NCBI RefSeq assembly: GCF_964194025.1
Contig: NC_134473.1
Coordinates: 59,210,001-59,274,000 of the forward strand
Length of the DNA: 64,000 bases
Direction: 5' to 3'
DNA from: Convolutriloba macropyga
Lineage: Eukaryota
The notes under the pieces are model-generated. The model worked only from the letters and a program-made list of their open reading frames with translations. It ran no database searches and was not told where the DNA came from. This document shows, one piece after another, positions 1 through 64,000 of this stretch. How positions within the stretch are numbered: the first letter of the stretch is position 1; each line of letters begins with the position of its first letter. Position numbers and translations under genes: made by a program.

Positions 1-685
1 ACAGGTGTTATATCTGCTAACTTTAAGGCCTTGGGAAACTTACATTGCATTATAGCATTATTGAAAATCAAAGTTAGTACGGTTGCCACAATATGAGCAC
101 TGTCAATCAATGCCCAAGGTGGGATGGGAGATGGCCCACGAGGTTTGTCTTTTCTAAGTCGCAGTAATTCATCGGTTACTTCGCGTACAGCAAACGAGCG
201 AAAGCCAAAACAATTAGAATCTTGCTCATGTTCAGTCTCTTTGAAGTTTGGTGGAGCACTCCTGCTGCGGCCTAGGTATTCGCCAAGCTTGGAAAACTTA
301 TAGTTGAGTAGTTCGGCAATTTGCATGGGACCAGTTAAAACGTCGCCAAATGAATTTCTAGGACTATCATTACTCATGCTAGGACGGGCCGAGTTTGTTT
401 GTTCATTTATGAAATTCCATCTGTCTTTGTCTGTAGACAATTGTCGTAGGAGATCTTTATTCACTTTCGCTTCATTACTTGAAATAAATTTTCTAAGATT
501 TCTTTGTTTTTCCCGGTAGTGTTTCCGGTTTGTTTCGTTTTGGTTTTCAGAAAACGTTCTAAAAGCATCTTGCTTTTCTTGCAGGGCATGTTTGCACTCG
601 TCATTAAACCAGCCTTTTAAATAATTTTTTCGTGCAGTCCTAACAAAAACTGCTTTTTTTAGGAGCGTAAAGTCTTAAGACTCTT

Positions 686-1780
686 TCAAAAGTATTGTTG
701 AAGTACTCCTCTGTTTTCTGGATCAGAAAGAGTCCATAGAAAACCCCAATTTTGTTGTGAGAGGGTTTTGCAGAATTCTTCTATAGAATAGTAACGCTTA
801 TCAAATATAACCTTTCGGACAGCTTCTTTAGATGGTTTAATATTGCAATGGGATATTACCAACTGAGCCAAATGATCTGATTTGACTATTGTATCACATA
901 CAAATGAATCAGTAAAGGAAGTGTCGGTGACAATGTAATCAATTATGGACGACCAATTTTCAGTAATTCCAGTAGGTAGAAAAGTGTTACAGACTTTAAG
1001 ACCATAAGGATTGAGAACAGTGCTTAGATTGGTTCTTTCAGATTCTTTGAGATAATTTATGTTTAAATCTCCCATGATGGTTAGAGATTTTCCCTCAACA
1101 GCAACAATATCAATGGAACGGTTGAGTGTATTCAGAAAGCTGTCCATAAGACTTTTAGATGGACTATATAAAACCGCAACAACAGCTTTAGTTCCACTTC
1201 CAGTGGATGAGTACTCAACCCACATGCTTTCAAAACTCGTTTGCTCAAAATGTGTACACAGATCAGGTCTCACTTTAGGAGACAGGATTTTTGGGACTGC
1301 TAAAAGAACACCACCGCCCTTAGTGTTGCACTTCCGATCATTTCTGAAAGAGCTATACAATGGATCGAGGTCCCAGAGTTTTTCATCATCCTCAGGTGTC
1401 AACCATGTTTCAGTAATGCCAAAGATTGTGTTTGGTGTCAAGTCTTGGATGAGTTTTATTAGGTGTGTTCTTTGTTTCCTAGCACTTAGTGCGTTGAAGT
1501 GAAAAAATTTGAGTAAAGAAGGAGAACGACTAACCTGATGTTGAAGGTCCATGTAGCCGATTGCTGCTGGTCCGGTGTTTGTCTCCACGTCCCCAAATAG
1601 TAGTAGGGTCTTTGATATATGGTATATTTTGTAAATAAGGAGTGTGAGAAAATATGCGACGTTTCTGGTGTGTTTTTTACCTAATTTGATTACCCTGTTG
1701 CTGTCAACTGTGTAATTAAGATTTGAAATTAAAAGATATAATAAGAAAACCCGAACAAGGAGAGAATAGTATAACATCAA
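686..1780 (-). pseudogene. LINE ORF2 N-terminal part (2A-like peptide + apurinic-like endonuclease), truncated by frameshift
   Basis: 364-aa ORF with APE motifs; LLLFGDVETNTGP with the GDVETNTGP motif at 1594-1568. Confidence 0.85.
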
Positions 1781-1821
1781 TAAACTTAGTTACAGATGAA
1801 TGGCATTAGACTTAGGAAAGA

Positions 1822-2867
1822 TCAGGGCCTGTTTGCGCCTCTGACATAAGTGTATGTTTGCTTAGTGTTACCGTAGTAGCCACCATTATTGAAATAGTGG
1901 TTTCCATTTTTATTAGCCCCGTAGATATTATTATAATTATAATTATAATGATAATTAGACTCATAGTTGGGACGCGGCTTTAGCACTTTTCGTTTATGGG
2001 AATCCGCATATATCGCACCAGTAGCTTGATTAGCTCTTTTGCGTGGTCTAGGAATATGGTTAGTAAATGGGGCAACATAGGAGAACAGGAGGCTTTTCAA
2101 ATAGGGGGTGCCGGTCTCATCATTAAAATGAACAGCATTGTGATATAGCTTGGACCATTTTCCATTAGACTTCACTTTTTGGTTAAGGGGAATGAGAGAG
2201 TATACATCAGAACAAGTGAACATATCATTTAATAGCACATTCACTTGATCAATCTTATACCGAGGGTTTTCGTCGTCAAGATTTTCAACAACTGGGGGGA
2301 TTTCACAAATGAAAATCTTTTGCGGCTGAAACTTTTCATATATTTGAGAGATGAGCGCTTTGATATTGTTCGCAATTTCTTTGGGGGATTTGTAGTTTCC
2401 TTAAAAATGCTATTGGTACCATCTTGTATTATGATGATATTCAATTGCGCAAAGTTCGTTTTTTGCAGTATCGTCATCTTCTCATCCGTTGTGGAACCAG
2501 AATACGGGATAATCTCCACATCTAGCGGCAGCTCGTTTTGGTTCACTCTAGCAACAATACTTGAACCCAGTATCAAATTCGTGGTGGTATTAGCAATTTG
2601 TCTGGTTTGAAAAGACCTGACCTTTAAGTTTTGTGCAGGAGCATCATTGCAGTTGGCGGCTGTAGAGGGTACCACTACATCAGGCTTGTCCACGACACAC
2701 TTGAAGATAGCTTTCTGCTGGTCCAGGATACTGTGGAGCACCTCTTGTCGATTCAGCAGTTGCTTGTTGGTGGCCTCACTGTCTTTGTATCGTTGATGTA
2801 GCTCCATGTATACAGCATATGCCTCTGCTTTGTTAAGTTTGTTGAATGCTTCTTGTGATAGTGCCAT
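1822..2867 (-). pseudogene. LINE ORF1 (coiled coil + SGNH esterase-like), split into two ORF pieces
   Basis: 208-aa and 140-aa overlapping ORFs directly upstream of ORF2; esterase-block motifs as in CR1/L2 ORF1. Confidence 0.7.
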
Positions 2868-3105
2868 GTACCGTGTACAACATACAGAGATCCAGTGGAA
2901 ACGAAACTTGGAATAACTTTATAGGGACGTAATAACATTTTTGGCAAGAAAAAAAGATTTGTACAAACTTGAAAGATCATTGCACGTTTTCTGGAAGTTA
3001 CCCATCATGGCCAGTCTTAAATGTGAACTAAGTATGATATGGGAATCAAACTGAGAAAAAAAGTATTTTCGTCGAAACCACATCATAGTAGAAACCTGTT
3101 TCAAG

Positions 3106-3265
3106 ACAAAACTATACTGATGGATAAATTCGCGTCAACAAGTCTGTGGATTGTGGCTTGCAAATTGACACACAGTAATAGATGGATAGAGCCCCATGGC
3201 TGCTGCAGACTAATCCATTCTACAGAAATCGAAACTCTGGGATATCGAAGCTCGAGAAACCAAAG
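3106..3265 (+). CDS. GNAT (LuxI/FeeM-like) acyltransferase paralog A, exon 2a (exon 1 lies outside the window)
   Basis: (D)KTILMDKFASTSLWIVAC...PHGCCRLIHSTEIETLGYRSSRNQ aligns with exon 2 of B and C; acceptor ttcaag|AC is at the homologous position. Confidence 0.8.
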
Positions 3266-3830
3266 GGATCTGTTTCCTTAAACATCAATTTTATATAATA
3301 TAAAATATAAATTTTTGTTTTTCATAAGCCCATGCTAACGCACAATGAATAATACCAAACGATTGTTTACGCCATGATTAAGTTCAAATTTCGACTCGAA
3401 CCCGAGTTGTTATTTACTTCGAGAGGGTGATAAGAACCGCGTGGTAAATGTCTCTAATCAACTCTCGTTGCGATTACAACAGTTGCATAACTTATAAACC
3501 TGTGGAGCCGTTAAGACTATTTCTTTCCGTCGCTTTTTTCTCGCCACTCTTGTAGAAACAGTGGCGAGAAAAGAGTGGCCCAAAGAAGTAGCCAATTACC
3601 GAAGCAGAGATTTGTCGCTGTTTCAAATTTCCGAAGTATTCATGGGGCACTAATAGGTTATTCCGTAGATAAGTTGAGCACCTGCTGTTCTGGCGTCGAT
3701 AGTTGATTAATTGCAAATATTCTGATAGTACCAGCCATTATAGTTAATATACATTAAAAGTGCTCTACTAAATTATTAAATCTTTTATTGCAATATTGAA
3801 CCGTGGAAGAGGAAACAGTTCCGGCAAAAG
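3266..3830 (+). other. Putative non-canonical GG-AG intron (565 nt) with terminal inverted repeat, specific to paralog A
   Basis: Removal gives CAA AG|T CTA = RNQSLVD, matching RNRSLVD in B. Exons 2a+2b = 160+86 = 246 nt, exactly the exon 2 length of B and C. ggatctgtttcct (3266-3278) pairs with aggaaacagttcc (3810-3822). Confidence 0.7.
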
Positions 3831-3916
3831 TCTAGTTGACCTTGGCAACGAATTTGGTGGCAAGGACTTGGTTGAGATCAACAGGTTTGCGTTGAGGAAA
3901 CAGTTGAGAAACCAAG
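3831..3916 (+). CDS. GNAT paralog A, exon 2b
   Basis: LVDLGNEFGGKDLVEINRFALRKQLRNQ(G), homologous to the 3' part of exon 2 in B/C; ends at a GC donor (CAAG|gcatgt). Confidence 0.8.
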
Positions 3917-3999
3917 GCATGTTTCCCATCAAATTTGGTATGAATTGCGGACTGGCTAAAGATGGAAAAGATGATTAAAAGAGCGATTCAATGGTCAGA

Positions 4000-4571
4000 C
4001 GGTTACATGACAATTTACCCAATTCCATTTTACCCAATGCCAATTTACCCTACGCTATTTTACCCGACCTGCCATTTTACCCAATGCCATTTTACCCAAT
4101 ACCAACTTACCCAATGCTCTTTGATCTTTTTGTTCAATTATCCGATTGCAGTCGCCATTAGCAGTCGCTATTACAAGGATGGTTTAAAATGTTTGTGGAC
4201 AATATAATCTCATGTTCGGTTGTAATATTTTCATATCAAGTCCCACAGGCCATTTAATTATATAGTCCGCTAATTCCATGTTCGGTTGTAATAGTTTCAT
4301 ATCAAGTCCCACAGGCCATTTAATTATATAGTCCGCTAATTCCATGTTCGGTTGTGATAGTTTCATATCAAGTCTCACAGGCCATTTAATGATAAATTGG
4401 CTAATTCCATGTTCGGTTGTGATAGTTTCATATCAAGTCCCACGGGCCATTCATTTTATAGTCGGCTAAATAGTCGTTCTGGTTAATTTAGCAATGGGGT
4501 AAATTGGGTAAGTTGGCATTCGGTATAATGGCATTGGGTAAAATTGAATTTGGTAAATTGTCCTGACACCG
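4000..4571. mobile_element. Non-autonomous DNA transposon (MITE) with CGG...CCG termini, subterminal ccattttaccc repeats and an internal 66-bp minisatellite
   Basis: Imperfect TIR cggttacatgacaatttacc / ggtaaattgtcctgacaccg; 6-bp direct repeat GTCAGA on both sides (3994-3999, 4572-4577); ~4 copies of a 66-bp unit at ~4211-4465. Confidence 0.8.
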
Positions 4572-4975
4572 GTCAGACATGGTCGGATATTGCTTTAAAG
4601 ACCAGCAAAATTGCTTTTACGAGCATTTCTAAATAAAAAGTGACGTTTTTTAGGAAACGCATTTAGTACTGCTTATATTTTTAGAGAGGAAAATTTTTGT
4701 CGAGCAAAAATTGCAGAACAGCAAAACCTATCGTATTGAAAGCAAGCAAATATTCAGACAATTAAATTTTTACCATTCGAAGAATTAAACCATTAGTAAC
4801 TTCAGTTAATATCATGTTTCTTCTTCTTATTATTAGTAGAACACCAAACCTATAATATTGATTTGAAATATTGTGCTAGAATAATTTTTTTGCGCGTAAA
4901 TTTCAATGAACTGTTATCAAATTAATTTACGTTTCACATTTAAAAGAAACAAAGCAAAACACTGAAGCGCAAAAC

Positions 4976-5069
4976 ACCGACAGCTCTCTTGCATATCCGA
5001 CAGCTATCCTGTAATATCTTGCAATATGGTGCACGATCTTGCAAGATTCTTATAAGATAGCAGTCGGTA
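4976..5069. repeat. Short palindromic element (MITE remnant)
   Basis: accgacagct... / ...agcagtcggt inverted ends with internal tcttgca repeats. Confidence 0.45.
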
Positions 5070-5747
5070 ATAGACTAGGTCAATTTTCAGTTTAGAACTC
5101 AAACAAAATCGCAGCGTGTCACAGCATATCAGACAGGTTGAAGGCGGCGAAGGTTAATGGCGACGTGTTCTATTGTACTATCAAACACCCCAACTTTTTT
5201 ATTTTGTGCATCGTGTTTATGTTTATTAGCCGGCGTCAGCCTCTCAACGGCTCTTGGTTTTTTTCAATTCAAGGAATTCGAAATGTATTGGGGGCGTTGT
5301 CTTATTTTAAGATCTGTTCACACATTTTCATGATTTCTGAAGTCATAATGGAGTAGTGATTTTGGTCATGCCGAAACAGGAAATGGAGCGAAAAAGAGAG
5401 TGGTTTTGCGACATGAATTTTTTTCATTCGAATATTCAAGTACAGTAAAAAATCGTTATTTGATCGAAAATTCGCTTTCTGGCTAGTAGTTTTCTGTTTT
5501 TTTTTGTTCACATGCGACAATTTCACATTGATTTTTATTGTTTTTCAACTTTTTGGATAGGATTTTCTTCTAATTGGTTTTCCCAATCCATTCATACTTC
5601 CTTCTAGGCCTAGTATTTTGTTTGAACCAAATTTCCCTCTCTCGCAAGTGGTTTTTTGTTCACATGCGGCATTTTGACTTTGATTTTCTGTTTTTTAATT
5701 TTTTGATCTGATTTTTTTGGAAATAGTTTTCCCAATTCACTCCTAGT

Positions 5748-8060
5748 CTTATGATGAGATAGTTTGTGATTTGCAGAACCTTTGACTGGTGCTTGGAGCT
5801 AGAGGTGAACAAGAGCAGCAAAGGAATGAGAAAAAATGAGAGTCGCTGCCGAAAGCTGAAATGTGACTAAACAAACAATCTGGGTTAAAATTGAAGTAAT
5901 AAAATATATGAAATCAGTTTTCACGCAATTATCCTTGATTTGAGGTAAAATTGAGCTCCAACACTCGGGCTACTGTTGCCACAATCCCCCTGACGGGGAT
6001 AGAGAGGGATCGTGTAGGTTGGGATCGACAGACCTTCGTCCCGATATTTTCCGGGTATTTTTTCTCAAAATATGCGACAAAGTGATGCTTTTAAAATCCG
6101 ACAATTAGAGGAAACATTTCGCGTAGGTCAGAGCATCACCGGAAGAAGTGGCTTTTTCTCAGTTATTTTTTCGCGATAGATTGGTTTTTCGAAGTGATGC
6201 ATTTATTTTTTCTACTATGCGTTGTTTTGTCATGTGAGTTTGCAGCGGCGATTTTGCTTGCAGCTTCAATTTATGGGGGATTGAGTTCAAACGTGATACA
6301 AAGTTATTATTGAAGAGATGGCATGTTTTTTTGTATTAAATTGTATTGACCGTTTGTTCTCTCCGTTTGCTTGGTCAAAATTTAGAGACAGGAATGGTAT
6401 CAAGGCAAGTCTTGAGCGCTCACTGTGCACTTATAGTTACCCTAGTCGATAAGACTCAATAAAAATGACCAGATACTTGTAGGGAACATTTCATTTGTTG
6501 AGTTTCGAACGTAAGAAAGATTCGGGATGTTAACATAGTGACAAATAGCTACAGTTGAAAACTAAACCTAGGAATAATTTCATAGGTATCAAAAGTGAAC
6601 ATAATTACGATTTGAAAGAAAAAAACAAACCTGAGGTCTTTGTTTATTTTTTTAAACTAAAACAACATGCCTTAAGAGGACATATAATTGACTGTATTGA
6701 GTTGCGTATCTTTAACCAGACCGTTTTATGATGAGATGGTTTGTGATTTGCAGAACATTTGAATGGTGCTTGGAGCTAGAGGTGCACGAGAAATCAGTTT
6801 TCACGCAATTATCTTGATTTGAGGTTAGGTTGAGCTCCAGCGCTCGGGCTACTGTTGCCACAATCCTCCTGACGGGAATAGAGGGGGACTGGGTATGTTG
6901 GGACCGACAGACCTTCGTCCCGGTATTTTCCGGGTATTTTTTCTCAAAATATGCGAGAAAGTGATGCTTTTAAAATCCGACAATTAGAGGAAATAATTGG
7001 CGTAGGTCAGAGGATCAACGAAGGAAGTGGTCTGTTTCCTGTTATATTTTCGCGGTACATTGGTTTTTCGATGTGATATTTTTATTTTTTCTACTATGCG
7101 TTGTTTGGGCATGTGAGTTTGCAGCGGCGATTTTGCTTGCAGCTTCAATTTATGGGGGATTGAGTTCAAACGTGATACAAAGTTATTATTGAAGAGATGG
7201 CATGTTTTTTTTGTATTATATTGTATTGACAGTTTGTTCTCTCCGTTTGCTTGGTCAAAATTTAGAGACAGAAATGGTATCAAGGCATATCTTTTGAGCG
7301 CTCACTGTGCAATTATAGTTACTCTAGTCGATAAGACTCAATAAAAATGACCAGAAACTTGTAGGGTAAGAAAGATTCGGGATGTTAACATAGTGACAAA
7401 TAGCTACAGTAGAGAACTAAACGTAGGAATAATTTCTTAGGTATCAAAAGTGAACATAATTACGATTTGAAAGAAAAAAACAAACCTGAGGTTTTTGGTC
7501 GTTTTTTTAAAAATAAAACAACATGCCTTAAGAGGACATGTAATTGACAGTCTTGAGTTGCGTATCTTTAACCAGACCGTCTTATGATGAGATGGTTTGT
7601 GATTTGCAGAACCTTTGACTGGTGCTTGGAGCTAGAGGTGAACGAGAGCAGCAGAGGAATGAGAAAAAATGAGAATCGCTGCCGAAAGCTCAAATGTGAC
7701 TGACCAAACAATCTGGGTTAAAATTGAAGTAATAAAATCTATGACATCAGTTTTCACGCAATTATTCTTGATTTGAGGTAAGGTTGAGCTCCAACACTCG
7801 GGCTACTGTTGCCGCAATCCCCCTAACGGGGATAGAGGGGGATCGGGTAGGTTGGGACCGACAGACCTTCGTCCCGATATTTTGCGGGTATTTTTCTCAA
7901 AATATGCGACAAAGTGATGCTTTTAAAATCCGACAATTAGAGGAAATATTTGGCGTAGGTCAGAGGATCAACGAAGGAAGTGGTCTGTTTCCTGTTGTAT
8001 TTTTGCGGTAGATTGGTTTTTCGATGTGATGCATTTTTTTCTACTATGCGTTGTTTTTTT
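5748..8060. repeat. Tandem array of ~0.86-0.98 kb units (about 2.5 copies) in the last intron of paralog A
   Basis: ttatgatgagat(a/g)gtttgtgatttgcagaac recurs at ~5749, ~6726 and ~7582, each followed by hundreds of near-identical bases. Confidence 0.9.
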
Positions 8061-8406
8061 TGTGAAATTTTTAAATTTAAATTGTTTCTGCTTTTCTGAG
8101 TTTCTTCTCATAGGACCTGGGATATTATGAGAACGGTCATCACCGTCTTTTTTGGCGCTTTTTTTCTTTAGAACGTAGGATAGGAAATAATTTCGTTTTT
8201 TCTTTAGAGCTAGGTTAAGAAAAAAAAATGGCGTGTGTGTGTGGTTGTGAATATTGCAATTTTGGAAGTTTGTGAATTTTGGATGAGAAAGATTCTTTCA
8301 TTAATAACATCCTGAATTGACTAGGAAAAACAATAATGTTAATTATTTGGCTGAGAAAGTGACATAAAACAGGTTTCTAGCGGATGTGGGAAATTTGCCA
8401 AAAAAG

Positions 8407-8786
8407 GAGTTGGACGCGAAATATTGAATATTGCACTTGACATACATCGATGTCTGTGGCCGGATCGACCTCTACTTTACACGACTAATGTGAAAGTTAC
8501 GAAGGAACACGTAATGAACAAACTAGTAGAAACTCAACCAAATAGGTTTTCGCTTCAAATCTTCGGAGATCCTTTTCGATACGAAGAACACGATCCACAT
8601 TATTGCCATACTCATATATTACGGAACAAGTTTACGAGTAATAGCGAGTTTTTATCAGATTCTCAATTCAGAAAAGCTTTGAACCATTCATTGCCAATTA
8701 CAATAGTGAGTTATAAAGATACTGGTTCTTCGCCAAATGAGAAGCAAAATTTTATCTTCGGAAATGTTGCATGGCAAATGAAATAA
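8407..8786 (+). CDS. GNAT paralog A, last exon
   Basis: (G)VGREILNIALDIHRCLWPDRPLLYT...FGDPFRYEEHD...; homologous to the last exons of B and C; TAA stop. Confidence 0.85.
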
Positions 8787-8949
8787 TGTTTCCCTGGGCT
8801 ATTTTCACCAGCTGTTTTTTTACTGTATCAACCTAGTGTCATATTTCATATAACTTTTACCTATCAATTAAATATTTATAAACAAAATTTTCATAGCTGA
8901 CATGCGCGTGGGATTTTACACATAACGTCCCACTCTAGCTGAGTTCGAA

Positions 8950-11344
8950 GCCCCAAATGATCATAACACTATATCTGTGTTCTTTACCGACCTCCTTCAG
9001 CAAATCTGGATATTTTTTTTAATTTCTTTGAATCAATGCCCCATTTTCTGCGAACCGAAAATTCGAAAACTTTAATTTTTGGCGATTTTAACATTAATAT
9101 CTTGGAACAATCAACAATGAAGAAGATATTGTGGAATAATTGAATCGCTTGGATATCGAATCCAAAATAATGAACCAACTCGAAAAACAAATCTCACTTC
9201 TTGCATAGATCATATAACCGATGATGATTTGGTTTGCAAAATTTATGAAATTTCTATCTCAGATCATTATCCAATTTCGAGTAAAGTTCCCTATTGGGTG
9301 CACTCTATTGACCAAAAAAGAATTATAAAATACCGGAATCTGAATCAATTGACTGACCAAAAACTGCTAAACTTTTTGTTTTTGTTAGATCAAAACTTGA
9401 ATAAAAAATCAACGGAATCAGTCGATGGCAAAATTCAGTTTTTAGTTTCGACAATTATGCAAACTCTAAACAGATACGCGCCAGAAAAAAATAGTTATAA
9501 CTAAAAACGGATGTCCCTGGGTTAATAAAGAAATTAGGAATCTTCTTAAAAAACGCGATCAAGCCAGAAAAAAATGGTTTTCGTCTGATAAACCAAAAGA
9601 TAGAGAGAAGTATGTTTCTTTGAGAAATGAAATAACAAGCAAAATTAGAAAATAGCGAGCATATTTTTCGCGGTTGACAGATCAGTAAAATAGCAGAACA
9701 ATTTTTGATACCTTAAAAATTCTAAAGATCCCAAAAAAGAGACGCAGCAAGATGTGGATTTGGACGCTGACCATTTAAATGAAAATTTTAACTATCGGAG
9801 AAAAAATTCTGTCTGATATTCCTAAACTACAGCAACGCCAAAGCAGTAATTGTTTCCTCATTTTGTACAAATCATTATTTACAAAATTATTTACAAAATA
9901 TTGGTTGACTTCATCTCCAAAAACAAAGTTTTCTTGTAGACAATTTGGTTTTCGTTCAAAAAGATCATGTATTCATGCCATAGCTGAAATAACTGAAAAT
10001 ATAAGATTGTCTATGAATAACAAAAACCCTTGCGCATCAGTTTTCCTTGATATAATAAAAGCTTTTGATACCATTGATCACTCACTGTTACTCAACAAAC
10101 TAGAAAGTTTTGGTTTTAGGGGCAATTTTAAAAAGCTTATTCAGTCCTACCTCAACAGCAGCCAACAATATGTTTTCTTCCAGTCCAAAACCTCTGAGAT
10201 TAAAAATATTAAAAATGTTGTCCCACAGGGCTCTGTGCTAGGCCCACTCCTCTTCCTAATTTTTGTAAATGATCTGCCAACAAATATGCAAAAATTGGAA
10301 ATCACATTGTTTGCTGACGATACCAAGATACTTTGTGGTGGAAAAGATATTGAAAAAAATCTCAAAGATAGCATTAGGGAGGTGATATTATGGTTCAATG
10401 AAAACAAACTTTGCGTTAATTCTAAAAAATCTCAGTTGATGTAATTTGGTAAAGACTTAGGGCTTAATTTGAACCCAATTTTATCAGATTGTGAACTACA
10501 AGAATCTGTAAAATATATAGGTATAACTCTTGATAGAAAACTGAATTTTGATTTTCATATTCAACAAACTATGAACAAATTAAAAAGGTGTTTTCTATAG
10601 AATTCGCGACTATTATACAATTTCAAAATTGATACAGTTTTATAACGTGTTTGCTAAGCCAGTGATCTCTTAAGGTCTATTGGTTTATGGCTGCACAAAC
10701 AAAAAGAGACTAACAAAAATTGATATGTGCCAACGAAAAATTTTGCGAGCCATCTTCTATCGAAAGCGGACAGATAGCCTTCAACATTACTACAGAAAAC
10801 ACAAAATACTCACTGTTTTTGACTTCTGTTTCTTGAACTTCTGAAGGAAACTGTTGAAGAAATTGCAAAGAGATCTCCTTGCTCTTTCATTAATCTTGAA
10901 AACGTGTCGTCGTGTAAATACCACACACGGAACCTCAAAAAAAAATTAATAAGGCAGGTCAAATTTAATAATGCAGCACTTGGAAACTCACTGCGGTTAA
11001 GGCTGACCAAGACTTATAATTTTTGCAAATCGAACTACCTTTTCCCTCAGATATTGAAATTCAAAAAATGAATTCGAAGCAGCTCAAAAATTTAGTAGAT
11101 CAAATTTTCCAAAACTATCTTTTCGACAGTGTCTTTTTTTACGTTAATTTTTGGCTGATTAGTGGCTGAGGTACACACTAACTCGTTCCTATTTTTCTTT
11201 AAAGTAAAATTTAATTGATAAATTTTTCAAAAGGGACGTCACCTAAACGAGCTGTAAAGCTTATCTGACGTACCTCTTGAAAACGTGTATAGTTATCAAT
11301 TGTAAACTGTTTTCAAGGAAGTTAATTCAACTTATAACTTATAA
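8950..11344 (+). mobile_element. 5'-truncated, degenerate CR1/L2-type LINE (endonuclease remnant + reverse transcriptase)
   Basis: VLYRPP and GDFNIN (APE) at ~8970-9100; SDHYPI; RT motifs QFGFRSKRS, VFLDIIKAFDTIDH, VPQGSVLGPLLFLIFVND, LFADDT; 3' tail of short repeats (ttcaacttataacttataac); many stops and frameshifts. Confidence 0.92.
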
Positions 11345-11652
11345 CGGCTACGTCATCAAGTACAGTGACTTATGGCTAAATAATGGGTTAAATTAGGTGC
11401 ACGCAACTTTGAGACAAACATTTATCTTAAATTTAAGTTTAGGGCGACTTGAAACGTGCAGAATTGACCAAAAATGACATGGCTTATATTAAAAAAAACT
11501 TTTCTGAGACCGAGAAATTGAGAAAGGAGCAGCAAAACGCCACCAAAATTACAGGAAAGTCTCAAAAAACGATTTTTCCAATCAACTGAGATAATTTTCC
11601 GACAAAGTGTTATGTTATCATCCTAAAATCTGCGCTCAAGAAAATTACTTTT

Positions 11653-11800
11653 GTTAATGATCAGAAATTAGCTCGTTAATGATCAGAAATTAGCTCGTTA
11701 ATGATCAGAATTCAGCTCGTTAATGATCAGAATTTAGCGCGTTAATGATCAGAATTTAGCTCGGTAATGATCAGAGTTTAGCTCTATGATGACCAGACTT
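11653..11800. repeat. 22-bp minisatellite (gttaatgatcagaa(a/t)ttagctc), ~6 copies
   Basis: Direct head-to-tail repeats without spacers; a cctggg MITE-like end follows at ~11949. Confidence 0.9.
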
Positions 11801-14389
11801 TAGGCAGACCTTGTCTAGGAAGCTCGTTTATGTAGGCCGACTTAAATATGGCGCTCTTCCATGTAATCAAAAACTCACTTTACCCCCCCCCCCCTCACCA
11901 TGTGCGTTTTTTCAAATTGTCTGATCATTAACGCACACCTCGACCTGGGAACAATTAACTTTTGATTAGGTCTATGGAAATTTATGGATAGACCTAATGG
12001 GGCTCACATTGATGTGGCTCACTATTTATTTAGAGGCTTAATTCAACAATAGTCATTTAGTGTAAGGGATACATTTCTATGAGAGAGAAAAATTTCATAA
12101 TTCTTTTGGCATTTTTTTAATCCTTCACCCACATTTTGAAAATGTGCTGTTCCCTCAATTGTGTTTGATGCTGTAATGAATCCGGATGCAAATTTTTAAA
12201 ATTGGCAGAAAAACATTTTTTTTTTGTAAAAATGATGTTTACCTCAAATTTGTCAGTTTATCTCAAGTTCGCTTTAGATGCACATGAATAAAAAATAATT
12301 CAGCTATGGGATAGCTGTAACGCAATTAAGAAAAATAGAAAAGAAAAAAATTGAATTTGAAATGGAACAATGGACAGAAAAAGAATGAAAAATGCTTTCG
12401 TCAAAATTTTGTAAGCTGGGCATAGGGACTTTTCAAAAAATAAAGGGAAAGAGGATGTAGGAATCTTGCACAAAAAGCTTGTTAATTCAAACGAAAACGC
12501 TTAGTTAATATTTAGGTGACAGCTAGGTAGTAAAAAAAGTAATTGCATAAAATTCATAATTCAAGATTATTTTGCAAAACAACATTTTTGCGAACAAAAA
12601 TAAAAGATATTAAACTCTTCGCCTCTTTTTTATTTGCTGTAATAAATTTCTGTTGGGTAATGTATATATGTTTTCAATTTTTAAAAAAAATGATCAGAAA
12701 AAAAGAACAGCGACGCCTGTTCCTCCAAAACAGGGGATGCTCATTGTGCAGATGTTTATCTTTCTTAAGGATTTGAAACACGTATTTAAAAAACCTGTGG
12801 CTTTTTGCAATATTAACATTAATTTTACAAATGTTTACAAATGTTTCCCTACTAATTTTGAGTTCTTGAAATTTTCTTTTTCCAACCTTCTCAACAAAAT
12901 TTACATTAAAAAGGATTCATGCTTTTCTTAAAGCCAAAGTCAGCAAAAATTTTTTTGCTGCGAAAAAATTCCTGAGGCCGTACTCTCCAGTCTTCAATTT
13001 TTCTGACCCCATTTGCTTTTAATTCTGAACGTTATTGAATTGATTTATTTTCGACATTTTAACTTTTTTTATTTTAAACGTATTTTTAATTAATTGATCT
13101 AAATTGGTGCAGAGACTTTAGCAATGGTTCCATTTCTCCTCGCTCGCCAATTCCTGTTAGTACAGCAGCAATTTGTTCAAAAATTATTTTGAAGAAGGCA
13201 TTTGTAATTGTTTTATACAAAACAAGGGCCGTAGATTATGATCAAGCCTTCCAAGTCAAGCAGCGATTTTATAGAAAAAGAATTATCCAAAAAATTGCTC
13301 ATTTTTGGTAAAACACTGTTCTAATTGTTTCATTCTCCTATATCTACGCATTTGTTGTCCAACAAATTTGAGGCCAACACACAATGGGGATGCTGACGAT
13401 TATAGAAACGCTGGTGGCGAACAAATAAATGTTAAACAATATATCAACGAACCAATAGACTTTTCAAATAAGACTATGTCAAGCTCATAAATTTTCCAAT
13501 CCATAGCTTCTTTCCCTAATCTGTTTTGTAGGTTAAAATATTTGAGAAAATACTTAGTTAAAATACTTGATTAAAATACTTTGTAGGTTAAAACACTTTG
13601 CAGGTTAGAATACTTGACAATCAAAGTCTGCACTCGTTTTCAATTAGTCCTGGATATTGAAAAAATTAAGGACGTGGGACAAAAAGTTACACTTTCTACT
13701 GATCATCTCAAAAATTGTTTCAAAAATGGAGATTTTCTTCCAACATTTTTTCTAGATCTACTGCAGACATTGAAAAGATTGAATTAATTATATCAATTGA
13801 ATTGAATTTGTTTTTTTTTGTCGTTCTTAAATTGAACAGTAATTTACAATTTTGGAGCCTTTGTATAATTGTCATAATAATTGAGACAATTGCATAAAAA
13901 ATTTTAATGATTTTCAAACAGTTTTTTTTTCAAAAATGGGCATTAAATGAATTTTCTGCAGCTCAATTTTTGTTGATTCAAATACCAAACATTGGACAGA
14001 TTCTGCATGGAAGCAAATCTTAAACAATTAGAACATGAAGATTTCAGAAATCTTTTTTTAATATAAATTTGTTACTTATGTTTGCTGAAAAGAAAACCAG
14101 TGGAGATTGAAAAAAAATGAGAATTCTTTTCTTACGAAATTTTGCTTTCATTTCCGCTAAATATTGACTCATCTTATGATGAAAATTAGGAGCCAAGAGG
14201 TAGCTTATTTTAAAAACCTTATCGTGAGGCGCAGACCTGTTGAGAGGTTGAAATTATATATCTATGGACAATTTTTTTGTGACACAAATTTTAAGAGGAG
14301 TATTGGTATTAAACAGGTTTCTTTAGCGGAAGCAAAACCATTTTGAGAATTTTTAACCTCATGCAAGTCCGACCTTTGTATCTAAACAA

Positions 14390-15207
14390 CAGACTAACCA
14401 CCTACCTATCAAACCCCACTTACTAATCCTCTCCCCCAACACAACCACATACCTAACCCCCTAACTACAACCATACCTACCCACCCCAACAATGAATTTC
14501 TTACCTCTTCTCCCCCAACTACCTAATCCACTCCCCCATAACTACATACTATGTTGCTACCCCTTGGCATCGTCTACCCCTGTCTTCCCAACCAACCTCA
14601 CATACCTTACCACCACCTCCCCAACAAACCACCCCCTCTCCAACGGCCGACTAACTACTACCTATACGTACTTAACCCCTCTAACCTCCTAACTAACATC
14701 CTTCCACCCACACAAGTTCCTAACTGAAAAATTGCTGTTTCTAACTATATATTGCTTTATTTTCGCTTTGAACGCCAACGTCTGGGTTCGAACATCGCAC
14801 TTTAACAGTAAATTAGTTTTGAAAGTATAGTGTTAGGAGATCTTAGTAATAATCAAGGCGAAAAATTCATTTTGAGAGTTTTTTGTCCCATATGAGTCTA
14901 ACCCCCTATCTAGACTACAGAACAACCACCAAACTATCAAACCCCATGCCAACATCTCCCGCCGTCCCCCAACATTTCAATAACCCCATACCTACCACAG
15001 CCCCCACCCATCAACTGCCCATCTTCAACGATTGCACACAGCAACTACCTTCCCCTCTAACAACCTATCCACACCTATCTAATCCCCTAACACCTACTTC
15101 CTACTTACCTACTCACCTTGCCATTTATCTAACCCTGCCTACACCACCCCCACTCTACCTTACAACCACCCTACACCTACCCAGTCCCATTTTCTACCTT
15201 CCCTCTC
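14390..15207. repeat. C-rich low-complexity (CCTA/CCCA-like) tracts
   Basis: Two blocks, ~14390-14720 and ~14895-15207, strongly G-depleted on the + strand. Confidence 0.8.
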
Positions 15208-16130
15208 CCCAGGTCTAGATACAGACTTATGAAAAGACAATGCTCGACCAAAATGTGCTATGAAAAGACCATACGCGACTCATTTGAGATATGAAAAGAG
15301 TTTAGCTGGACTTTAATACGTTCTGGACCACATTTGCTTGACTCAGATTTTCAGCACAAGACTTTAGCTGGACTCAAAATTTTCCAAAAACATTGGCTCT
15401 ACCCAAAATATGGGCTGGTTTTAAGCTCGACACAATGTTTGCAAACAAATTGGAGTTAAAGTCTTTTCATGGGTCCATCATTGTTCTTTTCATAAGTCTA
15501 ATATTTTTTATTATTATTGTTTTACGTGCAATATTGCATATAACGTAGTCCGCATGTATGCTTCATCACCTTTTACGATTCAGAAAAACCACAAATCCCT
15601 CAAAAACCTCTTTTATTTCTTAAAAAACATAGCTCATAATTTCGGAAGGGTAAACAAATTGACTTACGCCGAAATTTTGTCATGGTTAATGGGACTAGGA
15701 CCAATACATTTAAGCTAGCTGGTTTCATTGAATCAAGTAATGTGGTAATGTATTCAAGCTACCTTAACTCTTTATCTTAACATTTGATAACGTTCTTAAG
15801 GCTTTCGGCAGCTTTCCAACTGATTATTAAACAGGACTGCTCTAATGCAAAGCTAGTTAGTCTTGCTCCGGTTCTGCTTCGGTATGTACGAAGCAGGAAG
15901 AAAAAAATTTCGAATTCTGAAAAAAACAGACTTATGAAAAGACTAATTAATGGTGGACCCATGAAAAGTCCTTAACTCAACTTTGTTGGTTATGAAATGA
16001 CTTTAGCTCGACCCATGAAATGATATTAGCTCGACTTTAACTAGGAAGCTCAACCGTGTAAGTATAGTCAATATTGGTTCCCCTACAACGAATTTTAAAG
16101 TCTTTTCATAAGTCCAGGCCTAAGCCTGGG
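15208..16130 (+). mobile_element. Non-autonomous DNA transposon with CCC...GGG termini (EnSpm/CACTA-like), with atgaaaagac subterminal repeats
   Basis: TIR cccaggtctag / ctaagcctggg; an inverted homolog lies at 34085-35058. Confidence 0.8.
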
Positions 16131-18108
16131 CCCTACCTACTCCCTCCCTACCTGACCAAACTCCACGCTAAAATTTTTTCGAAACATATATTACTGTTTT
16201 TATTTCATTTTTGTTATTTCTGAAATAGGTAGATTTAGCTAAGAGCTTTTATTAAACGACTCTTAGAGTCGTTTCCGGTATTCTACCGGCTATGTTTTGG
16301 AGCTCTTTAATTTGAATTTTCTTTGGGGAAACTGAAGTTTCACAAAGTCTGGGTTCCGATTTACAGAACTTGCGTTCGATGCTTTTTTGGACAAAAATGG
16401 TTTTGTTTTAATTGTTATGTTTTGATTATTTCTGAAATATTTTAATTAAGGTTCCATTAGGCTTAATTGCAGTGGTTGTTTGAGAAAAGATTTAATTTTG
16501 CGTTCCAAAGTGTTGAATGATCTTTTCTCTAAAAACTTCGATTAATGGTCTCTATTTTACTATGGTTGAACAATGCTCGTGGATGGGCGAATGGGCAGAA
16601 AGTCGAATGTGGAAAAACTGGGAATCAGACGAGAATCTTTTGATTTGATTGGCCGAATAATAAAATTGTCTCCATGTACCAAAAAGTCCTGAATTACTCT
16701 TAGATATGGATTGTAAAACCAGCATAATAGGCAGACAATTAATAAAGAGATTGTCTGCAAGAAATTGTCTTTTTTTCGCAGTGGTTGGGAGATCAATTTG
16801 GTTCAAATTTTGTCAAAAACCTTGACCCGGGGAAAATACCCAGCCAGTTATTGATAGTAAAACAGTCATAACTTACCCCCGTTGGGCAAATTTAACTGTC
16901 GTGGTTTGGTGCCGCTTCTTCTATATTATGATCTCATTGGTAACTTAATTCCCCAGTATCTTGCTCCGTCAAATTTTGCAGAGCTTCAAAAGTTCAAAAT
17001 AAGCGCAATATGATCCAAATAAATAGGTGATTAACTAACTGTTTAGGTTAAAAGTATAATAGGGTTAGTTAAGCGCGTCACGCGGGTACAGTTTTATTTA
17101 AGTTGACGTTTACAGGCATCATTATCATCAAGTTTGCGGGAATTAGATTTTAAAAATTATCAAACTCTATCACGCTAAATTAAACAAGATCGTTGAATGA
17201 ACAAGTTAAACAGCCGTTGAATAAACATCACGTCTTCAGTTTAACCTAAAAGTAGGGTAACAAAATTTGATCACACTGGCTCCTTGAGTGACCCAAGGTA
17301 AATGTAAGGTTGGCGGGAATGATGATCACTTCAGCATTTTCAGTTTAGCCCTCTTGTAAGTGAGTTTGATAGATAAAATCGGGTCAAATTTGAACTAAAA
17401 TCGCCATTGAAATCAGTTAGTATTTTTCATTTCTGACAGCTAAGTTTCTGAAAAGACGTTCCACTTTGAAATTGTTTTTAACACCCATTTTTTTTAGCAA
17501 ACAACTTTTTTGTTGTACAGGAACTAGTGTGGTTTCTCCACGTTCATTTAGCCCCAATGCTTTTTGTTTTCCATACACCAATTGATCCAACCTAAGCTCA
17601 TCCATTGAACCTATCATTATACAAGAAAAATCTCGCGAAAACGTACGTTAATGCAATATTCAGTAATAAAATTTCATGAGCCAATTCTCTTTTGTCTTTT
17701 AATAATTTTCATTATTTAAAAAAACAACTGTTGAAGTTGTTCTCAGGCAAATTTTAGTTGCATTACTAGTAGTAATTTACGGCGGCCCTGATGGTCTTAA
17801 AATGTTATTTTGTTTTCAACAGGATAAAGTTATTTTTGCTCATTGTTTTTAGAAGAAAAATGAGAACCAATTTTAACACTGTCAATAAATAAATTTAGTT
17901 GTGCGAATTGTCTTGGTAAGTTACAGAAAAGTTGTTGAGTGTTTTCAACACCGTATCAAAATCCAAAAATTTGGCTTTGCTAGAGATCAAAGCACATTTT
18001 TGCAACTGTTCGAAGGTTAAAGTTGCTGCAAATTTGATCAACAAGATAAAAACAAATTCACACGTTTTGCCATTTTTTGCGAAACCTTCAAGATTTAATT
18101 TTTATATA

Positions 18109-18588
18109 GGTTACGAAACACAAAAATTTTAAAGTAATTTAAATTTTTCTCGACATTTGTTTATAATTTCATATACTTTTTCGATGCACTGATATGCTCG
18201 TATTACGAGAAAGACAAGCAGGACATCCTATAGCAGCAGAAATTCATGGAATATGAGCCATCGTAACTAATTATAATTTTACCGTTGAAAAGGTTATAAG
18301 TTTTAGCCATAATAAGAGGCAGCCTATGCATTAATCACTTCTTGTAATTAAGAAATTTTGTTCATATTTTGAAAAAAAGAACTGCGTGCTAAAGTTTATA
18401 AGCTTTCAAACGGCAATTTTAAATATAGTAACGACGGCTCATATTCCATGAATTTCTGCTCCTAGGATGTCCTGCTTGTCTTTCTCGTACTACGAACATA
18501 TCAGTTCATAGAAAAAAATATATGAATTTATTTAAAGAAATATCGCGAAAAATTTTAAATACTTGAAAATTTTTGCGTTTGGTTTACC
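18109..18588. mobile_element. Long hairpin / fold-back MITE (~200-bp arms, ~80-bp spacer) about 200 bp upstream of the paralog B ATG
   Basis: cgagaaagacaagcaggacatcct...agcagaaattcatggaatatgagcc is reverse-complementary to ggctcatattccatgaatttctgct...aggatgtcctgcttgtctttctcg. Confidence 0.85.
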
Positions 18589-18794
18589 CGGACCCTAGTA
18601 ATGTAGTATATCAGAATAGATCTTCATGATACATATCTTGAAAAAGTTCTGATGTAATATATTACTATGGTCCGAGTGAGTCAAAACCCACATGGGATTA
18701 AGTTTCTAAAAACATTTCGAGCGGGCCATTTCGGTATTCCAAACAATCATTTTGAGACCTTGAATAAATGTATTTAAATATCTAGAGTGACAGA

Positions 18795-18999
18795 ATGAGA
18801 TCCGCTCTCAAACACCAGTTGTGCACTCTCTCTTCGTCTCTGAAGAACGTAGTTTATGTGGTAACAAATGCCAACCACACTCCAGATGTTGTTTCTGTTG
18901 CCGGCAGTATCCTATATGATGTCTACATCAAAGAATTGGGCTGGAAGTTTGGCAAGGACAACCCATCGCAAATCAGAGTTGAACGTTGCTCAAAAACAG
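18795..18999 (+). CDS. GNAT (LuxI/FeeM-like) acyltransferase paralog B, coding exon 1
   Basis: MRSALKHQL...GSILYDVYIKELGWKFGKDNPSQIRVERCSKT; close paralog at 38441; donor ACAG|gtggat, phase 1. Confidence 0.85.
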
Positions 19000-19887
19000 G
19001 TGGATGATAAGGAACTAATTCAAACCGTTCTTAAAATTGTAAAAACAGATTCAAAATTATAACAGAGATCAAATAATTTATTTACGAGATCAAAACTATC
19101 ATTGAGTTGCGCAGTTTCCGTTGTAGACATTTGGAACTATTTTTAAGGGTGAATTGATTTGTTCGGTTGAAAATTACTCGAAAGCAAGAAATGTAGGGAG
19201 ACACTAAAAAATTTCACTTTCAATCCAGACATTTAACCAGTGATTTATTGTTGAAATTGAACAAATACTGATAAATACAATTAACTACAATTAAGACTAA
19301 GGTTTTTAATTTGATTGAAGAAATTCGTTTAGTACTTTTACTGCCGTTTGAAGGCACCAGGCATGAAGTGAAGCGATGCTCTTATTGGCTACAGGATACG
19401 GTTTTATCATATTTTTTTCCAGATCTGCTCAATTTCAAAGCTGGGAGAAACATCTTTCGGTATAGGGTAGCGGATAAGAAAGCAATCCACAGTTGTGAAA
19501 GCGTTTCTCGACTTTTTTGGTGTTTCTAGCCAAATTGAATACTGCTCATTTTTTAAAAGGCCCCATATGTTTACCGCAAAAATTTTTGGATAGCAAAGTG
19601 TGTCACATTTTGCGATGCAAAATATTAGAAATCACCGAAAAACCGAAAGCTGACATTGATTGAAATTTCATACGGAAAAAATAGATAGTTCGGTTGTCTT
19701 GAAAGGGACAGCCAGTTGATTACATCAGCAAGGAGTTTGAATTTTAGACGGTTGTAAACTTCGTCAATATTTTTAGCCTTTTAAATTTTTCACCATATTT
19801 GAAATAGATCATTTATCATTTCCAAATACCTCTCAAAACTATACGGCCAAGGGATCATTACTTCTTGTCCTTATTAAAAACATATTT

Positions 19888-20114
19888 CCCGGGCCGGGGC
19901 GTCCACCCGTATTCCACCGTTATTAAGCGAGAATAAGGGTGTAAAGCCAATTCCACTCTTAATTAGCAAGGAAAAGTGTGTAAGAGTGTAATTTTAAGAA
20001 AATTACATCTTTTCGTATACTTTTTGCACTCTTTGGTCCACTCTTAATACATTTTCAAAAATACACTATAATTACACTCTTTTGTCTACTCTTTAATGCA
20101 CTCTTTTCCCTGGG
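19888..20114. mobile_element. Short CCC...GGG MITE with acactctt repeats; related copy at ~55094-55300
   Basis: cccggg...ccctggg ends; shares aagagtgta...ttttaagaaattacac with ~55180-55220. Confidence 0.55.
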
Positions 20115-20630
20115 TGAAGCCTCCTGAGAGGTGTCTCAGATCGATCAAAGCAAAAAATTATGTAAGATATTATTATTATTATTACTGAATATTATTATTA
20201 AAATCATTATTATTTAAAAAATACTCAAGAGAAACGCGAAATTAAAGAAAAAATTAGCAATTTTTGCCAATACTAGTTTTTGTGGTAAATTCCTCGGCCC
20301 GAGTTCAGATGTACATTTAAAATCAAAGGACTCCTTGAGGGTTAAAATAGGAGCAAAACTATAAAAAAACATCAATGTTGATATCTTCCCTCAACTTCAC
20401 GCTCAATTACTGCACAGGGGTATGAATGCTTGTTAAAGCAATCTAAAACTGATCAGAAGTAGCTTTTAGCTGCGAAGGGCTGAGTAGAGGAAGTTTCGAC
20501 TCGAGAAACATCATTGCCGCCAGTGTCCAAAAAAACTATTTATTTTCTTTTTATTTCAAACTGATTATTATCAGTGTTCCACTCAGACACTATAGTGTTC
20601 CTTATCATCATCCTAAAATTTTTTTGAAAG

Positions 20631-20876
20631 ACAAAATGATACTGACGGATAAATTTGCGTCAACAAGTCTATGGGTCATCGCGTGTGAACTAACCGGCAA
20701 TAATGGAACAGTAGAGCCCCATGGTTGCTTCAGGCTAATCCATTCTACAGAAATCGAAGCTTTGGGATATGAAAGCCAGCGAAACAGAAGTCTGGTCGAT
20801 TTGAGAAGATTTTATGGTGACAGTGGCTTAATTGAGATGAACAGACTAGCGTTGAGGAAACAGTTGAGGAATCAGG
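20631..20876 (+). CDS. GNAT paralog B, exon 2 (246 nt)
   Basis: (D)KMILTDKFASTSLWVIAC...PHGCFRLIHSTEIEALGY...LIEMNRLALRKQLRNQ(G); acceptor tgaaag|AC, donor CAGG|gtacac; phases match the neighbouring exons. Confidence 0.85.
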
Positions 20877-21779
20877 GTACACTTCCCCTCCTATTTCTTA
20901 GGGTTTAAATTTTGTTTGTGGTTTTCAGTGAGCTTCGCCGTATTCACTGCAATCTTCGTGTGGGAGAAAAAAATGTTTATCACCGCCGTTCACAGCAAAT
21001 TGATGTTTTCTGATTATACCTCGGTCCTGGTAGTAAAATAACTGACAAAAAGACCGCTATTCCACGCCGGTCCAAAGAGGTGCTCAATTTTCGGGCAAGA
21101 ATATATTTAGCCAAATTAGAAAATATTACTAAATATTACGGATTTTTATTTAGTTGTACATGTGTTCAATGATTTTAGAAAATGAAGATTCTCAAGGACG
21201 CTCATGGAGGAAGTTTGCATTAATATAAACTTGGGGCAAATCAATTGTGTTCATATAGTTTAGTCTTTGACCTCTTCGATTTGAAATTTTTTTAAAGGGG
21301 GGAACTGAATTTCCGTCATTCTTCTGTCTTCTTGGACTCATAACTTTCTGCTTGGTTTCAAAGTCAGTGAAATGTTTGCAAAGAACCTGCTCAATTATGA
21401 CAAAAAACATCAATTTCCGAAGCACTTCCTTCAATTTGTCAAAAAAAGAAACCTCATTGATGTCATCCTAATACCATTATTCTAAAGTTTGGAGGAAAAG
21501 ATCAAAGAATTAAGAAAATGAGGAGGCTCAGTAATGTGCGTTCGCAAATAATGTTCCAACCTCTTAATTGTCTACCAAAAGAGAAGGGGATAAAAAATTT
21601 CAAAATTCAACATACCGTTCAACAATTCATTGATTGAATCAAACAATCTACCTTAGAGGGCCAATGAGACCTGTCATTGACCAACGTTGCTAAAAAAACG
21701 TTTAAAAAAGTTTTAAAAATTTGCTTTTTGAAAATATATTACTTTAAAATAATAAAAATCATTATATATCAAGACAAAT

Positions 21780-24550
21780 CATTTATACCTCGATAAGAAG
21801 TGGTTGAGACCGCTCAGTATCTAGGATATGACATACGCCGACAAAAAGAACGACAAAAGCTGGTGAAAAAATTTAAACTTTGCACTAAAACGGTGTCCCA
21901 GCCAATAAAACAATCAAGTGCTCACTACGCATACTAAAAAAATTTTTCTCAAATGGAAACGAAAATACGCATTATTGTGATACTGTGCAATGGAAATAAA
22001 AACCTAAAAATGGGCAAATGTTCAAAAATGACAAACGTTCTAGGAAAACTCGTATTACAATGAACGAAAACCATTTTTGCAAAATGAAATTGTTATAAAG
22101 AGCAAACTGTAGCTTGATAGACGAGGGAATTGACCTGCCTATATTACAGATTTTAAGCCACAATTCAGCAGAAATAAGATTTAAAAACTTGGCAAAACTC
22201 TGAAATCCATTGATTTTTTTGAAAATAAATTATTTCAAAAGTCACAACGAAAAAAAAACTTAACTTAAATAACAGCTGGACTTTTGTGCAACTTCTTAGA
22301 AATCCAATTTCGCTGAACAATAGCGAGTCTAAGTCATATGACAACATAATACCAACAAATACTAGCAGAACAGAAAAAAAACTTCACAAATCAGTTAACG
22401 AAACCAGAATGTTGAAGCAATTATAATTATAGGACATTAGCTAGCGGATTTTATATCATCACTTGCGTCTTCTTTGAACACAATAAAGTCTTCATTGTAA
22501 TTGGCCTATTTCAGAATAAAAACGAAAAGAACCACAAACTTTTAAAAATAACTAAAACTCTCAAAACTTTTACAAAACAAAATGTCTAAGCCCTAAAGTC
22601 AAAACGGTTAACCATCAGAAAAAATAATGTTTGGAGCAGCAACAACAATGAAACCTCTAAATATTGAGCCTGGCTAATTAAAAAAACGACGAAATTGTAA
22701 AATACAAAAAAAAAAGATTAAAATTATAACAAAAAAGAAAAGCTAAATAAAACTTGAAAAAAAATCTGAAAGCCTTTAGAATCATTAGTTATCAATTGAT
22801 ATCAAATATTACTTTGATAGAAAATGATTGAGACCACTAAGTATCTAGGATCTGACATACGACTACAAAAAAATTTAAAGTGCTCACTGCGGACACTAAT
22901 AAGTTTTTCTCAGTAGGAGACGAAACCACGCATTATTGTGATACTCTGCAAAAAAAACAAAAACATAAAAAATGGGCAAATGTTTATTACCAAGAACAGA
23001 AACCACTTTTGCAAAATAAAACTGTTTTAAAAAGCAAATTGTAGTTGACTAAATGAAGGAATTGACTTGCCTATATTACAGATACTCAGCCACAATTAAA
23101 CAGAAATAAGATTCATTATATTGGCAAAGCTCTAAAATCCATTGATTATTTCTTCTCAAAGGGCACAACGAAAAAAAATTTTCAAGTTAAAAACAAGCCA
23201 GTTTATCGTGCAACTTCTTAGAAAATCAATTACGCGTAATTTTAACTTGCGTGAACCTGAGTCATAAGAGTACATCATATCAAAAAAAACCAGCAGAACT
23301 GAAAGGTTTTACAAACTATTTTATGAAACCACAGTGTTGAAGTCATTATAATTATAAAACATTAGCCTCGGGGATGTTATATCTTCACTTGCGTCATTAA
23401 TGAATATCATAAAATCTTCATTTTAATTAGTAAATTCTTGGTATCTTTATTGTAAATAGTTTTGTAATTGCCCTATCGCAGACAAAAAACAAAAATTTTA
23501 ATCATCAAAAAAATTAATGTTTGGTGCAGCAACAACAATGAAAACTTTCAATAATGAACGTAAGGTATGAGAATAAGAGGAAATTGTAAAATACAAAACG
23601 ATAACAAAAAAGAAGAGCTAAAGAAAACTTTTTGCTTTTTTTTAAAAAAAATTTGAAAGTCATTAGAAACATTAGTTATCAACTGATATCAAATATTACT
23701 TCGATAAAAAGTGATTGCGACCGCTCCGTATCCAGGATATGTTATACGACTACAGAAAGAACAACAATTATAGGTGAAAAATATTCATTTCCATTAAAAC
23801 GGCGTCCAGACCAATTTTTACAGTGCTCACTAAGAACAATAATAGGTTTTTCTCAAATAGAGACGAAACGACGCATTATTGTGATAGTGTGCAAAGGAAA
23901 CAAAAACTTGAAAAAAATAGGCAAACGTTCAAAAATCACGGACATTTGATGAAAACTCGTATTACCATGAACAACAACAATTTTTGCAAAATAAGACTGT
24001 TTTAAAAAGCAAATTGTAGTTGACTAGATGAGGGAAGTGATTTAGCTATAGTCCAGATACTGAGCCACAACTCAAAAGATGTAAGATTTATAAAGTTGGC
24101 AGAGCTCTAAACCCCATGGACTTCTTTGAAAATAAAAAGTTTCAAGGACACAACGAAAAAAAGTGTTCACTATGAATAATAGCTAATTTATTGTGCGTAA
24201 TATTAGTAAACTTAAGTGATATGACAACATAATACAAACAAATACCAGCAGAACAGAAAAATTTCACAAACTAGTTAACAAAATCAGAGTGTTGAAGCAA
24301 TTATAATTATAGGACATTAGTCAGCGGATTTTATATCTTCACTTGCGTCTTCTTTGAACACAACAAAGTCTTCATTGTGATTGGCCTATTTCGGAATAAA
24401 AACAAAAAGAACCACAAACATTGAAAAAAAACTAAAACTCACAAAATTTTTACAAAACAAAATTTCTAAGTGCTAAGGTCAAAACGTTTAACCATCCCAT
24501 CAGAAAAATTAATGTTTGAAGCAACAATAACAAAGAATCCTCTCAATAAT
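21780..24550. repeat. Tandem array of ~0.95-kb diverged units (~3 copies) in the last intron of paralog B
   Basis: acgcattattgtgata recurs at ~21967, ~22928 and ~23871 with collinear flanks. Confidence 0.85.
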
Positions 24551-26572
24551 GAGCTTATAAAAGTATTATATCAAAGAAACAAAAATGAACTAAAAAATTG
24601 AGCAATTACAAACAAAAATCCCAATAGTTTGCATGAAAACTTGCAGTACTACCTAGAAGTCGTTTTTTAAAAAGAACGTAACAATTTTATTATATTTTTT
24701 CTATAAAAACAAAGTTCGACCAGTTTTTACTTAGATTGAGCTTTAAGTTGATAGAAAAAAGATGAAAAAAACAAAAAATCACTGAAGTTTTCTTGAAACA
24801 AATTTAATCAAAGCCCTGAGAGACAATAGATAACAGCCGAACGCATTGTGTAGGTTCACTTACACATCTTAATGATGTCACTTGGATCTTTGGTTATTTA
24901 GGCTGAATAATCAGACTGCGAAAGGAATAAAAAACAAAGGCAAAACCCAAGAATTTATTTAATGTTTACAAAAAATCTTCGACAGAGCCATGAAAACCAG
25001 TAGCTTTTCTCTGAAATCCAACTACAAATTCATTTGGTCTCCCTTTTCACTTAATATGGAGTTTTTTTTTAATTGGGTCGTTATTTGAAACTTTCGTCGG
25101 TAAATAACATTAAAACAAACAGAAGCAATTTTTTTGAAAAAAAAACAGCGCCCAAATAAAATTCGAAAAAATTATTTTTTTTTGCAAGGATTCATGATGC
25201 CATCAAACCTATTCACGAGTTTGCCGCGCCTTTAAAAATCCACATGATTCTGCAGAGTATTTTGCGGATTAGTATAATTGTAAAAAGAAATTTTTCAAAA
25301 ATAAAAAAGATAAAGCAATTTTTATATTTGTCGAGATAAATTTGCAAAAAACCGGCAACGTTTTAATCCAAGAAGATTTTTTATGGAAACCAGCGTTCAA
25401 CTAGTGCTCTTGCGGAGTTCTTGGAGAATTTATCAGCGGATTTTAAGTCTCTGTTTTCGGCAAATCTAAACAAAGTGGACCAAAAAATCTTACTTGGTGC
25501 CATTTTTGATGAAAAAATTGTGAAGTTGGAAAGTTTTATCAAAAATTTTAGCTGAAGAAAATCAATCGAACAAATAAGCAACTCTCCTATATCTCTAAAG
25601 GTATAAACAAAATCTAAGCGTAACAATTTTAACATTCTTTAGGTTTTATTAGCCGAATTGAAATTTATATTGGCAAATTTTAGCGAAAATTACGCAAAAT
25701 TTGAAAAAAAAATGTAGAATATTCATAAAACTTCAAACCTGGATAACTCACTGTAAGAAACGAATTTCAAAATAAAACTTAATTCCATATTCTAGGCTGT
25801 AGGGACTTTCCAATTATACCACTCACAACTCTCTACGATGAATATTTCGAATTTCGATCGGCCAAAATCGATCGAACAAAAAATCCCATTTGAGTATATA
25901 GATCCTCCCTCCCCTCTAAAGTATGGGTCGGGACAATATTTTCGACTCAATTTTTCAAAAGAATTTTTGCAGTTGTGATAAGTAGATTGTGCAGAATGTG
26001 TTTGCTTCCCCATGAGCCATATTGAAAGTCTATAAAGCACGATAATGGGTCTTTTATTAAAAAAAATATTTTCTTTGCAGCGCCTATTCAGATGTTTTGC
26101 GTTCTATAAGAGAAACAAGCTAAGTACCAAAACACTTAACTGGAGACTCAAAAAGATGAAGACTAGCTAAATGGAGTCCCATTAGAAAGAAATCGAGCAG
26201 TCTGACGGTGTCATAACCGAAAAAGTGAAAAATTTTGCAAGTTTTATCAACCTTTACTTTTTTCCTGAACAATTTAAAGATGTGAAAATCTCTTCAAATA
26301 AAGATGCAGGGTTTTGAGAGATTTTCTATGATACCGCTCCTCTTTCTCTTCGCAAAGAATATCAATATACCGCAATTATCTCATCAAATAAACGTCAAAC
26401 TTGCATAAAGTTCCTAACCTCCATTTCATAAAAGGTTGGAACATCAATTTTAGGGGGGAAGATAACAAATAAGATAAGATCAGAATTGAAGCATATAAGG
26501 TAAAAATATGTGGAAGAATAAAATAAGTGTATTGTGGAAGAACAAATGGGGAAAAGTACATTGAACAATTAG

Positions 26573-26868
26573 GAGTTGGATTCGGGATAATAAATACAGC
26601 AATTGGGGTGCATTATCGGGAGTGGAGAAACCGACCTATAGTGTTCACACCTCAAGCAAGTACAGCCAATCAGCATGTCATCACAAAGACTATAGAAGAG
26701 AACCCCAATTTATATTCTGTTGGACATTATGGTGAGCCATTTCGGTACGAGGAACATGACGACAACACTTGTCAGATTATGATTATTCAAGCTAAAATGA
26801 ACACCCGTTCTAACTTTAGAGGTGATCACGATTTAAACAGGGCTTCAAACTTTACAGTATTGAACTAA
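26573..26868 (+). CDS. GNAT paralog B, last exon (full protein 248 aa)
   Basis: (G)VGFGIINTAIGVHYREWRNRPIVFTP...YGEPFRYEEHDD...; acceptor aattag|GA; TAA stop; AATAAA at 26974-26979. Confidence 0.85.
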
Positions 26869-29409
26869 TTTTATACCGATGTGCTTTAGATAGTTCTTAG
26901 ATTTATAGTTTTTAGATGTTTACTGTTTTTTAAACATTTACTTTTTTATTTGTAAATTTTCTTTAGAAATTCCAATAAAACTCTTGTAAAAATTCTTTTA
27001 GTTAGTGTAGTAAATGCAATCAGCAATAAACCAAAAATACGTTATAAACCTGGTAACGACAAAATGATTTTTGGACATTAAAAAATCAAATCTGCTGTCA
27101 CTTGGAATCTAACTTTCAGATAGATAAAGAAGCGAAGTGAAAGAAATAAGCTTGGTGAAATACCGCATTAGTCTTATTCCACACAACTGAAAGTTGAATG
27201 AAATAGAGCTTTTGTGTGTCGCATATTATTCTGAAGAATCAGAAAAGTATGCCAGAGTTTTGTTGTGTAACAATAACTGGGCTCAGAAAAAGAAGGAAAA
27301 CGACGGAGGCACTAGGTAGAGCAGAATATCGGATATAGCAACTGAAGTCAGGTTGGCTTCGATTGATCTAAGAAACTATTAATTCAAAACCATGTCAGCA
27401 TAAATATTCTTTGTAATCAGAATTGATAACTCTGAAAACAATTAGAATTTCTCACTAGTTGAAAAGTACAATTTCGCTTTGGTTTTCCACAAATGACTTA
27501 TATCGAACAAAGAAAATCTTACCCTTTTTAATCGCTTTATGTCTGTTTAAACTAGTTCTCTAAAAACTGACTGTTGATTTGGGATTATGTTTTTATTTTA
27601 AATGATCAACATCAAACCTCTTTCCGTTCTCTAAGACCCCTTTGAGACTTAACTGACTTTAGATCTGTAAAATTTGAGTATCAATTGGTCGCTTATAGAA
27701 TAAAATAAACTCATGTACGCATGGTATTAATTGGAAATTCGAAAGACTTTCAGAACATACTGTGTACGCCTAAAACATAACGCTTAAATCTGCTACGATA
27801 GGAGCTGAACTATTAATACAATTTAAGAACGAACTACAAACGGCTTCAAGTTATCGTTGAATGTGCTATTCCATGTTCTCCTAAACTGACCACTGATTTA
27901 CAATCAGATTGTCAATTGAATTAGTTGGCGAAAGACAGATGTCTGATTATCAGACTTGGGATTTCCAAACCAACAAATTAATTGCTACGTCGTCTCTATG
28001 GCTCTGGCCCCAGTGAGTAACGAGAACCTCTGTTGCGAACCATGATTCAAGTTCGTTCATGGTAAAAGACGAATTCTTCTCTGTGAATTGGGATCTAGTC
28101 TGACCCGCAACATTCAAACTTTGATGCATTTAAACATTTTTGAGTAAAGGGTTTTTACTTCTGGCTGTCTAGTCAAATTGCGCTCGCCCATAACTGGTAA
28201 TTCTCATAGTGTTTATTGAGTGATCCTGTTTCTGCTATTTTTTTCCTCCTTTATATAATTAATTGTATCCACCAGGCAAATCAAATAAAATTGTAAATTT
28301 CAGCACAAACAATTCCGAAAATTAATTTTTTTAATAGACTTATATTTCCATTCTAAGTTCCATTTCTTAACTTGGACTATATTTCCCACCGTTGCCATAA
28401 TAAACACGTGTTTATCTTTATTAGAACACGTGTTATATTTTCTTGTAATTTCCAAACGCTGACCTCTAAAATATAAATTGCTCACAATTTTTTGTTTCGC
28501 TAAAAACACAGTACGCTTGAGCCAGTTCGTCTAATTTCGATAATCAATCCGAAATTCAGCCACTAAAAAATCTAACAGAGCTCACAAACTGGATGAAAAA
28601 AAACACAATAAATGAATTTTTTGACCACAACCAGCCAAGAAATAGACAAAATCCTACACCATTCTGAACCAATTGTAAAAGATCAGGGCACACTATTGCT
28701 TACTGTTTTGAAAAACAGACAAGAAAAATAAATCAGACAACCTGCCAGTTATCGGGACAAATTTACTATTCACTATTATCAATCATTCTGTTCCACGTAT
28801 AGAGTTTGAGACCACCTTACAAATTTCAACGGCAGCGTCATAAAGTACAGTCATCCCTCAATGGTTAAAAGATGGCATTTTTGTCTTTCCTACTCTTTTC
28901 TTTCAATTAACTCAACTTTGAGACTCAGATCTTTTTTTGTTAAATTTAAGTTTAGGTGAATTTGAAACGTGGAAAAGTAACCAAATAAGACACATATTTG
29001 AGCTTAAACATAAAGCTTTTCCGGAACCGAGGAATTAAGTCAAACGGTTTTAAATTATGATTAGGTATCTGAAAGATTAACTTAATTCAATATTTAGGGA
29101 GGCTCACTATTTATTTAGGGTCCTGATTCATTAATAGTCATTAGTTTCAAAAAAGCAAAACAAAACAAATCAGGAACAAAAAACTTTATACTTTTGTAGT
29201 CATTTGTTATTAATTTGTTAGTCAAATTTTAAAAACGAGACGTTCTCTCAATTAAATTTTTTGATGCTGTAATTAATCAAATCGCAAACTGTTCACATTA
29301 GTCGGAACAAAAGCAAATATGTTTTTTTTGATAGAATGATCGATAAGTCGAATTTTTCAGTTTACCCCAAATTTTTGTTGAGCTGCATACGAACAAGCTG
29401 AATCAAACG

Positions 29410-30490
29410 AGGAACAGCTGTAACGCGATTAATAGAAATAAAAAAGAATAAAATTTAAATGAAAATTGACAAAAATGGAAAAAACAAGGAAATTGTTTTT
29501 GTCAAAAATTTGCAAGTTGGGCTTTAAAAGCAATTTTTCGAAAACAAACTTGAGCTCAGACTGATAAAACTGGCAAATTCAAAGTACAAGACTAGTGGAA
29601 AAAAAATTCTGTGACAAACAAACGTTCGTAGATTCCTCTGTAAGTTGTTTTCCTTGCATTTTCAACTAATATCTAAATTTTCCGCTGTGTAGTTTATCAG
29701 AGCTCATTGAAATAAATATGTCACAACTGATCGAAACACACATAAAATGTTTTTTGAAAATGAAAACGTCTTGGAAAGAATGTGTAAGAATCTCGAACAA
29801 AAAATGTTTGTTAATTTTTGCAAAACAATTAGTTAAGTTTTTTTTAGCTAACTGTCAGGTTGAAAAAACTGAAGTTGAGAAAAATCTATAATTTCAAATT
29901 TTCGGAATTTCTTAAATATTTTTTGCACAGAAAATTGATGCAGAACGTTGTAAAACGAGGTAAAACTGTAACGCGATTAAGAAAAAAAGAAAACAAAGAA
30001 AAATTAAATGAAAATACAAAAAATTGGAAAAAATATGGAAATTCTATCGTCAAAAATTGGCAATCTTGGCTTTAAATCAACTCTTTGAAAAACAAAATAA
30101 GAGATTAGAATGAAAAAAATGGCAAATTAAAAACACAAGACCATTCGAAAAAAATGCCGTGACAAAATAAAAAAATAGAATAATGTTCCTCGATTCCTCT
30201 GTAAGTTGTTTTCCTCGTATTTACAACTAAAATCTAAATTCTACGCTGTGTGATTCATCAGAACTTAGTGAAAGAAATAAGTCACAAATAATCGAAACAC
30301 GTAAAAATTGTTTTTTGAAAACGAAAACGTCTCGGAAAGAAGAGGTAAGAATCTCGAACAAAAAATGCATGTTCATTCTTGCGAAAACACATAGTTAAAT
30401 TTTTTAGATAACTGATAGATTGAGAAAACTGAAGTTTAATAAAATCTATAGTTTCAGAATTTCTGAATTTCTTAAACTTTTTTTGCACAA
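29410..30490. repeat. Local tandem duplication of ~550 bp
   Basis: ctgtaacgcgattaa at ~29418 and ~29967; gattcctctgtaagttgttttcc at ~29631 and ~30192. Confidence 0.75.
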
Positions 30491-33400
30491 AAAATCGTCG
30501 CGGATTCTTGTCAAAAGAAGTCTTAATCTGAACCAACTTTATCTTTTTCGAATATTTTTGAATAATTTTGTTGATCGTATCAGCTAAACAAGAAGTTAGG
30601 TCGCCTTGAAATAACTATATAAATACATAATTCAAAGACTTTTGGGTCACAGGACTGGAACAATCAACTAATTTTTAAAACTTTCTGATTTGAATTTTAA
30701 TATCAACGTTTCATCGTTTATTATGCGCAACTATTATATTTCTTAAATTCGGTGGTATTGTTTTATTTGAGGCTTTTTCTTACTTCAGAAAAATTTTACG
30801 AAAATGATTTCGTGTTTTGAATTGGACCGTGGTTGACAGACCTGAAGTCATTGTAAAACTGCAACAAAATTACTGCTGATTACATTCAAAATTGAATTTT
30901 TTTACTAGCGTATATTATTAATTAAGCAATTACCCGAATTTTTTCATATTTAATTAATATTTTGAGCGCTTGATGTAATGATAAGTGTTGAATTGATACA
31001 AAAATTAGTTTTACAACCAAAATATTTCATGGACAATTCGTTTCAAATTCCTTTAAATTATGTTCTCATGGGTTGTATATATCTTTTCTAATTAAAAACA
31101 ACAGAGCAGCTGAAAAAGCAAGCCTTTTATTTGAAAGCCTCAAAAATAGTTTTTTGCTGAGGAAAAATGCTCTGATAAATTGCTCTGGCAAATAAATGTT
31201 CTTCATATGCAGTCGTTTTTTGTTCAAAATTTATATGACATTCCCATACGGGTGCTGGTTTTTGGAAAAAGAAGATGACAGCATAAACGATCTCAAATAC
31301 TCTTCTAATGAAGGGAACAATATTTTCAAGTCACACTTTGTGCGGATTTTGTTCCTGTAAATAATTTTACCATGATAAAGAAACCAAAATCTAACAAAAG
31401 TTTTATATTTAAAGTATTTTGCGAAGGTAGGTTGTTTGCAAAATTACATTGCTTTTTTGCGTTCCATAGCTTTTTCCCCCAATCATGATTGTGGGTTAAA
31501 TTTCTTGAGGTTAAAGTTCTAAACTTGCATTTAATGATTAGCGAATTTTAAAAAAAACTTGAGGACATGTGAAAAAAATTTAGATATTCTCCAAATCAAA
31601 ACAATGTTCGTTTCAAAGTCGACTATTTCTTCATAATTTTGTTCTTAGTTTTACAAAATGTTGAATGATCTTTTATTTAAAAAAATTGATTTATTTTTTC
31701 TATTTTGCTAACGGTTGAACAATGCTTAGTAAGGGCGAATGGGCACAGAGCCGAATGCGAAAAGAGGATCAGTACAGAATCTTTTAATTTGATTTGATGA
31801 TCAATCTAGTTTGCTCATTGTGATGAATAGACCTGAACTACACTTATATATGGGTTGTAAAGCCAGCATATTATGGGCAAAATACTAATTAAGATAATTA
31901 AGAATTGCTTTTTTTAAAATAAACTAAGAAAGTTTTTTTCAGAGCTATAGAGACCAATTTGGGTTAAATTTTAACCAAAATACATGCGCAAAATACGGTG
32001 CCAGTTCTTGACAGTAATTGCTTACACATACCCCTTTGGGCAACAGTAGCTGTCGTTGTCTGGTGCCTCCTCATTGTTTCGACCACCTCTGTCAATTTTG
32101 GCCTACTAATACATTTGACCCTGAAAGACAAGATTGATATCACAAGACATCCTGTCGATGTCGCACCTAAATTATGGGAAGAAAAAAAGTTTTTTGGAAA
32201 TCGTATTTTTCTAGAAGACAAGGATGTTTTTAATTTTTGTGAACATTCGCCGGATTTTTAATAATGTTTCCCATGCTTTTCTTAAATTTTTTTTTTAAAA
32301 AATTGCAAAAAAGTATGAGGCAATTGTTGAGAATGATGTCAATGGGTTTACTTTTCCAGATAAAAGAGGTTTGCTGAATTGTATCGTCCAACTTTTTAGC
32401 TAAATTCTTTGCCGAAATTTTGGAAAATCAGAATTTTTTCTTGAAAAAGGGGGCCCAATCATTTCTTCTTGCGCAATTTGCTGACAGACCTTGAAGCTAT
32501 GAATCATCTTTGTTTAAACTCAAATGAAGGCTATTTTAGTTTCCATTTCCCGACAGAGTGTTCTTGAATAAAAATTCCGCTGATCTTTTTGCTAACTGAA
32601 TGAATATTTACCCACACATATTCTTCAACTTTTGATATTCTTCAATTTATTGCACAAAAACTGTTTTTGAATTCTTGTACACCAATTTTTATTTTAGATG
32701 CTGGTCAGGCCTGAGATTTTCAAGTTTTGTTCTTGAGTTGCATTTCAGGATTGGCCCTACTTTGCCTTCTTCAGATCTAAAATATCTATTTTACTTTTTT
32801 TACGTCGCTTAGAAACCAAAATAGAAAAGTGATTTTAGTCAAGCTGGAATGTTAAAATTAGTCAAAATTATTCATAAGTAAATAGTTTTTTTGTTTATAC
32901 AAAAAACGAGAAGCGAGAAATTGGTGCTTGAAAATTTTTTTTAAACGAACTTTTATACGTGCGGCAATCTGACTTCCGTTTACGCAAATTTCTCCTATTT
33001 TTTTTTCTACGGCATCTGACCCATTAGCTGTAGTGGTGCTTAAATGTTTTTTTCCGAAACAATAGACTGACAGCTAATGACTTAGCCCGACTTGTACACT
33101 AGTTTGTAATAACATTTTTTGCAAATTTTTCAAGCTCTGCGTGCAATTAATGTTCTTTGTGTTTTCCTAAATCCAAATCTTATTCTTTGTGTTTGAGCCT
33201 CTTTATTGTTTTTTTTACCCTTCTATTACTCTCAAATTTAAATTTGCAGTGTACAGGTTGCAATTCAATTGACTGCACATTTGTTTTTGGATTGCATTTC
33301 GGGATCTGCTTTGAGATGATATTAATCTCGCCGGAGTCGTTAAAAGAGTAATAATCAACATGTTTTGAATCTTGAAACTTTTGTATTCGCTAACGAGGAA

Positions 33401-34084
33401 TTCAGACTTCTGTTTTCACTGTTTCTCCTCATCGTAAAAGCTATTAATGGTTATGCAGGCGTTTTATGTTTCAATAGTTAATTATCTTTTCAGCCCTGAC
33501 GATTTGTGAAATATTAATATTTTCATTTTACCCATTTTTGATGTTCTTGTTTGTATCATCAATAACGGATTTTATTTGCTTTTTTTCATTAATAAATGAT
33601 GCTTTGATTGTTTTTCATTCAGAGCTAGTTTAAACGCTTAGTCAACTGTTGTTGTTTCTGAACAGTTGAAGTTGGAGTGTTTCTTTAATTATTCATTTTA
33701 GATAAGATTGATGTCAAGGTGTACCTTAAATACAAAAATGTTGCGTTTTATAACGTAATGAAATAAGTCTAGCTTGATGATATCTTTACATGTGGTGTTT
33801 TAATGACTTAGTGTCAAATTTTTAAAATATTGTTTTTTCTTTTCTGATGATAGTGTGTTATTTCTAGCACTCTGTTAAAAAAATGTCCTGCTCTATTCAT
33901 TGATTCTTGAAGGTTTTTGTATCAACATTTGGCGTCACCTTCTCTTCATAGGAGCTTTTGTCCATCAGTACATGCAATTTCTACTGCGCTGCCTTTGACG
34001 TCATCCTGCGCTGGACAGTGTGTGGGCAGTTTTTTGATCAGACGTGATTTAACACTATTTCAATTGTATTTTTTCTCAAAATCA

Positions 34085-35058
34085 CCCAGGCCTAGGCCTC
34101 GACCTATGAAAAGACTTTGAAAGTCTAGTAGGGGGGGGGGCTAATATTGACTATAATTACACGGTCGAGCTTCATAGTTAAAGTCGAGCTAATGTATTTT
34201 CATGGGTAGAGCTTAAGTCTTATCATAACGAAGAAAGTTCAGCTAAGATCTTTTCATGGGTCCACCCTTAGTCATTTCATAACCAACAAAGTCGAGTAAA
34301 GGTCTTTTCATGGGTCAACCATTAGTTTTCTCTTAGTTTTTTTTAAATCCGAAATTTTTAATTTTTTCCGCTTCTGTACATACAGAAGCACAACCGGAGC
34401 AAGACTAAATAGCTTTGCAGTCCAGAGCAGTCCAACTTAAGTAACAGCTGGAAAACTGCCTAAAAGCTTTAAGATCTTCGTCAAATCTTAAGATATCTAA
34501 GTTATAGCAGCTCGAGTATATTACCACATTACTTGATTCAATGAAGCCAGCTAGCTTAAGTGTATTGGTCCTAGTCCCATTAGCCATGACAAAATTTCGG
34601 CGTTATTTAGTTTGTTTCCCCTCCAAAATTATAAACTATGTTTTTTTTATAAAAATAATGCAGATTTTGAGGGATTAGTAGTTCTTTTGAATCGTAAAAA
34701 ATGAAGGAGCATACACGCTGACTACGTTATATGCAATATTGCACGGACAATTTTAATGGCAAAAAAACAGACTTAAGAAAAGACTAATGATGGACCCATT
34801 AAAAGATTTTAACTCGACTTTGTTTGCAAACATTGTGTCGAGCTTAAGTCCAGCCCAAATATTGAGTCGAGCTAAAGTCTTTTGTAATATTTTGTGTCCA
34901 GCTAAAATCTTGTGCGAAAAATCTGAGTCGAGTTAAAGTCCAGAAAGTCCTAGAGTCCAGCTAAAATCTTTTCATAGCTCAAATAAGTCGAGTATGGTCT
35001 TTTCATAGTACATTTGGGTCAAGCATTGTCTTTTCATAAATCTGTACCTAGACCTGGG
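34085..35058 (-). mobile_element. Second, inverted copy of the CCC...GGG element at 15208-16130
   Basis: TIR cccaggcctag / ctagacctggg; CA dinucleotide on both sides (candidate 2-bp TSD); collinear reverse-complement homology. Confidence 0.85.
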
Positions 35059-38000
35059 CACTTTAACAAGGCAGAAACGAAAAGAGGACTTCAGCTCAAA
35101 TCAAAAGGATATATCTTTTTGTATTTGTTTATTTTCACTGGCTGCATTTTCTTCTGTGGAATTTGGAGACTACAGGTCTAGAGATTGAAGGCTTTTTCTG
35201 GCAAACTATCAAACATTTTTGAACAGAAAAAAGGACAGAAATTGAAATCTATATCTGGTTAATTTTTCCAATTTTAACACCCTTGGTATAAACATATGTC
35301 AATATAGAAAACCAATAGGTTTTAACTTTATAAATATGAAATAATATTTAATACCTTGCACGTTTTCTATCCGTCATTTGGTTCACAATTAAGATAAATA
35401 GATGAGAAATGTCGAAAAATTGCTGAGCTACCTCGTCTATATAATGTTGAGCTGAACCTAATTTATATTAAATTCACCCGTAACTTGCTCTGTAAAACTT
35501 GGTCGCGCTTTGAAAGTTCATTATAAGTGCAAGTTGAACAAAATAAATAATCGAATAACTCTAATGTTTTAGGTTAAAAGAAAGATTTTATTTAAGATGG
35601 CATGTTTTTTGTGCACTAATTATATTAAATGTTCAAAGATTGCACTCCAAAATTCTCATCTGAAATCACACAATTTTTGTGGGATGAATAATTACACATT
35701 TTTTGTAAATGCTTTTATTAGGAAAATGACTGCTTTAAACCGGAACTTTGATCTGCATTTTCTCTTTTTAAATTGTTCTGAAACAAGATCATGAAATCAA
35801 TTAGAGTTATGCAACCCTTATGATGGCTTAACGTGGTCTAGGAACCCATAGAATTTCACTCTGGAGTTGAAAATGGCAATTAATTAAATTCACCAAAGAA
35901 AGAGCACAAAACCCAAAACTTTGTTTTGTCACACATGAGTTAAAATTTATGGACAGGAAAATCAAACTTTTGCGATCAATTTCTTTGACTTGCATGCATT
36001 CCAAAAACCTGAATAACAACTTTTCAATAATTCAGCAGTTTCAGAAATCAGCCCGATGCGCGACAGAATAGAAAATTGTCCCTTTTTTTGATCTCTTGAT
36101 TTCAAAGATGAGACCATCTGAAAATTTTTGTGTCAACACACGATTTTTGGAGAGAAAGTGACACACAATAAGTTTGGCTATTATAAATTTTTATGTAATT
36201 TTGCATCAATTTTTCCAGTCAGGTATTGTTCGATAAAAATTTTCACGTAAGAAAACGCAAAAAATTTAGTTTGTTTGCGTTTTTCACATAAAGCTTTTTG
36301 TGATGATTTGTGCTATTTCACATGAAAAAATACAGGAAAGTAAATTTAAATCACATGAAAACCATAATGCCAACCTGTGAAACTGATGTAAAATTGCATA
36401 AAAAATTTTGTTGTTGCCAGATTTATCATGAGATCTCACGCAAACAAGTTTGAGAGTGGTACATTTCACATGTGCTGTGCTGACTCATTTTGATGTAAAG
36501 ACAATGGTTAGGGACTTTTGAGTACTTTATAGCGCCAAGTGAGTTTTGAAACACAATTTTAAATGTTTTTATTGGTATTTGCTTGATATCCACAAAACTT
36601 AAGTTCAAGACTTTGCTTAATAGCTACAAAAAACGTGTTTTTCTAATCGAGTTTTTGCCTTATATCCTATTCCCAATTATACATATCTTCTTGAATTTAA
36701 TTTTAAAGTGGGGTGGCAAAATTTGACAACACTGGTTCCTTGTGTGACCCAAGCTAAACGACAGCTTGGTGCTGGTGATCGTCGCTGAAGCAACTTGAGT
36801 TTAACAAACTTGAAAGTGACTTTGAAAGTGAAGTTCGAACAAAAATCTGTTGAAATTTTTTATAATAATGTTTACAACTCACATTTTTGCGAGAAAGTTC
36901 AACTTTTTCGTTTTACAGACATTAAGTTTAAATCTTCGGGTTTATCACTCTTTCACCTAGCATCCCCTATGGATTAGTTTGATCTATAAGGGCATCCAGT
37001 AGAACTATACATGAAAAATTGTGATTGAAAGTTTTTAATGTAACTTTCACTAGCTATGGGCGATAAGTGTAACACAATCTTGCAGATTTTTTCAGCACAG
37101 CACGATTTATAAAGAATAAAGTCCGTCCGTGCGGTGGTTATCCTGAACATGTAAAGGGACCCTGGCCATCGAAACAGCTACCACGTACTTCTATTACATA
37201 ACCAGTATTACTAATATAGTAACACTTGTGGAACCGATATTTTCTGTAAGAATCATATCTTCTGAAAAGTTGTAGTGATAGATGAAAAATTTGAAAATAC
37301 TTATAATTTGGTAAAACTTTTGGCTATCTTATCTGAACGATTTCACACTGAATGCCATTGAACGAAAGTTTGAAATTAAGAAAAGGTAGGAAAATCCATT
37401 AATGCAAGTGTGCAACGCTTGCGGGTAGAGAAGAATCCAGGTTAAAATGTACTAGCCAAAGACTTAAGCTTTGACTTTCTTTTTGTTAATATTTGGTCAT
37501 TTGCTTCATTGTCACTTGAGATAGTCAATTGTTGCTAGTTCCAAAAAGGCGTCTATTGCGGAAAATGAACGAGAACTATATTTGACTTGAGTAAATGAGT
37601 AATTTGCATTTTTATGTAACTTTAAATTGATTTCGAAAAGTAGAACCACAAATATTCCTTGCATGTGACTGACTTTGAATTCTTTTTGTTTGATATTTTT
37701 ATATATCATCCCATCGAAAGAGTTTTTGAATTGAACAAGAAATTTTGATGAAACTGCGTAACAAATTAAGACTTCTTTCAATATTGAAGTGGAGAGTTAA
37801 GAACCGAAAAATAGACACCAACTTAAAGCACTTACGATATTTTTAATTAGTTTTTAAGATACTCAAACTGCAAAAATATCTGTAACAACACAAGATTCTT
37901 GTGAGCAATTTACAACTTTTGCTGTTTTCTAGTTCTTTGCTTGGTAGCTAAGAGTTTGTTGGTCGTTCCTGAAAAAGTTCAATGCATTCGATTATGCCAG

Positions 38001-38440
38001 AAGCCAAACTCTTTGAAGTAGCATTTTGTGGATATTCTATAAACGCCAAAAACACGTTGTTTAAGAATTTGGTGTACTTATTCTGCGTTGATTGTCATCA
38101 TTCAGCTGGTTAATACTATTACTCATTATGCTAAAACCAAAATTCGCACAAGAAAATTGAGCGATGTAAGTAGAACTTAATAATAATTAGAACAAAAACT
38201 TATTTTCTGATTGCTGCAGTCAAGAATTCTTGAGTTTAAAATTGGGCGACTCACAACATCTAAAAATATATCAAAAAAGTGCTTCAATTTGGCATCCAAT
38301 ACAGCGGTTGTTGAATTTTTTAACTATAAAACCCTCGAACCAAGTGGTTGATTCAATTTTATTTCATTTTAAGCCAATTTTCAGTTACCCAGGTTGCATA
38401 CAGCTGTTTTCTCATTAATTTCGTCATTTAAGACAAGAGA

Positions 38441-38645
38441 ATGAGAGCAGCTGCTAGACACCAATTGCTTACTCGTTTTTCATCTCTGAAGAATGTACTC
38501 TATGTGGTAACAAATGCCAGTCACACTCCAGATGTGGTGTCAATAACTGGCAGTATCCTCTACGATGTCTTTATCAAAGAACTGGGCTGGAAATTTGGCA
38601 AGGATAACCCTTCAAAACTCAGAGTTGAACGCTGCTCAAAAACAG
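38441..38645 (+). CDS. GNAT (LuxI/FeeM-like) acyltransferase paralog C, coding exon 1
   Basis: MRAAARHQLLTRFSSLKN...ILYDVFIKELGWKFGKDNPSKLRVERCSKT; 205 nt as in B; same donor. Confidence 0.85.
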
Positions 38646-40536
38646 GTGGATGATAGGGCACTATTTTGGAACATTATTTTCCTTTTTGAAGAGGAAACAT
38701 GAAAGTTCATGTTCAACCGGGTTCTATTTCTTTTTTACGCCGATTTATTTTACCCCCGCAAACTTTTCAGTCCAAAACCAATTCCCAATATCTTACGTAT
38801 CTCCTGTTTTCGGTGTAAATACCTAAATGCTGTACACAATTCCCAATCTTTTAAGTTAATCGTACCAATTATTTAAAGCATTATGGTTGGAGTGAATCAA
38901 TCGGTGGTAAATAATAGGGTGTCAAATAAATAGGGGCAAAAAACGGTCAACCTCATAACCAATAAGTTCAGTATTAGGAATATTAACAACAATCAGTATT
39001 TACGAATTGCCTGTTAAAAAATGAAACAAGGGCGGCTGTTCGATTTTGCGCTTATATATAAAGTGATACGAAATGCTCTTAATTTTTCATGTTGGTTGGT
39101 AAGGAGGTCGTTTAAACTCTTCTTGAAACACTTCTCGTGGGTCTTTTCAATCTGGCACAGGATTCGGTTTTGGATCTTCTTAGTCTGGCCAAGGGTACAG
39201 TCAAAGTTTGCTGTCTGGCTTATACATAAATTTTATTAGGTGCGAGCTGCACCCCCTTTTGCGCGAAGCAAGTCCGGCTGTTCCAAACCTCTCTTTTGGG
39301 TCGAGGATCACATCTTTTAGATGTTAAAAATTCTACTGCTAAATATATTTAAACATCACAAATTTACGTTCCGAGACATTAACAGCTGTTTAATTTACAA
39401 TTGCCAATCTGTTGTTTACTTGATTGGCCTAGCTTAGAAAATTTCAAAAAAGGAAAAAAAATGGAAGTAGGTTGTGAGTATAGGATTCTTTCACACCGGT
39501 TCTGAGAATTTTGCACCAAAAAAGCGGAAACAAAAAAGTACCCACCACGAATCCAGAATTTGAGACTCAAAAATGGGTCACTGAAATTTCAAAGTCATGG
39601 AGTAGTTCAAGCCTGTCGAACTTTTCGAAAATGTCTCAAATTTTTCTCGACAAAATATCAACGACCCGCAAAAACTTCACAAGAAAACTGTAATTACACT
39701 TTGTTTAGGCTTTGATTTTTTAAAAATTAATTTCTTAAAGGGGAGGCCGTACATTATTTAACTATGAGAGCAACAATAAACAGATTTTCAGAAAAAACAA
39801 AATTAATAATAAATTGCTTTCAATTAGGCCATGAGCATTACCATAATTAACCAAGCTACAACAAAGCACAACCCACTTGCTAAGTCATCGAAAGGTCCTT
39901 ACGGTCCTAGTAGAATGATGCCAAGAAGAAGCACTAAGGTTTATGGGAGATTTTGTTCGTGAGAAGAAAAAAATCAGGGTAGATAAAAAAAGAGAGTGGA
40001 GACATCTTCTTTATTGACAAAATAGTTATCGTAGTTATTACTAAAATTATTATGGAAAATTTTTTCTTGGTTTTGCTTAAGTTTTTGCTCTTTTTTAAAG
40101 AAATCAGGTTAAAGTTTTAGTATGAAGTTTAGTAGTTTTCGAATGCTCTTTAGGCTGAGAACGCTCACAGTGTTAGTTAATTTTAGTGGTCGCGCTTTTG
40201 TTCTTGTTGACTGAACAGTTTCTGTCTCTTTTTTTTTGTTGTAAGGTCATCAAGAGAACTGATTTCAAAGTTTTTCTCTTAGTATTTCAATTAGTTTTTT
40301 GATTAGTAGATTTTTGACAAAAAAAGTACAACACAGAACTGTCAAACCAAGTTAATAATAAGCATCTCATCTGATATATAGAGCAAATACTTGACCCTTT
40401 TGTTCAAACAAAAGGAAACAAGACGTCTGGCATGGTTCTTTGAGTGCCACAAATCGTTGCAACAATCGTATTTGAAAGCATTATAACAACATATCGGAAT
40501 GGAATTCGAAACGTTTATATTAGAAATGGGTTTTTG

Positions 40537-40695
40537 GGATCTCCTCCGTTTATCCACCCAGCTTAGTGGGTGCATATTATTTGCACCCCCACAAACGCAG
40601 GTGCCGTAAATTTACATAATGATTTACTAAGTACTGGCATGTGCTCTGTATCAGTCGAGCGCATAACGTACTGGGGGTACAAAAGGGAAAGATCT
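40537..40695. mobile_element. GGATC-ended MITE (family with cccagcttagtgggtgcatatta core)
   Basis: ggatctcctccgttt...gggaaagatct ends; core shared with the copies at 55877, 57807, 59947 and 60194; a fragment also at ~41680-41810. Confidence 0.75.
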
Positions 40696-41971
40696 TTTTT
40701 ATGTTTGAGCAAGCTTCTCCGAAAAAGCTAACTCTTTTCTATATAAATCTGAAAGAAAAGAAACCGATTGAGTTTTCGGAGGAACTAAAACAGCCTGATA
40801 ATCTTTATGTAACAATGAATTTTTCTGCGCTTTTTTGAATTTAGTTACGAAAAAAGTGGTGCAATGATGAAAACACAAACGAAAGAAATCTAAATATTTC
40901 CATTGAAGGTTTTGATTTTGCTTCATCACTTAATCCGGTCTATGTTTTTGAACTTCAACAGACTTTGAGAACTTCAAAACGGCAATTATCATATTTTTAA
41001 GCCGCTTTACAGATGTTTTACGTGCATGACATCATTTAACACTGAGTGGCAGTGAGTTTTAGCTGGGAATATTTTTTCATCAATTAAATCATTTAACAAC
41101 TCTTAAACCACTCTACTTGAATTTTAACACGAAAGTTAATTTGACCAAAATTTACTCCAAATAAAATTCAATAGAGGACCTCTACTCAATGAAAAATAAC
41201 TAAAAATGCATCTGAACTCAGTTTTAAGGACCATTTCGATTTTTTAGAAAAAAATATTTTCCGAAAGAAAATTTGAACAATTGAACTAGAATTGTTAGAT
41301 CGCGTCATCGACTCCATTAAGAGTTTTGTTTCTGTTTCTGTCTCTGTTTCTTTATTCAACAGCTTGCTATTCGTTTAATTAAGCAATATGCCAGCTATTT
41401 TTATGATTTTTGTAAATTTTTATAGACAATCTTTTTTCCAATTGTTTGACAAATTAATTGTGAGCTGCATCAGTTTTTCATGATCTGATCCGTCAGAGGC
41501 AATATTGAAAACAAAAATATGCATTTTAGGTACAATTATCAGCCTAAAAATTCTAAACAGGTGTACCTTCATGGTGTGATCAGAGGCCATTTTTTCTAGA
41601 AACTTGACTCGGGAAGCATCATTGTTGACACAAAAAAATTTAAAAATTCAAAAAGTTTCAAAAGGTTAAAATACAATTAAGCACCCCAATTACAGAGCAC
41701 GCACGTGCCATTGCATAATAAATCACTATGGAAAATATGGCACGTGCTCTTGTGGGTTGCAAATAATGAGCACCCACTAAGCTGGGGAAGCACAGTATAC
41801 CAGAAGATGCGCCGTCTTGTATCAGTCACCCGAACTTGTCAAATTCTTACAAGATAACCATCTGTTCTGACTAGTGCCTTTTCTAGTTTTTCATAAATTT
41901 TTTTCAAAGAACTTCAATAGCAGGTTTAATACCAAAGCGTTCCTTATCATCCTAAAAACTTACGCCAAAAG

Positions 41972-42217
41972 ACAAAATGATACTGGTGGACAAGTTTGCG
42001 TCAACATGTCTGTGGATTGTGGCATGTGAACGAACCAGTAACGGCGGAAGGATAGAGCCCAATGGTTGCTTCAGACTTATACATTCTACAGAAATCGAGG
42101 TTTTGGGATATCAAAGCCAGCGAAACAGAAGTATTGTCAATTTGAGAGAAGTTTACGGTGGCAGTGGCTTAGTTGAGATGAACAGAATAGCATTGAGGAA
42201 GCAGTTGAGACACAAGG
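41972..42217 (+). CDS. GNAT paralog C, exon 2 (246 nt)
   Basis: (D)KMILVDKFASTCLWIVAC...PNGCFRLIHSTEIEVLGY...LVEMNRIALRKQLRHK(G); acceptor ccaaaag|AC, donor AAGG|gtacag. Confidence 0.85.
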
Positions 42218-45200
42218 GTACAGTTTCCCCCCTTAGCTTAAAGTTCAAACTTTTGGTGACAAATTTGACCAATTTCATAGGTTTCCTCATTACCCACATA
42301 CAACGTGAACAAAATATGATCAAAGAGAATTGGTAATGTGCGTTTGCACATAATGTTCGAAGACTTCTTTTTGATAAAATTGTATATCAATTGAAAGCTC
42401 AGATCTTTTCGTTCGCTAAAAATGGACCAATTAAGGAGGTGGGGACACAAACGGCAAATATCCTGAAAGTTAATATTTATCCTCGAGTTAATCCTGTCTG
42501 AATTAATTGAAAACAACCAAATCTTTCCTTATGTGCCCTTTGACCAGTAACAGTAAACAAGCTTGACGGTTTGCTTACTTCCAGAATGATTCTAGTGGCA
42601 TATCTTTTTTCAAAAATTTATTATAAATTTAAAATAGTTTGCATAACTAGATCACAAAGACCGCTTTCATCGATTTTCCATAAACAAATTATCTTGGAAC
42701 TGAAATTTAAACTCGAACTAGATGTTTTAGTTCGGAATATTTTAACGAGAATCTGCTTTCTTCTTCAATATATTAGACCAAAACAGGTATCATTAGTGAA
42801 AGTTTATAGCATTTCTTGGACAAAAAACGAGTTACAAAAAACAGTTTTAAAAACTCTCAAAGATTTCAACCCTTTTAGACAGTTTGACAATGGCGTCTAC
42901 CGATTGGCTTTAAAAAATACGCTGTAATTTTTACGGGTTGAAATACACTTTCATAAAGTCTACGACAACAGTGATAGACTATTTCCGGTTTATTTTTGAA
43001 AATAAGATTATTTTAGCTGCTTTCTTTTGGTACAATGGAAATTAACTCTTAGGAGACGAGCCTTGCAATAAATCTTTATCTAAGGAAGATGTGATTTTCA
43101 AGAAATCTTCCTCAAGGTAAGTAAAATTCCTCTTGAAAAGCAGGATTTCTCTTGTCTCGCTTGATTCTATAGATATACCATATAAAAATACATCTCAAAT
43201 GTTTTTTTTTCAAACAAATAAACTGCTCAGAGAAGCGGTGATTGTCTTGAGCAGTATACTGGTTTAATTTTTAAGACAGACAGATACATCCACAGAAACA
43301 CTTTATCATTAGAACTCAGTTGCTTGCTAATGAAAACCTACCAAGTGTTTGATTGAATTCAACGTACTGTTGCCTAAATTGGTGCAGGTCAGCTGGCCTT
43401 TATTTTTTTCCATTTATTTTCCTCTGCCATACATCGTTAAAATTAATCCACTGGGCCGAATAAATTGAACGTATGAGCTGAAACTTAAATCGCGTCTCTG
43501 AATAGCCATCTAAACTGTAAATTTTTGGTAAATCTTGAATAGTTTTGGCCTCATTATAAAAGTATGTACAATCAAGTTCAATCAAATCAAAAAGCATTAA
43601 TAAATAAAAGAGAAAGTTTGATTCTAGAAAGAAGAGTTATTGCTCCTGTTTATACAGTTTTTCCATTCAAACCAATTGATTGCTCTTTTTGCTGGGAGAC
43701 AATTTAGGCACCGGGATAGCTTTCGTTGGCTCTGCTTGTTTTAATGCTTATTCTTGGTGTTCTTGGCTAACATCGTAGCTGTTGATTTGTTCGTTGTTTT
43801 TCCATGTGCGGTAAGATATCAAATAACATTTTTATTCGTAAAATAGAAAAACTCGTCAATCAATTTTAAGAATTCAACATGTGAAAGCGAAACGAAGATA
43901 TATAAAGATGGACTGAAAAGAAAAGAAAAATAAAGCTCTCTCGTGGTGGTGGGGTTGAACTACAGCCTCCGGGTTGAACTACAGCCTCCGGTTTGTTCAC
44001 ATAAAAAGACCGCTGCTCATCGAGTGTTTGCTTCAGCAGCAGAGATGTGTAATTGTGTTTCGAAAAATAAGGCTTATTACTAAAAAAACAGCGTAAAAAA
44101 TAGTCTTCTCGCCGGGTGAGGATCGAGCCTCTGCGACCCCGTTGATCATAGGATTAGAGCACTGTGCAACAACTCGCTGTTTTAGTTGTAGAAATTGCAA
44201 TTATGTTTATGAAGGCAAGCGTTAAGACTCGTTCAAATGATTTGAGGGAAGGTAAAAAGAAGTTCAGTTATTACAGTTAATAACTTGAAAAAAGTAAAAT
44301 TGTAACAAGTAGAAAAACAAACTAATCATAAGAAGGAAAATAACAGGCAGTAAAAACTGCTATGCTAAACCAAACCTCAAAACCTTTGAACCGTACCGCG
44401 CATATTACTATATAATGTCGTTACTTGTATAACGATAACTCAACCGTGATAATGATATCATTGAAATGATTTTGAAAAATAAGAAGGTTGTCTTGGTTGA
44501 AAATGAAACTATTCGATTAAGATGATATTTTTTAATTGAGTTTCTTGGTGTTTTGCTAATGATGTTGAGATTTTCCAATTGATAAAAACTGAGCAATCTA
44601 ATGGTGTTTTTTCGTGTGTTTTTTACAGACAAACTCCGATTACACTAGGTGAGCGGCTGGCTTGGCTGCAATATTAGGACAGAACACGTGTTTGTTTGAA
44701 ATTTGGCTCGAATTAAGTAAACAAGCGGCTAGCAATAAATCATTGGCTGATAGCTGTTCTACGAGATACGAACTGGAATGTAGACGAAATAAACAAAATT
44801 AAGAAGACTGCATGATATTGCTCTCACGCCAACCATTTTCCACTGCTTCTTTCCTTTCGTTCCGAAATCATTAACCGTTTGGCCATTGTAATCTGATTGT
44901 TTTTTGATGTCGACAGATTTTTCTCGTCAGTAGTAACTTGGCAATGTCGTCATTGATAAATGAAAAGAAGAAACAAAGGCAAGTAGGCTGTTTTCGCTGT
45001 GACTCCGACCATCGCTTTCTGTGTCAGTTAACGAACTAGCTTGGCAGAGCCTCCGAGCCATTCCGAACTCTTCTGAGTTGCTTGCGCGGCAATTTTTATA
45101 TAGAAAATGTGTGTTCTCATGACGTTATTTGTAATGGGTTTCGTTAGCGAGGTTCATACCACTGGTCTGAGGGAAAAGGAAACTGAAAATTTTTTTTCGA

Positions 45201-45229
45201 GTGTTTGACCAAGTTGGTAGTTTACCTTT

Positions 45230-46900
45230 ATTCACGACCTCCGGGATGGGCTGAAATAGTAGACAGCTGTTTCTTTTTCATCTTTAGCAGGACAGAAGGT
45301 CCTTTTGATAAATGTTTTTCAGACCATGTATTTTTTTCTGGACAAGTTCATGTTTTGATTCGATCTTGTTTACTTTCGCGCGTTTCGGGTAATTAATTGC
45401 TAATTTGATCTGAATAACCCTTACAGCAGGTGCATTGTCCCCTTCATGGAGTTTTTTGACACTGTATGAGCGGGGTTTTCTTAATGTTCTATTTTGGGTT
45501 AGTTGTATTTTGGTGATAATTGAATTAGATTGGAGAATGCGGCAGGTATTTGCATAAAAAAATTGAGATCGAACCCATGATTTATAGAGAGTTAGCAAGC
45601 ATTTGTCATCAATGTTGATTCGTTTGAGTACCCACAGTCAGTAGATTAATTTGTTAGCTCTTGCCACCGACCTTTTAAGTGTTGGTTCTGTTTGAGATAA
45701 AGGTTAGGTGTTGCGCAATAAATTTTATTGAGCTTGCTTCTTCAATTCGTTTACCATTGATAAAAAGATCTAGAGTGGAGTCCTTTTTTGGCAGGTTTTT
45801 AAAATTGTAACTTGCATTGCCAGGATTTTTACTTATTTTCAAGTTTTCGCACCATTTAACTAATTTGTCTTCTGAATATTGAAGTTTCTCTTGTATTTTT
45901 TTTACAGGAGAGCGACCTGTAATAAGGGGCAAAATGAACGGAAAAATGAAAAAGTTGTGCAAGTAAATGAGATTTTCTGTTGACATAAACCGGGAAGAGT
46001 ATTGGTGCAATGGCGCTACCCTGAAGTACTCCCGCAAGTGTTGAAAATGTGCTACTTTTCAGTTATTGATTTTCACAATGATACTAATTTGGGAGAGAAT
46101 ATGGTTCACCCTTTTAATCGCAAGTTAATGAAAAAGAATATTTTACAGTTTGTTTTGATTTCCTAGTCTCCACACTGCATCAGACGCTTTTCAAAACCTA
46201 TGCAGACAAATCCCCCCATTTCGGACCATTGAAACGCTTATTTAATGTGACTAGTTAGTTTGAGCAGGTTATCGGTTGGGCAGCGGTTTCTTCTATACGC
46301 ACTTTGCATTTTGCCGAAGACACCATTGTTTTCACAGTGCGTTAGATCAATATAATTTAGAACAGTTCCACAATTTTTTGCAGTTGAATTAGTTAAGGTG
46401 ATTGGTCGGTAGTTCTCTGACTTTTTTTGTTCGTCTTTTGCAATTTTGAAATATAACCTTTTCCGCGTAATTGGAACATAAGAACTGTTGATAGAGCTAG
46501 TTATCAGCAGACAGATATTTACTTTGAGGCACTTAGGTGACCTGTTCATCATGTTATAGTTGATCTTCTCTGGTCCTGGACTTCAACTACTTGTTTTTTT
46601 CAAAATTTCTTCGAATTGGTCTACTTTTATATAACAATAGATAGTTGGTTTAATTTCTTCGTTTCGGAGAAACGGTTTTGTCTCATTTTTGACCTTCTCG
46701 AAGTCGTATTTATGATTTTTTATTGTTACTTGTTTTAGAGGTTTTGAACACTTCGCATTTTTCATTGTCTGTTGTCGCTCTGAGTTGCTTATAAAAGGAA
46801 AGACTTCTGCACTTTGATCAGTTTCATTTGATTTTGTGTAAACCTTGAATAACATGTAATAAAACATTGAGTGTAATTTAGAAAGATAAATGTTTCCCTA
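45230..46900 (-). mobile_element. Highly degenerate non-LTR retrotransposon RT fragment, antisense in the last intron of paralog C
   Basis: KSENYRPITLTN, QSAYRRNRCPTDNL and TLYKSWVRSQFFYAN are spread over several broken frames; boundaries approximate. Confidence 0.8.
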
Positions 46901-48239
46901 CAAGGTGGCAAAGAGGAGGCGATTGTAGAAAGGAGCCTCCTATCACACCCGTAAATAATCAATTTTTTTGAGCCCCTGAACAATTAAAGTTGTTCATCCT
47001 CTGGAAAAACTCTTTGTTACGAGCGGGTTTGATCAGTTCACTCAGAAATGCGTCTTGGAGAAAAGCCCAGACACAAGTAAAGGTGTATATAAAACAAGAG
47101 TTTATCGTTAAGATAAATTCATTACATTTAATAAAATTAATGGATTTTTTCATCTTTGCTGATTTCGTTATATGCTTTGTGGATAATCCATCAATGCGTC
47201 ACTCTTAGGAAGGTGATGTTGAAAAATATATGCCCGTATTAGTTGATTTTTAGCGCAACCTTATTTGGAATACAAAGATTTGTACAAATGGTAGAGTGAA
47301 TTTGAAAATGAACGGTTGGGAGTATTTGAACTAGTTTAGGGTTGATATGTAAGGTAAAATGGTTTTTGTAATTTCTCAAAACGTTGTCTTAACTTTTTTC
47401 ATCCAAAAACTCTTATTCCATATGTATATCAAATACACGATGGTACCGAAAAGCTACATACACCTGAAGATTATTTAAAAAGCATTACAAACATCAAATA
47501 TTACAACATTTTGAGTTCAAGTTTGTTCTCTAATAACACGTCATTACATTTTAGCTTTTTTTAACGTGTAGCAGACAGTTTGTTTGTATAGTTTTCACCC
47601 AGGTTTCTAATGACATCTGGGTCAGTTTCGTTCTAAATTTTTTGACATTTTATGGTCTAAATTTTCTCAAAAAACGGTCTGTTTTCGCAATTGCTGCTTC
47701 AAAACTGCCTATACATTTTCAGTTGGATTTAAATCTGCACAAAATGCCGGCCATCCGGATTTCCTTCTCTTGAAAAAATAGCCGATAAGATTCGATTTAT
47801 GCACAGGAGCCTTTTTTGAAAAATTAATGAGCTGAAAGTACATTTTTTCTTCGTAATTTTTCAAAATTTGCAATTAGTCAGCAGTGATTAGCTTGCTTGG
47901 ACACCAAAAAAACCTTTGCTGTCCATCTGATTGTAGTGCACTCCAAAACATAAGTGATCGTGCTTCGGAATTTAACCTTTTTGTGTTTTTATTTTCAAGC
48001 AATCTCGTTCCATTTCTACGAAAAACTCAAATAATTCCGACGCTGGAGATAAGCGCCCTTTTTTCATAAGCAAAAACAACATTATGCCAGTAAAAGAAAG
48101 ACTGCTTGAGCATATTGACACGCCAAATTGAACCAAAACACTTCATTTTTTTCAAACTGACTTCCTTTGCGGCATTTCTTAAAAGAACACCAAAATTCTT
48201 GAGAATTCGTCTATTTTTAGGGTTGGAGATTGTATCGCA

Positions 48240-51200
48240 GCAGAAGACAGCGTTATGAGTAACTCCAGAGAGGTTTTGGGATCCTGTAAACATCCTTAGC
48301 CAATTATTCTGTCGGTTTCTTTGACAATTTTCGAGACTTTTTGCTCAATTTTTTGGCCTCGAACCTGTTAGTTTTTAGATAACGTTTCTATGTATGATGC
48401 GCACGGGATCATTATTTCAAGTTGAGTTGTCTTTGTATTTTAAGAACAAGGAAACTCGACATCTCGTAGCGTAGCAGCTAGGCAAACAGCGAAAGAACAA
48501 AGCGGTTTATCCATCTTTTCTGCTCAAGAGCAGGAAATGAAAAAAAATCTTTTGAAACTTCTACACTTCACAACTTTTGTACACGCCTTAGCGGAAATTA
48601 TGTTTATGAGGCACGAATCATGCTTTCAAATAAGCTGGAAGTAGCTTTTTAGTACCATAGTGTAAAATCATATGTTGTTCAGAGTTTGAACAATTATCGA
48701 GCTATTCCCGCAGGACGCTGTATCGCCTTGCAAGACAATCGTCCAAAAAATTGCGACAGCCATTCAATTTTGCACAAAAATTTCGTAGATTTTTTTCAGT
48801 TTCCTGACTTAGTTTTGATTTCGGCTTCTTTTTCACCATCTCAGTCATGCTTAGGACAAGAAAATCCTAATTGAAACGTAGATACAACTTTAGTTTTTTC
48901 GACGAGTGCAAATACCAAATTCGCGACAGTCATTTTTACGCTAAATGAACTTAAAGCGCTGATTTTTTCAAATATTGTTGCTAAATTTAAATCAATGGAG
49001 CTACTCCGTACAGCGTCAGGGCAACAATTACCAGTGCCAAAAAATATTCAATACGTCAAAATGTCATTTTGTTAAAATGCTCAGACAGCCAATTTAGCAT
49101 AAAAATGCTTAAAGCGAGATAACTTATATCGGAATAACGTATGTTCACAACTATTGTATGTAAATTTGATTAAATTGGCCATAATTGAGTGGACCGTATA
49201 AAGACTTTATGTGAAACTATGACAAACAAAGATGAAATCACATTATCAACTTAATTATGATAAAAATAAGCTATTAATACCAACTGCTAATTAGAATTTT
49301 GGATTTACTACAAGATCAACGGGGAAAAAATTAGGTTTTATGGGATAGGGTATTCTTGACATTGAGAAAATTGTCAGCTCCAGAGAGCTTTTTCGATCCT
49401 TTAAAATTTCCTAGCCGACTTTGTTCGTCTTTTTCTCTGATAATTTTTGAGGTTTTCCGCTCAATTTTTTGGCCTCGAAATTGTTAAATTTTAGATAACG
49501 TTTGTATGTATGATGTGCACGGGATCATGATTTCAAGTTGAGTGGTCTTTGTATTTTAAGTACTTGGAAATTCGACATCTCGTAGCGTAGCAGCTAGGCA
49601 AACAGCGAAAGAACAAAGCGGTTTATCCATCTTTTCTGCTAAAGAGCAGGAAATGAAAAAAAAATCTTTTGAAACTTCTACACTTCACAACTTTTGTACA
49701 CGCCTTAGCGGAAATTATGTTTATGAGGCACGAATCATGCTTTCAAATAAGCTGGAAGTAGCTTTTTAGTACCATAGTGTAAAATCATATGTTGTTCAGA
49801 GTTTGAACAATTATCGAGCTATTCCCGCTTGACGCTGTATCGCCTTGCAAGACAATCGTCCAAAAAATTGCGACAGCCATTCAATTTTGCACAAAAATTT
49901 CGTAGATTTTTTTCAGTTTCCTGACTTAGTTTTGATTTCGGCTTCTTTTTCACCATCTCAGTCATGCTTAGGACGAGAAAATCATAATTGAAACGTAGAT
50001 ACAACTTTAGTTTTTTCGACGAGTGCAAATACCAAATTCGCGACAGTCATTTTTACGCTAAATGAACTTAAAGCGCTGATTTTTTCAAATATTGTTGCTA
50101 AATTTAAATCAATGGAGCTACTCCGTACAGCGTCAGGGCAACAATTACCAGTGCCAAAAATATTCAATACGTCAAAATGTCATTTTGTTAAAATGCTCAG
50201 ACAGCCAATTTAGCATAAAAATGCTTAAAGCGAGATAACTTATATCGGAATAACGTATGTTCACAACTATTGTATGTAAATTTGATTAAATTGGCCATAA
50301 TTGAGTGGACCGTATAAAGACTTTATGTGAAACTATGACAAACAAAGATGAAATCACATTATCAACTTAATTATGATAAAAATAAGCTATTAATACCAAC
50401 TGCTAATTAGAATTTTGGATTTACTACAAGATCAACGGGGAAAAAATTAGGTTTTATGGGATAGGGTATTCATGACATTGAGAAAATTGTCAGCTCCAGA
50501 GAGCTTTTCGATCCTTTAAAATTTCCTAGCCGACTTTGTTCGTCTTTTTCTCTGATAATTTTTGAGGTTTTCCGCTCAATTTTTTGGCCTCGAAATTGTT
50601 AAATTTTAGATAACGTTTGTATGTATGATGTGCACGGGATCATGATTTCAAGTTGAGTGGTCTTTGTATTTTAAGTACTTGGAAATTCGACATCTCGTAG
50701 CGTAGCGGCTAGGCAAACAGTGGAAGAACGAAGCGGTTCATCCATCTTTTCTACTTAAGCGGAGGAAATGAAAAAAATATTCTCTTGAAACTTCTAAATT
50801 TCACAACTTTTGTTCACGCCTTAGCGGAAATTATGCTTATGAGGCAGGAATCATGCTTTTAAATATGCTGGAAGTAGCTTTTTAGTATCATAGTGTATAA
50901 TGATACGTTGTTCAGTGTTTGAACAATTATCGAGCTATTCTCGCAGGACGATGTATCGCCTTGCAAGATAATCGACCAAAATATTGCGACAGCCATTCGA
51001 TTTTGCACGAGAATTTCGTAGAATTTTTTTCAGATTTCTAACTAAATTTTGATTTTGGCGTCTTTTTCACCATCTCAGTCATGCTTGGGACGAGATAATC
51101 CTAATTGAATCGTAGGCACAACTTTATAGTTTTTTCGACGAGTGCAAATAACTAAATTTTGATTTTGGCGTCTTTTTCACCATCTCAGTCATGGAAATTC

Positions 51201-53590
51201 GACATCTCGTAGCGTAGCAGCTAGGCGAACAGTGAAAGAACGAAGCAATTTATCCATCTTTTCTGCTTAAGCGGAGGAAATGAAAAAAAAGTGTATAATG
51301 ATACGTTGTTCAGTGTTTGAACAATTATCGAGCTATTCTCGCAGGACGATGTATCGCCTTGCAAGATAATCGACCAAAATATTGCGACAGCCATTCGATT
51401 TTGCACGAGAATTTCGTAGAATTTTTTTCGTATAATTTTTGAGGTTTTCCGCTCAATTTTTTGGCCTCGAAATTGTTAAATTTTAGATAACGTTTGTGTG
51501 TATGATGTGCACGGGATCATGATTTCAAGTTGAGTGGTCTTTGTATTTTAAGTACTTGGAAATTCGACATCTCGTAGCGTAGCGGCTAGGCAAACAGTGA
51601 AAGAACGAAGCGGTTCATCCATCTTTTCTACTTAAGCGGAGGAAATGAAAAAAATATTCTCTTGAAACTTCTAAATTTCACAACTTTTGTTCACGCCTTA
51701 GCGGAAATTATGCTTATGAGGCAGGAATCATGCTTTTAAATATGCTGGAAGTAGCTTTTTAGTATCATAGTGTATAATGATACGTTGTTCAGTGTTTGAA
51801 CAATTATCGAGCTATTCTCGCAGGACGATGTATCGCCTTGCAAGATAATCGACCAAAATATTGCGACAGCCATTCGATTTTGCACGAGAATTTCGTCGAA
51901 TTTTTTTCAGATTTCTAACTAAATTTTGATTTTGGCGTCTTTTTCACCATCTCAGTCATGCTTGGGACGAGATAATCCTAATTGAATCGTAGGCACAACT
52001 TTATAGTTTTTTCAACGAGTGCAAATACCAAATTCGCGAAAGTCATTTTTACGCTAAATGAACCTTAAGCTCCGATTATTTTAAATTTTGTTTCTAACTT
52101 TAATCCAATGGAGTTACTCCGTACAGTGTCAGGACAAATATTAGTAGTGCCAAAAATATCCAATACGTCAAAATATCTTTTTGTTAAAATGATCAGACAG
52201 CCAAATTAGCATAATAATGCTTCAAGCGAGATAACTTATAACGGAATAACGTATGCTCAAAACTATTGTTGTAAAACTGATAATTTGGCCATAATTGAGT
52301 GGACCGTATAAAGACTTGATGTGAAACTATGACAACCAAACATAAAATCACATTATCAACTTAAGCATGATAAAAATAAGATTGTAATACCAACTGCTAA
52401 TTAGATTTTTGGGTTCACTAAAAGATCAACGGTAAAAATTTAGATTTTATGGGATAGAGAATTTTTGACTTTGAGTAAATTGTCAACTCCAGAGAGTTAT
52501 TGGGATCCTTTTAACATTCTTAGCCAACATTTTTCGTCTTTTTCTCTGCCAATTTTCGAGAATTTCCGCTCGATTTTTTGGCCTCGAAACTGTTAATTTT
52601 TAGATAACGTTTGTATGTATGATGTGCACGGGATCATGATTTCAAGTTGAGTTGTCTTTGTTTTTAAGTACATGGAAATTCGACATCTCGTAGCGTAGCA
52701 GCTAGGCGAACAGTGAAAGAACGAAGCAATTTATCCATCTTTTCTGCTTAAGCGGAGGAAATGAAAAAAAAATCTTTTGAAACTTCTAAACTTCACAACT
52801 TTTGTACACGCCTTAGCGGAAATTATGTTTATGAGGCACGAATCATGCTTTCAAATAAGCTGGAAGTAGCTTTTTAGTACCATAGTGTATAATGATATGT
52901 TGTTCGGTGTTTGAACAATTATCGAGCTATTCTCGCAGGACGATGTATCGCCTTGCAAGATAATCGTCCAAAATATTGCGACAGCCATTCGATTTTGCAC
53001 GAGATTTTTTTTTCAGGTTCCTAAATAAATTTTGATTTTGGCGTCTTCTTCACCATCTCAGTCATGCTTGGGACGAGAAGATCCTAATTGAAACGTAGGC
53101 ACAACTTTATAGTTTTTTCGACGAGTGCAAATACCAAATTCGCGAAAGCCATTTTTACGCTAAATGAACTTTAAGCGCCGATTTTTTTCAAATAGTGTTG
53201 CTAACTTTAATCCATTGGAGCTACTCCGTACAGGACAAAAATTACCAGTGCCAAAAAAATATCCAATACGTCAAAATATCTTTTTGTTAAAATGATCAGA
53301 CAGCCAATTTAGCATAACAATGCTTAAAGCGAGATAACTTATATCGGAATAACGTATGTTCACAACTATTGTATGTAAAACTGATTAATTTGGCAATACG
53401 TGAGTGGACCGTAGAGGACTTGATGTGAAACTATGACAACCAAACATGAAATCACATTATCAACTTAAATATGATAAAAATAAGCTTGCAATACCAACTG
53501 TTAATTAGATTTTTGTATTCACTAAAAGATCATTGGGAAAAAATTAGGTTTAATAATTAAGATAGGGTATTTTGGCATTGGGTAAATTGT
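48240..53590. repeat. Tandem array of ~1115-bp units (~4.5 copies, with an internal rearranged partial unit) in the last intron of paralog C
   Basis: cgacatctcgtagcgtagc at ~48457, 49573, 50688, 51200, 51565 and 52681; the first two units are nearly identical. Confidence 0.95.
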
Positions 53591-53676
53591 CATCTAACTT
53601 TTTCGTACGCATTGGAAGGCAAAATATATGGGTGTTTGAGAGAACAAATTTGGGGGAAAGTACTCTGAACAAATAG

Positions 53677-53987
53677 GGGTTGGAACGGGGCTTGTGAATA
53701 CTGCAATTGGTTTGCATTATCGCGAATGGGCGACCAGACCTATAGTGATCACACCTCCAGCGAGTACAGCCAATCAGCACATTGCCACAAAAACTATGCT
53801 AGCGAATCCCAGTCTATATTCTATCTCAAGTTACGGTGACCCGTTTCGTTACGAGGAGCATGACGACAGTACTTGTCAGATAATGATAGTTCAAGCTAAA
53901 CTGAACAACAAACACAACTTTACAGGTGATCATGAATGGAAAAAGGCAACAAATATATTAAATTTACTTCAAACTGATGTTTTTTAA
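53677..53987 (+). CDS. GNAT paralog C, last exon (full protein 253 aa)
   Basis: (G)VGTGLVNTAIGLHYREWATRPIVITP...YGDPFRYEEHDD...LLQTDVF*; acceptor aaatag|GG; 3' UTR similar to that of B. Confidence 0.85.
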
Positions 53988-54780
53988 AAAGTTATATTTT
54001 TAGTTCTTAGATTTTTACGCTTTAAGCTGTTTATGTGTGTTTATTTGTAAATTTTCCTTAGAGTGTTAGGCACTGAATTCTAATCAAGTTCTTGTAAAAA
54101 GTCTTTTTAGTGTAGTAATTGCAATCAATTCGGTTTAGTTAAAAAGAACAGATGAAAATAACAAATAAGTTTAATAAAACACTCAGATTGATAATGTACT
54201 TCCGTTTTTAATAAAGAGATGCTCAAAAATTTCATTTTTATGTAAATCTCAGTTGCGTTGAGAAGTTACACATTTAGTGAAAAGTTACTTGTTTAAGCTG
54301 TATATGAAAAATAGTCAATAATTTTTCAGCATCTAAATTTGCAAAATTAATTGGCATTATTTTGAATTTTCTTTTAAGTTTGAGGCGGAGTTGAACGTAG
54401 TCACGAATGCCTGATGTACCTGCAACATAATTTTAACAAAAAATCTAAACTCTTTGAAGTCGTGAAAACTAATGACAGCCTTAAGTCAATGACTGGGTGT
54501 TTGTAGCACAAGTTTAATTGTTATATCAAATCTAAAAAACTGTGCAAAAATTTTAATTGGAGAAAGATTTTTTCTTCTTTACCAGCACCCAAGCGAAACA
54601 GGAAGTGAAGTTATATTACACAAGTAGTTTAATTCAATTGCTGTTTAGTTGAACTAAGTAGGAAGCATTAATATATAAGAGTAAATAAAGTGAGAAAGTG
54701 GTTAAATAAAAACAACTTAACGTGTTAGTCGTGGTAATTGTTGCTGTTGTGTGTGGTGTGTGAGAAAGACAGAAGGAGAG

Positions 54781-54884
54781 ATGTCTGAGCGACTGGATGA
54801 GAGGACTTATCTTCTGATGAAGATTGAACAACTCAGACAACAATGTGCAATCAAGAGGGAGAAGGTCTCCGAAACTGTACAGGA
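54781..54884 (+). CDS. GNG: Heterotrimeric G-protein gamma subunit, coding exon 1
   Basis: MSERLDERTYLLMKIEQLRQQCAIKREKVSETVQ matches the GGL-domain EQLR...R.KVS pattern; canonical donor GA|gtaagt, phase 2. Confidence 0.92.
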
Positions 54885-55876
54885 GTAAGTACAACTGAAC
54901 TTGAACACACAGTTACAACAGTTACAGAAAGATCTCTGCAGTGTTAGATTATAGAACGCCAGATTTTTATATACAGTTATACACAGATTATAGAATGCCA
55001 GATTTTCTATTTAATTTACTAAAACTAGAATTAAAAACTGCAGAAGTCGTGCTTCAAGCAAGATTACGAGACCATGAAGTCAGTGAGGAATAACCCCGGG
55101 CCGAATTATCACCCTTAATCCACCCCTATAATAAGCGGGGATTTGGGTGTAATGCGTATTCCCCCTCCTATGTATCGGGAAAAAGAGTGTAAGAGTGTAC
55201 TTTTAAGAAATTACACTGTATTTACATTCTTTTTTTCACTCTTTTTATACTCTTTGCAAAGAGTTTAATTTAGAGTGGGTTGATAAGAAATTACACTCTT
55301 TTTTTTAACTGCTACGCGGTTTTCGCCGGAAGCCATTTTTTTTCAATGGCTTCAGTAAATTCACCTCACTTATATCATTCACGACTTTGCATGACGTGTT
55401 GTTAATAATTCCACACAATTGTCATCGAAAATTTATCAAATTCCGAGGCCAAGCAAAGTTACTAATCAACTTGGAGCGTGCAATAACAAATGAGCAGTAA
55501 TGTCTTAAATCAACTGTCGTTGAGAATAAAACAGCTGCATATCCTACATCGTTGTGCAGCTGGTTAGGCTATAGAATATTATTTTTCGCGCACTCATAGC
55601 ACTCTCGCCACTTTTCAAATGGCAACAGTAGCGAGAACAAATTGGCGCAAAAAAGTATTCCAATCCCAAATTCAATGTTTCATCACTTTCAGGTTTTCGT
55701 AATGTTCATTCGATAGTGACAAGTTTTTTGCGTGGATAAGTCACGCAACGGTTGTAATCGCAACGAGAGTTTAGCAAAGGATTTACTGTTCACGTTAGCA
55801 AAAGAAAATAACAATGCAACCTGACAACCTGACTCGTCCAATAATGACACCTGCCAACTCTGACCAATCAAAATGC

Positions 55877-55933
55877 GGATCTTTTGCCCCCTTCCCCAGC
55901 TTAGTGGGTGCATATTACAAACGGAAAAGATCC
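55877..55933. mobile_element. Internally deleted GGATC MITE
   Basis: ggatctttt...aaaagatcc; 8-nt flanks caaaatgc / caaattcc (6/8 identical). Confidence 0.7.
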
Positions 55934-56622
55934 CAAATTCCAATTGTTGGAATGATTGTATAAATTAAGGTTTGGAATTAGTTCACTGTTTTTGGGGTAG
56001 CAAAATAAGATTCGAAAAGCAAATCCCTCAGTGGTTTATAACTGTTGCGAGGAACAATAATGGACAAAGGGTAGGTAGACCAGGCATATAGAGTCAAAAG
56101 AACTTTTATACCAGGTTTCTGTAAGCACCAGGTGTCTATTAGTGACGCCAGCTGATTAGCTTGGTTCTCTGACGTCCGATTGCAGCATAATCATCACAGT
56201 GAGTCAAAATTAACTGAAGCCGGAACACCCATAAAGATTTTGAAGCAAAACTCTTGAATGTTTTCAACGGTAGCCAACGAACAACAGTAGTCAGAAGATA
56301 GCCAAGGCAGATGATGTCAAAAGGAATTAACATAAAGTTTTACAGACACATTTCTGGAATCATGAGATCCAATTCACTGTCTTATTATATCCTGTTTGCT
56401 CCAACTTAGTTTTGAGCTCCAATTGAAAACGCTGTGTTATTATATAATATAACTTTGCACGATGAAGGGGGTGGGGGCTCGTTATATTCTCAATAAGCCG
56501 AGTTTTTAAACATCTTCTTAAATAACTAATTGAAGTTTTACTTTGAGCTATTACCTCTTCAGTGTTTTGTGTTGTCGTAAAATGTGAAACTCATTGCAAA
56601 ACGAAAACATCTATTGTTGATG

Positions 56623-57463
56623 CCCACGTTTAGGTGCGCGACCCTAGACCACTCTGATCAGACCATTTCCCAGACTTTGCCCTCTTATCAGATCATCGTG
56701 CGACCCAAAGCCCTCTGATCAGACCGTAGTGCGACCCAAATAATTCGTGCGACTCTGGTGCGACCGAAAACTTTGTGCGACTTTAGCGCGACCAACGCTC
56801 CCTCTGATCAGACCATTTCTGAATACATGTTATAATCCGTTGTTATTTGTTTAAATTATTTAATTCAAACCTATATACTACCTACTCAACTTAAAATTTA
56901 ATATTTTAGTATATCTTGTTAAGTTTAGGACAAAACTAATTGATAAAATATAAACAGGAAGCCATTTTGAAGTGCCTGCAACTTTTTATTTTGAGTCATC
57001 AAAAACAGTTATAAAAACTGCAGTCAAATAAATATTGTCAGTTAATGCTCTGTGGTCAGAGTTTGGGGCCATTTATATTCAGACTTTGGTGTCTGATCAG
57101 ACCGTAGTGCAACCATTGTCCGAACTTTCGTGCGACCTATGATCAGACTATAGTGCGACTTTGCCCTTCGATCAGTCCTTAGGGTTAGCATTGTCCAGAT
57201 TTTTGTGCGACCTATGAGCAAACTATAGTGCAACTTCGCCCTCTGGTCAGACCGTGACGCGACCAATGTCGAGACTTTCGTGCGACCTATGATCATACAT
57301 AGTGCGAATTTGCCTTTTGATCAGTCCGTAGTGCTAGCATTGTCCATACCATTGCGCGACTCAAGCATTTCCCAGACCATGTATTTTGGACCGCACCACG
57401 CCACGAGTGTGCAACCCAAATGGTCTGATCAGAGCAGTCTAGGGTCGCGCACCTGAACCTGGG
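56623..57463. mobile_element. CCC...GGG non-autonomous DNA transposon with tgatcagacc/gtgcgac subterminal repeats, in the G-gamma intron
   Basis: TIR cccacgtttaggtgcgcgaccctagac / gtctagggtcgcgcacctgaacctggg; 2-bp TSD TG on both sides. Confidence 0.88.
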
Positions 57464-57806
57464 TGTTTTTCACACATTTATGATTGTCTGCATGACAATC
57501 CTCTTATAGTAGGCTTTATAAATTCGAAAAGATTCTAACATCAACATTCCGATCATTTTATCTGAGAAAAGTTCATTTTGTATTATGAAAGCTGTAGAAT
57601 CAGGAATTTAACAAAACAATTAGAGTTTATACAGAGTCATTTTTGCTGGATGCAAGAAGAAAAGATAGATTGAATGTATTTTGCGGCAACTTTTCAGCTT
57701 CAATGTTGCAAAAATATAGTCCAAGAGGTTAATATTTGACATGTTAGAGAATAAAATGATAGAGATGGTATCTCCTGTTCAATTTTTCATGAAAGTAAAA
57801 GAAGTC

Positions 57807-57947
57807 GGATCTAATCTGTTTCACCAAATTTTTTTATGCCCCCAATTACAAATTATATTGTAATCTAGCGCGTTGATTTGTAAAAGAAACGTGCAACTGG
57901 GGGCGCAAAAGATATATGCCCACTAAGCTGGGGGAAGAAATAGATCC
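57807..57947. mobile_element. GGATC MITE with 8-bp TSD
   Basis: ggatcta...tagatcc; flanks aagaagtc / aagaagtg (7/8 identical); family core cccactaagctgggg. Confidence 0.75.
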
Positions 57948-59615
57948 AAGAAGTGAATGCATCTAAATTGCTAAAGTATGGGAATTATCTGTGGAGAATA
58001 GAAAAGAACAGCAGAAACCTTCATTGATAAACTGAACTATTGCGCTCTAACCAGATTGAATAAAAGCGACTAAACATATGTTTACCAAAAATAATTTATC
58101 AAAAATGGTATAAACAAAAAATGATAATTGCGGTAGAATTCAGAGATTTACAGGAAAAATCTGATTAGTAGATCAATATCCTGATTTGTGCATAAGGAAT
58201 GAGAAAGACTGCAAATTGTCCGTATATGTACAATAATTAACATGGAGAAAAAGAGGCGAGTGGAACCTTAACATTATAATTTCTGTTTGGGGACCTCAAG
58301 CCCACCAAATAACTTTTGTTAGTATCAAAAAATTTATTGAAATTGAGTATGAAAAAGTTTATCAGAAAAGTTCCAGCTATTTGAAAGAACCCAAAATTAA
58401 TGCATGTCATCAGTTTGTTGGACTTCTCAGTTAAGACTACCTAGTTGTTTCATTATTTTTGTTAATTGAAATCAACTGCGCCAGTTCACATTTGTTTGGT
58501 AACTATTTGCTAAAAATTTTTCACCCTTCAACAAATAATAACGGTATTTCAATAACGGCACATTTACAGCTGATTTACAGTATTTTCTAAAATACGCAAA
58601 TCTTCAGCATTTTGAAGAAGAATAATCTTTACATGCACTTATCTAGAAATTCTCTTTCATATTAAAAAAAACTCTCCATAAATTCATCCAACGTTGTTCA
58701 TATCACAAAATTAAAAAAAGAATTTTCTAAGTGAAGGGGATCATTTGAAAATCTGAGTGAATTGATGTCTTTCAAAAATTTATTTTCCTTAGGTGTTTGA
58801 ATTTTTTGTTCCAGAATGTTGCTTCAGAAACAAGATACGCAGGTTTTTGTCAGAAATTTTATTGCAAAAAATTCTCTGCAAAAGATTGGAAATTTTAGGA
58901 AACATTGTCTTTCCTTGTCAAAAGGTTTAAAAACAAGTGCGGGCGAATGTCGATGCATGGCAAAGGGATTTGTTGATATAACGCATCAAAAAGTGTAAAC
59001 CTGCATTCTTTTCAGTTTTTCTCAAAAAAGTATGAATATTTCACCAAAAATTAATTGAAGCAAAAGAACTGAAGCAATTTTTTTTTAAAAATTGGAAAAA
59101 TAAGTTTTAGTGGTAATTTATCGCACTTTTTAAGCTCGGTTTTAGAAAATCCACAGAAAAAACCACTAAAGGAGTAAACCGCGACATAACTTGAAGAACT
59201 GTAGCCTCAAATATATTAAATGAAATGGCAAGCTAAAACGAGCTTAGCTAAAATTGAGCTTAGCTAATACGAGCCTCACGGGCTATCGCCATTCCTTGGC
59301 CTCTTGTAGGACTTGATATAAAACTATCACAACCGAACAAATTATCATGATCGAAGTTTTTTAGGCGACCATACGCTTCAAGAACAATGATTTTTTCTGT
59401 GTGGGATTATTTCCGTGGTTTTTCTGCGTGGGTTTCAGTTCCAATGAAAATCAGACCTTTTTTTCTATGAGGGGTTAATTAATATTAGAATCAAATTGCG
59501 GTTTTTTTCCTGTGGGGTTTTATTTACTAGACCACTCAAACTGTAGCAATCTTGAAATTTTTGAACAGATGCTTAAACAGGATGACGACTTAAAATGATT
59601 TTTACTGTTTTTCAG

Positions 59616-59721
59616 TTTGATTGATTTCATGGACGAGACAGAGAAACACGATCACTTTCTGCGCCCAGTGAGAGACAGCAAAAACCCATTCGCAGAGAAG
59701 GCTAAATGTGACCTGCTGTAA
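59616..59721 (+). CDS. GNG: G-protein gamma subunit, coding exon 2 (total 69 aa)
   Basis: Acceptor tttactgtttttcag|T; (D)LIDFMDETEKHDHFLRPVRDSKNPFAEKAKCDLL* with the NPF motif and CAAX box. Confidence 0.93.
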
Positions 59722-59946
59722 ATCAATGTCATCCAACATATCTCTATTTTGAATTCGGGCTTTCATTTTTTGAACTAAAATACGTGTTATTTATTCTTTT
59801 TCCACTCTCAGACTCTTTTTCAAAATCTACTACCCACCATTTTATTCCATCCCAGTTAATTTATGCCTTTTTATGTTATATATCACCACAAAATGCAACA
59901 TTTTAATTGAATCTTCCATTCTTCTACTTTTTACGATTATTTTCTG

Positions 59947-60112
59947 GGATCTTTTCCGTTTGTGCCCCCCCCCTCAAGTACGTTATGCTCCTCCCAATTA
60001 CAGAACACCTACCATTACATAGTAAATCCTTAAGTAAAAATATGGCACGTGCGTCTGGGGGGTATAAATACTATGTACCCACTAAGCTGGGGGACACAAA
60101 CGGAAAAGATCC
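59947..60112. mobile_element. GGATC MITE, best-preserved copy
   Basis: Perfect 18-bp TIR ggatcttttccgtttgtg / cacaaacggaaaagatcc. Confidence 0.88.
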
Positions 60113-60193
60113 CTCTTTTGTATTTAACAGTAACCAGCGAATCTCGGAACTGATCCCCCAAAGTAGAATATGACCATGTGCAAATAATATTTC

Positions 60194-60395
60194 GGATCTT
60201 TAACGTTTGTGCCCCCCTCCCTCCCCCCCCCCAGCCTAATGGGTGCATATTATTTGCAGCCCCCAAACGCACGTGCCATAATTTTAAATTGTGATTTGCT
60301 ATGTACTGGCACGCGCTCTCTAACTGGGGGCGCATAATGTACTGCCCGAGGGGGGGGGGGGGGGGGGGGGGGGGTTGCACATACGGAAAAGATCC
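60194..60395. mobile_element. GGATC MITE in the opposite orientation, with expanded poly-G
   Basis: ggatcttt...cggaaaagatcc ends; core reverse-complementary to 59947-60112. Confidence 0.8.
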
Positions 60396-62059
60396 TGTAA
60401 ATGATATTTCTGATATATTCTGTCCCCCTCCGTCTTATTGAGCATATATTTTTACGCCCCCAAAACCATACGTGATATGTAAAACCTATATAAAGGAAAC
60501 ACTTTATTGATTGTTCCGACCAGGTGTTGAAAACAAATACTTCGCTTCACGGATGCTGGGGACTGCTCAATTCTTATAAAACCTGGCGAAAAATAAAAAA
60601 TCAAGCCTTAAATGTCAAAATTTGAATTCCAAATTTTAATTTTAATAATCAGCTGTCCTGAAAATAATTGCGCCATGATTTTGTGATCTTTTTTCGGCCG
60701 GATTAGTTTAACCCCTCATTTTAAACCACAAAATCTTCACCCAAACCTTACGTATCTCTTATTGAATAAGTTAATCGTACGATTTGTATAAAGAATTAGA
60801 AACGCGGTGAAACTTTAGAGGCGTGAAAGAACCATGGTTAAAGGAGACGGGGTTAAACTGAAGGTGCACTCACTTAGCCTAAAATTTAACAAAGACCGAA
60901 AGACCCAACTCTGATCAGACCGACTGGGGTCGCTAAAGGAGAGTAAACCACGACCCTTCTACAGTCTTGCAGGACTATTTTTGGTCTGTAAATTGTGATC
61001 AGCGCCCGTCCAGAGTCTGTACGGTCGGATCAGCTGACTACCCGCGACCTGGAAAATTTGATACGAGACCCACCCAGTTTGGATAGTCTAATACAGCGTG
61101 ATCTAGAATCTGTTTGTTTCCGTGGTGTAAGCTGGATAGTCCCGAACAGATCCAATTCCAGAATATGTAGGTCTGACCAGAAACCATTCCAAAGTCTCGA
61201 AAATACGCTCAAAAACAAGAGGTCAAGCTGAAGAAAAGGATGTCCTCTGCACAACAAAGAGATATTTAACTCCAGGAGACTTTTTTTTGAAAAGCTTTGC
61301 ACAATTTAACGTGGTGAATATCAAAGACCACGCCAAAGATTGTTTTGCTGGTTGCTGTTAAGCTTAAATTTTTTATTTGATTGGAACTATTTTTTTTGCA
61401 GAACTATCAAAATCTAAGAACAATACAGTATATCAATGATTACTGTTACTTCAATGGTTCGAAGTATCCGCTGGCACATCTCAGTGTGCGGCCCCAGTGC
61501 TTCCGAAACCAATACTGGGCAACCATGTTAGCCTGGAACCTCCAATGAGCAACCCAAGTGTGTCTGGCAAATTTAATGCGCGAAACAAGTATTCCTGGCA
61601 AAGCAAGAATTAGTTTCTCCATAATTTTTATTTGTACATTTCGTAGTGGTCGTTAACGTTCGATTAGTGCAGTTTAGTTCGCAAATTCTTCTTAGTATAT
61701 GTGTTTGTAGGGCAATAACACTCTCTCCGACAGGGGACTGACTGAGTTGTGCGTCAATTGAGATTGTTTCTTTGTCCATTATCTCAGTCAAGACTCTAAT
61801 GTTGGCTCCTCTCAAAAATGTTCTATTCTTACGAGTGATTTTTTTAAATCACCCAATGCTGACTGTCCCTTCCATTGACGTGTAATTGCGGTGCGAAAGA
61901 TATTTAACTTTAAAATGATTGTCCTGCAGCACGAATCAACAGTATTTGGTTAGAATAGCTTCGCGAAATACTTGTCTTACATTGAGATTTAAGAATGCAG
62001 AGTGAAGAAAAAGTTTTACGAGCTTTCACAAATACGTGAAAGAAACAGAATGTTAAAAT

Positions 62060-62345
62060 CCCAGGTTGAGGTCCAGACCCAAATTTGCTTCTGATCAGAC
62101 TTTCCAGACCAAAATTATCTCTAATCAGACTTTCCAGACCGAAATAATCTCTGAACAGACTTTCCAGACTCAATGTGTTCTGATCAGACTTTCCAGACCG
62201 AAAGAGTTCTGATCAGACCATCTCCAGACCATGGTCCAGACCCAAAATCAGACCCTTGTCCAGACCTTAATCAGACTATGATCAGACCCAATTTCTGATC
62301 AGACTCAGTCGAGACCATCTCCCCAGCTGACCACTCTGATCAAAA
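62060..62345. repeat. cccagg-starting element end with 30-bp tandem repeats (ctgatcagactttccagacc...)
   Basis: About 5 copies of the 30-bp unit at 62091-62230; same tgatcagac motif as the 56623-57463 element. Confidence 0.75.
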
Positions 62346-62482
62346 ACACTCAAAATTGCCATCGTCAGCCCTCCCATCCTTTACCCACAACACTTACATT
62401 GTCCATTCTCCTCCCCCTAACGAGTTGAATTCCCCTCTCATCAGCCTTCTTCTCAACCCTAACCCCATCGCTTGACCCCCAC

Positions 62483-62486
62483 CCAC

Positions 62487-62534
<48 letters not shown>

Positions 62535-62600
62535 ACACACACACACCCACACACACACACACCCAGATACCCACACACACATACACCCACCCGCACACAC
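62483..62600. repeat. (CA)n microsatellite
   Basis: Direct inspection. Confidence 0.97.
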
Positions 62601-63029
62601 AAACTTACACAAAAACGTTGGTTGAGATTTTACTGCGAAACTAGCTATAAAATAAAAGATTTGCGATGAATTTGAATAAAAACATTAGACTTGCGCTCAT
62701 TGCGATGAAAAATATTGACAGTTGAAGTTTTTCCACGCGCTTATGCGGGAAAAAAACTACCGCAAAAGTTGAATTATACAACAAACTACCGTTGAACTCA
62801 CCGCTATTCTTACAACGTTTTACCAAAGGAATAGTTGTATTGAAAAAATGCAACAATAGCGCTGATTAATCAGCAAACTTTAAAATATTAAAAAAGAAAT
62901 AACACTATAATGTATGTCGAACATGCAATCGGTCAATGACCACCTTATGGATAGCTATCAGCTTATGAAGCGCATAAGCATTTCAATCAAAGACATTTTA
63001 CAAATTTTTTAGATAAAACTTCACAAGAG

Positions 63030-63565
63030 AGCGAAGAAAGAGTCGAACTTCATGAAAAACGTTTGTTAATAACTTTTTGAAGACGAAAACTTAGAAAGTC
63101 TATTATAGGTCAGTTTGTTGCCATGATAATGCACCTTTTAAGTTTTTGTAGAAATAAATGCCATTTGTTGGATTTTATACAAATTTTTAAGAGCATTTTC
63201 AAAAAGAGTGATGAAAAAGTCGAACTTCATGAAAAACGTTTGTTAATAAATTTTTGAAGAAAACAATTTAGAAAGTCTATTATAGATCATTTTGTTGCCA
63301 TGATAATGCACCTTTTAAGTTTGTGTAGAAATAATTGCCAATTGCTGAATTTTATACAAATTTTTCAGAGAATTTTCAAAAACAGTGAAGAAAAAGTCGA
63401 ACTTCACCAAAAACGTTTGTTAATAACTTTTTGAAGAAGACAATTTAGAAAGTCTATTATAGATCATTTTGTTGACATGATAATGCACCCTTTAATTTTG
63501 TGTAGAAATAAATGCTAATTGCTGGATTTTATACAAATTTTTCAGAGAATTTTCAAAGAGAGCGG
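63030..63565. repeat. ~177-bp tandem repeat, 3 copies
   Basis: gtcgaacttca...aaaacgtttgttaataa recurs at ~63042, ~63220 and ~63396. Confidence 0.92.
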
Positions 63566-64000
63566 AAAAATGAATCTCTTCTCAATTTTTATGGCTGAGT
63601 GGTGTTTTGCGCAATTGAACGAGTTTTTCGGCGTGCATTTTGTGTTTTCTAGACACAATTTAAGTTGTTGAAGCTAATTGTATCAAATAATTGGGTTAAT
63701 TCAACGATTTTTCTTTTTTCACGATTTCATCAAATTTCTGTGGATGTTGTTTTATGTCAAAACACACAAAACATCATAACCTTATATAAAGTACTGAACC
63801 AAATTAAACGGAAGTGGTCGCATTTTGTTGGCCCTGAACCCCTCTTGCTTGAAGTATTTAATTGGTTTCTCAAACCGGCCTAGTCAAAAAGTTATTATTG
63901 TTCAAATTTGAAATAGGTCGAATTTTCGGGTTATTCTGGGTTATTTTGTGTTTGACGATTTCTCTAAAACTATGGTACCAAATTGGACGGGAATTGTCGA

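Follow-up and report, generated by a model that had tools for sequence, protein, structure and literature searches.

What is the 565-nt stretch that splits exon 2 of one gene in a tandem family of Convolutriloba macropyga and is missing from its two neighbours: a transposon that broke the gene, or a transposon that became an intron? The window that we analysed, 64,000 nucleotides of the C. macropyga genome (OZ077304.1:59210001-59274000, assembly GCA_964194025.3), is AT-rich and dense in transposons, and self-comparison reveals three tandem units in it, A, B and C, each carrying a three-exon GNAT-like acyltransferase gene. Here, we propose as the probable answer that a foldback transposon inserted into exon 2 of gene A and is excised as a GG-AG intron, with the reading frame restored.

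The structure of the family sets the terms of the question. Exon order was taken from distant homologues of 212-301 aa (P0005-P0007), which a representative search, queried with exon 2 of B, had returned. The three exons of gene B lie at 18795-18999, 20631-20876 and 26573-26868, and those of gene C at 38441-38645, 41972-42217 and 53677-53987; in both genes exon 2 is on the plus strand, measures 246 nt and is unsplit, presenting an empty site. In gene A (LOC142341086), exon 1 lies about 13 kb upstream, beyond the edge of the window (L001 10001-10187), and exon 2, on the plus strand, comes in 2 parts, one of 160 nt (3106-3265, aligning to B 20631-20790 and C 41972-42131) and one of 86 nt (3831-3916). 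A GC-AG intron 2 follows on the same strand (3917-8406, with the junction of the RefSeq model), and then exon 3 with the stop codon (8407-8786, plus strand), an open frame of 125 codons in which the family-invariant residues are kept. Once 3266-3830 is removed, exon 2 of A, B and C aligns without gaps and in frame, in agreement with the 160+86 nt against 246 nt given in an earlier note on this DNA. That note placed the start of the intron at 3258 and so took in 8 exon bases, the putative left duplication; the intron proper is 3266-3830.

Two other readings of the exon structure were rejected. The first was that A had lost its start codon: the ATG that B and C have in exon 2 codes for an internal Met, and exon 1 lies upstream according to both RefSeq and the homologues. 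The second took a strongly conserved block for the last exon, when it is exon 1 of the next gene. As regards annotation, the exon-1 ORF of A clusters with XP_075248064.1, while that of B (18795-19004, P0018), when set against P0016 and P0015, stands in a cluster by itself to which no RefSeq protein belongs, so that gene B, with its canonical introns, may lack a RefSeq protein model, unlike A. The introns and flanks of these genes also carry repeats of their own. Large tandem arrays occupy intron 2 of C (units of ~1.1 kb, ~5 copies, 88-99% identity, 48261-53595) and of A (units of ~0.9 kb, 5746-8057); intron 2 of A further holds an element (4000-4571) with inverted TTACCCAAT-rich arms (4000-4065 and 4506-4571) that enclose 132-nt tandem repeats (4205-4469); and a repeat of ~950 bp is found, at 79% identity and in opposite orientations, downstream of A (15208-16130) and at the matching place in the B unit (34085-35058).

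The genes of this family are, by prediction, GNAT-type acyltransferases, the motif-A region included. Relatives of the family (P0005-P0007, P0011, P0012) match the GNAT domains PF00583, PF13444, PF13508 and PF21926 (best E 2e-6 to 1e-4), and the protein of gene A (P0015) has a weak GNAT match over the motif-A region, at residues 122-159, downstream of the insert. The acetyltransferase matches in a PDB profile search were all sub-threshold.

What does the insert itself look like? It occupies 3266-3830 on the plus strand, is present in A and in a second copy of the gene, D (see below), and is absent from B and C. It begins GGATCTGTTTCC and ends ...GGAAACAGTTCC GGCAAAAG. Terminal inverted repeats stand exactly at its ends, GGATCTGTTTCCT at the 5' side (3266-3278, plus strand), the first base of which is also the first base of the intron, and AGGAAACAGTTCC at the 3' side (3810-3822, plus strand); they are complementary at 12 of 13 positions, and the terminal pair can be written GGAWCTGTTTCC ... 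GGAAACAGWTCC. The 12-mer GGAWCTGTTTCC has no other occurrence in the window. The ends have a pairing energy of -22.6 kcal/mol, against -9.1 +/- 2.7 kcal/mol in shuffles (p < 0.001). The interior folds back as well, with inner inverted repeats (3455-3495 / 3669-3709, spanning 3455-3709 on the plus strand) nested around a central hairpin (3517-3591), and the fold of the whole insert has z = -5.5 against shuffles. Rfam returned only sub-threshold miRNA-hairpin matches on the insert, and a tRNA or Pol III cassette within it, sought with ARAGORN and Rfam, was dismissed when nothing was found.

The junctions are equally specific. The last 8 exon bases, AACCAAAG (3258-3265, plus strand; B and C read AACAGAAG here), are the putative left copy of a target duplication, and GGCAAAAG, the 8 nt that separate the 3' repeat from the exon (3823-3830, plus strand), the putative right copy. 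On recounting, the two are identical at 5 of 8 positions, as had been noted earlier, which is a weak match (chance p ~0.04). The last two bases of GGCAAAAG are the AG of the 3' splice site, and no other AG lies between it and the 3' arm. The boundaries of the insert can be slid by 4 nt only (AAAG), with GG...AG being the sole register that ends in AG. As the earlier note had seen, the insert starts with GG and, if retained, is read into a TAA (3279-3281). Translation would then end at residue 121, ahead of GNAT motif A.

Where might such a sequence come from? The earlier note had likened the start of the insert to the ends of MITEs in the window, and the likeness bears counting: GGATCTNTTYC occurs 6 times in the window against 0.28 expected, and the five occurrences outside the insert are ends of a local MITE family. 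Members of this family measure 57-200 bp, have ends of the form GGATCTTTTCCGTTTGTG and make 8-bp target duplications, the latter as the note had supposed; the reference copy (57807-57947) is flanked by AAGAAGTC/AAGAAGTG (7/8, p = 0.0007) and the copy at 55877-55933 by CAAAATGC/CAAATTCC (6/8). Further copies lie at 59947-60112, 60194-60395, 40536-40694 and 41684-41787, with 59947-60395 forming a head-to-head MITE pair that has a long G run at ~60350-60375. Between GGATCTGTTTCC and the MITE end GGATCTTTTCC, the first 6 bases and a TTTCC core are common, with a 1-nt indel, and similarity ends after ~12 nt. The interior of the insert has no blastn similarity to any copy of the GGATCTTTTCC family, the caveat that the earlier note had itself attached, and we therefore do not class the insert as a member; at most it was mobilised by a related transposase.

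The interior does have a relative elsewhere in the window. Positions 83-459 of the insert align at ~65-70% identity to 55404-55789, within a decayed second copy (55316-55990) that is non-coding, lies downstream of gene C and is interrupted by the 57-bp GGATCT MITE at 55877-55933. No coding ORFs were found near 55316-55990. The ends of this copy are unrecognisable and unalignable, apart from a short resemblance, GGCGAAAA, to the 8 nt after the 3' repeat, which appears in reverse orientation only. As its interior has a second copy, the insert is probably a repeated and once mobile sequence. No further copies turned up in ~125 kb of other C. macropyga loci, which leaves one copy besides the insert, a decayed one, in the ~190 kb examined. 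The insert thus has the hallmarks of a transposon: inverted repeats at its ends, an interior that folds back, a further copy in a decayed state, and paralogs in which its site is precisely empty. Judging from these sequences, it is probably a DNA element of the foldback, MITE-like kind, and a related transposase may have moved it. Of the earlier description of a domesticated GGATC MITE, then, the transposon hallmarks and the splice-site geometry hold, while membership of that family comes down to ~12 bases at the start and the geometry of the 8 nt.

Is gene A still a working gene? A plain disrupting insertion, with A dead or dying and the insert retained in any RNA, would suit a stretch that starts without GT and whose retention brings a stop after 5 codons. 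It would also suit a transposon-rich region, where intron 1 harbours a LINE and a reverse-transcriptase ORF follows downstream, and the fact that no transcript of A was seen among the protein and contig collections searched. Against it stands a second genomic copy of A, copy D, recovered along contig ctg35858_54x_l of ENA assembly ERZ25071359 (L002-L007), which carries the homologous insert with an identical junction. The 270-codon frame is intact in both of these insert-bearing copies. Between them dN is 0.0135 and dS 0.1145, a ratio of 0.12, with 18.5 synonymous and 8.5 non-synonymous changes (p = 7e-8); exon 3 alone has 9 differences, mostly synonymous. Since the insert is in both A and D, purifying selection acted after its arrival. 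Moreover, the stretch downstream of the insert, which would be left untranslated under retention, has 7 synonymous and 3 non-synonymous changes when taken alone (ratio 0.11, p = 0.0012). With the downstream codons under selection and retention stopping translation at residue 121, the insert must be removed exactly.

The wider family and the annotation say the same of gene A. It keeps 28/28 of the family-invariant residues, its dN/dS against B and C (0.22-0.25) is similar to that between B and C, and RefSeq lists it as protein-coding with the insert removed exactly. The dN/dS check that the earlier note had asked for, in order to exclude a pseudogene, was thus carried out, and the ratio of 0.12 against D together with the intact frames rejects a neutral or dead paralog. 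From its codons, gene A reads as a functional gene and is not a pseudogene, and we regard a simple disrupting insertion as exceedingly improbable.

What is copy D? The coverage tags of the contigs are 51x and 54x. Non-coding divergence between A and D is a mosaic of 0-22% (window 2870-9086): it is 0-2.5% at 3701-6000, ~5% elsewhere in introns, with intron 2 at 2.5-5%, and 11-22% over the initial 440 nt of the insert; directly after the stop codon it reaches 23%. This mosaic suggests recombination or gene conversion between the copies. The divergence of 2.5-5% in the intron is near the published heterozygosity of C. macropyga, 3.65% (PMC13650328), and D is therefore probably the other haplotype; that it is instead a very recent duplicate is less likely. 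The two copies differ in their load of other elements. Intron 1 of A holds a 4.5-kb non-LTR retrotransposon (LINE) on the minus strand (window 1-2869; L001 18417-22921), whose endonuclease ORF (689-1780) matches PF03372 (1e-6); it is missing from copy D, so that its insertion is recent or polymorphic. In D, the insert houses an 18,648-bp Maverick/Polinton-like element (contig ctg35858_54x_l 61574-80221; L006 3921 to L007 14583). The terminal repeats of this element are perfect over at least 34 bp, its duplication (GTCGAT) measures 6 bp, and an ORF of 854 aa in it matches DNA_pol_B_2, a protein-primed polymerase B (E = 8e-9). The matching empty site in the window is 3695-3700, and the new intron is ~34-fold longer in D with the coding frame still intact.

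If the insert is removed, where are the cuts? The RefSeq model of gene A, XP_075248064.1 (P0015, LOC142341086), joins CAAAG to TCTAG and is identical to a model made of GG(3266)-AG(3830) and GC(3917)-AG(8406). An ordinary intron with a canonical donor would be the obvious competitor. The earlier note had held that the boundary offers no GT or GC that could be used, which is too strong: five canonical GT/GC-AG combinations near the boundaries are in frame and leave the frame open, namely GT 3272 with AG 3830, 3818 or 3809, and also those from GC 3250. Their products would, on the other hand, be 1-9 residues longer than the paralogs imply, or 7 shorter (GC 3250 with AG 3835), and GTTTCC is a poor donor; the exon of the paralogs is reproduced without gaps by GG(3266)-AG(3830) only, which is also what RefSeq models. 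A canonical intron that uses GT 3272 or GC 3250 with AG 3830, 3818 or 3809 is accordingly very unlikely in our estimation. If it had no transcript evidence to draw on, the NCBI annotation pipeline should favour a canonical splice pair, and the choice of GG-AG suggests that RNA-seq support stands behind the RefSeq model. Protein searches with profile A1, P0015 and P0015:60-146, along with cluster look-ups, recovered no transcripts of gene A; they returned genomic ORFs and the RefSeq model only, with no Logan or transcriptome contig among them. An RNA-seq run of C. macropyga has been published (ERR13669978; PMC13650328). From the RefSeq junction and the selection on A against D, we infer that splicing takes place directly before GG at the 5' end and directly after AG at the 3' end.

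Removal by the minor spliceosome was considered as well. A U12-type intron has the 5' site RTATCCTT and, 10-26 nt before its 3' end, a branch site TCCTTAAC. This candidate was rejected, the 5' end of the insert being GGATCTGT and its last 30 nt having no TCCTTAAC-like motif. The string TTCCTTAAA occurs in the insert at the 5' end only.

Was the intron gained in A, or did B and C lose it? The earlier note spoke of an introner-type gain, of which the specificity of the insert to A against B and C stands, the gain itself being putative. An old intron that predates the split between A and (B,C) and was precisely lost in the B/C ancestor has several points in common with the data: under the tree ((B,C),A), a gain in A and a loss on the B/C stem are one event each after duplication; the 8-mers differ at 3 of 8 positions, which speaks against a young insertion; the family's other two introns are old and look as if they, too, derive from transposons; and dS is 0.68 between B and C and above 1.5 between A and either of them. 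The outgroup homologues found are contigs of ~1 kb without gene structure. Against an old intron, precise loss is rare or usually takes neighbouring introns with it, and B and C have kept introns 1 and 2. In addition, the terminal repeat of the insert still matches at 12 of 13 positions and its interior is still alignable to the second copy. We therefore consider an old intron unlikely, and a gain in the A lineage would be the better account.

In light of these results, how might the intron have arisen, and how might it be spliced? We propose that a non-autonomous foldback DNA transposon of ~557 bp, whose terminal repeat starts GGATCT as in the local MITEs with their 8-bp target duplications, entered exon 2 of paralog A between a Gln and a Ser codon. 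The pre-mRNA would be cut on the 5' side exactly where the 5' repeat begins (between AAAG and GGAUCU) and on the 3' side at the first AG past the 3' repeat, 8 nt beyond it and probably within the second copy of the target duplication. The element and one duplication copy, 565 nt together, would thereby be excised and the original reading frame restored exactly. Pairing of the 12-bp repeats in the RNA probably brings the cut sites together, and would help a permissive major spliceosome to accept GG at the 5' site.

Pairing between intron ends is not confined to the insert. Each intron of the gene family (19000-20630, 38646-41971, 20877-26572, 42218-53676 and 3917-8406 were examined) has complementary ends. 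The 5' arm begins at one of the positions +1 to +3, 7-19 nt separate the 3' arm from the exon, and the acceptor is the first AG past the 3' arm; the ends are conserved across the family and the interiors are unalignable. In B intron 1, GGATGATAAGGAAC pairs with GTTCCTTATCATCC over 14 bp. Compared with shuffles, end pairing has p = 0.004 in B intron 1, <0.001 in C intron 1, <0.001 in the insert, 0.023 in A intron 2, 0.035 in C intron 2 and 0.16 in B intron 2, and it is not significant in intron 1 of A or of D. The ends of A intron 2 pair as 3916-3928 with 8387-8399, a stem in which the last G of the exon takes part too. The donor of intron 2 reads GCATGT in A, GTACAC in B and GTACAG in C. In B and C, GUAC pairs with GUAC (in B, 20877-20888 with 26548-26559), and in A the pair U2-A has become C2-G (GUAC/GUAC to GGCA/UGCC), with the terminal stem kept. 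Three independent introns and one double change thus suggest that end pairing is maintained in the gene family, while D has pair-breaking changes. One of these is in the 3' repeat of the D insert, where a single C-to-A difference disrupts a pair; pairing is thus not visibly constrained between A and D.

A speculative extension, which we hold to be possible though doubtful, is that in C. macropyga the pairing of intron ends is part of the splice-site code. If this were true, a stem reaching from the 5' boundary to 7-19 nt before the first AG would allow any base at +2 (GG, GC, GA) to be accepted, and any inverted-repeat transposon landing in an exon would be born as an intron.

To our knowledge, intron gain has rarely been caught with its mechanism visible, and animal introns that were born from transposons and start with something other than GT are documented essentially only in larvacean tunicates. 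Our literature search found no report of transposon-born non-GT introns in acoels or other xenacoelomorphs. The present locus amounts to a natural experiment, in which filled and empty paralogs are neighbours and purifying selection acts on the filled gene, and copy D has even tolerated an extra 18.6-kb element inside the new intron. C. macropyga could be a tractable bilaterian in which to ask how GN-AG introns come to be tolerated by a spliceosome and if the pairing of their ends is of help.

How does the insert compare with known systems? Transposon-born introns with inverted-repeat ends and non-canonical borders have been described in Fritillaria, Amoebophrya and euglenids, and transposon-born introns with canonical borders in Micromonas and Aureococcus (PMC11282704). 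The MITE-derived introns of Fritillaria borealis (Henriet et al. 2019, as reviewed in PMC11282704) resemble the insert in being lineage-specific introns of an animal nuclear gene, in having terminal inverted repeats, border repeats that look like target duplications and a 5' dinucleotide other than GT, and in their removal by a permissive spliceosome, which for the insert we infer. The Fritillaria introns, however, are mostly AG-AC or AG-AT and belong to a genome dominated by non-canonical introns, whereas the insert is GG-AG, with a normal 3' AG, in an acoel host (PMC11282704). The introners of Micromonas and Aureococcus (the model of Huff et al. 2016, Fig. 2 of PMC11282704) are short non-autonomous DNA transposons that have one splice site in the end of the element and take the 3' AG from the target duplication, the element being excised exactly together with one duplication copy; the proposed geometry of the insert equals this model. 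Introners have GT or GC donors, 3-nt duplications and thousands of near-identical copies (PMC11282704), whereas the insert has a GG donor, a weak putative 8-nt duplication and one other, decayed copy in the ~190 kb examined.

The splice sites and the pairing have parallels of their own. The GA-AG introns of Oikopleura dioica and Eurytemora affinis share with the insert a G at +1, a base other than T at +2 and a normal 3' AG, and the context of the insert, AAAG followed by GGA, resembles their AG followed by GA.A in its exonic AG and its A at +3 (PMC7072748). They differ in that the insert has G at +2 and in that they were described as a splice-site class, with no link to inverted repeats or transposons (PMC7072748). 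The nonconventional introns of euglenids and the repeat-bearing introns of Amoebophrya have inverted repeats near their ends that pair in the RNA and draw the ends together, along with non-canonical borders and duplication-like repeats at the junctions (PMC11282704), and the layout of the insert resembles theirs. Those of euglenids have no AG requirement and are thought to be removed outside the standard pathway (PMC11282704); the insert, by contrast, ends with the AG that follows first upon the stem, in keeping with an ordinary choice of the 3' site.

Follow-up and report, generated by a model that had tools for sequence, protein, structure and literature searches.

Three tandem intron-bearing genes of a probably foreign, bacterial-type N-acyltransferase family in the acoel Convolutriloba macropyga

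How would an animal chromosome come to carry a row of genes whose products recall enzymes of bacterial signalling? The question is raised by a stretch of 64,000 nucleotides in the Convolutriloba macropyga genome (contig NC_134473.1, positions 59,210,001 to 59,274,000 of the forward strand), which we call the window. An initial annotation of the window proposed a tandem cluster of three intron-containing genes for acyltransferases of the GNAT class resembling LuxI and FeeM, acquired from bacteria. We think it probable that these genes, together with a fourth copy elsewhere in the genome, are a functional and foreign family of bacterial-type N-acyltransferases, but one that arrived by way of a giant virus or another eukaryote and only then gained introns and was triplicated.

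Gene models, setting and introns of the cluster

The cluster itself held up well. Three paralogues, A, B and C, lie on the forward strand of the window, and every motif quoted by the initial annotation is present, in three ordered sets. In A we located SLWIVA at 3141, VEINRFALRK at 3871 and PFRYEEHD at 8571. B has LYDVYIKELGW at 18912, SLWVIA at 20666, GCFRLI at 20723, IEMNRLALRK at 20831 and PFRYEEHD at 26737, and C has LYDVFIKELGW at 38558, GCFRLI at 42064, VEMNRIALRK at 42172 and PFRYEEHD at 53841. The exons were predicted from splice sites and reading frames, on the basis of homology and splice consensus, as follows.

G000:C6:59199949-59200135, about 10 kb before base 1 of the window: gene A exon 1 (MSALNKLRN...KCLKT), donor AAAACAG/GT
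3106..3265, + strand: gene A exon 2, first part (DKTILMDKFASTSLWIVAC...GCCRLIHSTEIETLGYRSSRNQ)
3266..3830, + strand: insertion or additional intron, peculiar to gene A, with 12-nt inverted ends (GGATCTGTTTCC / GGAAACAGTTCC)
3831..3916, + strand: remainder of gene A exon 2 (SLVDLGNEFGGKDLVEINRFALRKQLRNQ-G); GC donor at 3917
8407..8786, + strand: gene A last exon (GVGREILNIAL...GDPFRYEEHDPHYC... stop)
18795..18999, + strand: gene B exon 1 (ATG; LYDVYIKELGWKFGKDNPS), donor ACAG/GTGGAT
20631..20876, + strand: gene B exon 2 (DKF, SLW, GCFRLI, IEMNRLALRKQLRNQ-G)
26573..26868, + strand: gene B exon 3 (finishes motif A, RNQGVG; PFRYEEHD; stop)
38441..38645, + strand: gene C exon 1
41972..42217, + strand: gene C exon 2 (weak Pfam Acetyltransf_5 match for this exon alone, E 0.18, 12.9 bits)
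53677..53987, + strand: gene C exon 3, including the stop

The spliced products of B and C are 248 and 253 aa long, each from three exons with a coding length that is a multiple of 3, and their introns are all GT-AG, in phase 1 and at the same codon positions. Both products align from end to end with intronless homologues, with no gaps at the junctions. This alignment is the main support for the predicted splicing. In A, a GG..AG cut of 3266..3830 restores a reading like that of B and C; the alternative in-frame GT..AG segment is 3272..3818. The span given by the initial annotation, 3106-53987, has exon boundaries at both limits (the first base of A exon 2 and the last base of the C stop codon), but it leaves gene A incomplete, as its first exon lies upstream of the window.

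The cluster sits on a 75.7-Mb contig with retroelements around it, two of which lie in the window as context and are not parts of the genes.

686..1780, - strand: non-LTR retrotransposon endonuclease ORF (Exo_endo_phos), inside the first intron of gene A
9779..10444, + strand: reverse-transcriptase fragment (RVT_1), between A and B

Ten other ORFs of the window had no Pfam domain. In four DNA runs, from up to three samples, contigs span the junction of exon 2 with its intron as well as the intron itself; intron coverage is continuous, and no joint between exon 2 and exon 3 was seen. A search for RNA evidence turned up DNA-type runs only. Besides these three genes the genome has exactly one further member of the family, an intronless paralogue, D, of 212 aa, on another contig (C1, 89 Mb), to which both B and C can be aligned throughout at 31-35% identity. 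D stands alone in non-coding DNA of ordinary, AT-rich composition. We considered whether it lies in an endogenous giant-virus island and ruled this out, as no neighbouring ORF of at least 90 aa occurs within 1 kb and nothing in the base composition is unusual. Pfam and NCBIfam scans of the exons one by one gave no usable match; the family became recognisable only through D.

The introns were described in the initial annotation as being all of a stem-closed type. Paired ends are present in six of the seven introns of the cluster. The 5' stem arms for which we give coordinates are listed here with their partners.

19002..19016, + strand: B intron 1 (GGATGATAAGGAACT), pairs with 20596-20610 (TGTTCCTTATCATCA), dG -20.7
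20877..20900, + strand: B intron 2, from the donor G (GTAC..TTCCCC), pairs with 26537-26560 (GGGGAA..GTAC), dG -18.3
38647..38670, + strand: C intron 1, pairs with 41932-41953, dG -23.7
42218..42248, + strand: C intron 2, pairs with 53637-53664, dG -18.4
3917..3955, + strand: A last intron, from the GC donor (GCA.TTTCCCA.TC), pairs with 8369-8399 (GATGTGGGAAATTTGC), dG -22.0

The pairing is kept between paralogues with compensating changes; in the last intron of A, the change of the donor from GT to GC is accompanied by an A to G change in the 3' arm. This conservation argues that at least some of the intron-end stems of this genome may well be functional.

All three genes appear to have been maintained. 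Their dN/dS values are 0.24 for B-C, 0.24 for A-B and 0.21 for A-C, which shows purifying selection on A, B and C. The triplication that had been proposed is, judging from synonymous divergence, real and old, since dS is 0.69 between B and C and saturated for A-B and A-C.

Fold, family and conserved residues

An AF2 model of D (pLDDT 86.3, pTM 0.84) has a GNAT fold. The best Foldseek matches of the model were BjaI (E 3.5e-6), TofI, LasI and FeeM. With VIA-align, 995 of the 999 GNAT chains compared had Z of at least 5, the top Z being 15.9, and the longest alignments (163-173 residues, Z 14-16) were to TofI, FeeM, LasI, RpaI and BjaI. The nearest folds in the ESM Atlas were the OlsB and FeeM clusters (TM 0.67-0.73). 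A sequence-profile search of the PDB found generic GNATs, none below E 9e-4. At the level of families, D narrowly passes the cutoff of Pfam Acetyltransf_5 (PF13444), with 22.7 bits against 22.4, and four of its relatives pass it too (P0003 26.8, P0004 28.6, P0010 24.7 and P0013 33.8 bits). For FeeM (PF21926, cutoff 27 bits) these same four fall below the cutoff at 17.3-23.8 bits and D has no match at E<=10. Among 45 relatives, 32 match PF13444 and 27 match PF21926 at E<=0.01 (best E for the latter 1e-10); by sequence, then, the link of the acoel proteins to FeeM is through intermediates only. PF00765 (Autoind_synth) has no match in D and one among the 45 relatives, at E 0.0032. The placing of A-D among the GNAT-fold enzymes of the LuxI/FeeM/OlsB (Acetyltransf_5) branch, as the initial annotation had it, is thus supported by the modelled fold of D and by its PF13444 score.

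Comparison with the known enzymes shows how far the likeness goes. The best overall structural matches of D are the LuxI-type synthases (LasI 1RO5, TofI 3P2H, BjaI 5W8A, RpaI 6WN0; PF00765), with Z of 14.2-15.0 over 163-173 residues and with W, D, R and ExxR landmarks in similar order and spacing; a rotifer relative is even named 'Acyl-homoserine-lactone synthase' in UniRef. BjaI and RpaI are CoA-dependent AHL synthases. The differences from LuxI, whose motifs are R-Y-x-V-F, DxxD and ExSR, are a Leu for the first Arg (L-Y-D-V-Y/F in the family), a single invariant Asp (DKF) and an Asn for the Ser of ExSR. The doubt that the initial annotation cast on AHL synthase activity is justified by the Leu, by ExNR in place of ExSR and by the lack of a usable PF00765 match in D and its relatives.

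FeeM (PDB 2G0B, PF21926), the N-acyl amino acid synthase of uncultured soil bacteria, shares the GNAT fold and the N-terminal extension, and it matches the D model at Foldseek E 6e-5, TM 0.57-0.65, and at VIA Z 14.8 over 163 residues. The order of its conserved elements is the same too, E-x-(S/N)-R lying on strand beta-4. However, the acoel motif has N for S, the NPS and G-x-PF-x-YE-x-x-D motifs are specific to the family, and the acoel genes are eukaryotic and have introns. The acyl donor of FeeM is acyl-ACP, while the RxxGxG loop present in A-C is of the CoA type. OlsB, an L-ornithine N-alpha-acyltransferase and a PF13444 protein, aligns with the D model at an ESM Atlas TM of 0.71 over 183 residues, and PF13444 is the sole Pfam family for which D, P0003, P0004, P0010 and P0013 score above the cutoff. 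OlsB proteins are longer (~260-320 aa), bacterial and engaged in membrane-lipid synthesis, and the acoel locus has no OlsA partner or lipid context.

All 11 residues that are invariant in the family (E40, W43, P50, S51, D69, W77, R94, E127, N129, R130 and F192) are kept in A-C. E127, N129 and R130 are invariant among 15 sequences; the Ser of the ExSR position is Asn throughout the subfamily. Motif A (R/Q-x-x-G-x-G/A), divided by intron 2, reads RNQGVG in A and B and RHKGVG in C. The initial annotation was right about its presence in these three genes, but RxxGxG is absent from D (FRGGRIT), P0003 and P0004 and is therefore not a family-wide feature.

We propose that the products of A-D would be cytosolic GNAT-fold N-acyltransferases of ~210-270 aa, which most likely use acyl-CoA to acylate amino acids or similar amines at their amino group and so form an N-acyl amide; acyl-ACP is a less likely donor. 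The core of the active site would be the strand with E-x-N-R together with R94, D69 and W43 (D numbering), and the RxxGxG loop of A-C would bind the pyrophosphate of CoA.

Relatives and competing explanations

A profile search of 1.84e9 protein representatives (E<=1e-3; query alignment A4, without the exon 1 pieces) gave 63 matches, and a word-indexed protein search found the query itself or few matches. The closest matches, with E-values of 1e-31 to 1e-17, are intronless ORFs on short marine contigs of eukaryotic appearance, judged by long flanks of non-coding DNA and a microsatellite. Giant-virus contigs and bdelloid rotifer proteins follow. D and every close homologue examined are uninterrupted ORFs while A, B and C share their intron positions, which fits the earlier suggestion of intron gain after arrival. 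The giant-virus relatives are P0014, an IMG/VR UViG of 847 kb, and P0045, from a contig of 394 kb that carries Rpb1 as a single ORF. A search of IMG/VR did not find P0013, and a JGI metagenome search with alignment A8 gave no confirmed relative.

In the tree, which is unrooted and weak at many deep forks, the acoel genes fall within a 97/97 clade (bootstrap values here and below are not fully settled) with eight intronless ORFs from the eukaryote-like marine contigs. Its sister group contains sequences of giant-virus contigs and of bdelloid rotifers. When the four acoel genes were constrained to be monophyletic, the log-likelihood improved by 8.3 (p-AU 0.72, with groups likewise defined after the tree had been seen). 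The bdelloid genes (Rotaria magnacalcarata P0095 and Adineta steineri P0096) are members of this subfamily and, again, animal genes without wider metazoan relatives, but they are 24-30% identical to D and group with giant-virus sequences (96/86) in a clade other than the acoel's. They look like an independent acquisition. About half of the 63 matches were checked for source, and among these the bdelloids were the only named metazoans. With its only named animal relatives in another clade, the family does not behave as a vertically inherited metazoan one. The eight nearest relatives may come from acoels, from other animals, from protists or from viruses; should they be animals related by vertical descent, the foreign origin moves deeper but stays.

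The claim that is not supported as it stood is that of a direct bacterial donor. A transfer of a LuxI/FeeM-like gene from a bacterium to an acoel, with introns added later, would agree with a fold class and Pfam families that are overwhelmingly bacterial, and the bacterial members, which are often linked to PAS-histidine kinases, have the N-terminal motif LLYxVYIxExxWxFxxxNPSxLR in common with the family. However, bacterial matches are the weakest (~1e-9 or worse), no close bacterial homologue occurs among the 1.84e9 representatives, and the bacterial sequences form a separate 100/96 clade. Forcing the acoel genes together with the bacterial side was rejected by the AU test (p=0.000275, with groups defined after the tree had been seen), and we consider this route very improbable. 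The nearest relatives raise another possibility, that of an ancient eukaryotic gene inherited vertically in acoels, lost in nearly all animals, and taken from eukaryotes by giant viruses and rotifers. Their eukaryotic look, a foraminiferan transcript (Bolivina P0025) among the relatives and the missing root of the tree would allow this. We nevertheless regard it as quite unlikely, given a distribution as patchy as 63 representative clusters in 1.84e9, with bdelloids the only named metazoans among the matches checked, and given that intronless close relatives are unusual for old animal genes.

The non-canonical donor and the insertion of gene A could suggest pseudogenes, contamination or an assembly artefact, but we give this next to no credence. 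The frames are intact and constrained at the dN/dS values above, a 216-codon open frame at 33% GC would arise by chance at about 5e-8 on a rough estimate, and the genes, with their spliceosomal introns, sit among host retroelements on contigs of chromosome scale, at a locus covered by independent DNA runs. A different job for the enzymes is a real, if minority, possibility: they might be GNATs for N-acetylation of small molecules or proteins (ElaA or Naa type) and not for the synthesis of long-chain N-acyl amides. VIA-align in fact ranks the ElaA-type structures 1xeb and 5z6n first (Z 15.9 and 15.4), the PDB sequence matches are generic, and motif A of A-C would suit acetyl-CoA equally well. 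As the ElaA-type small GNATs tie with the others within 1 Z unit, the substrate is not readable from the fold. Their alignments cover ~142 residues, though, against 163-173 for the AHL synthases and FeeM, which include the N-terminal helix-strand extension; AHL synthase, FeeM and OlsB head the Foldseek and Atlas matches; and ExNR sits at the ExSR position typical of LuxI and FeeM.

Proposed history and significance

We favour a giant virus or another eukaryote as the route of arrival. The immediate source of the gene looks viral or eukaryotic from its sequence relationships, though the fold type is bacterial, because the acoel genes lie inside the eukaryote-like marine clade, giant viruses and rotifers come next, and grouping with bacteria is rejected. 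The acoel lineage would have acquired the gene in a single event and as an intronless ORF, the most likely donor being a giant virus or other eukaryote with a bacterial-type gene. A duplication would then have given the D line and an ancestor of A, B and C, which would have gained two phase-1 introns with base-pairing ends before it was triplicated in tandem. Gene A would later have received a further inverted-repeat insertion, probably used as an intron.

A bolder version, doubtful on balance, is that a subfamily of quorum-sensing-type N-acyl synthases borne by giant viruses entered animals at least twice, in acoels and in bdelloid rotifers. The acoel gene would have been domesticated through gain of hairpin-ended, transposon-like introns and then triplicated, the worm would direct N-acyl amide signals to microbial or algal partners, and the conserved, covarying intron-end stems would work in splice-site pairing.

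To our knowledge, few foreign animal genes are well supported outside bdelloid rotifers, nematodes and arthropods, and our literature search turned up nothing published on the family in acoels, rotifers or giant viruses. One genome here holds an intronless copy and three intron-bearing tandem copies, with intronless relatives in giant viruses and marine eukaryotes, so the order of arrival, intron gain and duplication is directly testable. The products of this enzyme class include bacterial signals (AHLs) and N-acyl amino acids, and an acoel with four copies kept under selection may therefore make lipid-amide signals or defence compounds of its own.

Gene models and integrity of the cluster

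The motifs quoted in the initial annotation were all found by a motif search of the window as three ordered sets on the forward strand, which confirms three motif-bearing paralogues (A, B and C). We built gene models from stop-to-stop frames around the motifs and the local DNA; the limits first proposed for the cluster, 3106 and 53987, coincide exactly with exon boundaries. The 5' start of gene A lies outside the window, and its exon 1 was located in the upstream genome sequence by tblastn with B and C. Across the full 1.18-Gb assembly (G000), only one further copy of the family was found, an intronless paralogue on another contig (D).

Features of the paralogues and their surroundings. Coordinates without a prefix are those of the window; C6 and C1 are contigs of G000, and L001 is the DNA of the D locus.
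G000:C6:59199949-59200135: gene A exon 1 (MSALNKLRN...KCLKT; donor AAAACAG/GT), some 10 kb upstream of the window
18795-18999, 20631-20876, 26573-26868, forward: gene B, predicted exons, 248 aa encoded
38441-38645, 41972-42217, 53677-53987, forward: gene C, predicted exons, 253 aa encoded
G000:C1:22821949-22822587 (L001:4950-5588): D, uninterrupted ORF, 212 aa
18775-18794 and 38421-38440; L001 4930-4949; G000:C6 about 59199930-59199948: pyrimidine tract and AG before ATG
686-1780, reverse: Exo_endo_phos ORF, non-LTR retrotransposon remains
9779-10444, forward: RVT_1 fragment, non-LTR remains, between A and B

All four introns of B and C are GT-AG, in phase 1 and at identical codon positions: intron 1 directly follows ...RCSKT, and intron 2 splits the Gly codon of the R-N/H-Q/K-G-V-G loop. 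Both introns recur in gene A, where the last has a GC donor, and exon 2 of A is interrupted by a 565-nt insertion (3266-3830) that is absent from B and C. Once spliced, the products of B and C can be aligned through both exon junctions with D and other intronless homologues, and this alignment is the main support for the predicted splice models. In all four paralogues a pyrimidine-rich tract ending in AG stands 5-16 nt before the ATG, and it may be a spliced-leader (trans-splice) or 5'-UTR intron acceptor.

The three genes lie among retrotransposon fragments on a contig of 75.7 Mb. Contigs of four DNA runs (at most three samples) cover exon 2 and the intron as well as the boundary between them, and this excludes contamination. 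The 13-kb first intron of A holds non-LTR remains at 686-2867 on the reverse strand (the Exo_endo_phos ORF and two unassigned ORFs), and intron 2 of B contains high-copy repeats at 25700-26099 and 21500-21699, with a DNA-run word depth of up to about 1.5e5 versus about 50 elsewhere. Over the full length, D shares 31-35% identity with B and C. Its ORF is isolated in AT-rich non-coding DNA of ordinary composition and not part of a viral island.

By the Nei-Gojobori method dN/dS is 0.24 for B-C, at a dS of 0.69, and 0.24 for A-B and 0.21 for A-C, with dS saturated in both. The three paralogues and these distances bear out the proposed triplication, and from the low dN/dS and high dS we conclude that it is old and that A, B and C have all been kept under purifying selection. 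Eleven residues (E40, W43, P50, S51, D69, W77, R94, E127, N129, R130 and F192, in D numbering) are invariant in 15 family members. All eleven are retained in A, B and C, which appear from their sequences to be functional genes.

Protein family and fold

Single exons were too short for a usable Pfam result; D stands for the whole family in the domain scan and the structure work. D scores 22.7 bits on Acetyltransf_5 (PF13444; cutoff 22.4), and its close relatives score 24.7-33.8 bits on this model and 17-24 bits on FeeM (PF21926), below the cutoff of 27. Among 45 relatives at E<=0.01, 32 matched PF13444, 27 FeeM and one Autoind_synth. An AlphaFold2 model of D from a 15-sequence alignment (pLDDT 86.3, pTM 0.84) was compared with the PDB by Foldseek, whose top match was the CoA-dependent AHL synthase BjaI (E 3.5e-6), with TofI, LasI and FeeM next. 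VIA-align gave Z of 14-16, with ElaA-type small GNATs level with TofI, FeeM, LasI, RpaI and BjaI; only for the latter five, and not for the ElaA type, did the alignment extend over 163-173 residues and take in the N-terminal extension. In the ESM Atlas the closest predicted folds were clusters of OlsB (L-ornithine N-alpha-acyltransferase) and FeeM (TM 0.67-0.73), and a feature search agreed with these and additionally yielded a FeeM-like cluster dominated by Nucleocytoviricota. The model of D thus shows a GNAT fold, and the acoel proteins are best placed in the LuxI/FeeM/OlsB branch, in line with the LuxI/FeeM-like assignment made at first.

Membership in LuxI proper is not supported. LuxI proteins have a conserved first Arg, two Asp and an E-x-S-R strand. 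In a comparison of motifs rather than of aligned sequences, the acoel proteins differ in having Leu at that Arg, a single Asp, and E-x-N-R in the strand. The RxxGxG loop, the normal GNAT CoA motif, is present in A-C and absent from D and several relatives. We infer that the putative activity is that of an acyl-CoA-dependent N-acyltransferase making N-acyl amides.

Relatives and origin

In a search of 1.84 billion representative proteins with a profile of D and the A-C exons (alignment A4), only 63 reached E<=1e-3. Beyond the genome's own pieces, the best matches (E 5e-31 to 3e-17) come from ENA, JGI and Logan assemblies, where they are complete but unnamed ORFs on short contigs (about 1 kb); the source of one cluster is protist-fraction DNA of Tara Oceans. 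They have long non-coding flanks, with a microsatellite in one, and look eukaryotic and intronless. The next-best matches lie on dense, ORFan-rich giant-virus contigs. One relative (P0014) belongs to an 847-kb contig listed by IMG/VR as a viral genome (L007/L008/L012, 8001-8690) and another (P0045) to a 394-kb contig (L015, 10001-11296) with a single-ORF Rpb1; P0012 and P0013 have kinase, F-box, DUF4116 and eIF2-alpha genes as neighbours. The 847-kb and 394-kb contigs, with one member each, come from the same metagenome sample, ERZ27250632. One of these two members is a 431-aa form with an N-terminal extension, and the single-ORF Rpb1 is about 7.6 kb away from it. Among the matches checked for their source, the named eukaryotes are only bdelloid rotifers (Rotaria, Adineta) and one foraminiferan transcript. 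In the library searched, no paper was found that describes this GNAT family in an acoel, a rotifer or a giant virus.

Bacterial members are weaker matches and are often directly upstream of, or fused to, PAS-histidine kinases. In an operon at L009 5001-10651 (the same DNA as L017, from an uncultured bacterium MAG), a stand-alone GNAT is followed by a GNAT-PAS-kinase fusion and two further PAS kinases. This layout of GNAT and PAS-HATPase histidine kinase hints at a module that pairs a signal synthase with its sensor.

The initial annotation had proposed transfer from bacteria. A non-metazoan origin of A-C is supported, with relatives in giant viruses and eukaryote-like contigs and bdelloid rotifers as the only named animals; a specifically bacterial donor is not. 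In a maximum-likelihood tree of 52 rows (LG+C20), unrooted and weak at its deep forks, the four acoel genes and eight eukaryote-like sequences form one clade (support 97/97) whose sister group contains giant-virus and rotifer sequences (96/86), and the verified bacterial members have a clade of their own (100/96). With test groups named after the tree had been seen, constraining the acoel genes to one group improved the likelihood (p-AU 0.72), and forcing them to the bacterial side was rejected (p-AU 0.000275). Viral or eukaryotic intermediates fit better than a bacterial donor, and the rotifer genes seem to have been acquired independently. Our reading is that the gene type is ultimately bacterial, and that an intronless gene arrived once in the acoel lineage from a giant virus or another eukaryote, the nearest relatives being unlabelled.

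Intron gain and intron-end stems

No introns occur in D or any close relative, and two are common to A, B and C. This pattern places the entry of the introns in the common ancestor of these genes, before the triplication, as the proposal of later intron gain had it.

The introns had all been described as stem-closed, and this held for six of the seven introns of A-C (19000-20630, 20877-26572, 38646-41971, 42218-53676, 3917-8406 and 3266-3830). In these, the 5' arm begins at one of the first three intron bases and pairs with a 3' arm located 8-21 nt ahead of the 3' splice site. Cognate arms have duplex energies of -18 to -24 kcal/mol, versus a mean of -10.3 +/- 3.2 (best -16.2) for 30 non-cognate 5'/3' combinations drawn from these genes, and 0% to 1.3% of random in-intron partners equalled the cognate pairing. 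The exception is the first intron of A, at -9.4. Stem arms are conserved islands when B is compared with C. In the last intron of A both arms have diverged from those of B and C and still pair (cognate -22.0 versus -9.9 to -17.3 across paralogues), the GT to GC donor change being compensated by an A to G change in the 3' arm.

The 12-nt ends of A's extra element (3266-3830), GGATCTGTTTCC and GGAAACAGTTCC, are inverted. Its removal would keep the frame either as GG..AG at 3266-3830, which exactly restores the B/C reading, or as GT..AG at 3272-3818, inside the inverted ends, which adds 6 aa. By sequence, the element resembles a MITE serving as an intron, with excision predicted, and its inverted ends and in-frame removal would fit introns born from transposons.

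What the first reader, a model, noticed from the sequence alone, without database searches (positions are those of the whole stretch)
3266..53676. A class of stem-closed introns: the 5' end of every visible GNAT intron pairs with a site just upstream of the 3' AG
Seen in six of six complete introns. A-extra: ggatctgtttcct 3266-3278 / aggaaacagttcc 3810-3822 (12/13, 8 nt to intron end). A-last: gcatgtttccca 3917-3928 / tgggaaatttgc 8387-8398 (11/12 counting one G-U, 8 nt). B-1: gatgataaggaac 19003-19015 / gttccttatcatc 20597-20609 (13/13, 21 nt). C-1: ggatgatagggcac 38648-38661 / gttccttatcatcc 41939-41952 (13/14 with one G-U, 19 nt). B-last: gtacacttcccc 20877-20888 / ggggaaaagtac 26548-26559 (10/12, 13 nt). 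C-last: gtac[ag]tttccccc 42218-42231 / gggggaaagtac 53652-53663 (12 bp with a 2-nt bulge, 13 nt). Donors are poor U1 matches (GTGGAT, GTACA, GCATGT, GGATCT). Acceptors are A-rich (caaaag, aaaaag, aattag, aaatag), and only B-1 has a short T run. The introns are 0.57-11.5 kb with mostly unrelated, repeat-filled interiors. Known parallels are euglenid nonconventional introns with terminal pairing and TIR-derived introner introns. Inference: this organism defines some long introns by an RNA clamp joining the splice sites instead of strong U1/U2AF signals.
Basis: partly seen in the sequence, partly recalled or inferred. Interest (0 to 1): 0.92.

Follow-up and report, generated by a model that had tools for sequence, protein, structure and literature searches.

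The report
Introns whose two ends pair
In three neighbouring copies of one gene in an acoel worm, six introns start with a sequence that pairs with a site just before their end; RNA data show two of them (one starting GC, one GG) are removed, which suggests but does not prove that the pairing helps splicing.

Summary
All six arm pairs lie at the stated coordinates. Each forms a 12-13 bp helix (-16 to -21 kcal/mol on arm windows, -18 to -24 on wider ones; p 0.0004-0.006 against random window pairs). In four of six introns the terminal site is the best partner of the 5' end in the whole intron.

The six cases are two ancestral intron positions shared by paralogs, plus one A-specific intron.

New here: a transcriptome-like run shows the 4,490-nt GC-AG intron precisely removed. 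It also strongly implies removal of the 565-nt GG-AG intron.

Genes B and C are under purifying selection (dS 0.68, dN/dS 0.23). Their introns stay alignable only for 21-37 nt next to the exons, which is where the arms lie. The base pair that involves intron position +2 reads U-A, C-G or G-C.

Against a strict "clamp is required" reading: a seventh intron, A-1 (about 13 kb, found outside the window), is spliced without any stem.

Best reading: spliceosomal GN-AG introns with selected hairpin ends, probably born with inverted repeats. They are one instance of a class that this scan's first readers noted in many other windows of the same genome. A function in splice-site pairing is inferred, not shown. 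I found no paper describing this in acoels.

The parts
3106..3265 (+). Gene A exon 2a. Exon 1 lies about 13 kb upstream, outside the window, at L004 19365-19179.
   Evidence: tblastn to B and C gives 70-72% identity. X1 RNA contigs cover 3104-3265 and stop at 3265. The exon-1 sequence is joined at 3105/3106.
3266..3830 (+). A-extra intron, 565 nt, GG..AG. It is specific to paralog A and splits what is one exon in B and C.
   Evidence: Removing it restores the frame and the alignment to B and C. X1 has zero depth at 3547-3745. Two allelic contigs end at 3265 and the next contig starts at 3834, with equal depth on both sides (95.2 against 95.4). No GT, GC or AT placement is possible.
3266..3279 (+). 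A-extra 5' arm, GGATCTGTTTCCTT, intron +1..+14.
   Evidence: 13 pairs with 3809-3822, -20.3 kcal/mol.
3809..3822 (+). A-extra 3' arm, GAGGAAACAGTTCC, followed by the 8-nt tail GGCAAAAG.
   Evidence: Its first 12 nt are an exact copy of exon 2b 3896-3907 at the same offset from the junction (p 0.0015).
3831..3916 (+). Gene A exon 2b.
   Evidence: tblastn. X1 contig 4 covers 3834-3913 and joins to 8404.
3917..8406 (+). A-last intron, 4,490 nt, GC..AG. It is filled with satellites and an approximately 880-nt tandem repeat.
   Evidence: The X1 joint 3913->8404 skips 4,490 nt with 4 shared letters. The only canonical-like placement is 3917-8406.
3917..3929 (+). A-last 5' arm, GCATGTTTCCCAT.
   Evidence: 12 pairs (10 WC, 2 GU) with 8386-8398, -16.3 kcal/mol. 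It is the best partner in the whole intron.
8386..8398 (+). A-last 3' arm, GTGGGAAATTTGC, followed by the 8-nt tail CAAAAAAG.
8407..8786 (+). Gene A exon 3, including the stop codon.
   Evidence: ORF. X1 contigs run from 8404 to 8882.
18795..18999 (+). Gene B exon 1.
   Evidence: Gene model with an intact 248-aa frame.
19000..20630 (+). B-1 intron, 1,631 nt, GT..AG. Arms are 19003-19015 and 20597-20609.
   Evidence: 13/13 WC pairs, -20.7 kcal/mol. It is the best partner in the whole intron.
20631..20876 (+). Gene B exon 2.
20877..26572 (+). B-last intron, 5,696 nt, GT..AG. Arms are 20877-20888 and 26548-26559.
   Evidence: 4+6 WC pairs around a 2x2 internal loop, -16.3 kcal/mol. One better internal partner lies near 26450.
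26573..26868 (+). Gene B exon 3, including the stop codon.
38441..38645 (+). Gene C exon 1.
38646..41971 (+). C-1 intron, 3,326 nt, GT..AG. Arms are 38648-38661 and 41939-41952.
   Evidence: 12 WC + 1 GU + 1 mismatch, -19.2 kcal/mol. It is the best partner in the whole intron.
41972..42217 (+). Gene C exon 2.
42218..53676 (+). C-last intron, 11,459 nt, GT..AG. Arms are 42218-42231 and 53652-53663. It contains a 1.1-kb tandem array at 48263-53592.
   Evidence: 4+8 WC pairs with a 2-nt bulge, -17.7 kcal/mol. The array is seen.
53677..53987 (+). Gene C exon 3, including the stop codon.
   Evidence: The called ORF P0001 is identical on two contigs of an ENA assembly.

Best explanation
These are real nuclear introns of a three-gene tandem family in an acoel worm. 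They are very probably removed by the ordinary spliceosome, because every one starts with G and ends with AG. Each carries a 12-14 bp helix between its first nucleotides (+1 to +4 onward) and a segment 8-21 nt upstream of the 3' splice site.

Shown:
- The helices exist and are far beyond chance.
- The GC-AG intron is precisely removed from RNA, and the GG-AG intron almost certainly is too.
- The arms are the only intron parts conserved between paralogs that have diverged by dS of about 0.7.
- The helix changes in a pairing-preserving way, even at intron position +2 (U-A, C-G, G-C).

Inferred:
- The inverted repeats were present when each intron was born, through insertion of a sequence with inverted ends or a repair or duplication event. 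For A-extra this partly copied the neighbouring exon/intron junction.
- They have been kept by selection because the RNA helix brings the weak, often non-GT donor next to a purine-rich acceptor region that lacks a pyrimidine tract. This would replace part of the U1-U2AF cross-intron bridging.
- The stem helps rather than being indispensable, because a stemless 13-kb intron with a pyrimidine-richer acceptor is spliced in the same transcripts.

The window's cases belong to a genome-wide class that first readers noted in many other windows.
For: - Coordinates and pairing are verified.
- Duplex energies are -17.9 to -23.7 against a random mean of -7.6 (sd 3.2), each p <= 0.006.
- The terminal site is the best partner over the whole intron in 4 of 6 cases.
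- RNA-like run X1 has zero depth in unique intron bins. Its joint 3913->8404 skips 4,490 nt, which fits GC..AG at 3917-8406. Contigs of two alleles end at 3265, and the next contig starts at 3834 at equal depth. Exon 1 is joined at 3105/3106.
- B and C have intact frames, dS 0.68 and dN/dS 0.23.
- B/C similarity extends only 21-37 nt into the introns, and this stretch holds the arms.
- Helix pair 2 reads T-A in B-last and C-last, C-G in A-last and G-C in A-extra. The innermost core pair reads A-T against C-G.
- G.U pairs in A-last and C-1 are tolerated in RNA but not in duplex DNA.
- Acceptor regions of the stemmed last introns and A-extra are purine-rich, with pyrimidine fraction 0.30-0.35. 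The stemless A-1 has 0.55 with CCTGTTTC.
- 4-nt direct repeats overlap the junctions of the two non-GT introns: AAAG and AAGG.
- Earlier notes report the same architecture in many unrelated genes of this genome. These are leads only.
Against: - No experiment or branch-point data link the stem to splicing.
- A-1 (about 12,970 nt, donor GTTGAT) is spliced without a stem (-8.5 kcal/mol, 35th percentile of random).
- The helix includes the 5' splice site itself, which normally hinders U1 binding.
- Only about three independent cases exist here, with no orthologs from other species to test covariation.
- The A-extra junction was not displayed directly. Contig ends suggest a second, frame-breaking acceptor at 3835/3836.
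- B and C splicing was not tested with RNA.
- There is no evidence of a multi-copy element. The arms have no other copies in the 64-kb window. The A-extra interior is single-copy in DNA runs, apart from 36 nt.
- Some conservation near splice sites is expected anyway.
Confidence: 0.6

Rival explanations
1. The inverted repeats are neutral relics of terminal inverted repeats from transposon-derived ('introner'-type) introns. They mark how the introns arose but do nothing for splicing. Their apparent conservation reflects ordinary constraint next to splice sites, or old gene conversion between paralogs.
For: - A-extra is paralog-specific, has inverted ends and a 4-nt direct repeat at the junctions.
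- The stemless A-1 is spliced.
- A-1 keeps only a 6-bp remnant (TGATGT/ACATCA) of the B-1/C-1 helix, as expected for decay.
- An earlier follow-up on another window read such introns as transposon-derived.
Against: - At dS 0.68, neutral 13-mers should be about 55% identical. The arms are about 89% identical between B and C, while everything beyond 21-37 nt is unalignable.
- Both-sided changes keep the pairing between A and B/C.
- No second copy of any arm, and no multi-copy interior, was found.
- The 3' arm sits 8-21 nt inside the intron with variable tails, unlike a fixed target-site duplication.
Confidence: 0.2
2. The helix is regulatory rather than assisting. One version is that it hides the 5' splice site, which slows or gates splicing or sets up competition among alternative partners. 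Another is that it ties the cis donor to its acceptor so that internal acceptors are not taken by spliced-leader trans-splicing in this trans-splicing animal.
For: - The arms begin at +1 to +4, so the donor is buried.
- In gene A the 5' arms can also pair with exon 2b: a1 x b2 gives -16.1 and a2 x b2 gives -12.9 kcal/mol. This offers competing structures.
- Contig ends suggest two acceptors for A-extra, at 3830 and 3835.
- In the acoel S. roscoffensis 30% of genes are trans-spliced (PMC9911081). In SL RNAs the 5' splice site is presented in an intramolecular helix (background of PMC11170887).
Against: - The cognate pairings are the strongest for every arm.
- Transcripts in X1 are fully spliced, with no intron depth.
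- There is no evidence of trans-splicing at these acceptors.
Confidence: 0.12
3. The introns are excised by a non-spliceosomal, structure-guided route like euglenid nonconventional introns.
For: - Terminal pairing is present and the GG donor is non-canonical.
- Euglena nonconventional introns show terminal base pairing (PMC11170887).
Against: - All seven introns start with G and end with AG. Five are GT-AG and one is GC-AG.
- A stemless GT-AG intron is removed from the same transcript.
- Euglenid nonconventional introns lack conserved GT/AG termini.
Confidence: 0.04
4. The finding is a chance or paralogy artefact: one accidental complementarity copied by gene duplication.
For: Six cases collapse to about three independent ones.
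Against: - Two unrelated helix sequences sit at two intron positions, plus a third in A-extra.
- Each has p <= 0.006, and each terminal site ranks first or near first over kilobases of intron.
- The helices are retained at dS 0.68.
Confidence: 0.03

Closest known systems
Introner elements of the dinoflagellate Amoebophrya (Farhat et al. 2021, PMC7789003)
   Same: Both have 8-20 nt inverted repeats between the 5' and 3' ends of one intron. Both have short (3-5 nt) direct repeats overlapping the exon/intron borders and non-canonical termini, and the same layout also appears in some canonical introns. The proposed role of the hairpin there is to join the exon borders. Here the stems are 12-14 bp, and 4-nt direct repeats occur at the GG and GC introns.
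   Different: Here the first G and the final AG never vary, so only position +2 is free. The 3' arm sits 8-21 nt inside the intron. The introns reach 11 kb and are old, being shared by paralogs at dS 0.68. No repeated families were found here. The host is a bilaterian animal.
Transposon-derived non-canonical introns of the tunicate Fritillaria borealis (as summarised in bioRxiv 10.1101/2025.08.15.670264)
   Same: [quoted passage not shown] Splicing there neutralises gene-disrupting insertions. A-extra fits this picture: it is paralog-specific, has inverted ends and its removal restores the frame.
   Different: In Fritillaria fewer than 10% of introns are GT/AG and the termini are very diverse. 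Here the termini are GN..AG and most stemmed introns in this window are GT-AG. Transposon family membership is not shown here. The A-extra 3' arm is a copy of the neighbouring exon rather than of a known element.
Euglenid nonconventional introns (PMC11170887)
   Same: The terminal sequences of the intron base-pair and bring the ends together. A transposon origin has been hypothesised.
   Different: Euglenid nonconventional introns lack GT/AG at one or both ends. They are suspected to be spliceosome-independent and to give circular products. Here G..AG is invariant.
Structure-dependent splicing in teleost fish (Lin et al. 2016, 'RNA structure replaces the need for U2AF2 in splicing', PMC4691745) and 5' splice site-branch point pairing in long yeast introns (Goguel and Rosbash 1993; my own knowledge, not read here)
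   Same: In both, complementary segments near the two ends of an intron bridge the splice sites and compensate for weak protein-mediated recognition. Here the stemmed last introns and A-extra also lack pyrimidine tracts.
   Different: In fish the arms are simple repeats. To my knowledge these are (AC)n and (GT)n; I read only the abstract of that paper. In yeast the arms lie downstream of the 5' splice site. Here the arms are unique sequences that include the 5' splice site nucleotides themselves. Dependence on the stem is untested.

Membership tests
U2-type spliceosomal introns (GT/GC-AG) | GT or GC at the 5' end and AG at the 3' end | tested here: met
   Met for five of the six in-window introns and for A-1. 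A-extra has GG..AG and no alternative placement.
U2-type spliceosomal introns (GT/GC-AG) | Precise removal from mature RNA | tested here: met
   The A-last joint is seen directly. The A-1 junction is seen through the loose end that matches exon 1. A-extra removal is implied by contig ends and zero interior depth. B and C were not tested.
U2-type spliceosomal introns (GT/GC-AG) | Lariat with a branch-point adenosine and a pyrimidine tract upstream of AG | not testable with these tools
   No lariat reads are available. Pyrimidine tracts are absent in four of six introns. Tails of only 8 nt force any branch point into or upstream of the 3' arm.
Introner / MITE-derived introns | Terminal inverted repeats at the intron ends | tested here: met
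   12-14 bp helices are present. However, the 3' arm is 8-21 nt from the intron end.
Introner / MITE-derived introns | Target-site duplication flanking the element, so that removal of the element plus one copy restores the gene | tested here: inconclusive
   4-nt direct repeats occur at A-extra (AAAG) and A-last (AAGG). Only 1-2 nt repeats occur at the GT introns. Longer exon-end/intron-end similarity is significant only for A-last in a 40-nt window (p 0.008) and is not robust: an 80-nt window with another scoring gives p 0.07.
Introner / MITE-derived introns | Many related copies in the genome, in genes and elsewhere | tested here: inconclusive
No other copies of any arm occur in the 64-kb window. 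The A-extra interior is at single-copy depth in DNA runs, apart from 36 nt. The whole genome could not be searched.
Introner / MITE-derived introns | Lineage- or paralog-specific presence (recent gain) | tested here: met
   Met for A-extra only: B and C have an uninterrupted exon at that site. The other two positions predate the paralog splits.
Euglenid nonconventional introns | No conserved GT/AG termini; borders set by the terminal helix | tested here: not met
   G at +1 and AG at the 3' end occur in all seven introns.
U12-type introns | 5' splice site RTATCCTT and branch site TCCTTAAC 10-15 nt from the 3' end | tested here: not met
   Read directly from the sequence: no donor has ATCCTT and no 3' region has TCCTTAAC. 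The consensus is from my own knowledge.
Structure-assisted splicing (fish, yeast) | Splicing efficiency depends on the complementarity (disruption and rescue) | not testable with these tools
   This needs minigene experiments. Indirect evidence for: paralog conservation and both-sided changes. Indirect evidence against: stemless A-1 is spliced.

The most novel reading that the evidence does not exclude
This acoel uses an intron-encoded helix as a main device for pairing the 5' and 3' splice sites. The 3' arm would act as a private, cis-linked stand-in for U1, comparable to the way spliced-leader RNAs present their donor in an intramolecular helix. That would free intron position +2 to be any nucleotide as long as its partner covaries, giving GN-AG introns, and would make pyrimidine tracts dispensable. 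This would be a distinct, genome-wide mode of splice-site definition in a bilaterian animal.
Probability: 0.25. Interest if true: 0.9.

Novelty: new variant of a known kind. Interest (0 to 1): 0.7.

Why it matters
Hairpin-ended, transposon-like introns with odd termini are documented in Amoebophrya, euglenids and one tunicate. Structure-assisted splicing has been shown in fish and yeast. An acoel worm with a large class of GN-AG introns closed by unique-sequence helices would add a second animal lineage. It would also add a cleaner case: invariant G..AG points to the normal spliceosome, while position +2 varies together with its pairing partner.

This makes several questions directly testable:
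- How far can RNA structure substitute for U1 and U2AF recognition?
- How are gene-disrupting insertions converted into introns?
- Why do such helices persist for long periods?

It also matters in practice. Gene predictors that insist on GT-AG will mis-annotate genes in this genome.

Tried and rejected
- Minus-strand genes with mis-read intron borders: rejected. The plus-strand models give intact frames and RNA support.
- Pfam on single exons to confirm GNAT: no hits. A protein-atlas look-up gave only noise.
- Orthologs or further paralogs for a covariation test: exon 3 against 1.8 billion representatives found only this genome's own ORFs plus repetitive-protein noise. Word-index searches with exon 3 and exon 2 found only self.
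- Tandem-duplication origin (intron start resembling the downstream exon start): not supported, except for a marginal C-1 hit.
- Long target-site duplication for B-last and C-last: a by-eye 10/14 match was not supported by shuffling tests.
- A-extra as a copy of the A-last intron: intron-only similarity is not significant at either end (p 0.21 and 0.64). The junction similarity (p 0.0005) is carried by the exonic GAGAAACCAA.
- Other copies of the arms as a sign of a MITE family: none in the window.
- Rfam scan of the window: nothing found.
- Species identification through the published S. roscoffensis spliced-leader sequence: no match in the window, so uninformative.
- Second haplotype (L002): it gave only the 3' arm of C-last, so no paired comparison was possible.
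- Literature: six searches found no paper on paired-end or non-canonical introns in acoels.
Full report
**What is in the window.** Three paralogous genes lie in tandem on the plus strand.
- Genes B (exons 18795-18999, 20631-20876, 26573-26868) and C (38441-38645, 41972-42217, 53677-53987) have intact 248- and 253-codon frames. Each has two GT-AG introns at identical positions.
- Gene A shares both intron positions. Its exon 2 is additionally split by a 565-nt insert (3266-3830) whose removal restores the frame and the alignment to B and C.
- A's exon 1 is outside the window.
- The 'GNAT' label rests on a motif only. Pfam finds nothing on single exons.
- Exon 3 has no relatives outside this genome among 1.8 billion representatives. 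Word-index searches with exons 2 and 3 found only this genome's own ORFs.
I did not verify the species.

Every arm is at the stated coordinates and forms a 12-13 bp helix. Six tests support this.
- Energies for the first 25 nt against the last 45 nt are -17.9 to -23.7 kcal/mol. Random pairs from the window give -7.6 +/- 3.2, so each intron has p = 0.0004-0.006.
- Non-cognate donor/acceptor combinations are strong only within a paralog class.
- Scanning whole introns, the terminal site is the single best partner of the first 20 nt in four of six cases. One better internal site exists in each of B-last and C-last.
- The six cases reduce to two ancestral intron positions with unrelated helix sequences, plus A-extra.
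- The 5' arms begin at +1 (last-position introns and A-extra) or at +3/+4 (intron 1).
- The 3' arms end 8, 8, 13, 13, 19 and 21 nt before the AG.

**RNA evidence (new).** I laid four runs of the same organism on 2950-8900. Three behave as DNA, with even depth. One, X1, behaves as a transcriptome, with zero depth in all unique intron bins.
- One X1 contig joins 3913 to 8404, skipping 4,490 nt, with four shared letters. The only canonical-like placement is GC..AG at 3917-8406.
- Two allelic X1 contigs (depths 25.6 and 69.6) end at 3265 plus one unmatched letter. The next contig (depth 95.4) starts at 3834 and runs on into the A-last joint.
- Depth between these contigs is zero at 3547-3745. The bin 3348-3546 carries depth from the 36-nt repeat at 3455-3491, whose contigs run on unlike the stretch on both sides.
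- A-extra is therefore absent from the mRNA of both alleles. The joint itself was among the rows not displayed.
- None of the five equivalent placements of the A-extra cut gives GT, GC or AT. GG..AG is the best.
- In a 31-mer unitig graph (my assumption about how the contigs were built), the single extra letter and the restart at 3834 would follow from two acceptors in use. These are 3830|3831 (in frame) and 3835|3836 (which runs into a stop codon). This is inference from the contig ends.
- A third X1 contig carries sequence that precedes 3104. I found that sequence 13 kb upstream in a contig of an ENA assembly that is identical to the window.
- This defines intron A-1: GT-AG, about 12,970 nt, and spliced.

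**A counterexample.** A-1 occupies the same position as B-1 and C-1 but has no terminal helix.
- Its duplex energy is -8.5 kcal/mol, the 35th percentile of random pairs.
- Only a 6-bp remnant, TGATGT/ACATCA, is left.
- Its donor (GTTGAT) is no better than the others, and it is the longest intron of the family.
- A stem is therefore not required for long or weak-donor introns.
- A-1's acceptor region is more pyrimidine-rich (pyrimidine fraction 0.55, with CCTGTTTC) than those of A-extra and A-last, which are purine-rich (0.30-0.35).
- That contrast fits the idea that the helix compensates for a missing pyrimidine tract, but it rests on a single comparison.

**Evidence that the helices are selected.**
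- B and C differ by dS 0.68 with dN/dS 0.23, so both genes are functional and the duplication is old.
- BLAST similarity between the two loci covers the exons, about 150 nt of 3' UTR, and only 21-37 nt of each intron end. These stretches contain the arms. Nothing else in 1.6-11.5 kb of intron aligns.
- The intron-1 3' arm is 13/13 identical between B and C, where neutral identity would be about 55%.
- Between A and B/C the last-intron helix changes on both sides.
  - The pair formed by intron position +2 is U-A in B and C, C-G in A-last and G-C in A-extra.
  - The innermost core pair is A-T against C-G.
- G.U pairs in A-last and C-1 are acceptable in RNA but not in DNA.
- The runs of C/G and T/A in the last-intron helix make register shifts easy. 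This weakens the argument somewhat.

**Origin.**
- A-extra is specific to paralog A and is present on both haplotypes.
- It has inverted ends and a 4-nt direct repeat, AAAG, at the junctions. A-last has AAGG.
- This matches the layout of introner-type introns in Amoebophrya and Fritillaria.
- I found no sign of a repeated element.
  - The arms have no other copies in the window.
  - The A-extra interior is single-copy in the DNA runs, apart from a 36-nt high-copy piece.
- The A-extra 3' arm begins with an exact 12-nt copy (GAGGAAACAGTT) of the end of exon 2b, at the same distance from the junction (p 0.0015).
- The exon sequence left of A-extra (GAGAAACCAAAG) nearly equals the end of exon 2b (GAGAAACCAAG).
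- A local duplication or template-switch event that copied the neighbouring exon/intron junction is therefore at least as likely as a MITE insertion for A-extra.
- The origin of the two older positions is unresolved.

**Mechanism.**
- All seven introns have G at +1 and AG at the end, and they share transcripts with a normal intron. I therefore take removal to be spliceosomal.
- The helix would hold the donor next to the branch/acceptor region. This is inference.
- Its oddity is that it buries the donor, which normally blocks U1.
- Two rivals are a regulatory role and a role as a guard against spliced-leader trans-splicing. Acoels trans-splice about 30% of genes (PMC9911081).
- In gene A the 5' arms can also pair with exon 2b, although the cognate partners are always the strongest.

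**Comparison and novelty.**
- The closest known systems are:
  - Amoebophrya introner elements (PMC7789003);
  - Fritillaria introners (bioRxiv 10.1101/2025.08.15.670264);
  - euglenid nonconventional introns (PMC11170887);
  - structure-dependent splicing in fish (PMC4691745).
- This case differs in four ways: the G..AG termini are invariant with a free +2, the arms are unique sequences that include the donor, the 3' arm is offset, and the helices persist over long times in a bilaterian.
- Six literature searches found no description of this in acoels.
- First readers of this scan noted the same architecture in many other windows of this genome. One follow-up concluded a transposon origin but could not show cutting.
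- The present window adds the RNA evidence, the paralog-based evidence for selection, and the stemless counterexample.

Noticed in passing
L004 19179-19365 (minus strand of the locus), about 13 kb upstream of window position 3106: Exon 1 of gene A, followed by intron A-1 (GT-AG, about 12,970 nt). The intron holds a LINE (reverse transcriptase and endonuclease ORFs; window 686-2867 on the minus strand is part of it). A-1 has no terminal helix but is spliced in run X1.
   Followed up: yes
window 3809-3820 and 3896-3907; also 3254-3265 against 3906-3916: The A-extra 3' arm starts with an exact 12-nt copy (GAGGAAACAGTT) of the end of exon 2b, at the same offset from the junction. The exon ends left of A-extra and left of A-last are nearly identical in A (GAGAAACCAAAG and GAGAAACCAAG) but not in B or C. 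This suggests A-extra arose by copying the neighbouring junction.
   Followed up: partly
window 3830-3836: The contig ends in the RNA run fit two acceptors for A-extra, AAAG|TCTAG (in frame) and TCTAG|TTGACC. The second would give a stop codon right after the junction. The ratio of the two is unknown.
   Followed up: partly
window 48263-53592; L002 1-9900: The C-last intron holds a tandem array with a period of about 1.1 kb. The array is longer on the second haplotype contig. That haplotype also has G->T at the innermost pair of the C-last 3' arm (window 53652).
   Followed up: partly
window 4007-4557 and 5139-5735: Satellites (15/30-nt and 66-nt units) and a further segment inside the A-last intron reach k-mer depths of 10^5 in the DNA runs against a baseline of about 50. 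They are very high-copy repeats. An approximately 880-nt unit is repeated three times at 5746-8057.
   Followed up: no
window 3455-3491 and 55736-55771: A 36-nt piece inside A-extra is about 92% identical to a second site in the window. It is multi-copy in the DNA runs and occurs in other transcripts of the RNA run, where contigs run on unlike the stretch on both sides.
   Followed up: no
window 18792 against 38438: B and C similarity starts only 3 nt upstream of the ATG, where both have an AG (ACAG|AATG and AGAG|AATG). There is no shared promoter or 5' UTR. This may be a spliced-leader acceptor directly before the start codon.
   Followed up: no
window 2994-3242: The second haplotype in the DNA runs differs at 13 listed positions in about 250 nt. 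Both alleles of gene A are expressed in the RNA run, at depths 25.6 and 69.6.
   Followed up: no
window 18795-26868 and 38441-53987: The gene family has no detectable relatives outside this genome. The motif ILYDV[YF]IKELGW and the RxxGxG across the exon 2/3 junction recall GNAT-fold N-acyltransferases. That resemblance is from memory and no tool confirmed it.
   Followed up: partly

Follow-up and report, generated by a model that had tools for sequence, protein, structure and literature searches.

The ends of very long introns in a tandemly triplicated gene were found to be complementary to each other. These terminal helices have been conserved above the neutral expectation, with paired changes between the two arms of one of them. 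Significant terminal pairing was recorded in 6 of 7 introns at three positions of the gene, with energies of −16.6 to −21.7 kcal/mol that were equalled by at most 0.7% of internal windows. It was proposed, tentatively and with somewhat less than even confidence, that the spliceosomal introns of this family arose from introner- or foldback-transposon-like insertions bearing inverted repeats at their ends, and that their terminal helix was retained by purifying selection. All positions given below refer to the window, that is, the whole analysed stretch of 64,000 nt.

Gene models of the triplet

The introns belong to three tandem paralogs (A, B and C) of an orphan acetyltransferase-like gene on the + strand. 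The following exon and intron models were predicted; a slash within a junction sequence marks an exon-intron border.

About 9.9 kb upstream of the window start: A exon 1, located by walking the contig
3106..3265, +: A exon 2, first part, by tblastn and alignment against B and C
3266..3830, +: A insertion (foldback element or extra intron), 565 nt, missing from B and C
3831..3916, +: A exon 2, second part, ending ...RKQLRNQ G/
3917..8406, +: A last intron, 4490 nt, GC-AG, phase 1, predicted
8407..8786, +: A last exon, GA GTT GGA ... stop
18795..18999, +: B exon 1
19000..20630, +: B intron 1, 1631 nt, phase 1
20631..20876, +: B exon 2
20877..26572, +: B last intron, 5696 nt, GT-AG, phase 1, predicted
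26573..26868, +: B last exon
38441..38645, +: C exon 1
38646..41971, +: C intron 1, 3326 nt
41972..42217, +: C exon 2
42218..53676, +: C last intron, 11459 nt, GT-AG, phase 1, predicted
53677..53987, +: C last exon

Intron 1 of A measured 13 kb, its exon 1 being outside the window. The last intron was of phase 1 and split the Gly codon of RNQ-G/VG in all three paralogs, as the preliminary description had stated. In A, the RNQ-G-VG motif and an intact 270-codon ORF were recovered only by the G/GC...AG/GA borders, an assignment made at the sequence level. Exon 2 of C matched only PF13444 (Acetyltransf_5) in Pfam, weakly (E 0.18, profile positions 23-94 of 102); this GNAT match was scored on C exon 2 alone, and the RNQGVG motif straddles the splice junction. 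The dS values were 1.7-2.0 for A against B and C (pS 0.67-0.70, saturated) and 0.69 for B-C. The dN/dS ratio was 0.2 in every paralog pair, and A too is under purifying selection.

Beyond the triplet, 5.8 billion clustered proteins, 1.84 billion representative ones and the metagenome and genome contig collections yielded no homologs. The last exon and exon 2 served as queries in a word-indexed protein search, an exhaustive profile search covered the 1.84 billion representatives, and two metagenome scans were run. All of these gave just the ORFs of the window itself, apart from one match in the profile search, which was repetitive and false. A Verrucomicrobiales protein matched in a scan of prokaryote genomes over just 21 residues was discarded as spurious. 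The walk along ~53 kb upstream of the window located exon 1 of A; neither another paralog nor any gene recognisable as conserved turned up there. For the other genes of the window Pfam gave nothing except LINE domains, and an Rfam search gave no match. A dense run of co-directional ORFs (stretch L008) proved artefactual, being produced by a repeat with a strong G+T skew.

Complementary intron ends and their conservation

The opening 12-14 nt of the last intron were complementary, in all three paralogs, to a box ending 8-13 nt 5' of the acceptor, and paired ends of the same kind occurred at two further positions:

A last intron, +: donor aaccaag/GCATGTTTCCCA (3917); 5' arm 3917-3928; 3' box TGGGAAATTTGC 8387-8398; 8-nt tail 8399-8406, CAAAAAAG/ga
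B last intron, +: donor aatcagg/GTACACTTCCCC (20877); 5' arm 20877-20888; 3' box GGGGAAAAGTAC 26548-26559; 13-nt tail, ATTGAACAATTAG/ga
C last intron, +: donor cacaagg/GTACAGTTTCCCCCC (42218); 5' arm 42218-42231; 3' box GGGGGAAAGTAC 53652-53663; 13-nt tail, TCTGAACAAATAG/gg
B intron 1, +: 5' arm 19002-19015 GGATGATAAGGAAC; 3' arm 20597-20613; 17-nt tail
C intron 1, +: 5' arm 38648-38661 GGATGATAGGGCAC; 3' arm 41939-41952 GTTCCTTATCATCC; 19-nt tail
A insertion, +: 5' arm 3266-3279 GGATCTGTTTCCTT; 3' arm 3809-3822 GAGGAAACAGTTCC; tail GGCAAAAG

The donor and partner ends of the last intron, including the GC donor of A with C-G in place of U-A at +2, and the lengths of the C and G runs (3/3 in A, 4/4 in B and 6/5 in C) were read directly as previously described. 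The pairing of the last intron amounted to about −14 to −18 kcal/mol. Computed duplexes of the opening 22 nt with the closing 40 nt had −17.8, −16.6 and −17.7 kcal/mol in A, B and C, respectively. Internal windows of 40 nt from within each intron gave −4.8 to −7.2 kcal/mol (sd ~3), and the complementarity was therefore more than chance. The cognate box was equalled by none of the internal windows in A, 0.7% in B and 0.4% in C, a few internal sites of B and C matching the C-rich 5' arm as strongly. A local exon-intron hairpin was rejected as a rival partner of the 5' arm, being present in A only (−16.8 kcal/mol, z −2.4) and absent in B and C.

Intron 1 of B and C carried a 14-bp terminal helix of −20.7 and −19.2 kcal/mol, respectively, equalled by no internal window in either. 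The stem started at +1 in the last intron and at +3 in intron 1, with the 3' box lying 8-19 nt 5' of the acceptor. The helix was largely gone from intron 1 of A, where the intron-only pairing of −8.5 kcal/mol was equalled by 59% of internal windows; inclusion of the exon flank gave −17.3 kcal/mol, equalled by 6%. The donors (GTACAC, GTACAG, GTGGAT and GCATGT) were poor signals, and the 3' ends were purine-rich and had no polypyrimidine tract. The 3' box was adjoined by branch-like motifs, TGAAC in the last intron of B and C and CCTAAAA in intron 1. The interiors (1.6-11.5 kb) consisted of satellites and transposons. None of the arms recurred in the window or in 28 kb of its flank (92 kb in total); GKAYNNTTTCCC and GGATGATAAGGAAC, the latter being the 5' arm of B intron 1, were noted as candidate termini of a repeat family.

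The turnover of the interiors claimed earlier was evident, as the last introns of A, B and C shared no detectable homology inside; the B-C similarity reached ~36 nt into the intron from its 5' end and was regained ~34 nt before the 3' end. The B-C intron ends were 73-86% identical, compared with ~50-57% further inside the introns, and of the 28 nt that make up the two arms of intron 1, 2 were substituted between B and C (P 1.5e-5). The arms of A and B/C were identical at 15 of 24 positions (P 0.003) with undiminished pairing strength, and TTTCCC/GGGAAA, the most conserved part, had the same primary sequence in all three last introns. The terminal pairing is thus genuine and conserved. Since the arms have persisted while synonymous sites became saturated, a passively decaying inverted repeat of duplication age was excluded, as the preliminary description had argued, although mainly from conservation and less from covariation.

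Three stem positions of the last intron differed between A and B/C, each of them on both arms. Pairing was restored at two, namely +2 (U-A to C-G) and the end of the C run (C-G to A-U), and was broken at +4 (C-G to U.U). The all-double-sided pattern had P ~0.008 if the positions were hit independently, a value that depends on the alignment, whereas two compensatory among three double changes had a chance of ~0.26 (hand calculation, 1/3 per pair). When the arms were swapped in silico, the cognate pair was the best of every row and column, that of A leading by 4-6 kcal/mol. Simulated retention of stability gave P 0.001-0.009 under independent mutation of the arms and P 0.026 with the TTTCCC/GGGAAA core fixed; overall, the simulations were summarised as P 0.002-0.03. 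It was also observed that the changes at +4 to +6 brought the donor of A nearer to consensus (GCATGT), and a good match at the remaining positions is typical of GC donors.

The covariation evidence comprises three sequences and one evolutionary contrast (A vs B+C). Because of this single lineage split, and because the databases searched held no orthologs, co-evolution of the two arms is suggestive but short of decisive. The earlier claim of co-evolving arms was accordingly upheld in part: cognate arms paired best and all three changes were double-sided, but one contrast was available and the +4 pair was broken. The accompanying claim of selection on pairing found support in the conserved ends of B and C, but not in intron 1 of A, where the helix was lost without compensation in a gene still under purifying selection.

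Proposed origin and maintenance of the terminal helix

According to the favoured explanation, insertions with inverted-repeat ends (introner or foldback-transposon type) would have become the spliceosomal introns of the triplet, and purifying selection would have maintained a terminal helix of 12-14 bp. Such a helix, reaching from +1 or +3 to the box 8-19 nt 5' of the acceptor, may close an intron of 1.6-11.5 kb into a loop, so that the donor and the branch/acceptor region would come to lie a few nucleotides apart despite poor splice signals. The change of the A donor from GT to GC with A to G in the partner, and the replacement of C-G by A-U where the C/G run ends, would then have kept the strength of the helix. 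We infer both the formation of this helix in vivo, with its aid to splicing, and the transposon source of the ends. A point against this explanation is that the donor GU falls inside the helix, when it must be single-stranded for U1 and U6.

The A insertion had the architecture of the other paired-end introns. Its 14-nt arms (12 matched, with an imperfect extension to ~55 nt) formed a duplex of −21.7 kcal/mol, the fold had a z of −6.6, and the core had one diverged relative in the window at 55404-55657. The shared architecture, the strong fold and the relative elsewhere support a mobile-element origin for such introns. The predicted borders, a canonical GT at 3272 and AG at 3830, keep the frame (a GG at 3266 being the alternative that would remove the insertion precisely), and retention of the insertion would cut the protein off at residue 120. 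The intron tails were also compared with upstream exon ends. The likeness in B was 9/12 (TTGAGGAATCAG vs TTGAACAATTAG), local-alignment P values ranged over 0.08-0.8 across introns, and global tests gave 0.02-0.04 for A and C; as target-site duplications, the tails were not significant overall.

It was considered rather unlikely that the arms were conserved separately, as extended donor context on one side and branch-site or protein-binding context on the other. The complementarity would then be a relic of the inverted repeat, and the coincidence of GT-to-GC with A-to-G in A would be due to chance. Such separate signals would be compatible with the identical primary sequence of the best-kept TTTCCC/GGGAAA part, with the branch-like motifs directly after the 3' box and with the better donor produced by the +4 to +6 changes of A. 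They would also agree with the P of just 0.026 for the leftover pairing of A once the core was fixed, with the ~0.26 chance of two compensatory changes in three and with the lost pairing of A intron 1 under kept coding constraint. However, none of the changed positions was single-sided (P ~0.008, alignment-dependent), and the cognate arms of A exceeded non-cognate ones by 4-6 kcal/mol. Moreover, two unrelated introns of the gene, differing in sequence, both had complementary ends, which makes protein-binding motifs a poor explanation.

Also unlikely, and placed below separate conservation, was an origin of the arm likeness in DNA-level processes rather than in selection on RNA, with the paired differences of A marking a different element variant. 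The candidate processes were gene conversion or templated repair acting on the inverted repeats of a still short intron, the replacement or re-insertion of a related inverted-repeat element at a preferred target (GAGAAAYCARG^), and the copying of junctions from one site to another. The 5' junction of the A insertion (exon GAGAAACCAAAG with intron ..TGTTTCC..CATCAATTT) resembled that of the A last intron (GAGAAACCAAG with GCATGTTTCCCATCAAATTT) with a z of 7.4, when the orthologous junctions of A vs B or C gave 6.6 and 5.2, and at its 3' end the insertion was identical over 12 nt to the terminus of exon 2, GAGGAAACAGTT (P 0.002). Junction sequence has thus been copied within A. The DNA-level reading is also favoured by the foldback nature of the insertion, its core being copied a second time in the window, and by the likeness of the arms, which was 10/12 within each paralog vs only 7/12 and 8/12 between the orthologous arms of A and B. 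On the other hand, arms of 12-14 nt at a distance of 4.5-11.5 kb are too short and too far apart for ordinary conversion, and no further arm copies were present in the 92 kb. The 5' intron region of A was alignable with B and C to ~+30, which suggests orthology rather than replacement, and the retention of both arms between B and C over a dS of 0.69 would still require constraint. Finally, chance complementarity with apparent covariation in AT-rich introns bearing a C-run and a G-run is very unlikely, since the 0.4-0.7% of internal windows equal to the cognate box in the 5.7-kb and 11.5-kb introns are set against a partner that six introns, representing three positions, have at the same place 8-19 nt 5' of the acceptor, and against arms far more conserved than neutrally expected.

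To our knowledge, the introns described as offspring of inverted-repeat transposons are mostly recent insertions in many copies, and the later fate of their terminal hairpins has seldom been described. Here, the hairpin outlasted the saturation of neutral sites at two intron positions of a duplicated gene whose intron interiors reached 1.6-13 kb, and for at least one base pair that involves the donor dinucleotide a compensatory swap seems to have occurred. A functional helix would mean that the ends of a transposon can become a durable help in splicing very long, weakly signalled introns, and the triplet would offer a small, experimentally tractable system of three natural arm variants and one copy that lost the helix.

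Comparison with known systems

Introners are transposon-generated introns of Micromonas, Aureococcus and Amoebophrya (PMC7789003, PMC12130899), the ends of which are joined by inverted repeats of 8-20 nt and accompanied by short direct repeats (PMC7789003). The introns described here resemble them in the terminal inverted repeats (12-14 bp arms in six introns), in the AG supplied by a short tail after the 3' repeat, in the possible GT/GC-AG borders and in the A insertion as a young, lineage-specific foldback copy. In contrast to introners, no multi-copy family with these termini was present in the window and 28 kb of flank, and a target-site duplication, one copy of which would supply a splice site, was not demonstrable. 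The present introns are also old, being common to paralogs with dS values of up to 2, and long, at 1.6-13 kb; their interiors are unrelated and their arms conserved, whereas known introners were recognised through being recent.

The zipper stems of yeast introns (RPS17B, RPL7B) likewise shorten the distance between donor and branch site and are thought to help introns with weak signals; by definition they begin no closer than 10 nt to the donor (PMC12350175). The helices found here begin at +1 or +3, include the GU, span kilobases and are conserved in primary sequence, and a zipper stem of the yeast type was therefore rejected.

Euglenid nonconventional introns have non-canonical borders and pair +4, +5 and +6 with −8, −7 and −6, usually as CAG/CTG (PMC4770533). 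The nonconventional and intermediate introns of euglenids share with the present ones the pairing of the ends, the compensatory change and, in some, GT/C-AG borders (PMC4770533, PMC3935182). The defining +4..+6/−8..−6 pairs were absent here, the 3' box being 8-19 nt from the end. In the last intron of B, CAC at +4..+6 faced an unpaired ACA at −8..−6, and with the GT/GC-AG borders an assignment to the euglenid class was rejected. The genome, unlike that of euglenids, carries BEL/Pao, copia and LINE elements at 33% GC, and its LINE, copia and Pao elements indicate a eukaryotic, probably metazoan, source.

The last intron of A resembles U2-type GC-AG introns, with GC at +1/+2 and the other donor positions near consensus (aag/GCATGT), and its predicted GC and AG are so placed that the frame and the protein motif survive. 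We know of no GC-AG intron in which the T-to-C change is coupled to a change in a distant pairing partner. It is improbable, but would be the most far-reaching interpretation, that these long weak-signal introns represent a class defined by a helix enclosing the 5' splice site, with compensatory evolution strong enough to move the invariant +2 donor base together with its partner. Such a class would amount to structure-dependent splice-site pairing derived from inverted-repeat transposons, similar to that of euglenid nonconventional introns but with GT/GC-AG borders and in an animal.

The gene family and its last intron

The three paralogs A, B and C were found in tandem on the + strand of AT-rich eukaryotic DNA (window GC 32-39%), each as a small gene of three coding exons with an intact spliced ORF (270, 248 and 253 codons, respectively). 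A dN/dS of 0.21-0.24 was obtained for all paralog pairs, and the portion of A located 3' of its private insertion was under the same constraint. The encoded protein is an orphan: every protein and locus search returned the window's own ORFs only, and the sole family hint was a weak GNAT match (PF13444, E 0.18), which would fit the RNQGVG motif. Fragments of LINE endonuclease and reverse transcriptase were present inside the window, and the flanks carried one copia and one Pao-type element, a repeat content compatible with a metazoan.

As the preliminary description had it, the Gly codon preceding VG was split in phase 1 by the last intron in all three paralogs, the bases listed for the donors and partner boxes were all found in the sequence, and the interiors had turned over and were unrelated between paralogs.

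Last introns, their tandem arrays and LINE ORFs
3917-8406, + strand: last intron of A, GC-AG, phase 1
5746-8065: tandem array in the last intron of A, 879/953-nt units
20877-26572, + strand: last intron of B, GT-AG, phase 1
22006-24496: tandem array in the last intron of B, 932/975-nt units
42218-53676, + strand: last intron of C, GT-AG, phase 1
48206-53554: tandem array in the last intron of C, 1116-nt units, ~5 copies
within 686-2867, - strand: LINE endonuclease ORF, 5' of A exon 2 (PF03372)
9779-10444, + strand: reverse transcriptase ORF of a LINE, 3' of A (PF00078, E 5e-31)

The base pairs of the last intron were tabulated column by column and verified against the window. The intron of A started with GCATGTTTCCCA and its partner TGGGAAATTTGC ended 8 nt before the acceptor; B started with GTACACTTCCCC (partner GGGGAAAAGTAC) and C with GTACAGTTTCCCCCC (partner GGGGGAAAGTAC), both partners ending 13 nt before the acceptor. 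Duplex energies of -17.8, -16.6 and -17.7 kcal/mol were calculated for A, B and C, against a mean of -5 to -7 kcal/mol (sd about 3) for 40-nt windows inside the respective introns. No internal window in A, 0.7% in B and 0.4% in C paired as well as the cognate box; within the two longest introns, a handful of G-rich sites in the interior were equal competitors for the 5' arm.

Every interior had a private tandem array along with nested repeats; no similarity was detected between the arrays (units ~0.9-1.1 kb) of A, B and C, and B and C resembled each other only over the first ~36 nt and the last ~34 nt. A foldback element lay at 4000-4571, ~85 nt inside the intron of A, with ~66-120-nt inverted arms built from TTTACCCAATGCC-like units; its loop contained four tandem repeats of 66 nt. 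A fragment of its arm was located at 53562-53598, 78 nt upstream of the acceptor of C, and a fragment of its loop repeat at 59305-59339.

Several side observations were made around the genes. Two non-coding blocks ~1.4-3 kb upstream of exon 1 (B 16947-17054 and 17222-17372; C 35471-35580 and 36678-36828) were 73-75% identical between B and C and could represent a promoter or 5' UTR exons. In B the second of them ended in a good donor, CCCAAG|GTAAAT, which was not kept in C. Further tandem repeats at 11631-11828, 57074-57372, 62365-62669 and 62995-63562 comprised 22-nt units, 75-nt units, a (TG)n-type microsatellite yielding CVCV-type ORFs, and 177-nt units. In the flank, a segment exceeding 8 kb (L008 12000-20474, contig ~152.8-161.2 kb; 52% GC) had extreme strand asymmetry (GC skew 0.5-0.7, AT skew -0.5 to -0.9). 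Gene calling filled it with closely spaced ORFs of one orientation, which had no family matches; the segment looked like a G+T-rich satellite rather than genes or a virus.

Terminal pairing in the other introns

In B (19000-20630) and C (38646-41971), intron 1 started with GT-GGATGATAAGGAAC or GT-GGATGATAGGGCAC, which paired with GTTCCTTATCAT(CAT)CC located 17-19 nt before the acceptor (-20.7 and -19.2 kcal/mol, respectively; no internal window was as good). The private insertion in exon 2 of A (565 nt, 3266-3830) was bordered by arms GGATCTGTTTCCTT / GAGGAAACAGTTCC (-21.7 kcal/mol), the second arm preceding an 8-nt tail with a terminal AG; it folded far more stably than shuffles (z -6.6), and a diverged relative of its core was detected at 55404-55657. 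In-frame excision is possible with a canonical GT at 3272 and the AG at 3830; its retention is predicted to truncate the protein. Since these introns were also paired at their ends, six of the seven introns, occupying three positions and having arms of unrelated sequence, had one architecture: a 5' arm from +1 or +3 and a tail of 8-19 nt after the 3' arm. Terminal pairing is thus wider than the last intron alone.

The exception was intron 1 of A (12,970 nt). A walk along the contig located exon 1 of A outside the window, 9.9 kb upstream of it.

Upstream exon of paralog A
14119-14304 of flanking stretch L003, minus strand of L003 (window coordinates -10051 to -9865): A exon 1

This intron carried a copia-type LTR element and a LINE (endonuclease at 686-1780, RT immediately before the window start). 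Its terminal pairing was weak (-8.5 kcal/mol from intron sequence alone, equalled by 59% of internal windows); with 10 nt of exon added it reached -17.3 kcal/mol, equalled by 6%. By positional homology only ~5 of 14 pairs were left, with double changes lacking compensation. As A was under purifying selection despite this weak helix, its intron 1 does not need a strong one.

Possible co-evolution and conservation of the intron ends

When arms were swapped in silico, the cognate pair won every row and column; B and C were almost exchangeable, and the core arms of A gave -15.5 with each other against -9.9 and -9.5 with those of B and C. When arms were mutated independently at the observed divergence, the observed stability was kept in 0.1-0.9% of trials, and in 2.6% when the TTTCCC/GGGAAA core was fixed along with the +1 G and the rest randomised. 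Three stem positions differed between A and the other two, all changed on both arms (P about 0.008 under independent hits, a value hinging on the C-run alignment). The changes at +2 (U-A to C-G) and at the end of the C run (C-G to A-U) were compensatory, as proposed earlier for the GT-to-GC donor, but the pair at +4 was broken (C-G to U.U). Two compensations among three double changes are expected by chance at about 0.26, calculated by hand, and are unremarkable alone. The changes at +4 to +6 also made the donor GCATGT, closer to consensus, and a closer match at other positions is expected of a GC donor. All of these data formed one contrast, A against B and C (n=3 sequences), and the uncompensated decay of A intron 1 counted against co-evolution. 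Compensatory covariation of the arms is therefore suggestive, not established, and three sequences cannot yet demonstrate it statistically.

The arms may instead have changed in concert through conversion or re-insertion of a variant element. Introner-type introns have ends joined by 8-20-nt inverted repeats and a short direct repeat at their borders (PMC7789003, PMC12130899); the architecture with inverted-repeat arms at the intron ends matches this type, and entry of such elements into this gene is shown by the foldback insertion private to A. The 5' junction of that insertion (near 3266, including 12 nt of exon) was a near-copy of the last-intron 5' junction of A (3902-3961; z 7.4), a match as strong as those between orthologous junctions (A-B z 6.6, A-C z 5.2), and its 3' end and that of exon 2 (3889-3916) had the 12-nt identity GAGGAAACAGTT in common. 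Both likenesses suggest that junction sequence was copied or converted inside paralog A. These data do not demonstrate a transposon family: the arms had no further copies in 92 kb (window and flank), and the likeness of intron tails to the upstream exon end was marginal at best.

A passively decaying inverted repeat is untenable, provided the introns date from the duplications. Synonymous divergence (dS) was 0.69 for B-C and 1.7-2.0 for A against B or C, the latter at saturation (pS = 0.67-0.70). The B-C intron ends were 73% (+1..+36), 78% (-34..-1) and 86% (+1..+21) identical, against about 50-57% for deeper intron sequence (binomial P 0.019, 0.004 and 0.003, respectively). Between B and C, the two arms of intron 1 together had only 2 substitutions over 28 nt (P 1.5e-5), and 15 of 24 B positions of the last-intron arms were retained in A (P 0.003). 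Since the arms were kept beyond synonymous divergence, the ends are constrained; selection acting on them is well supported by these comparisons, which are the strongest support for the earlier conclusion that selection on pairing, rather than a passively decaying TIR, accounts for the arms. That selection acts on the pairing itself is plausible, at slightly short of an even chance.

Splice signals and known systems

Seven acceptors, + strand
3105, 3830, 8406, 20630, 26572, 41971, 53676: AAG in five, TAG in two

None of the seven introns had a polypyrimidine tract, their 3' ends being purine/A-rich. The donors GTACAC, GTACAG, GTGGAT, GTTGAT and GCATGT fitted the usual GTRAGT consensus poorly. 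The 3' box lay directly before branch-like motifs, TGAAC in the last intron of B and C and CCTAAAA in intron 1. We proposed that the helix would act in introns of weak conventional signals by placing the donor beside this box. For U1 and U6, the part of the helix with the GU would need to unpair. As a functional helix, the invariant core at +7 to +12 is more plausible.

The +4..+6 / -8..-6 pairing pattern of euglenid nonconventional introns was absent here. The yeast zipper stem lies at least 10 nt from the donor, and because the present helix starts at +1 or +3 it falls outside that definition; its proposed mode of action would nevertheless be like that of the zipper stem.
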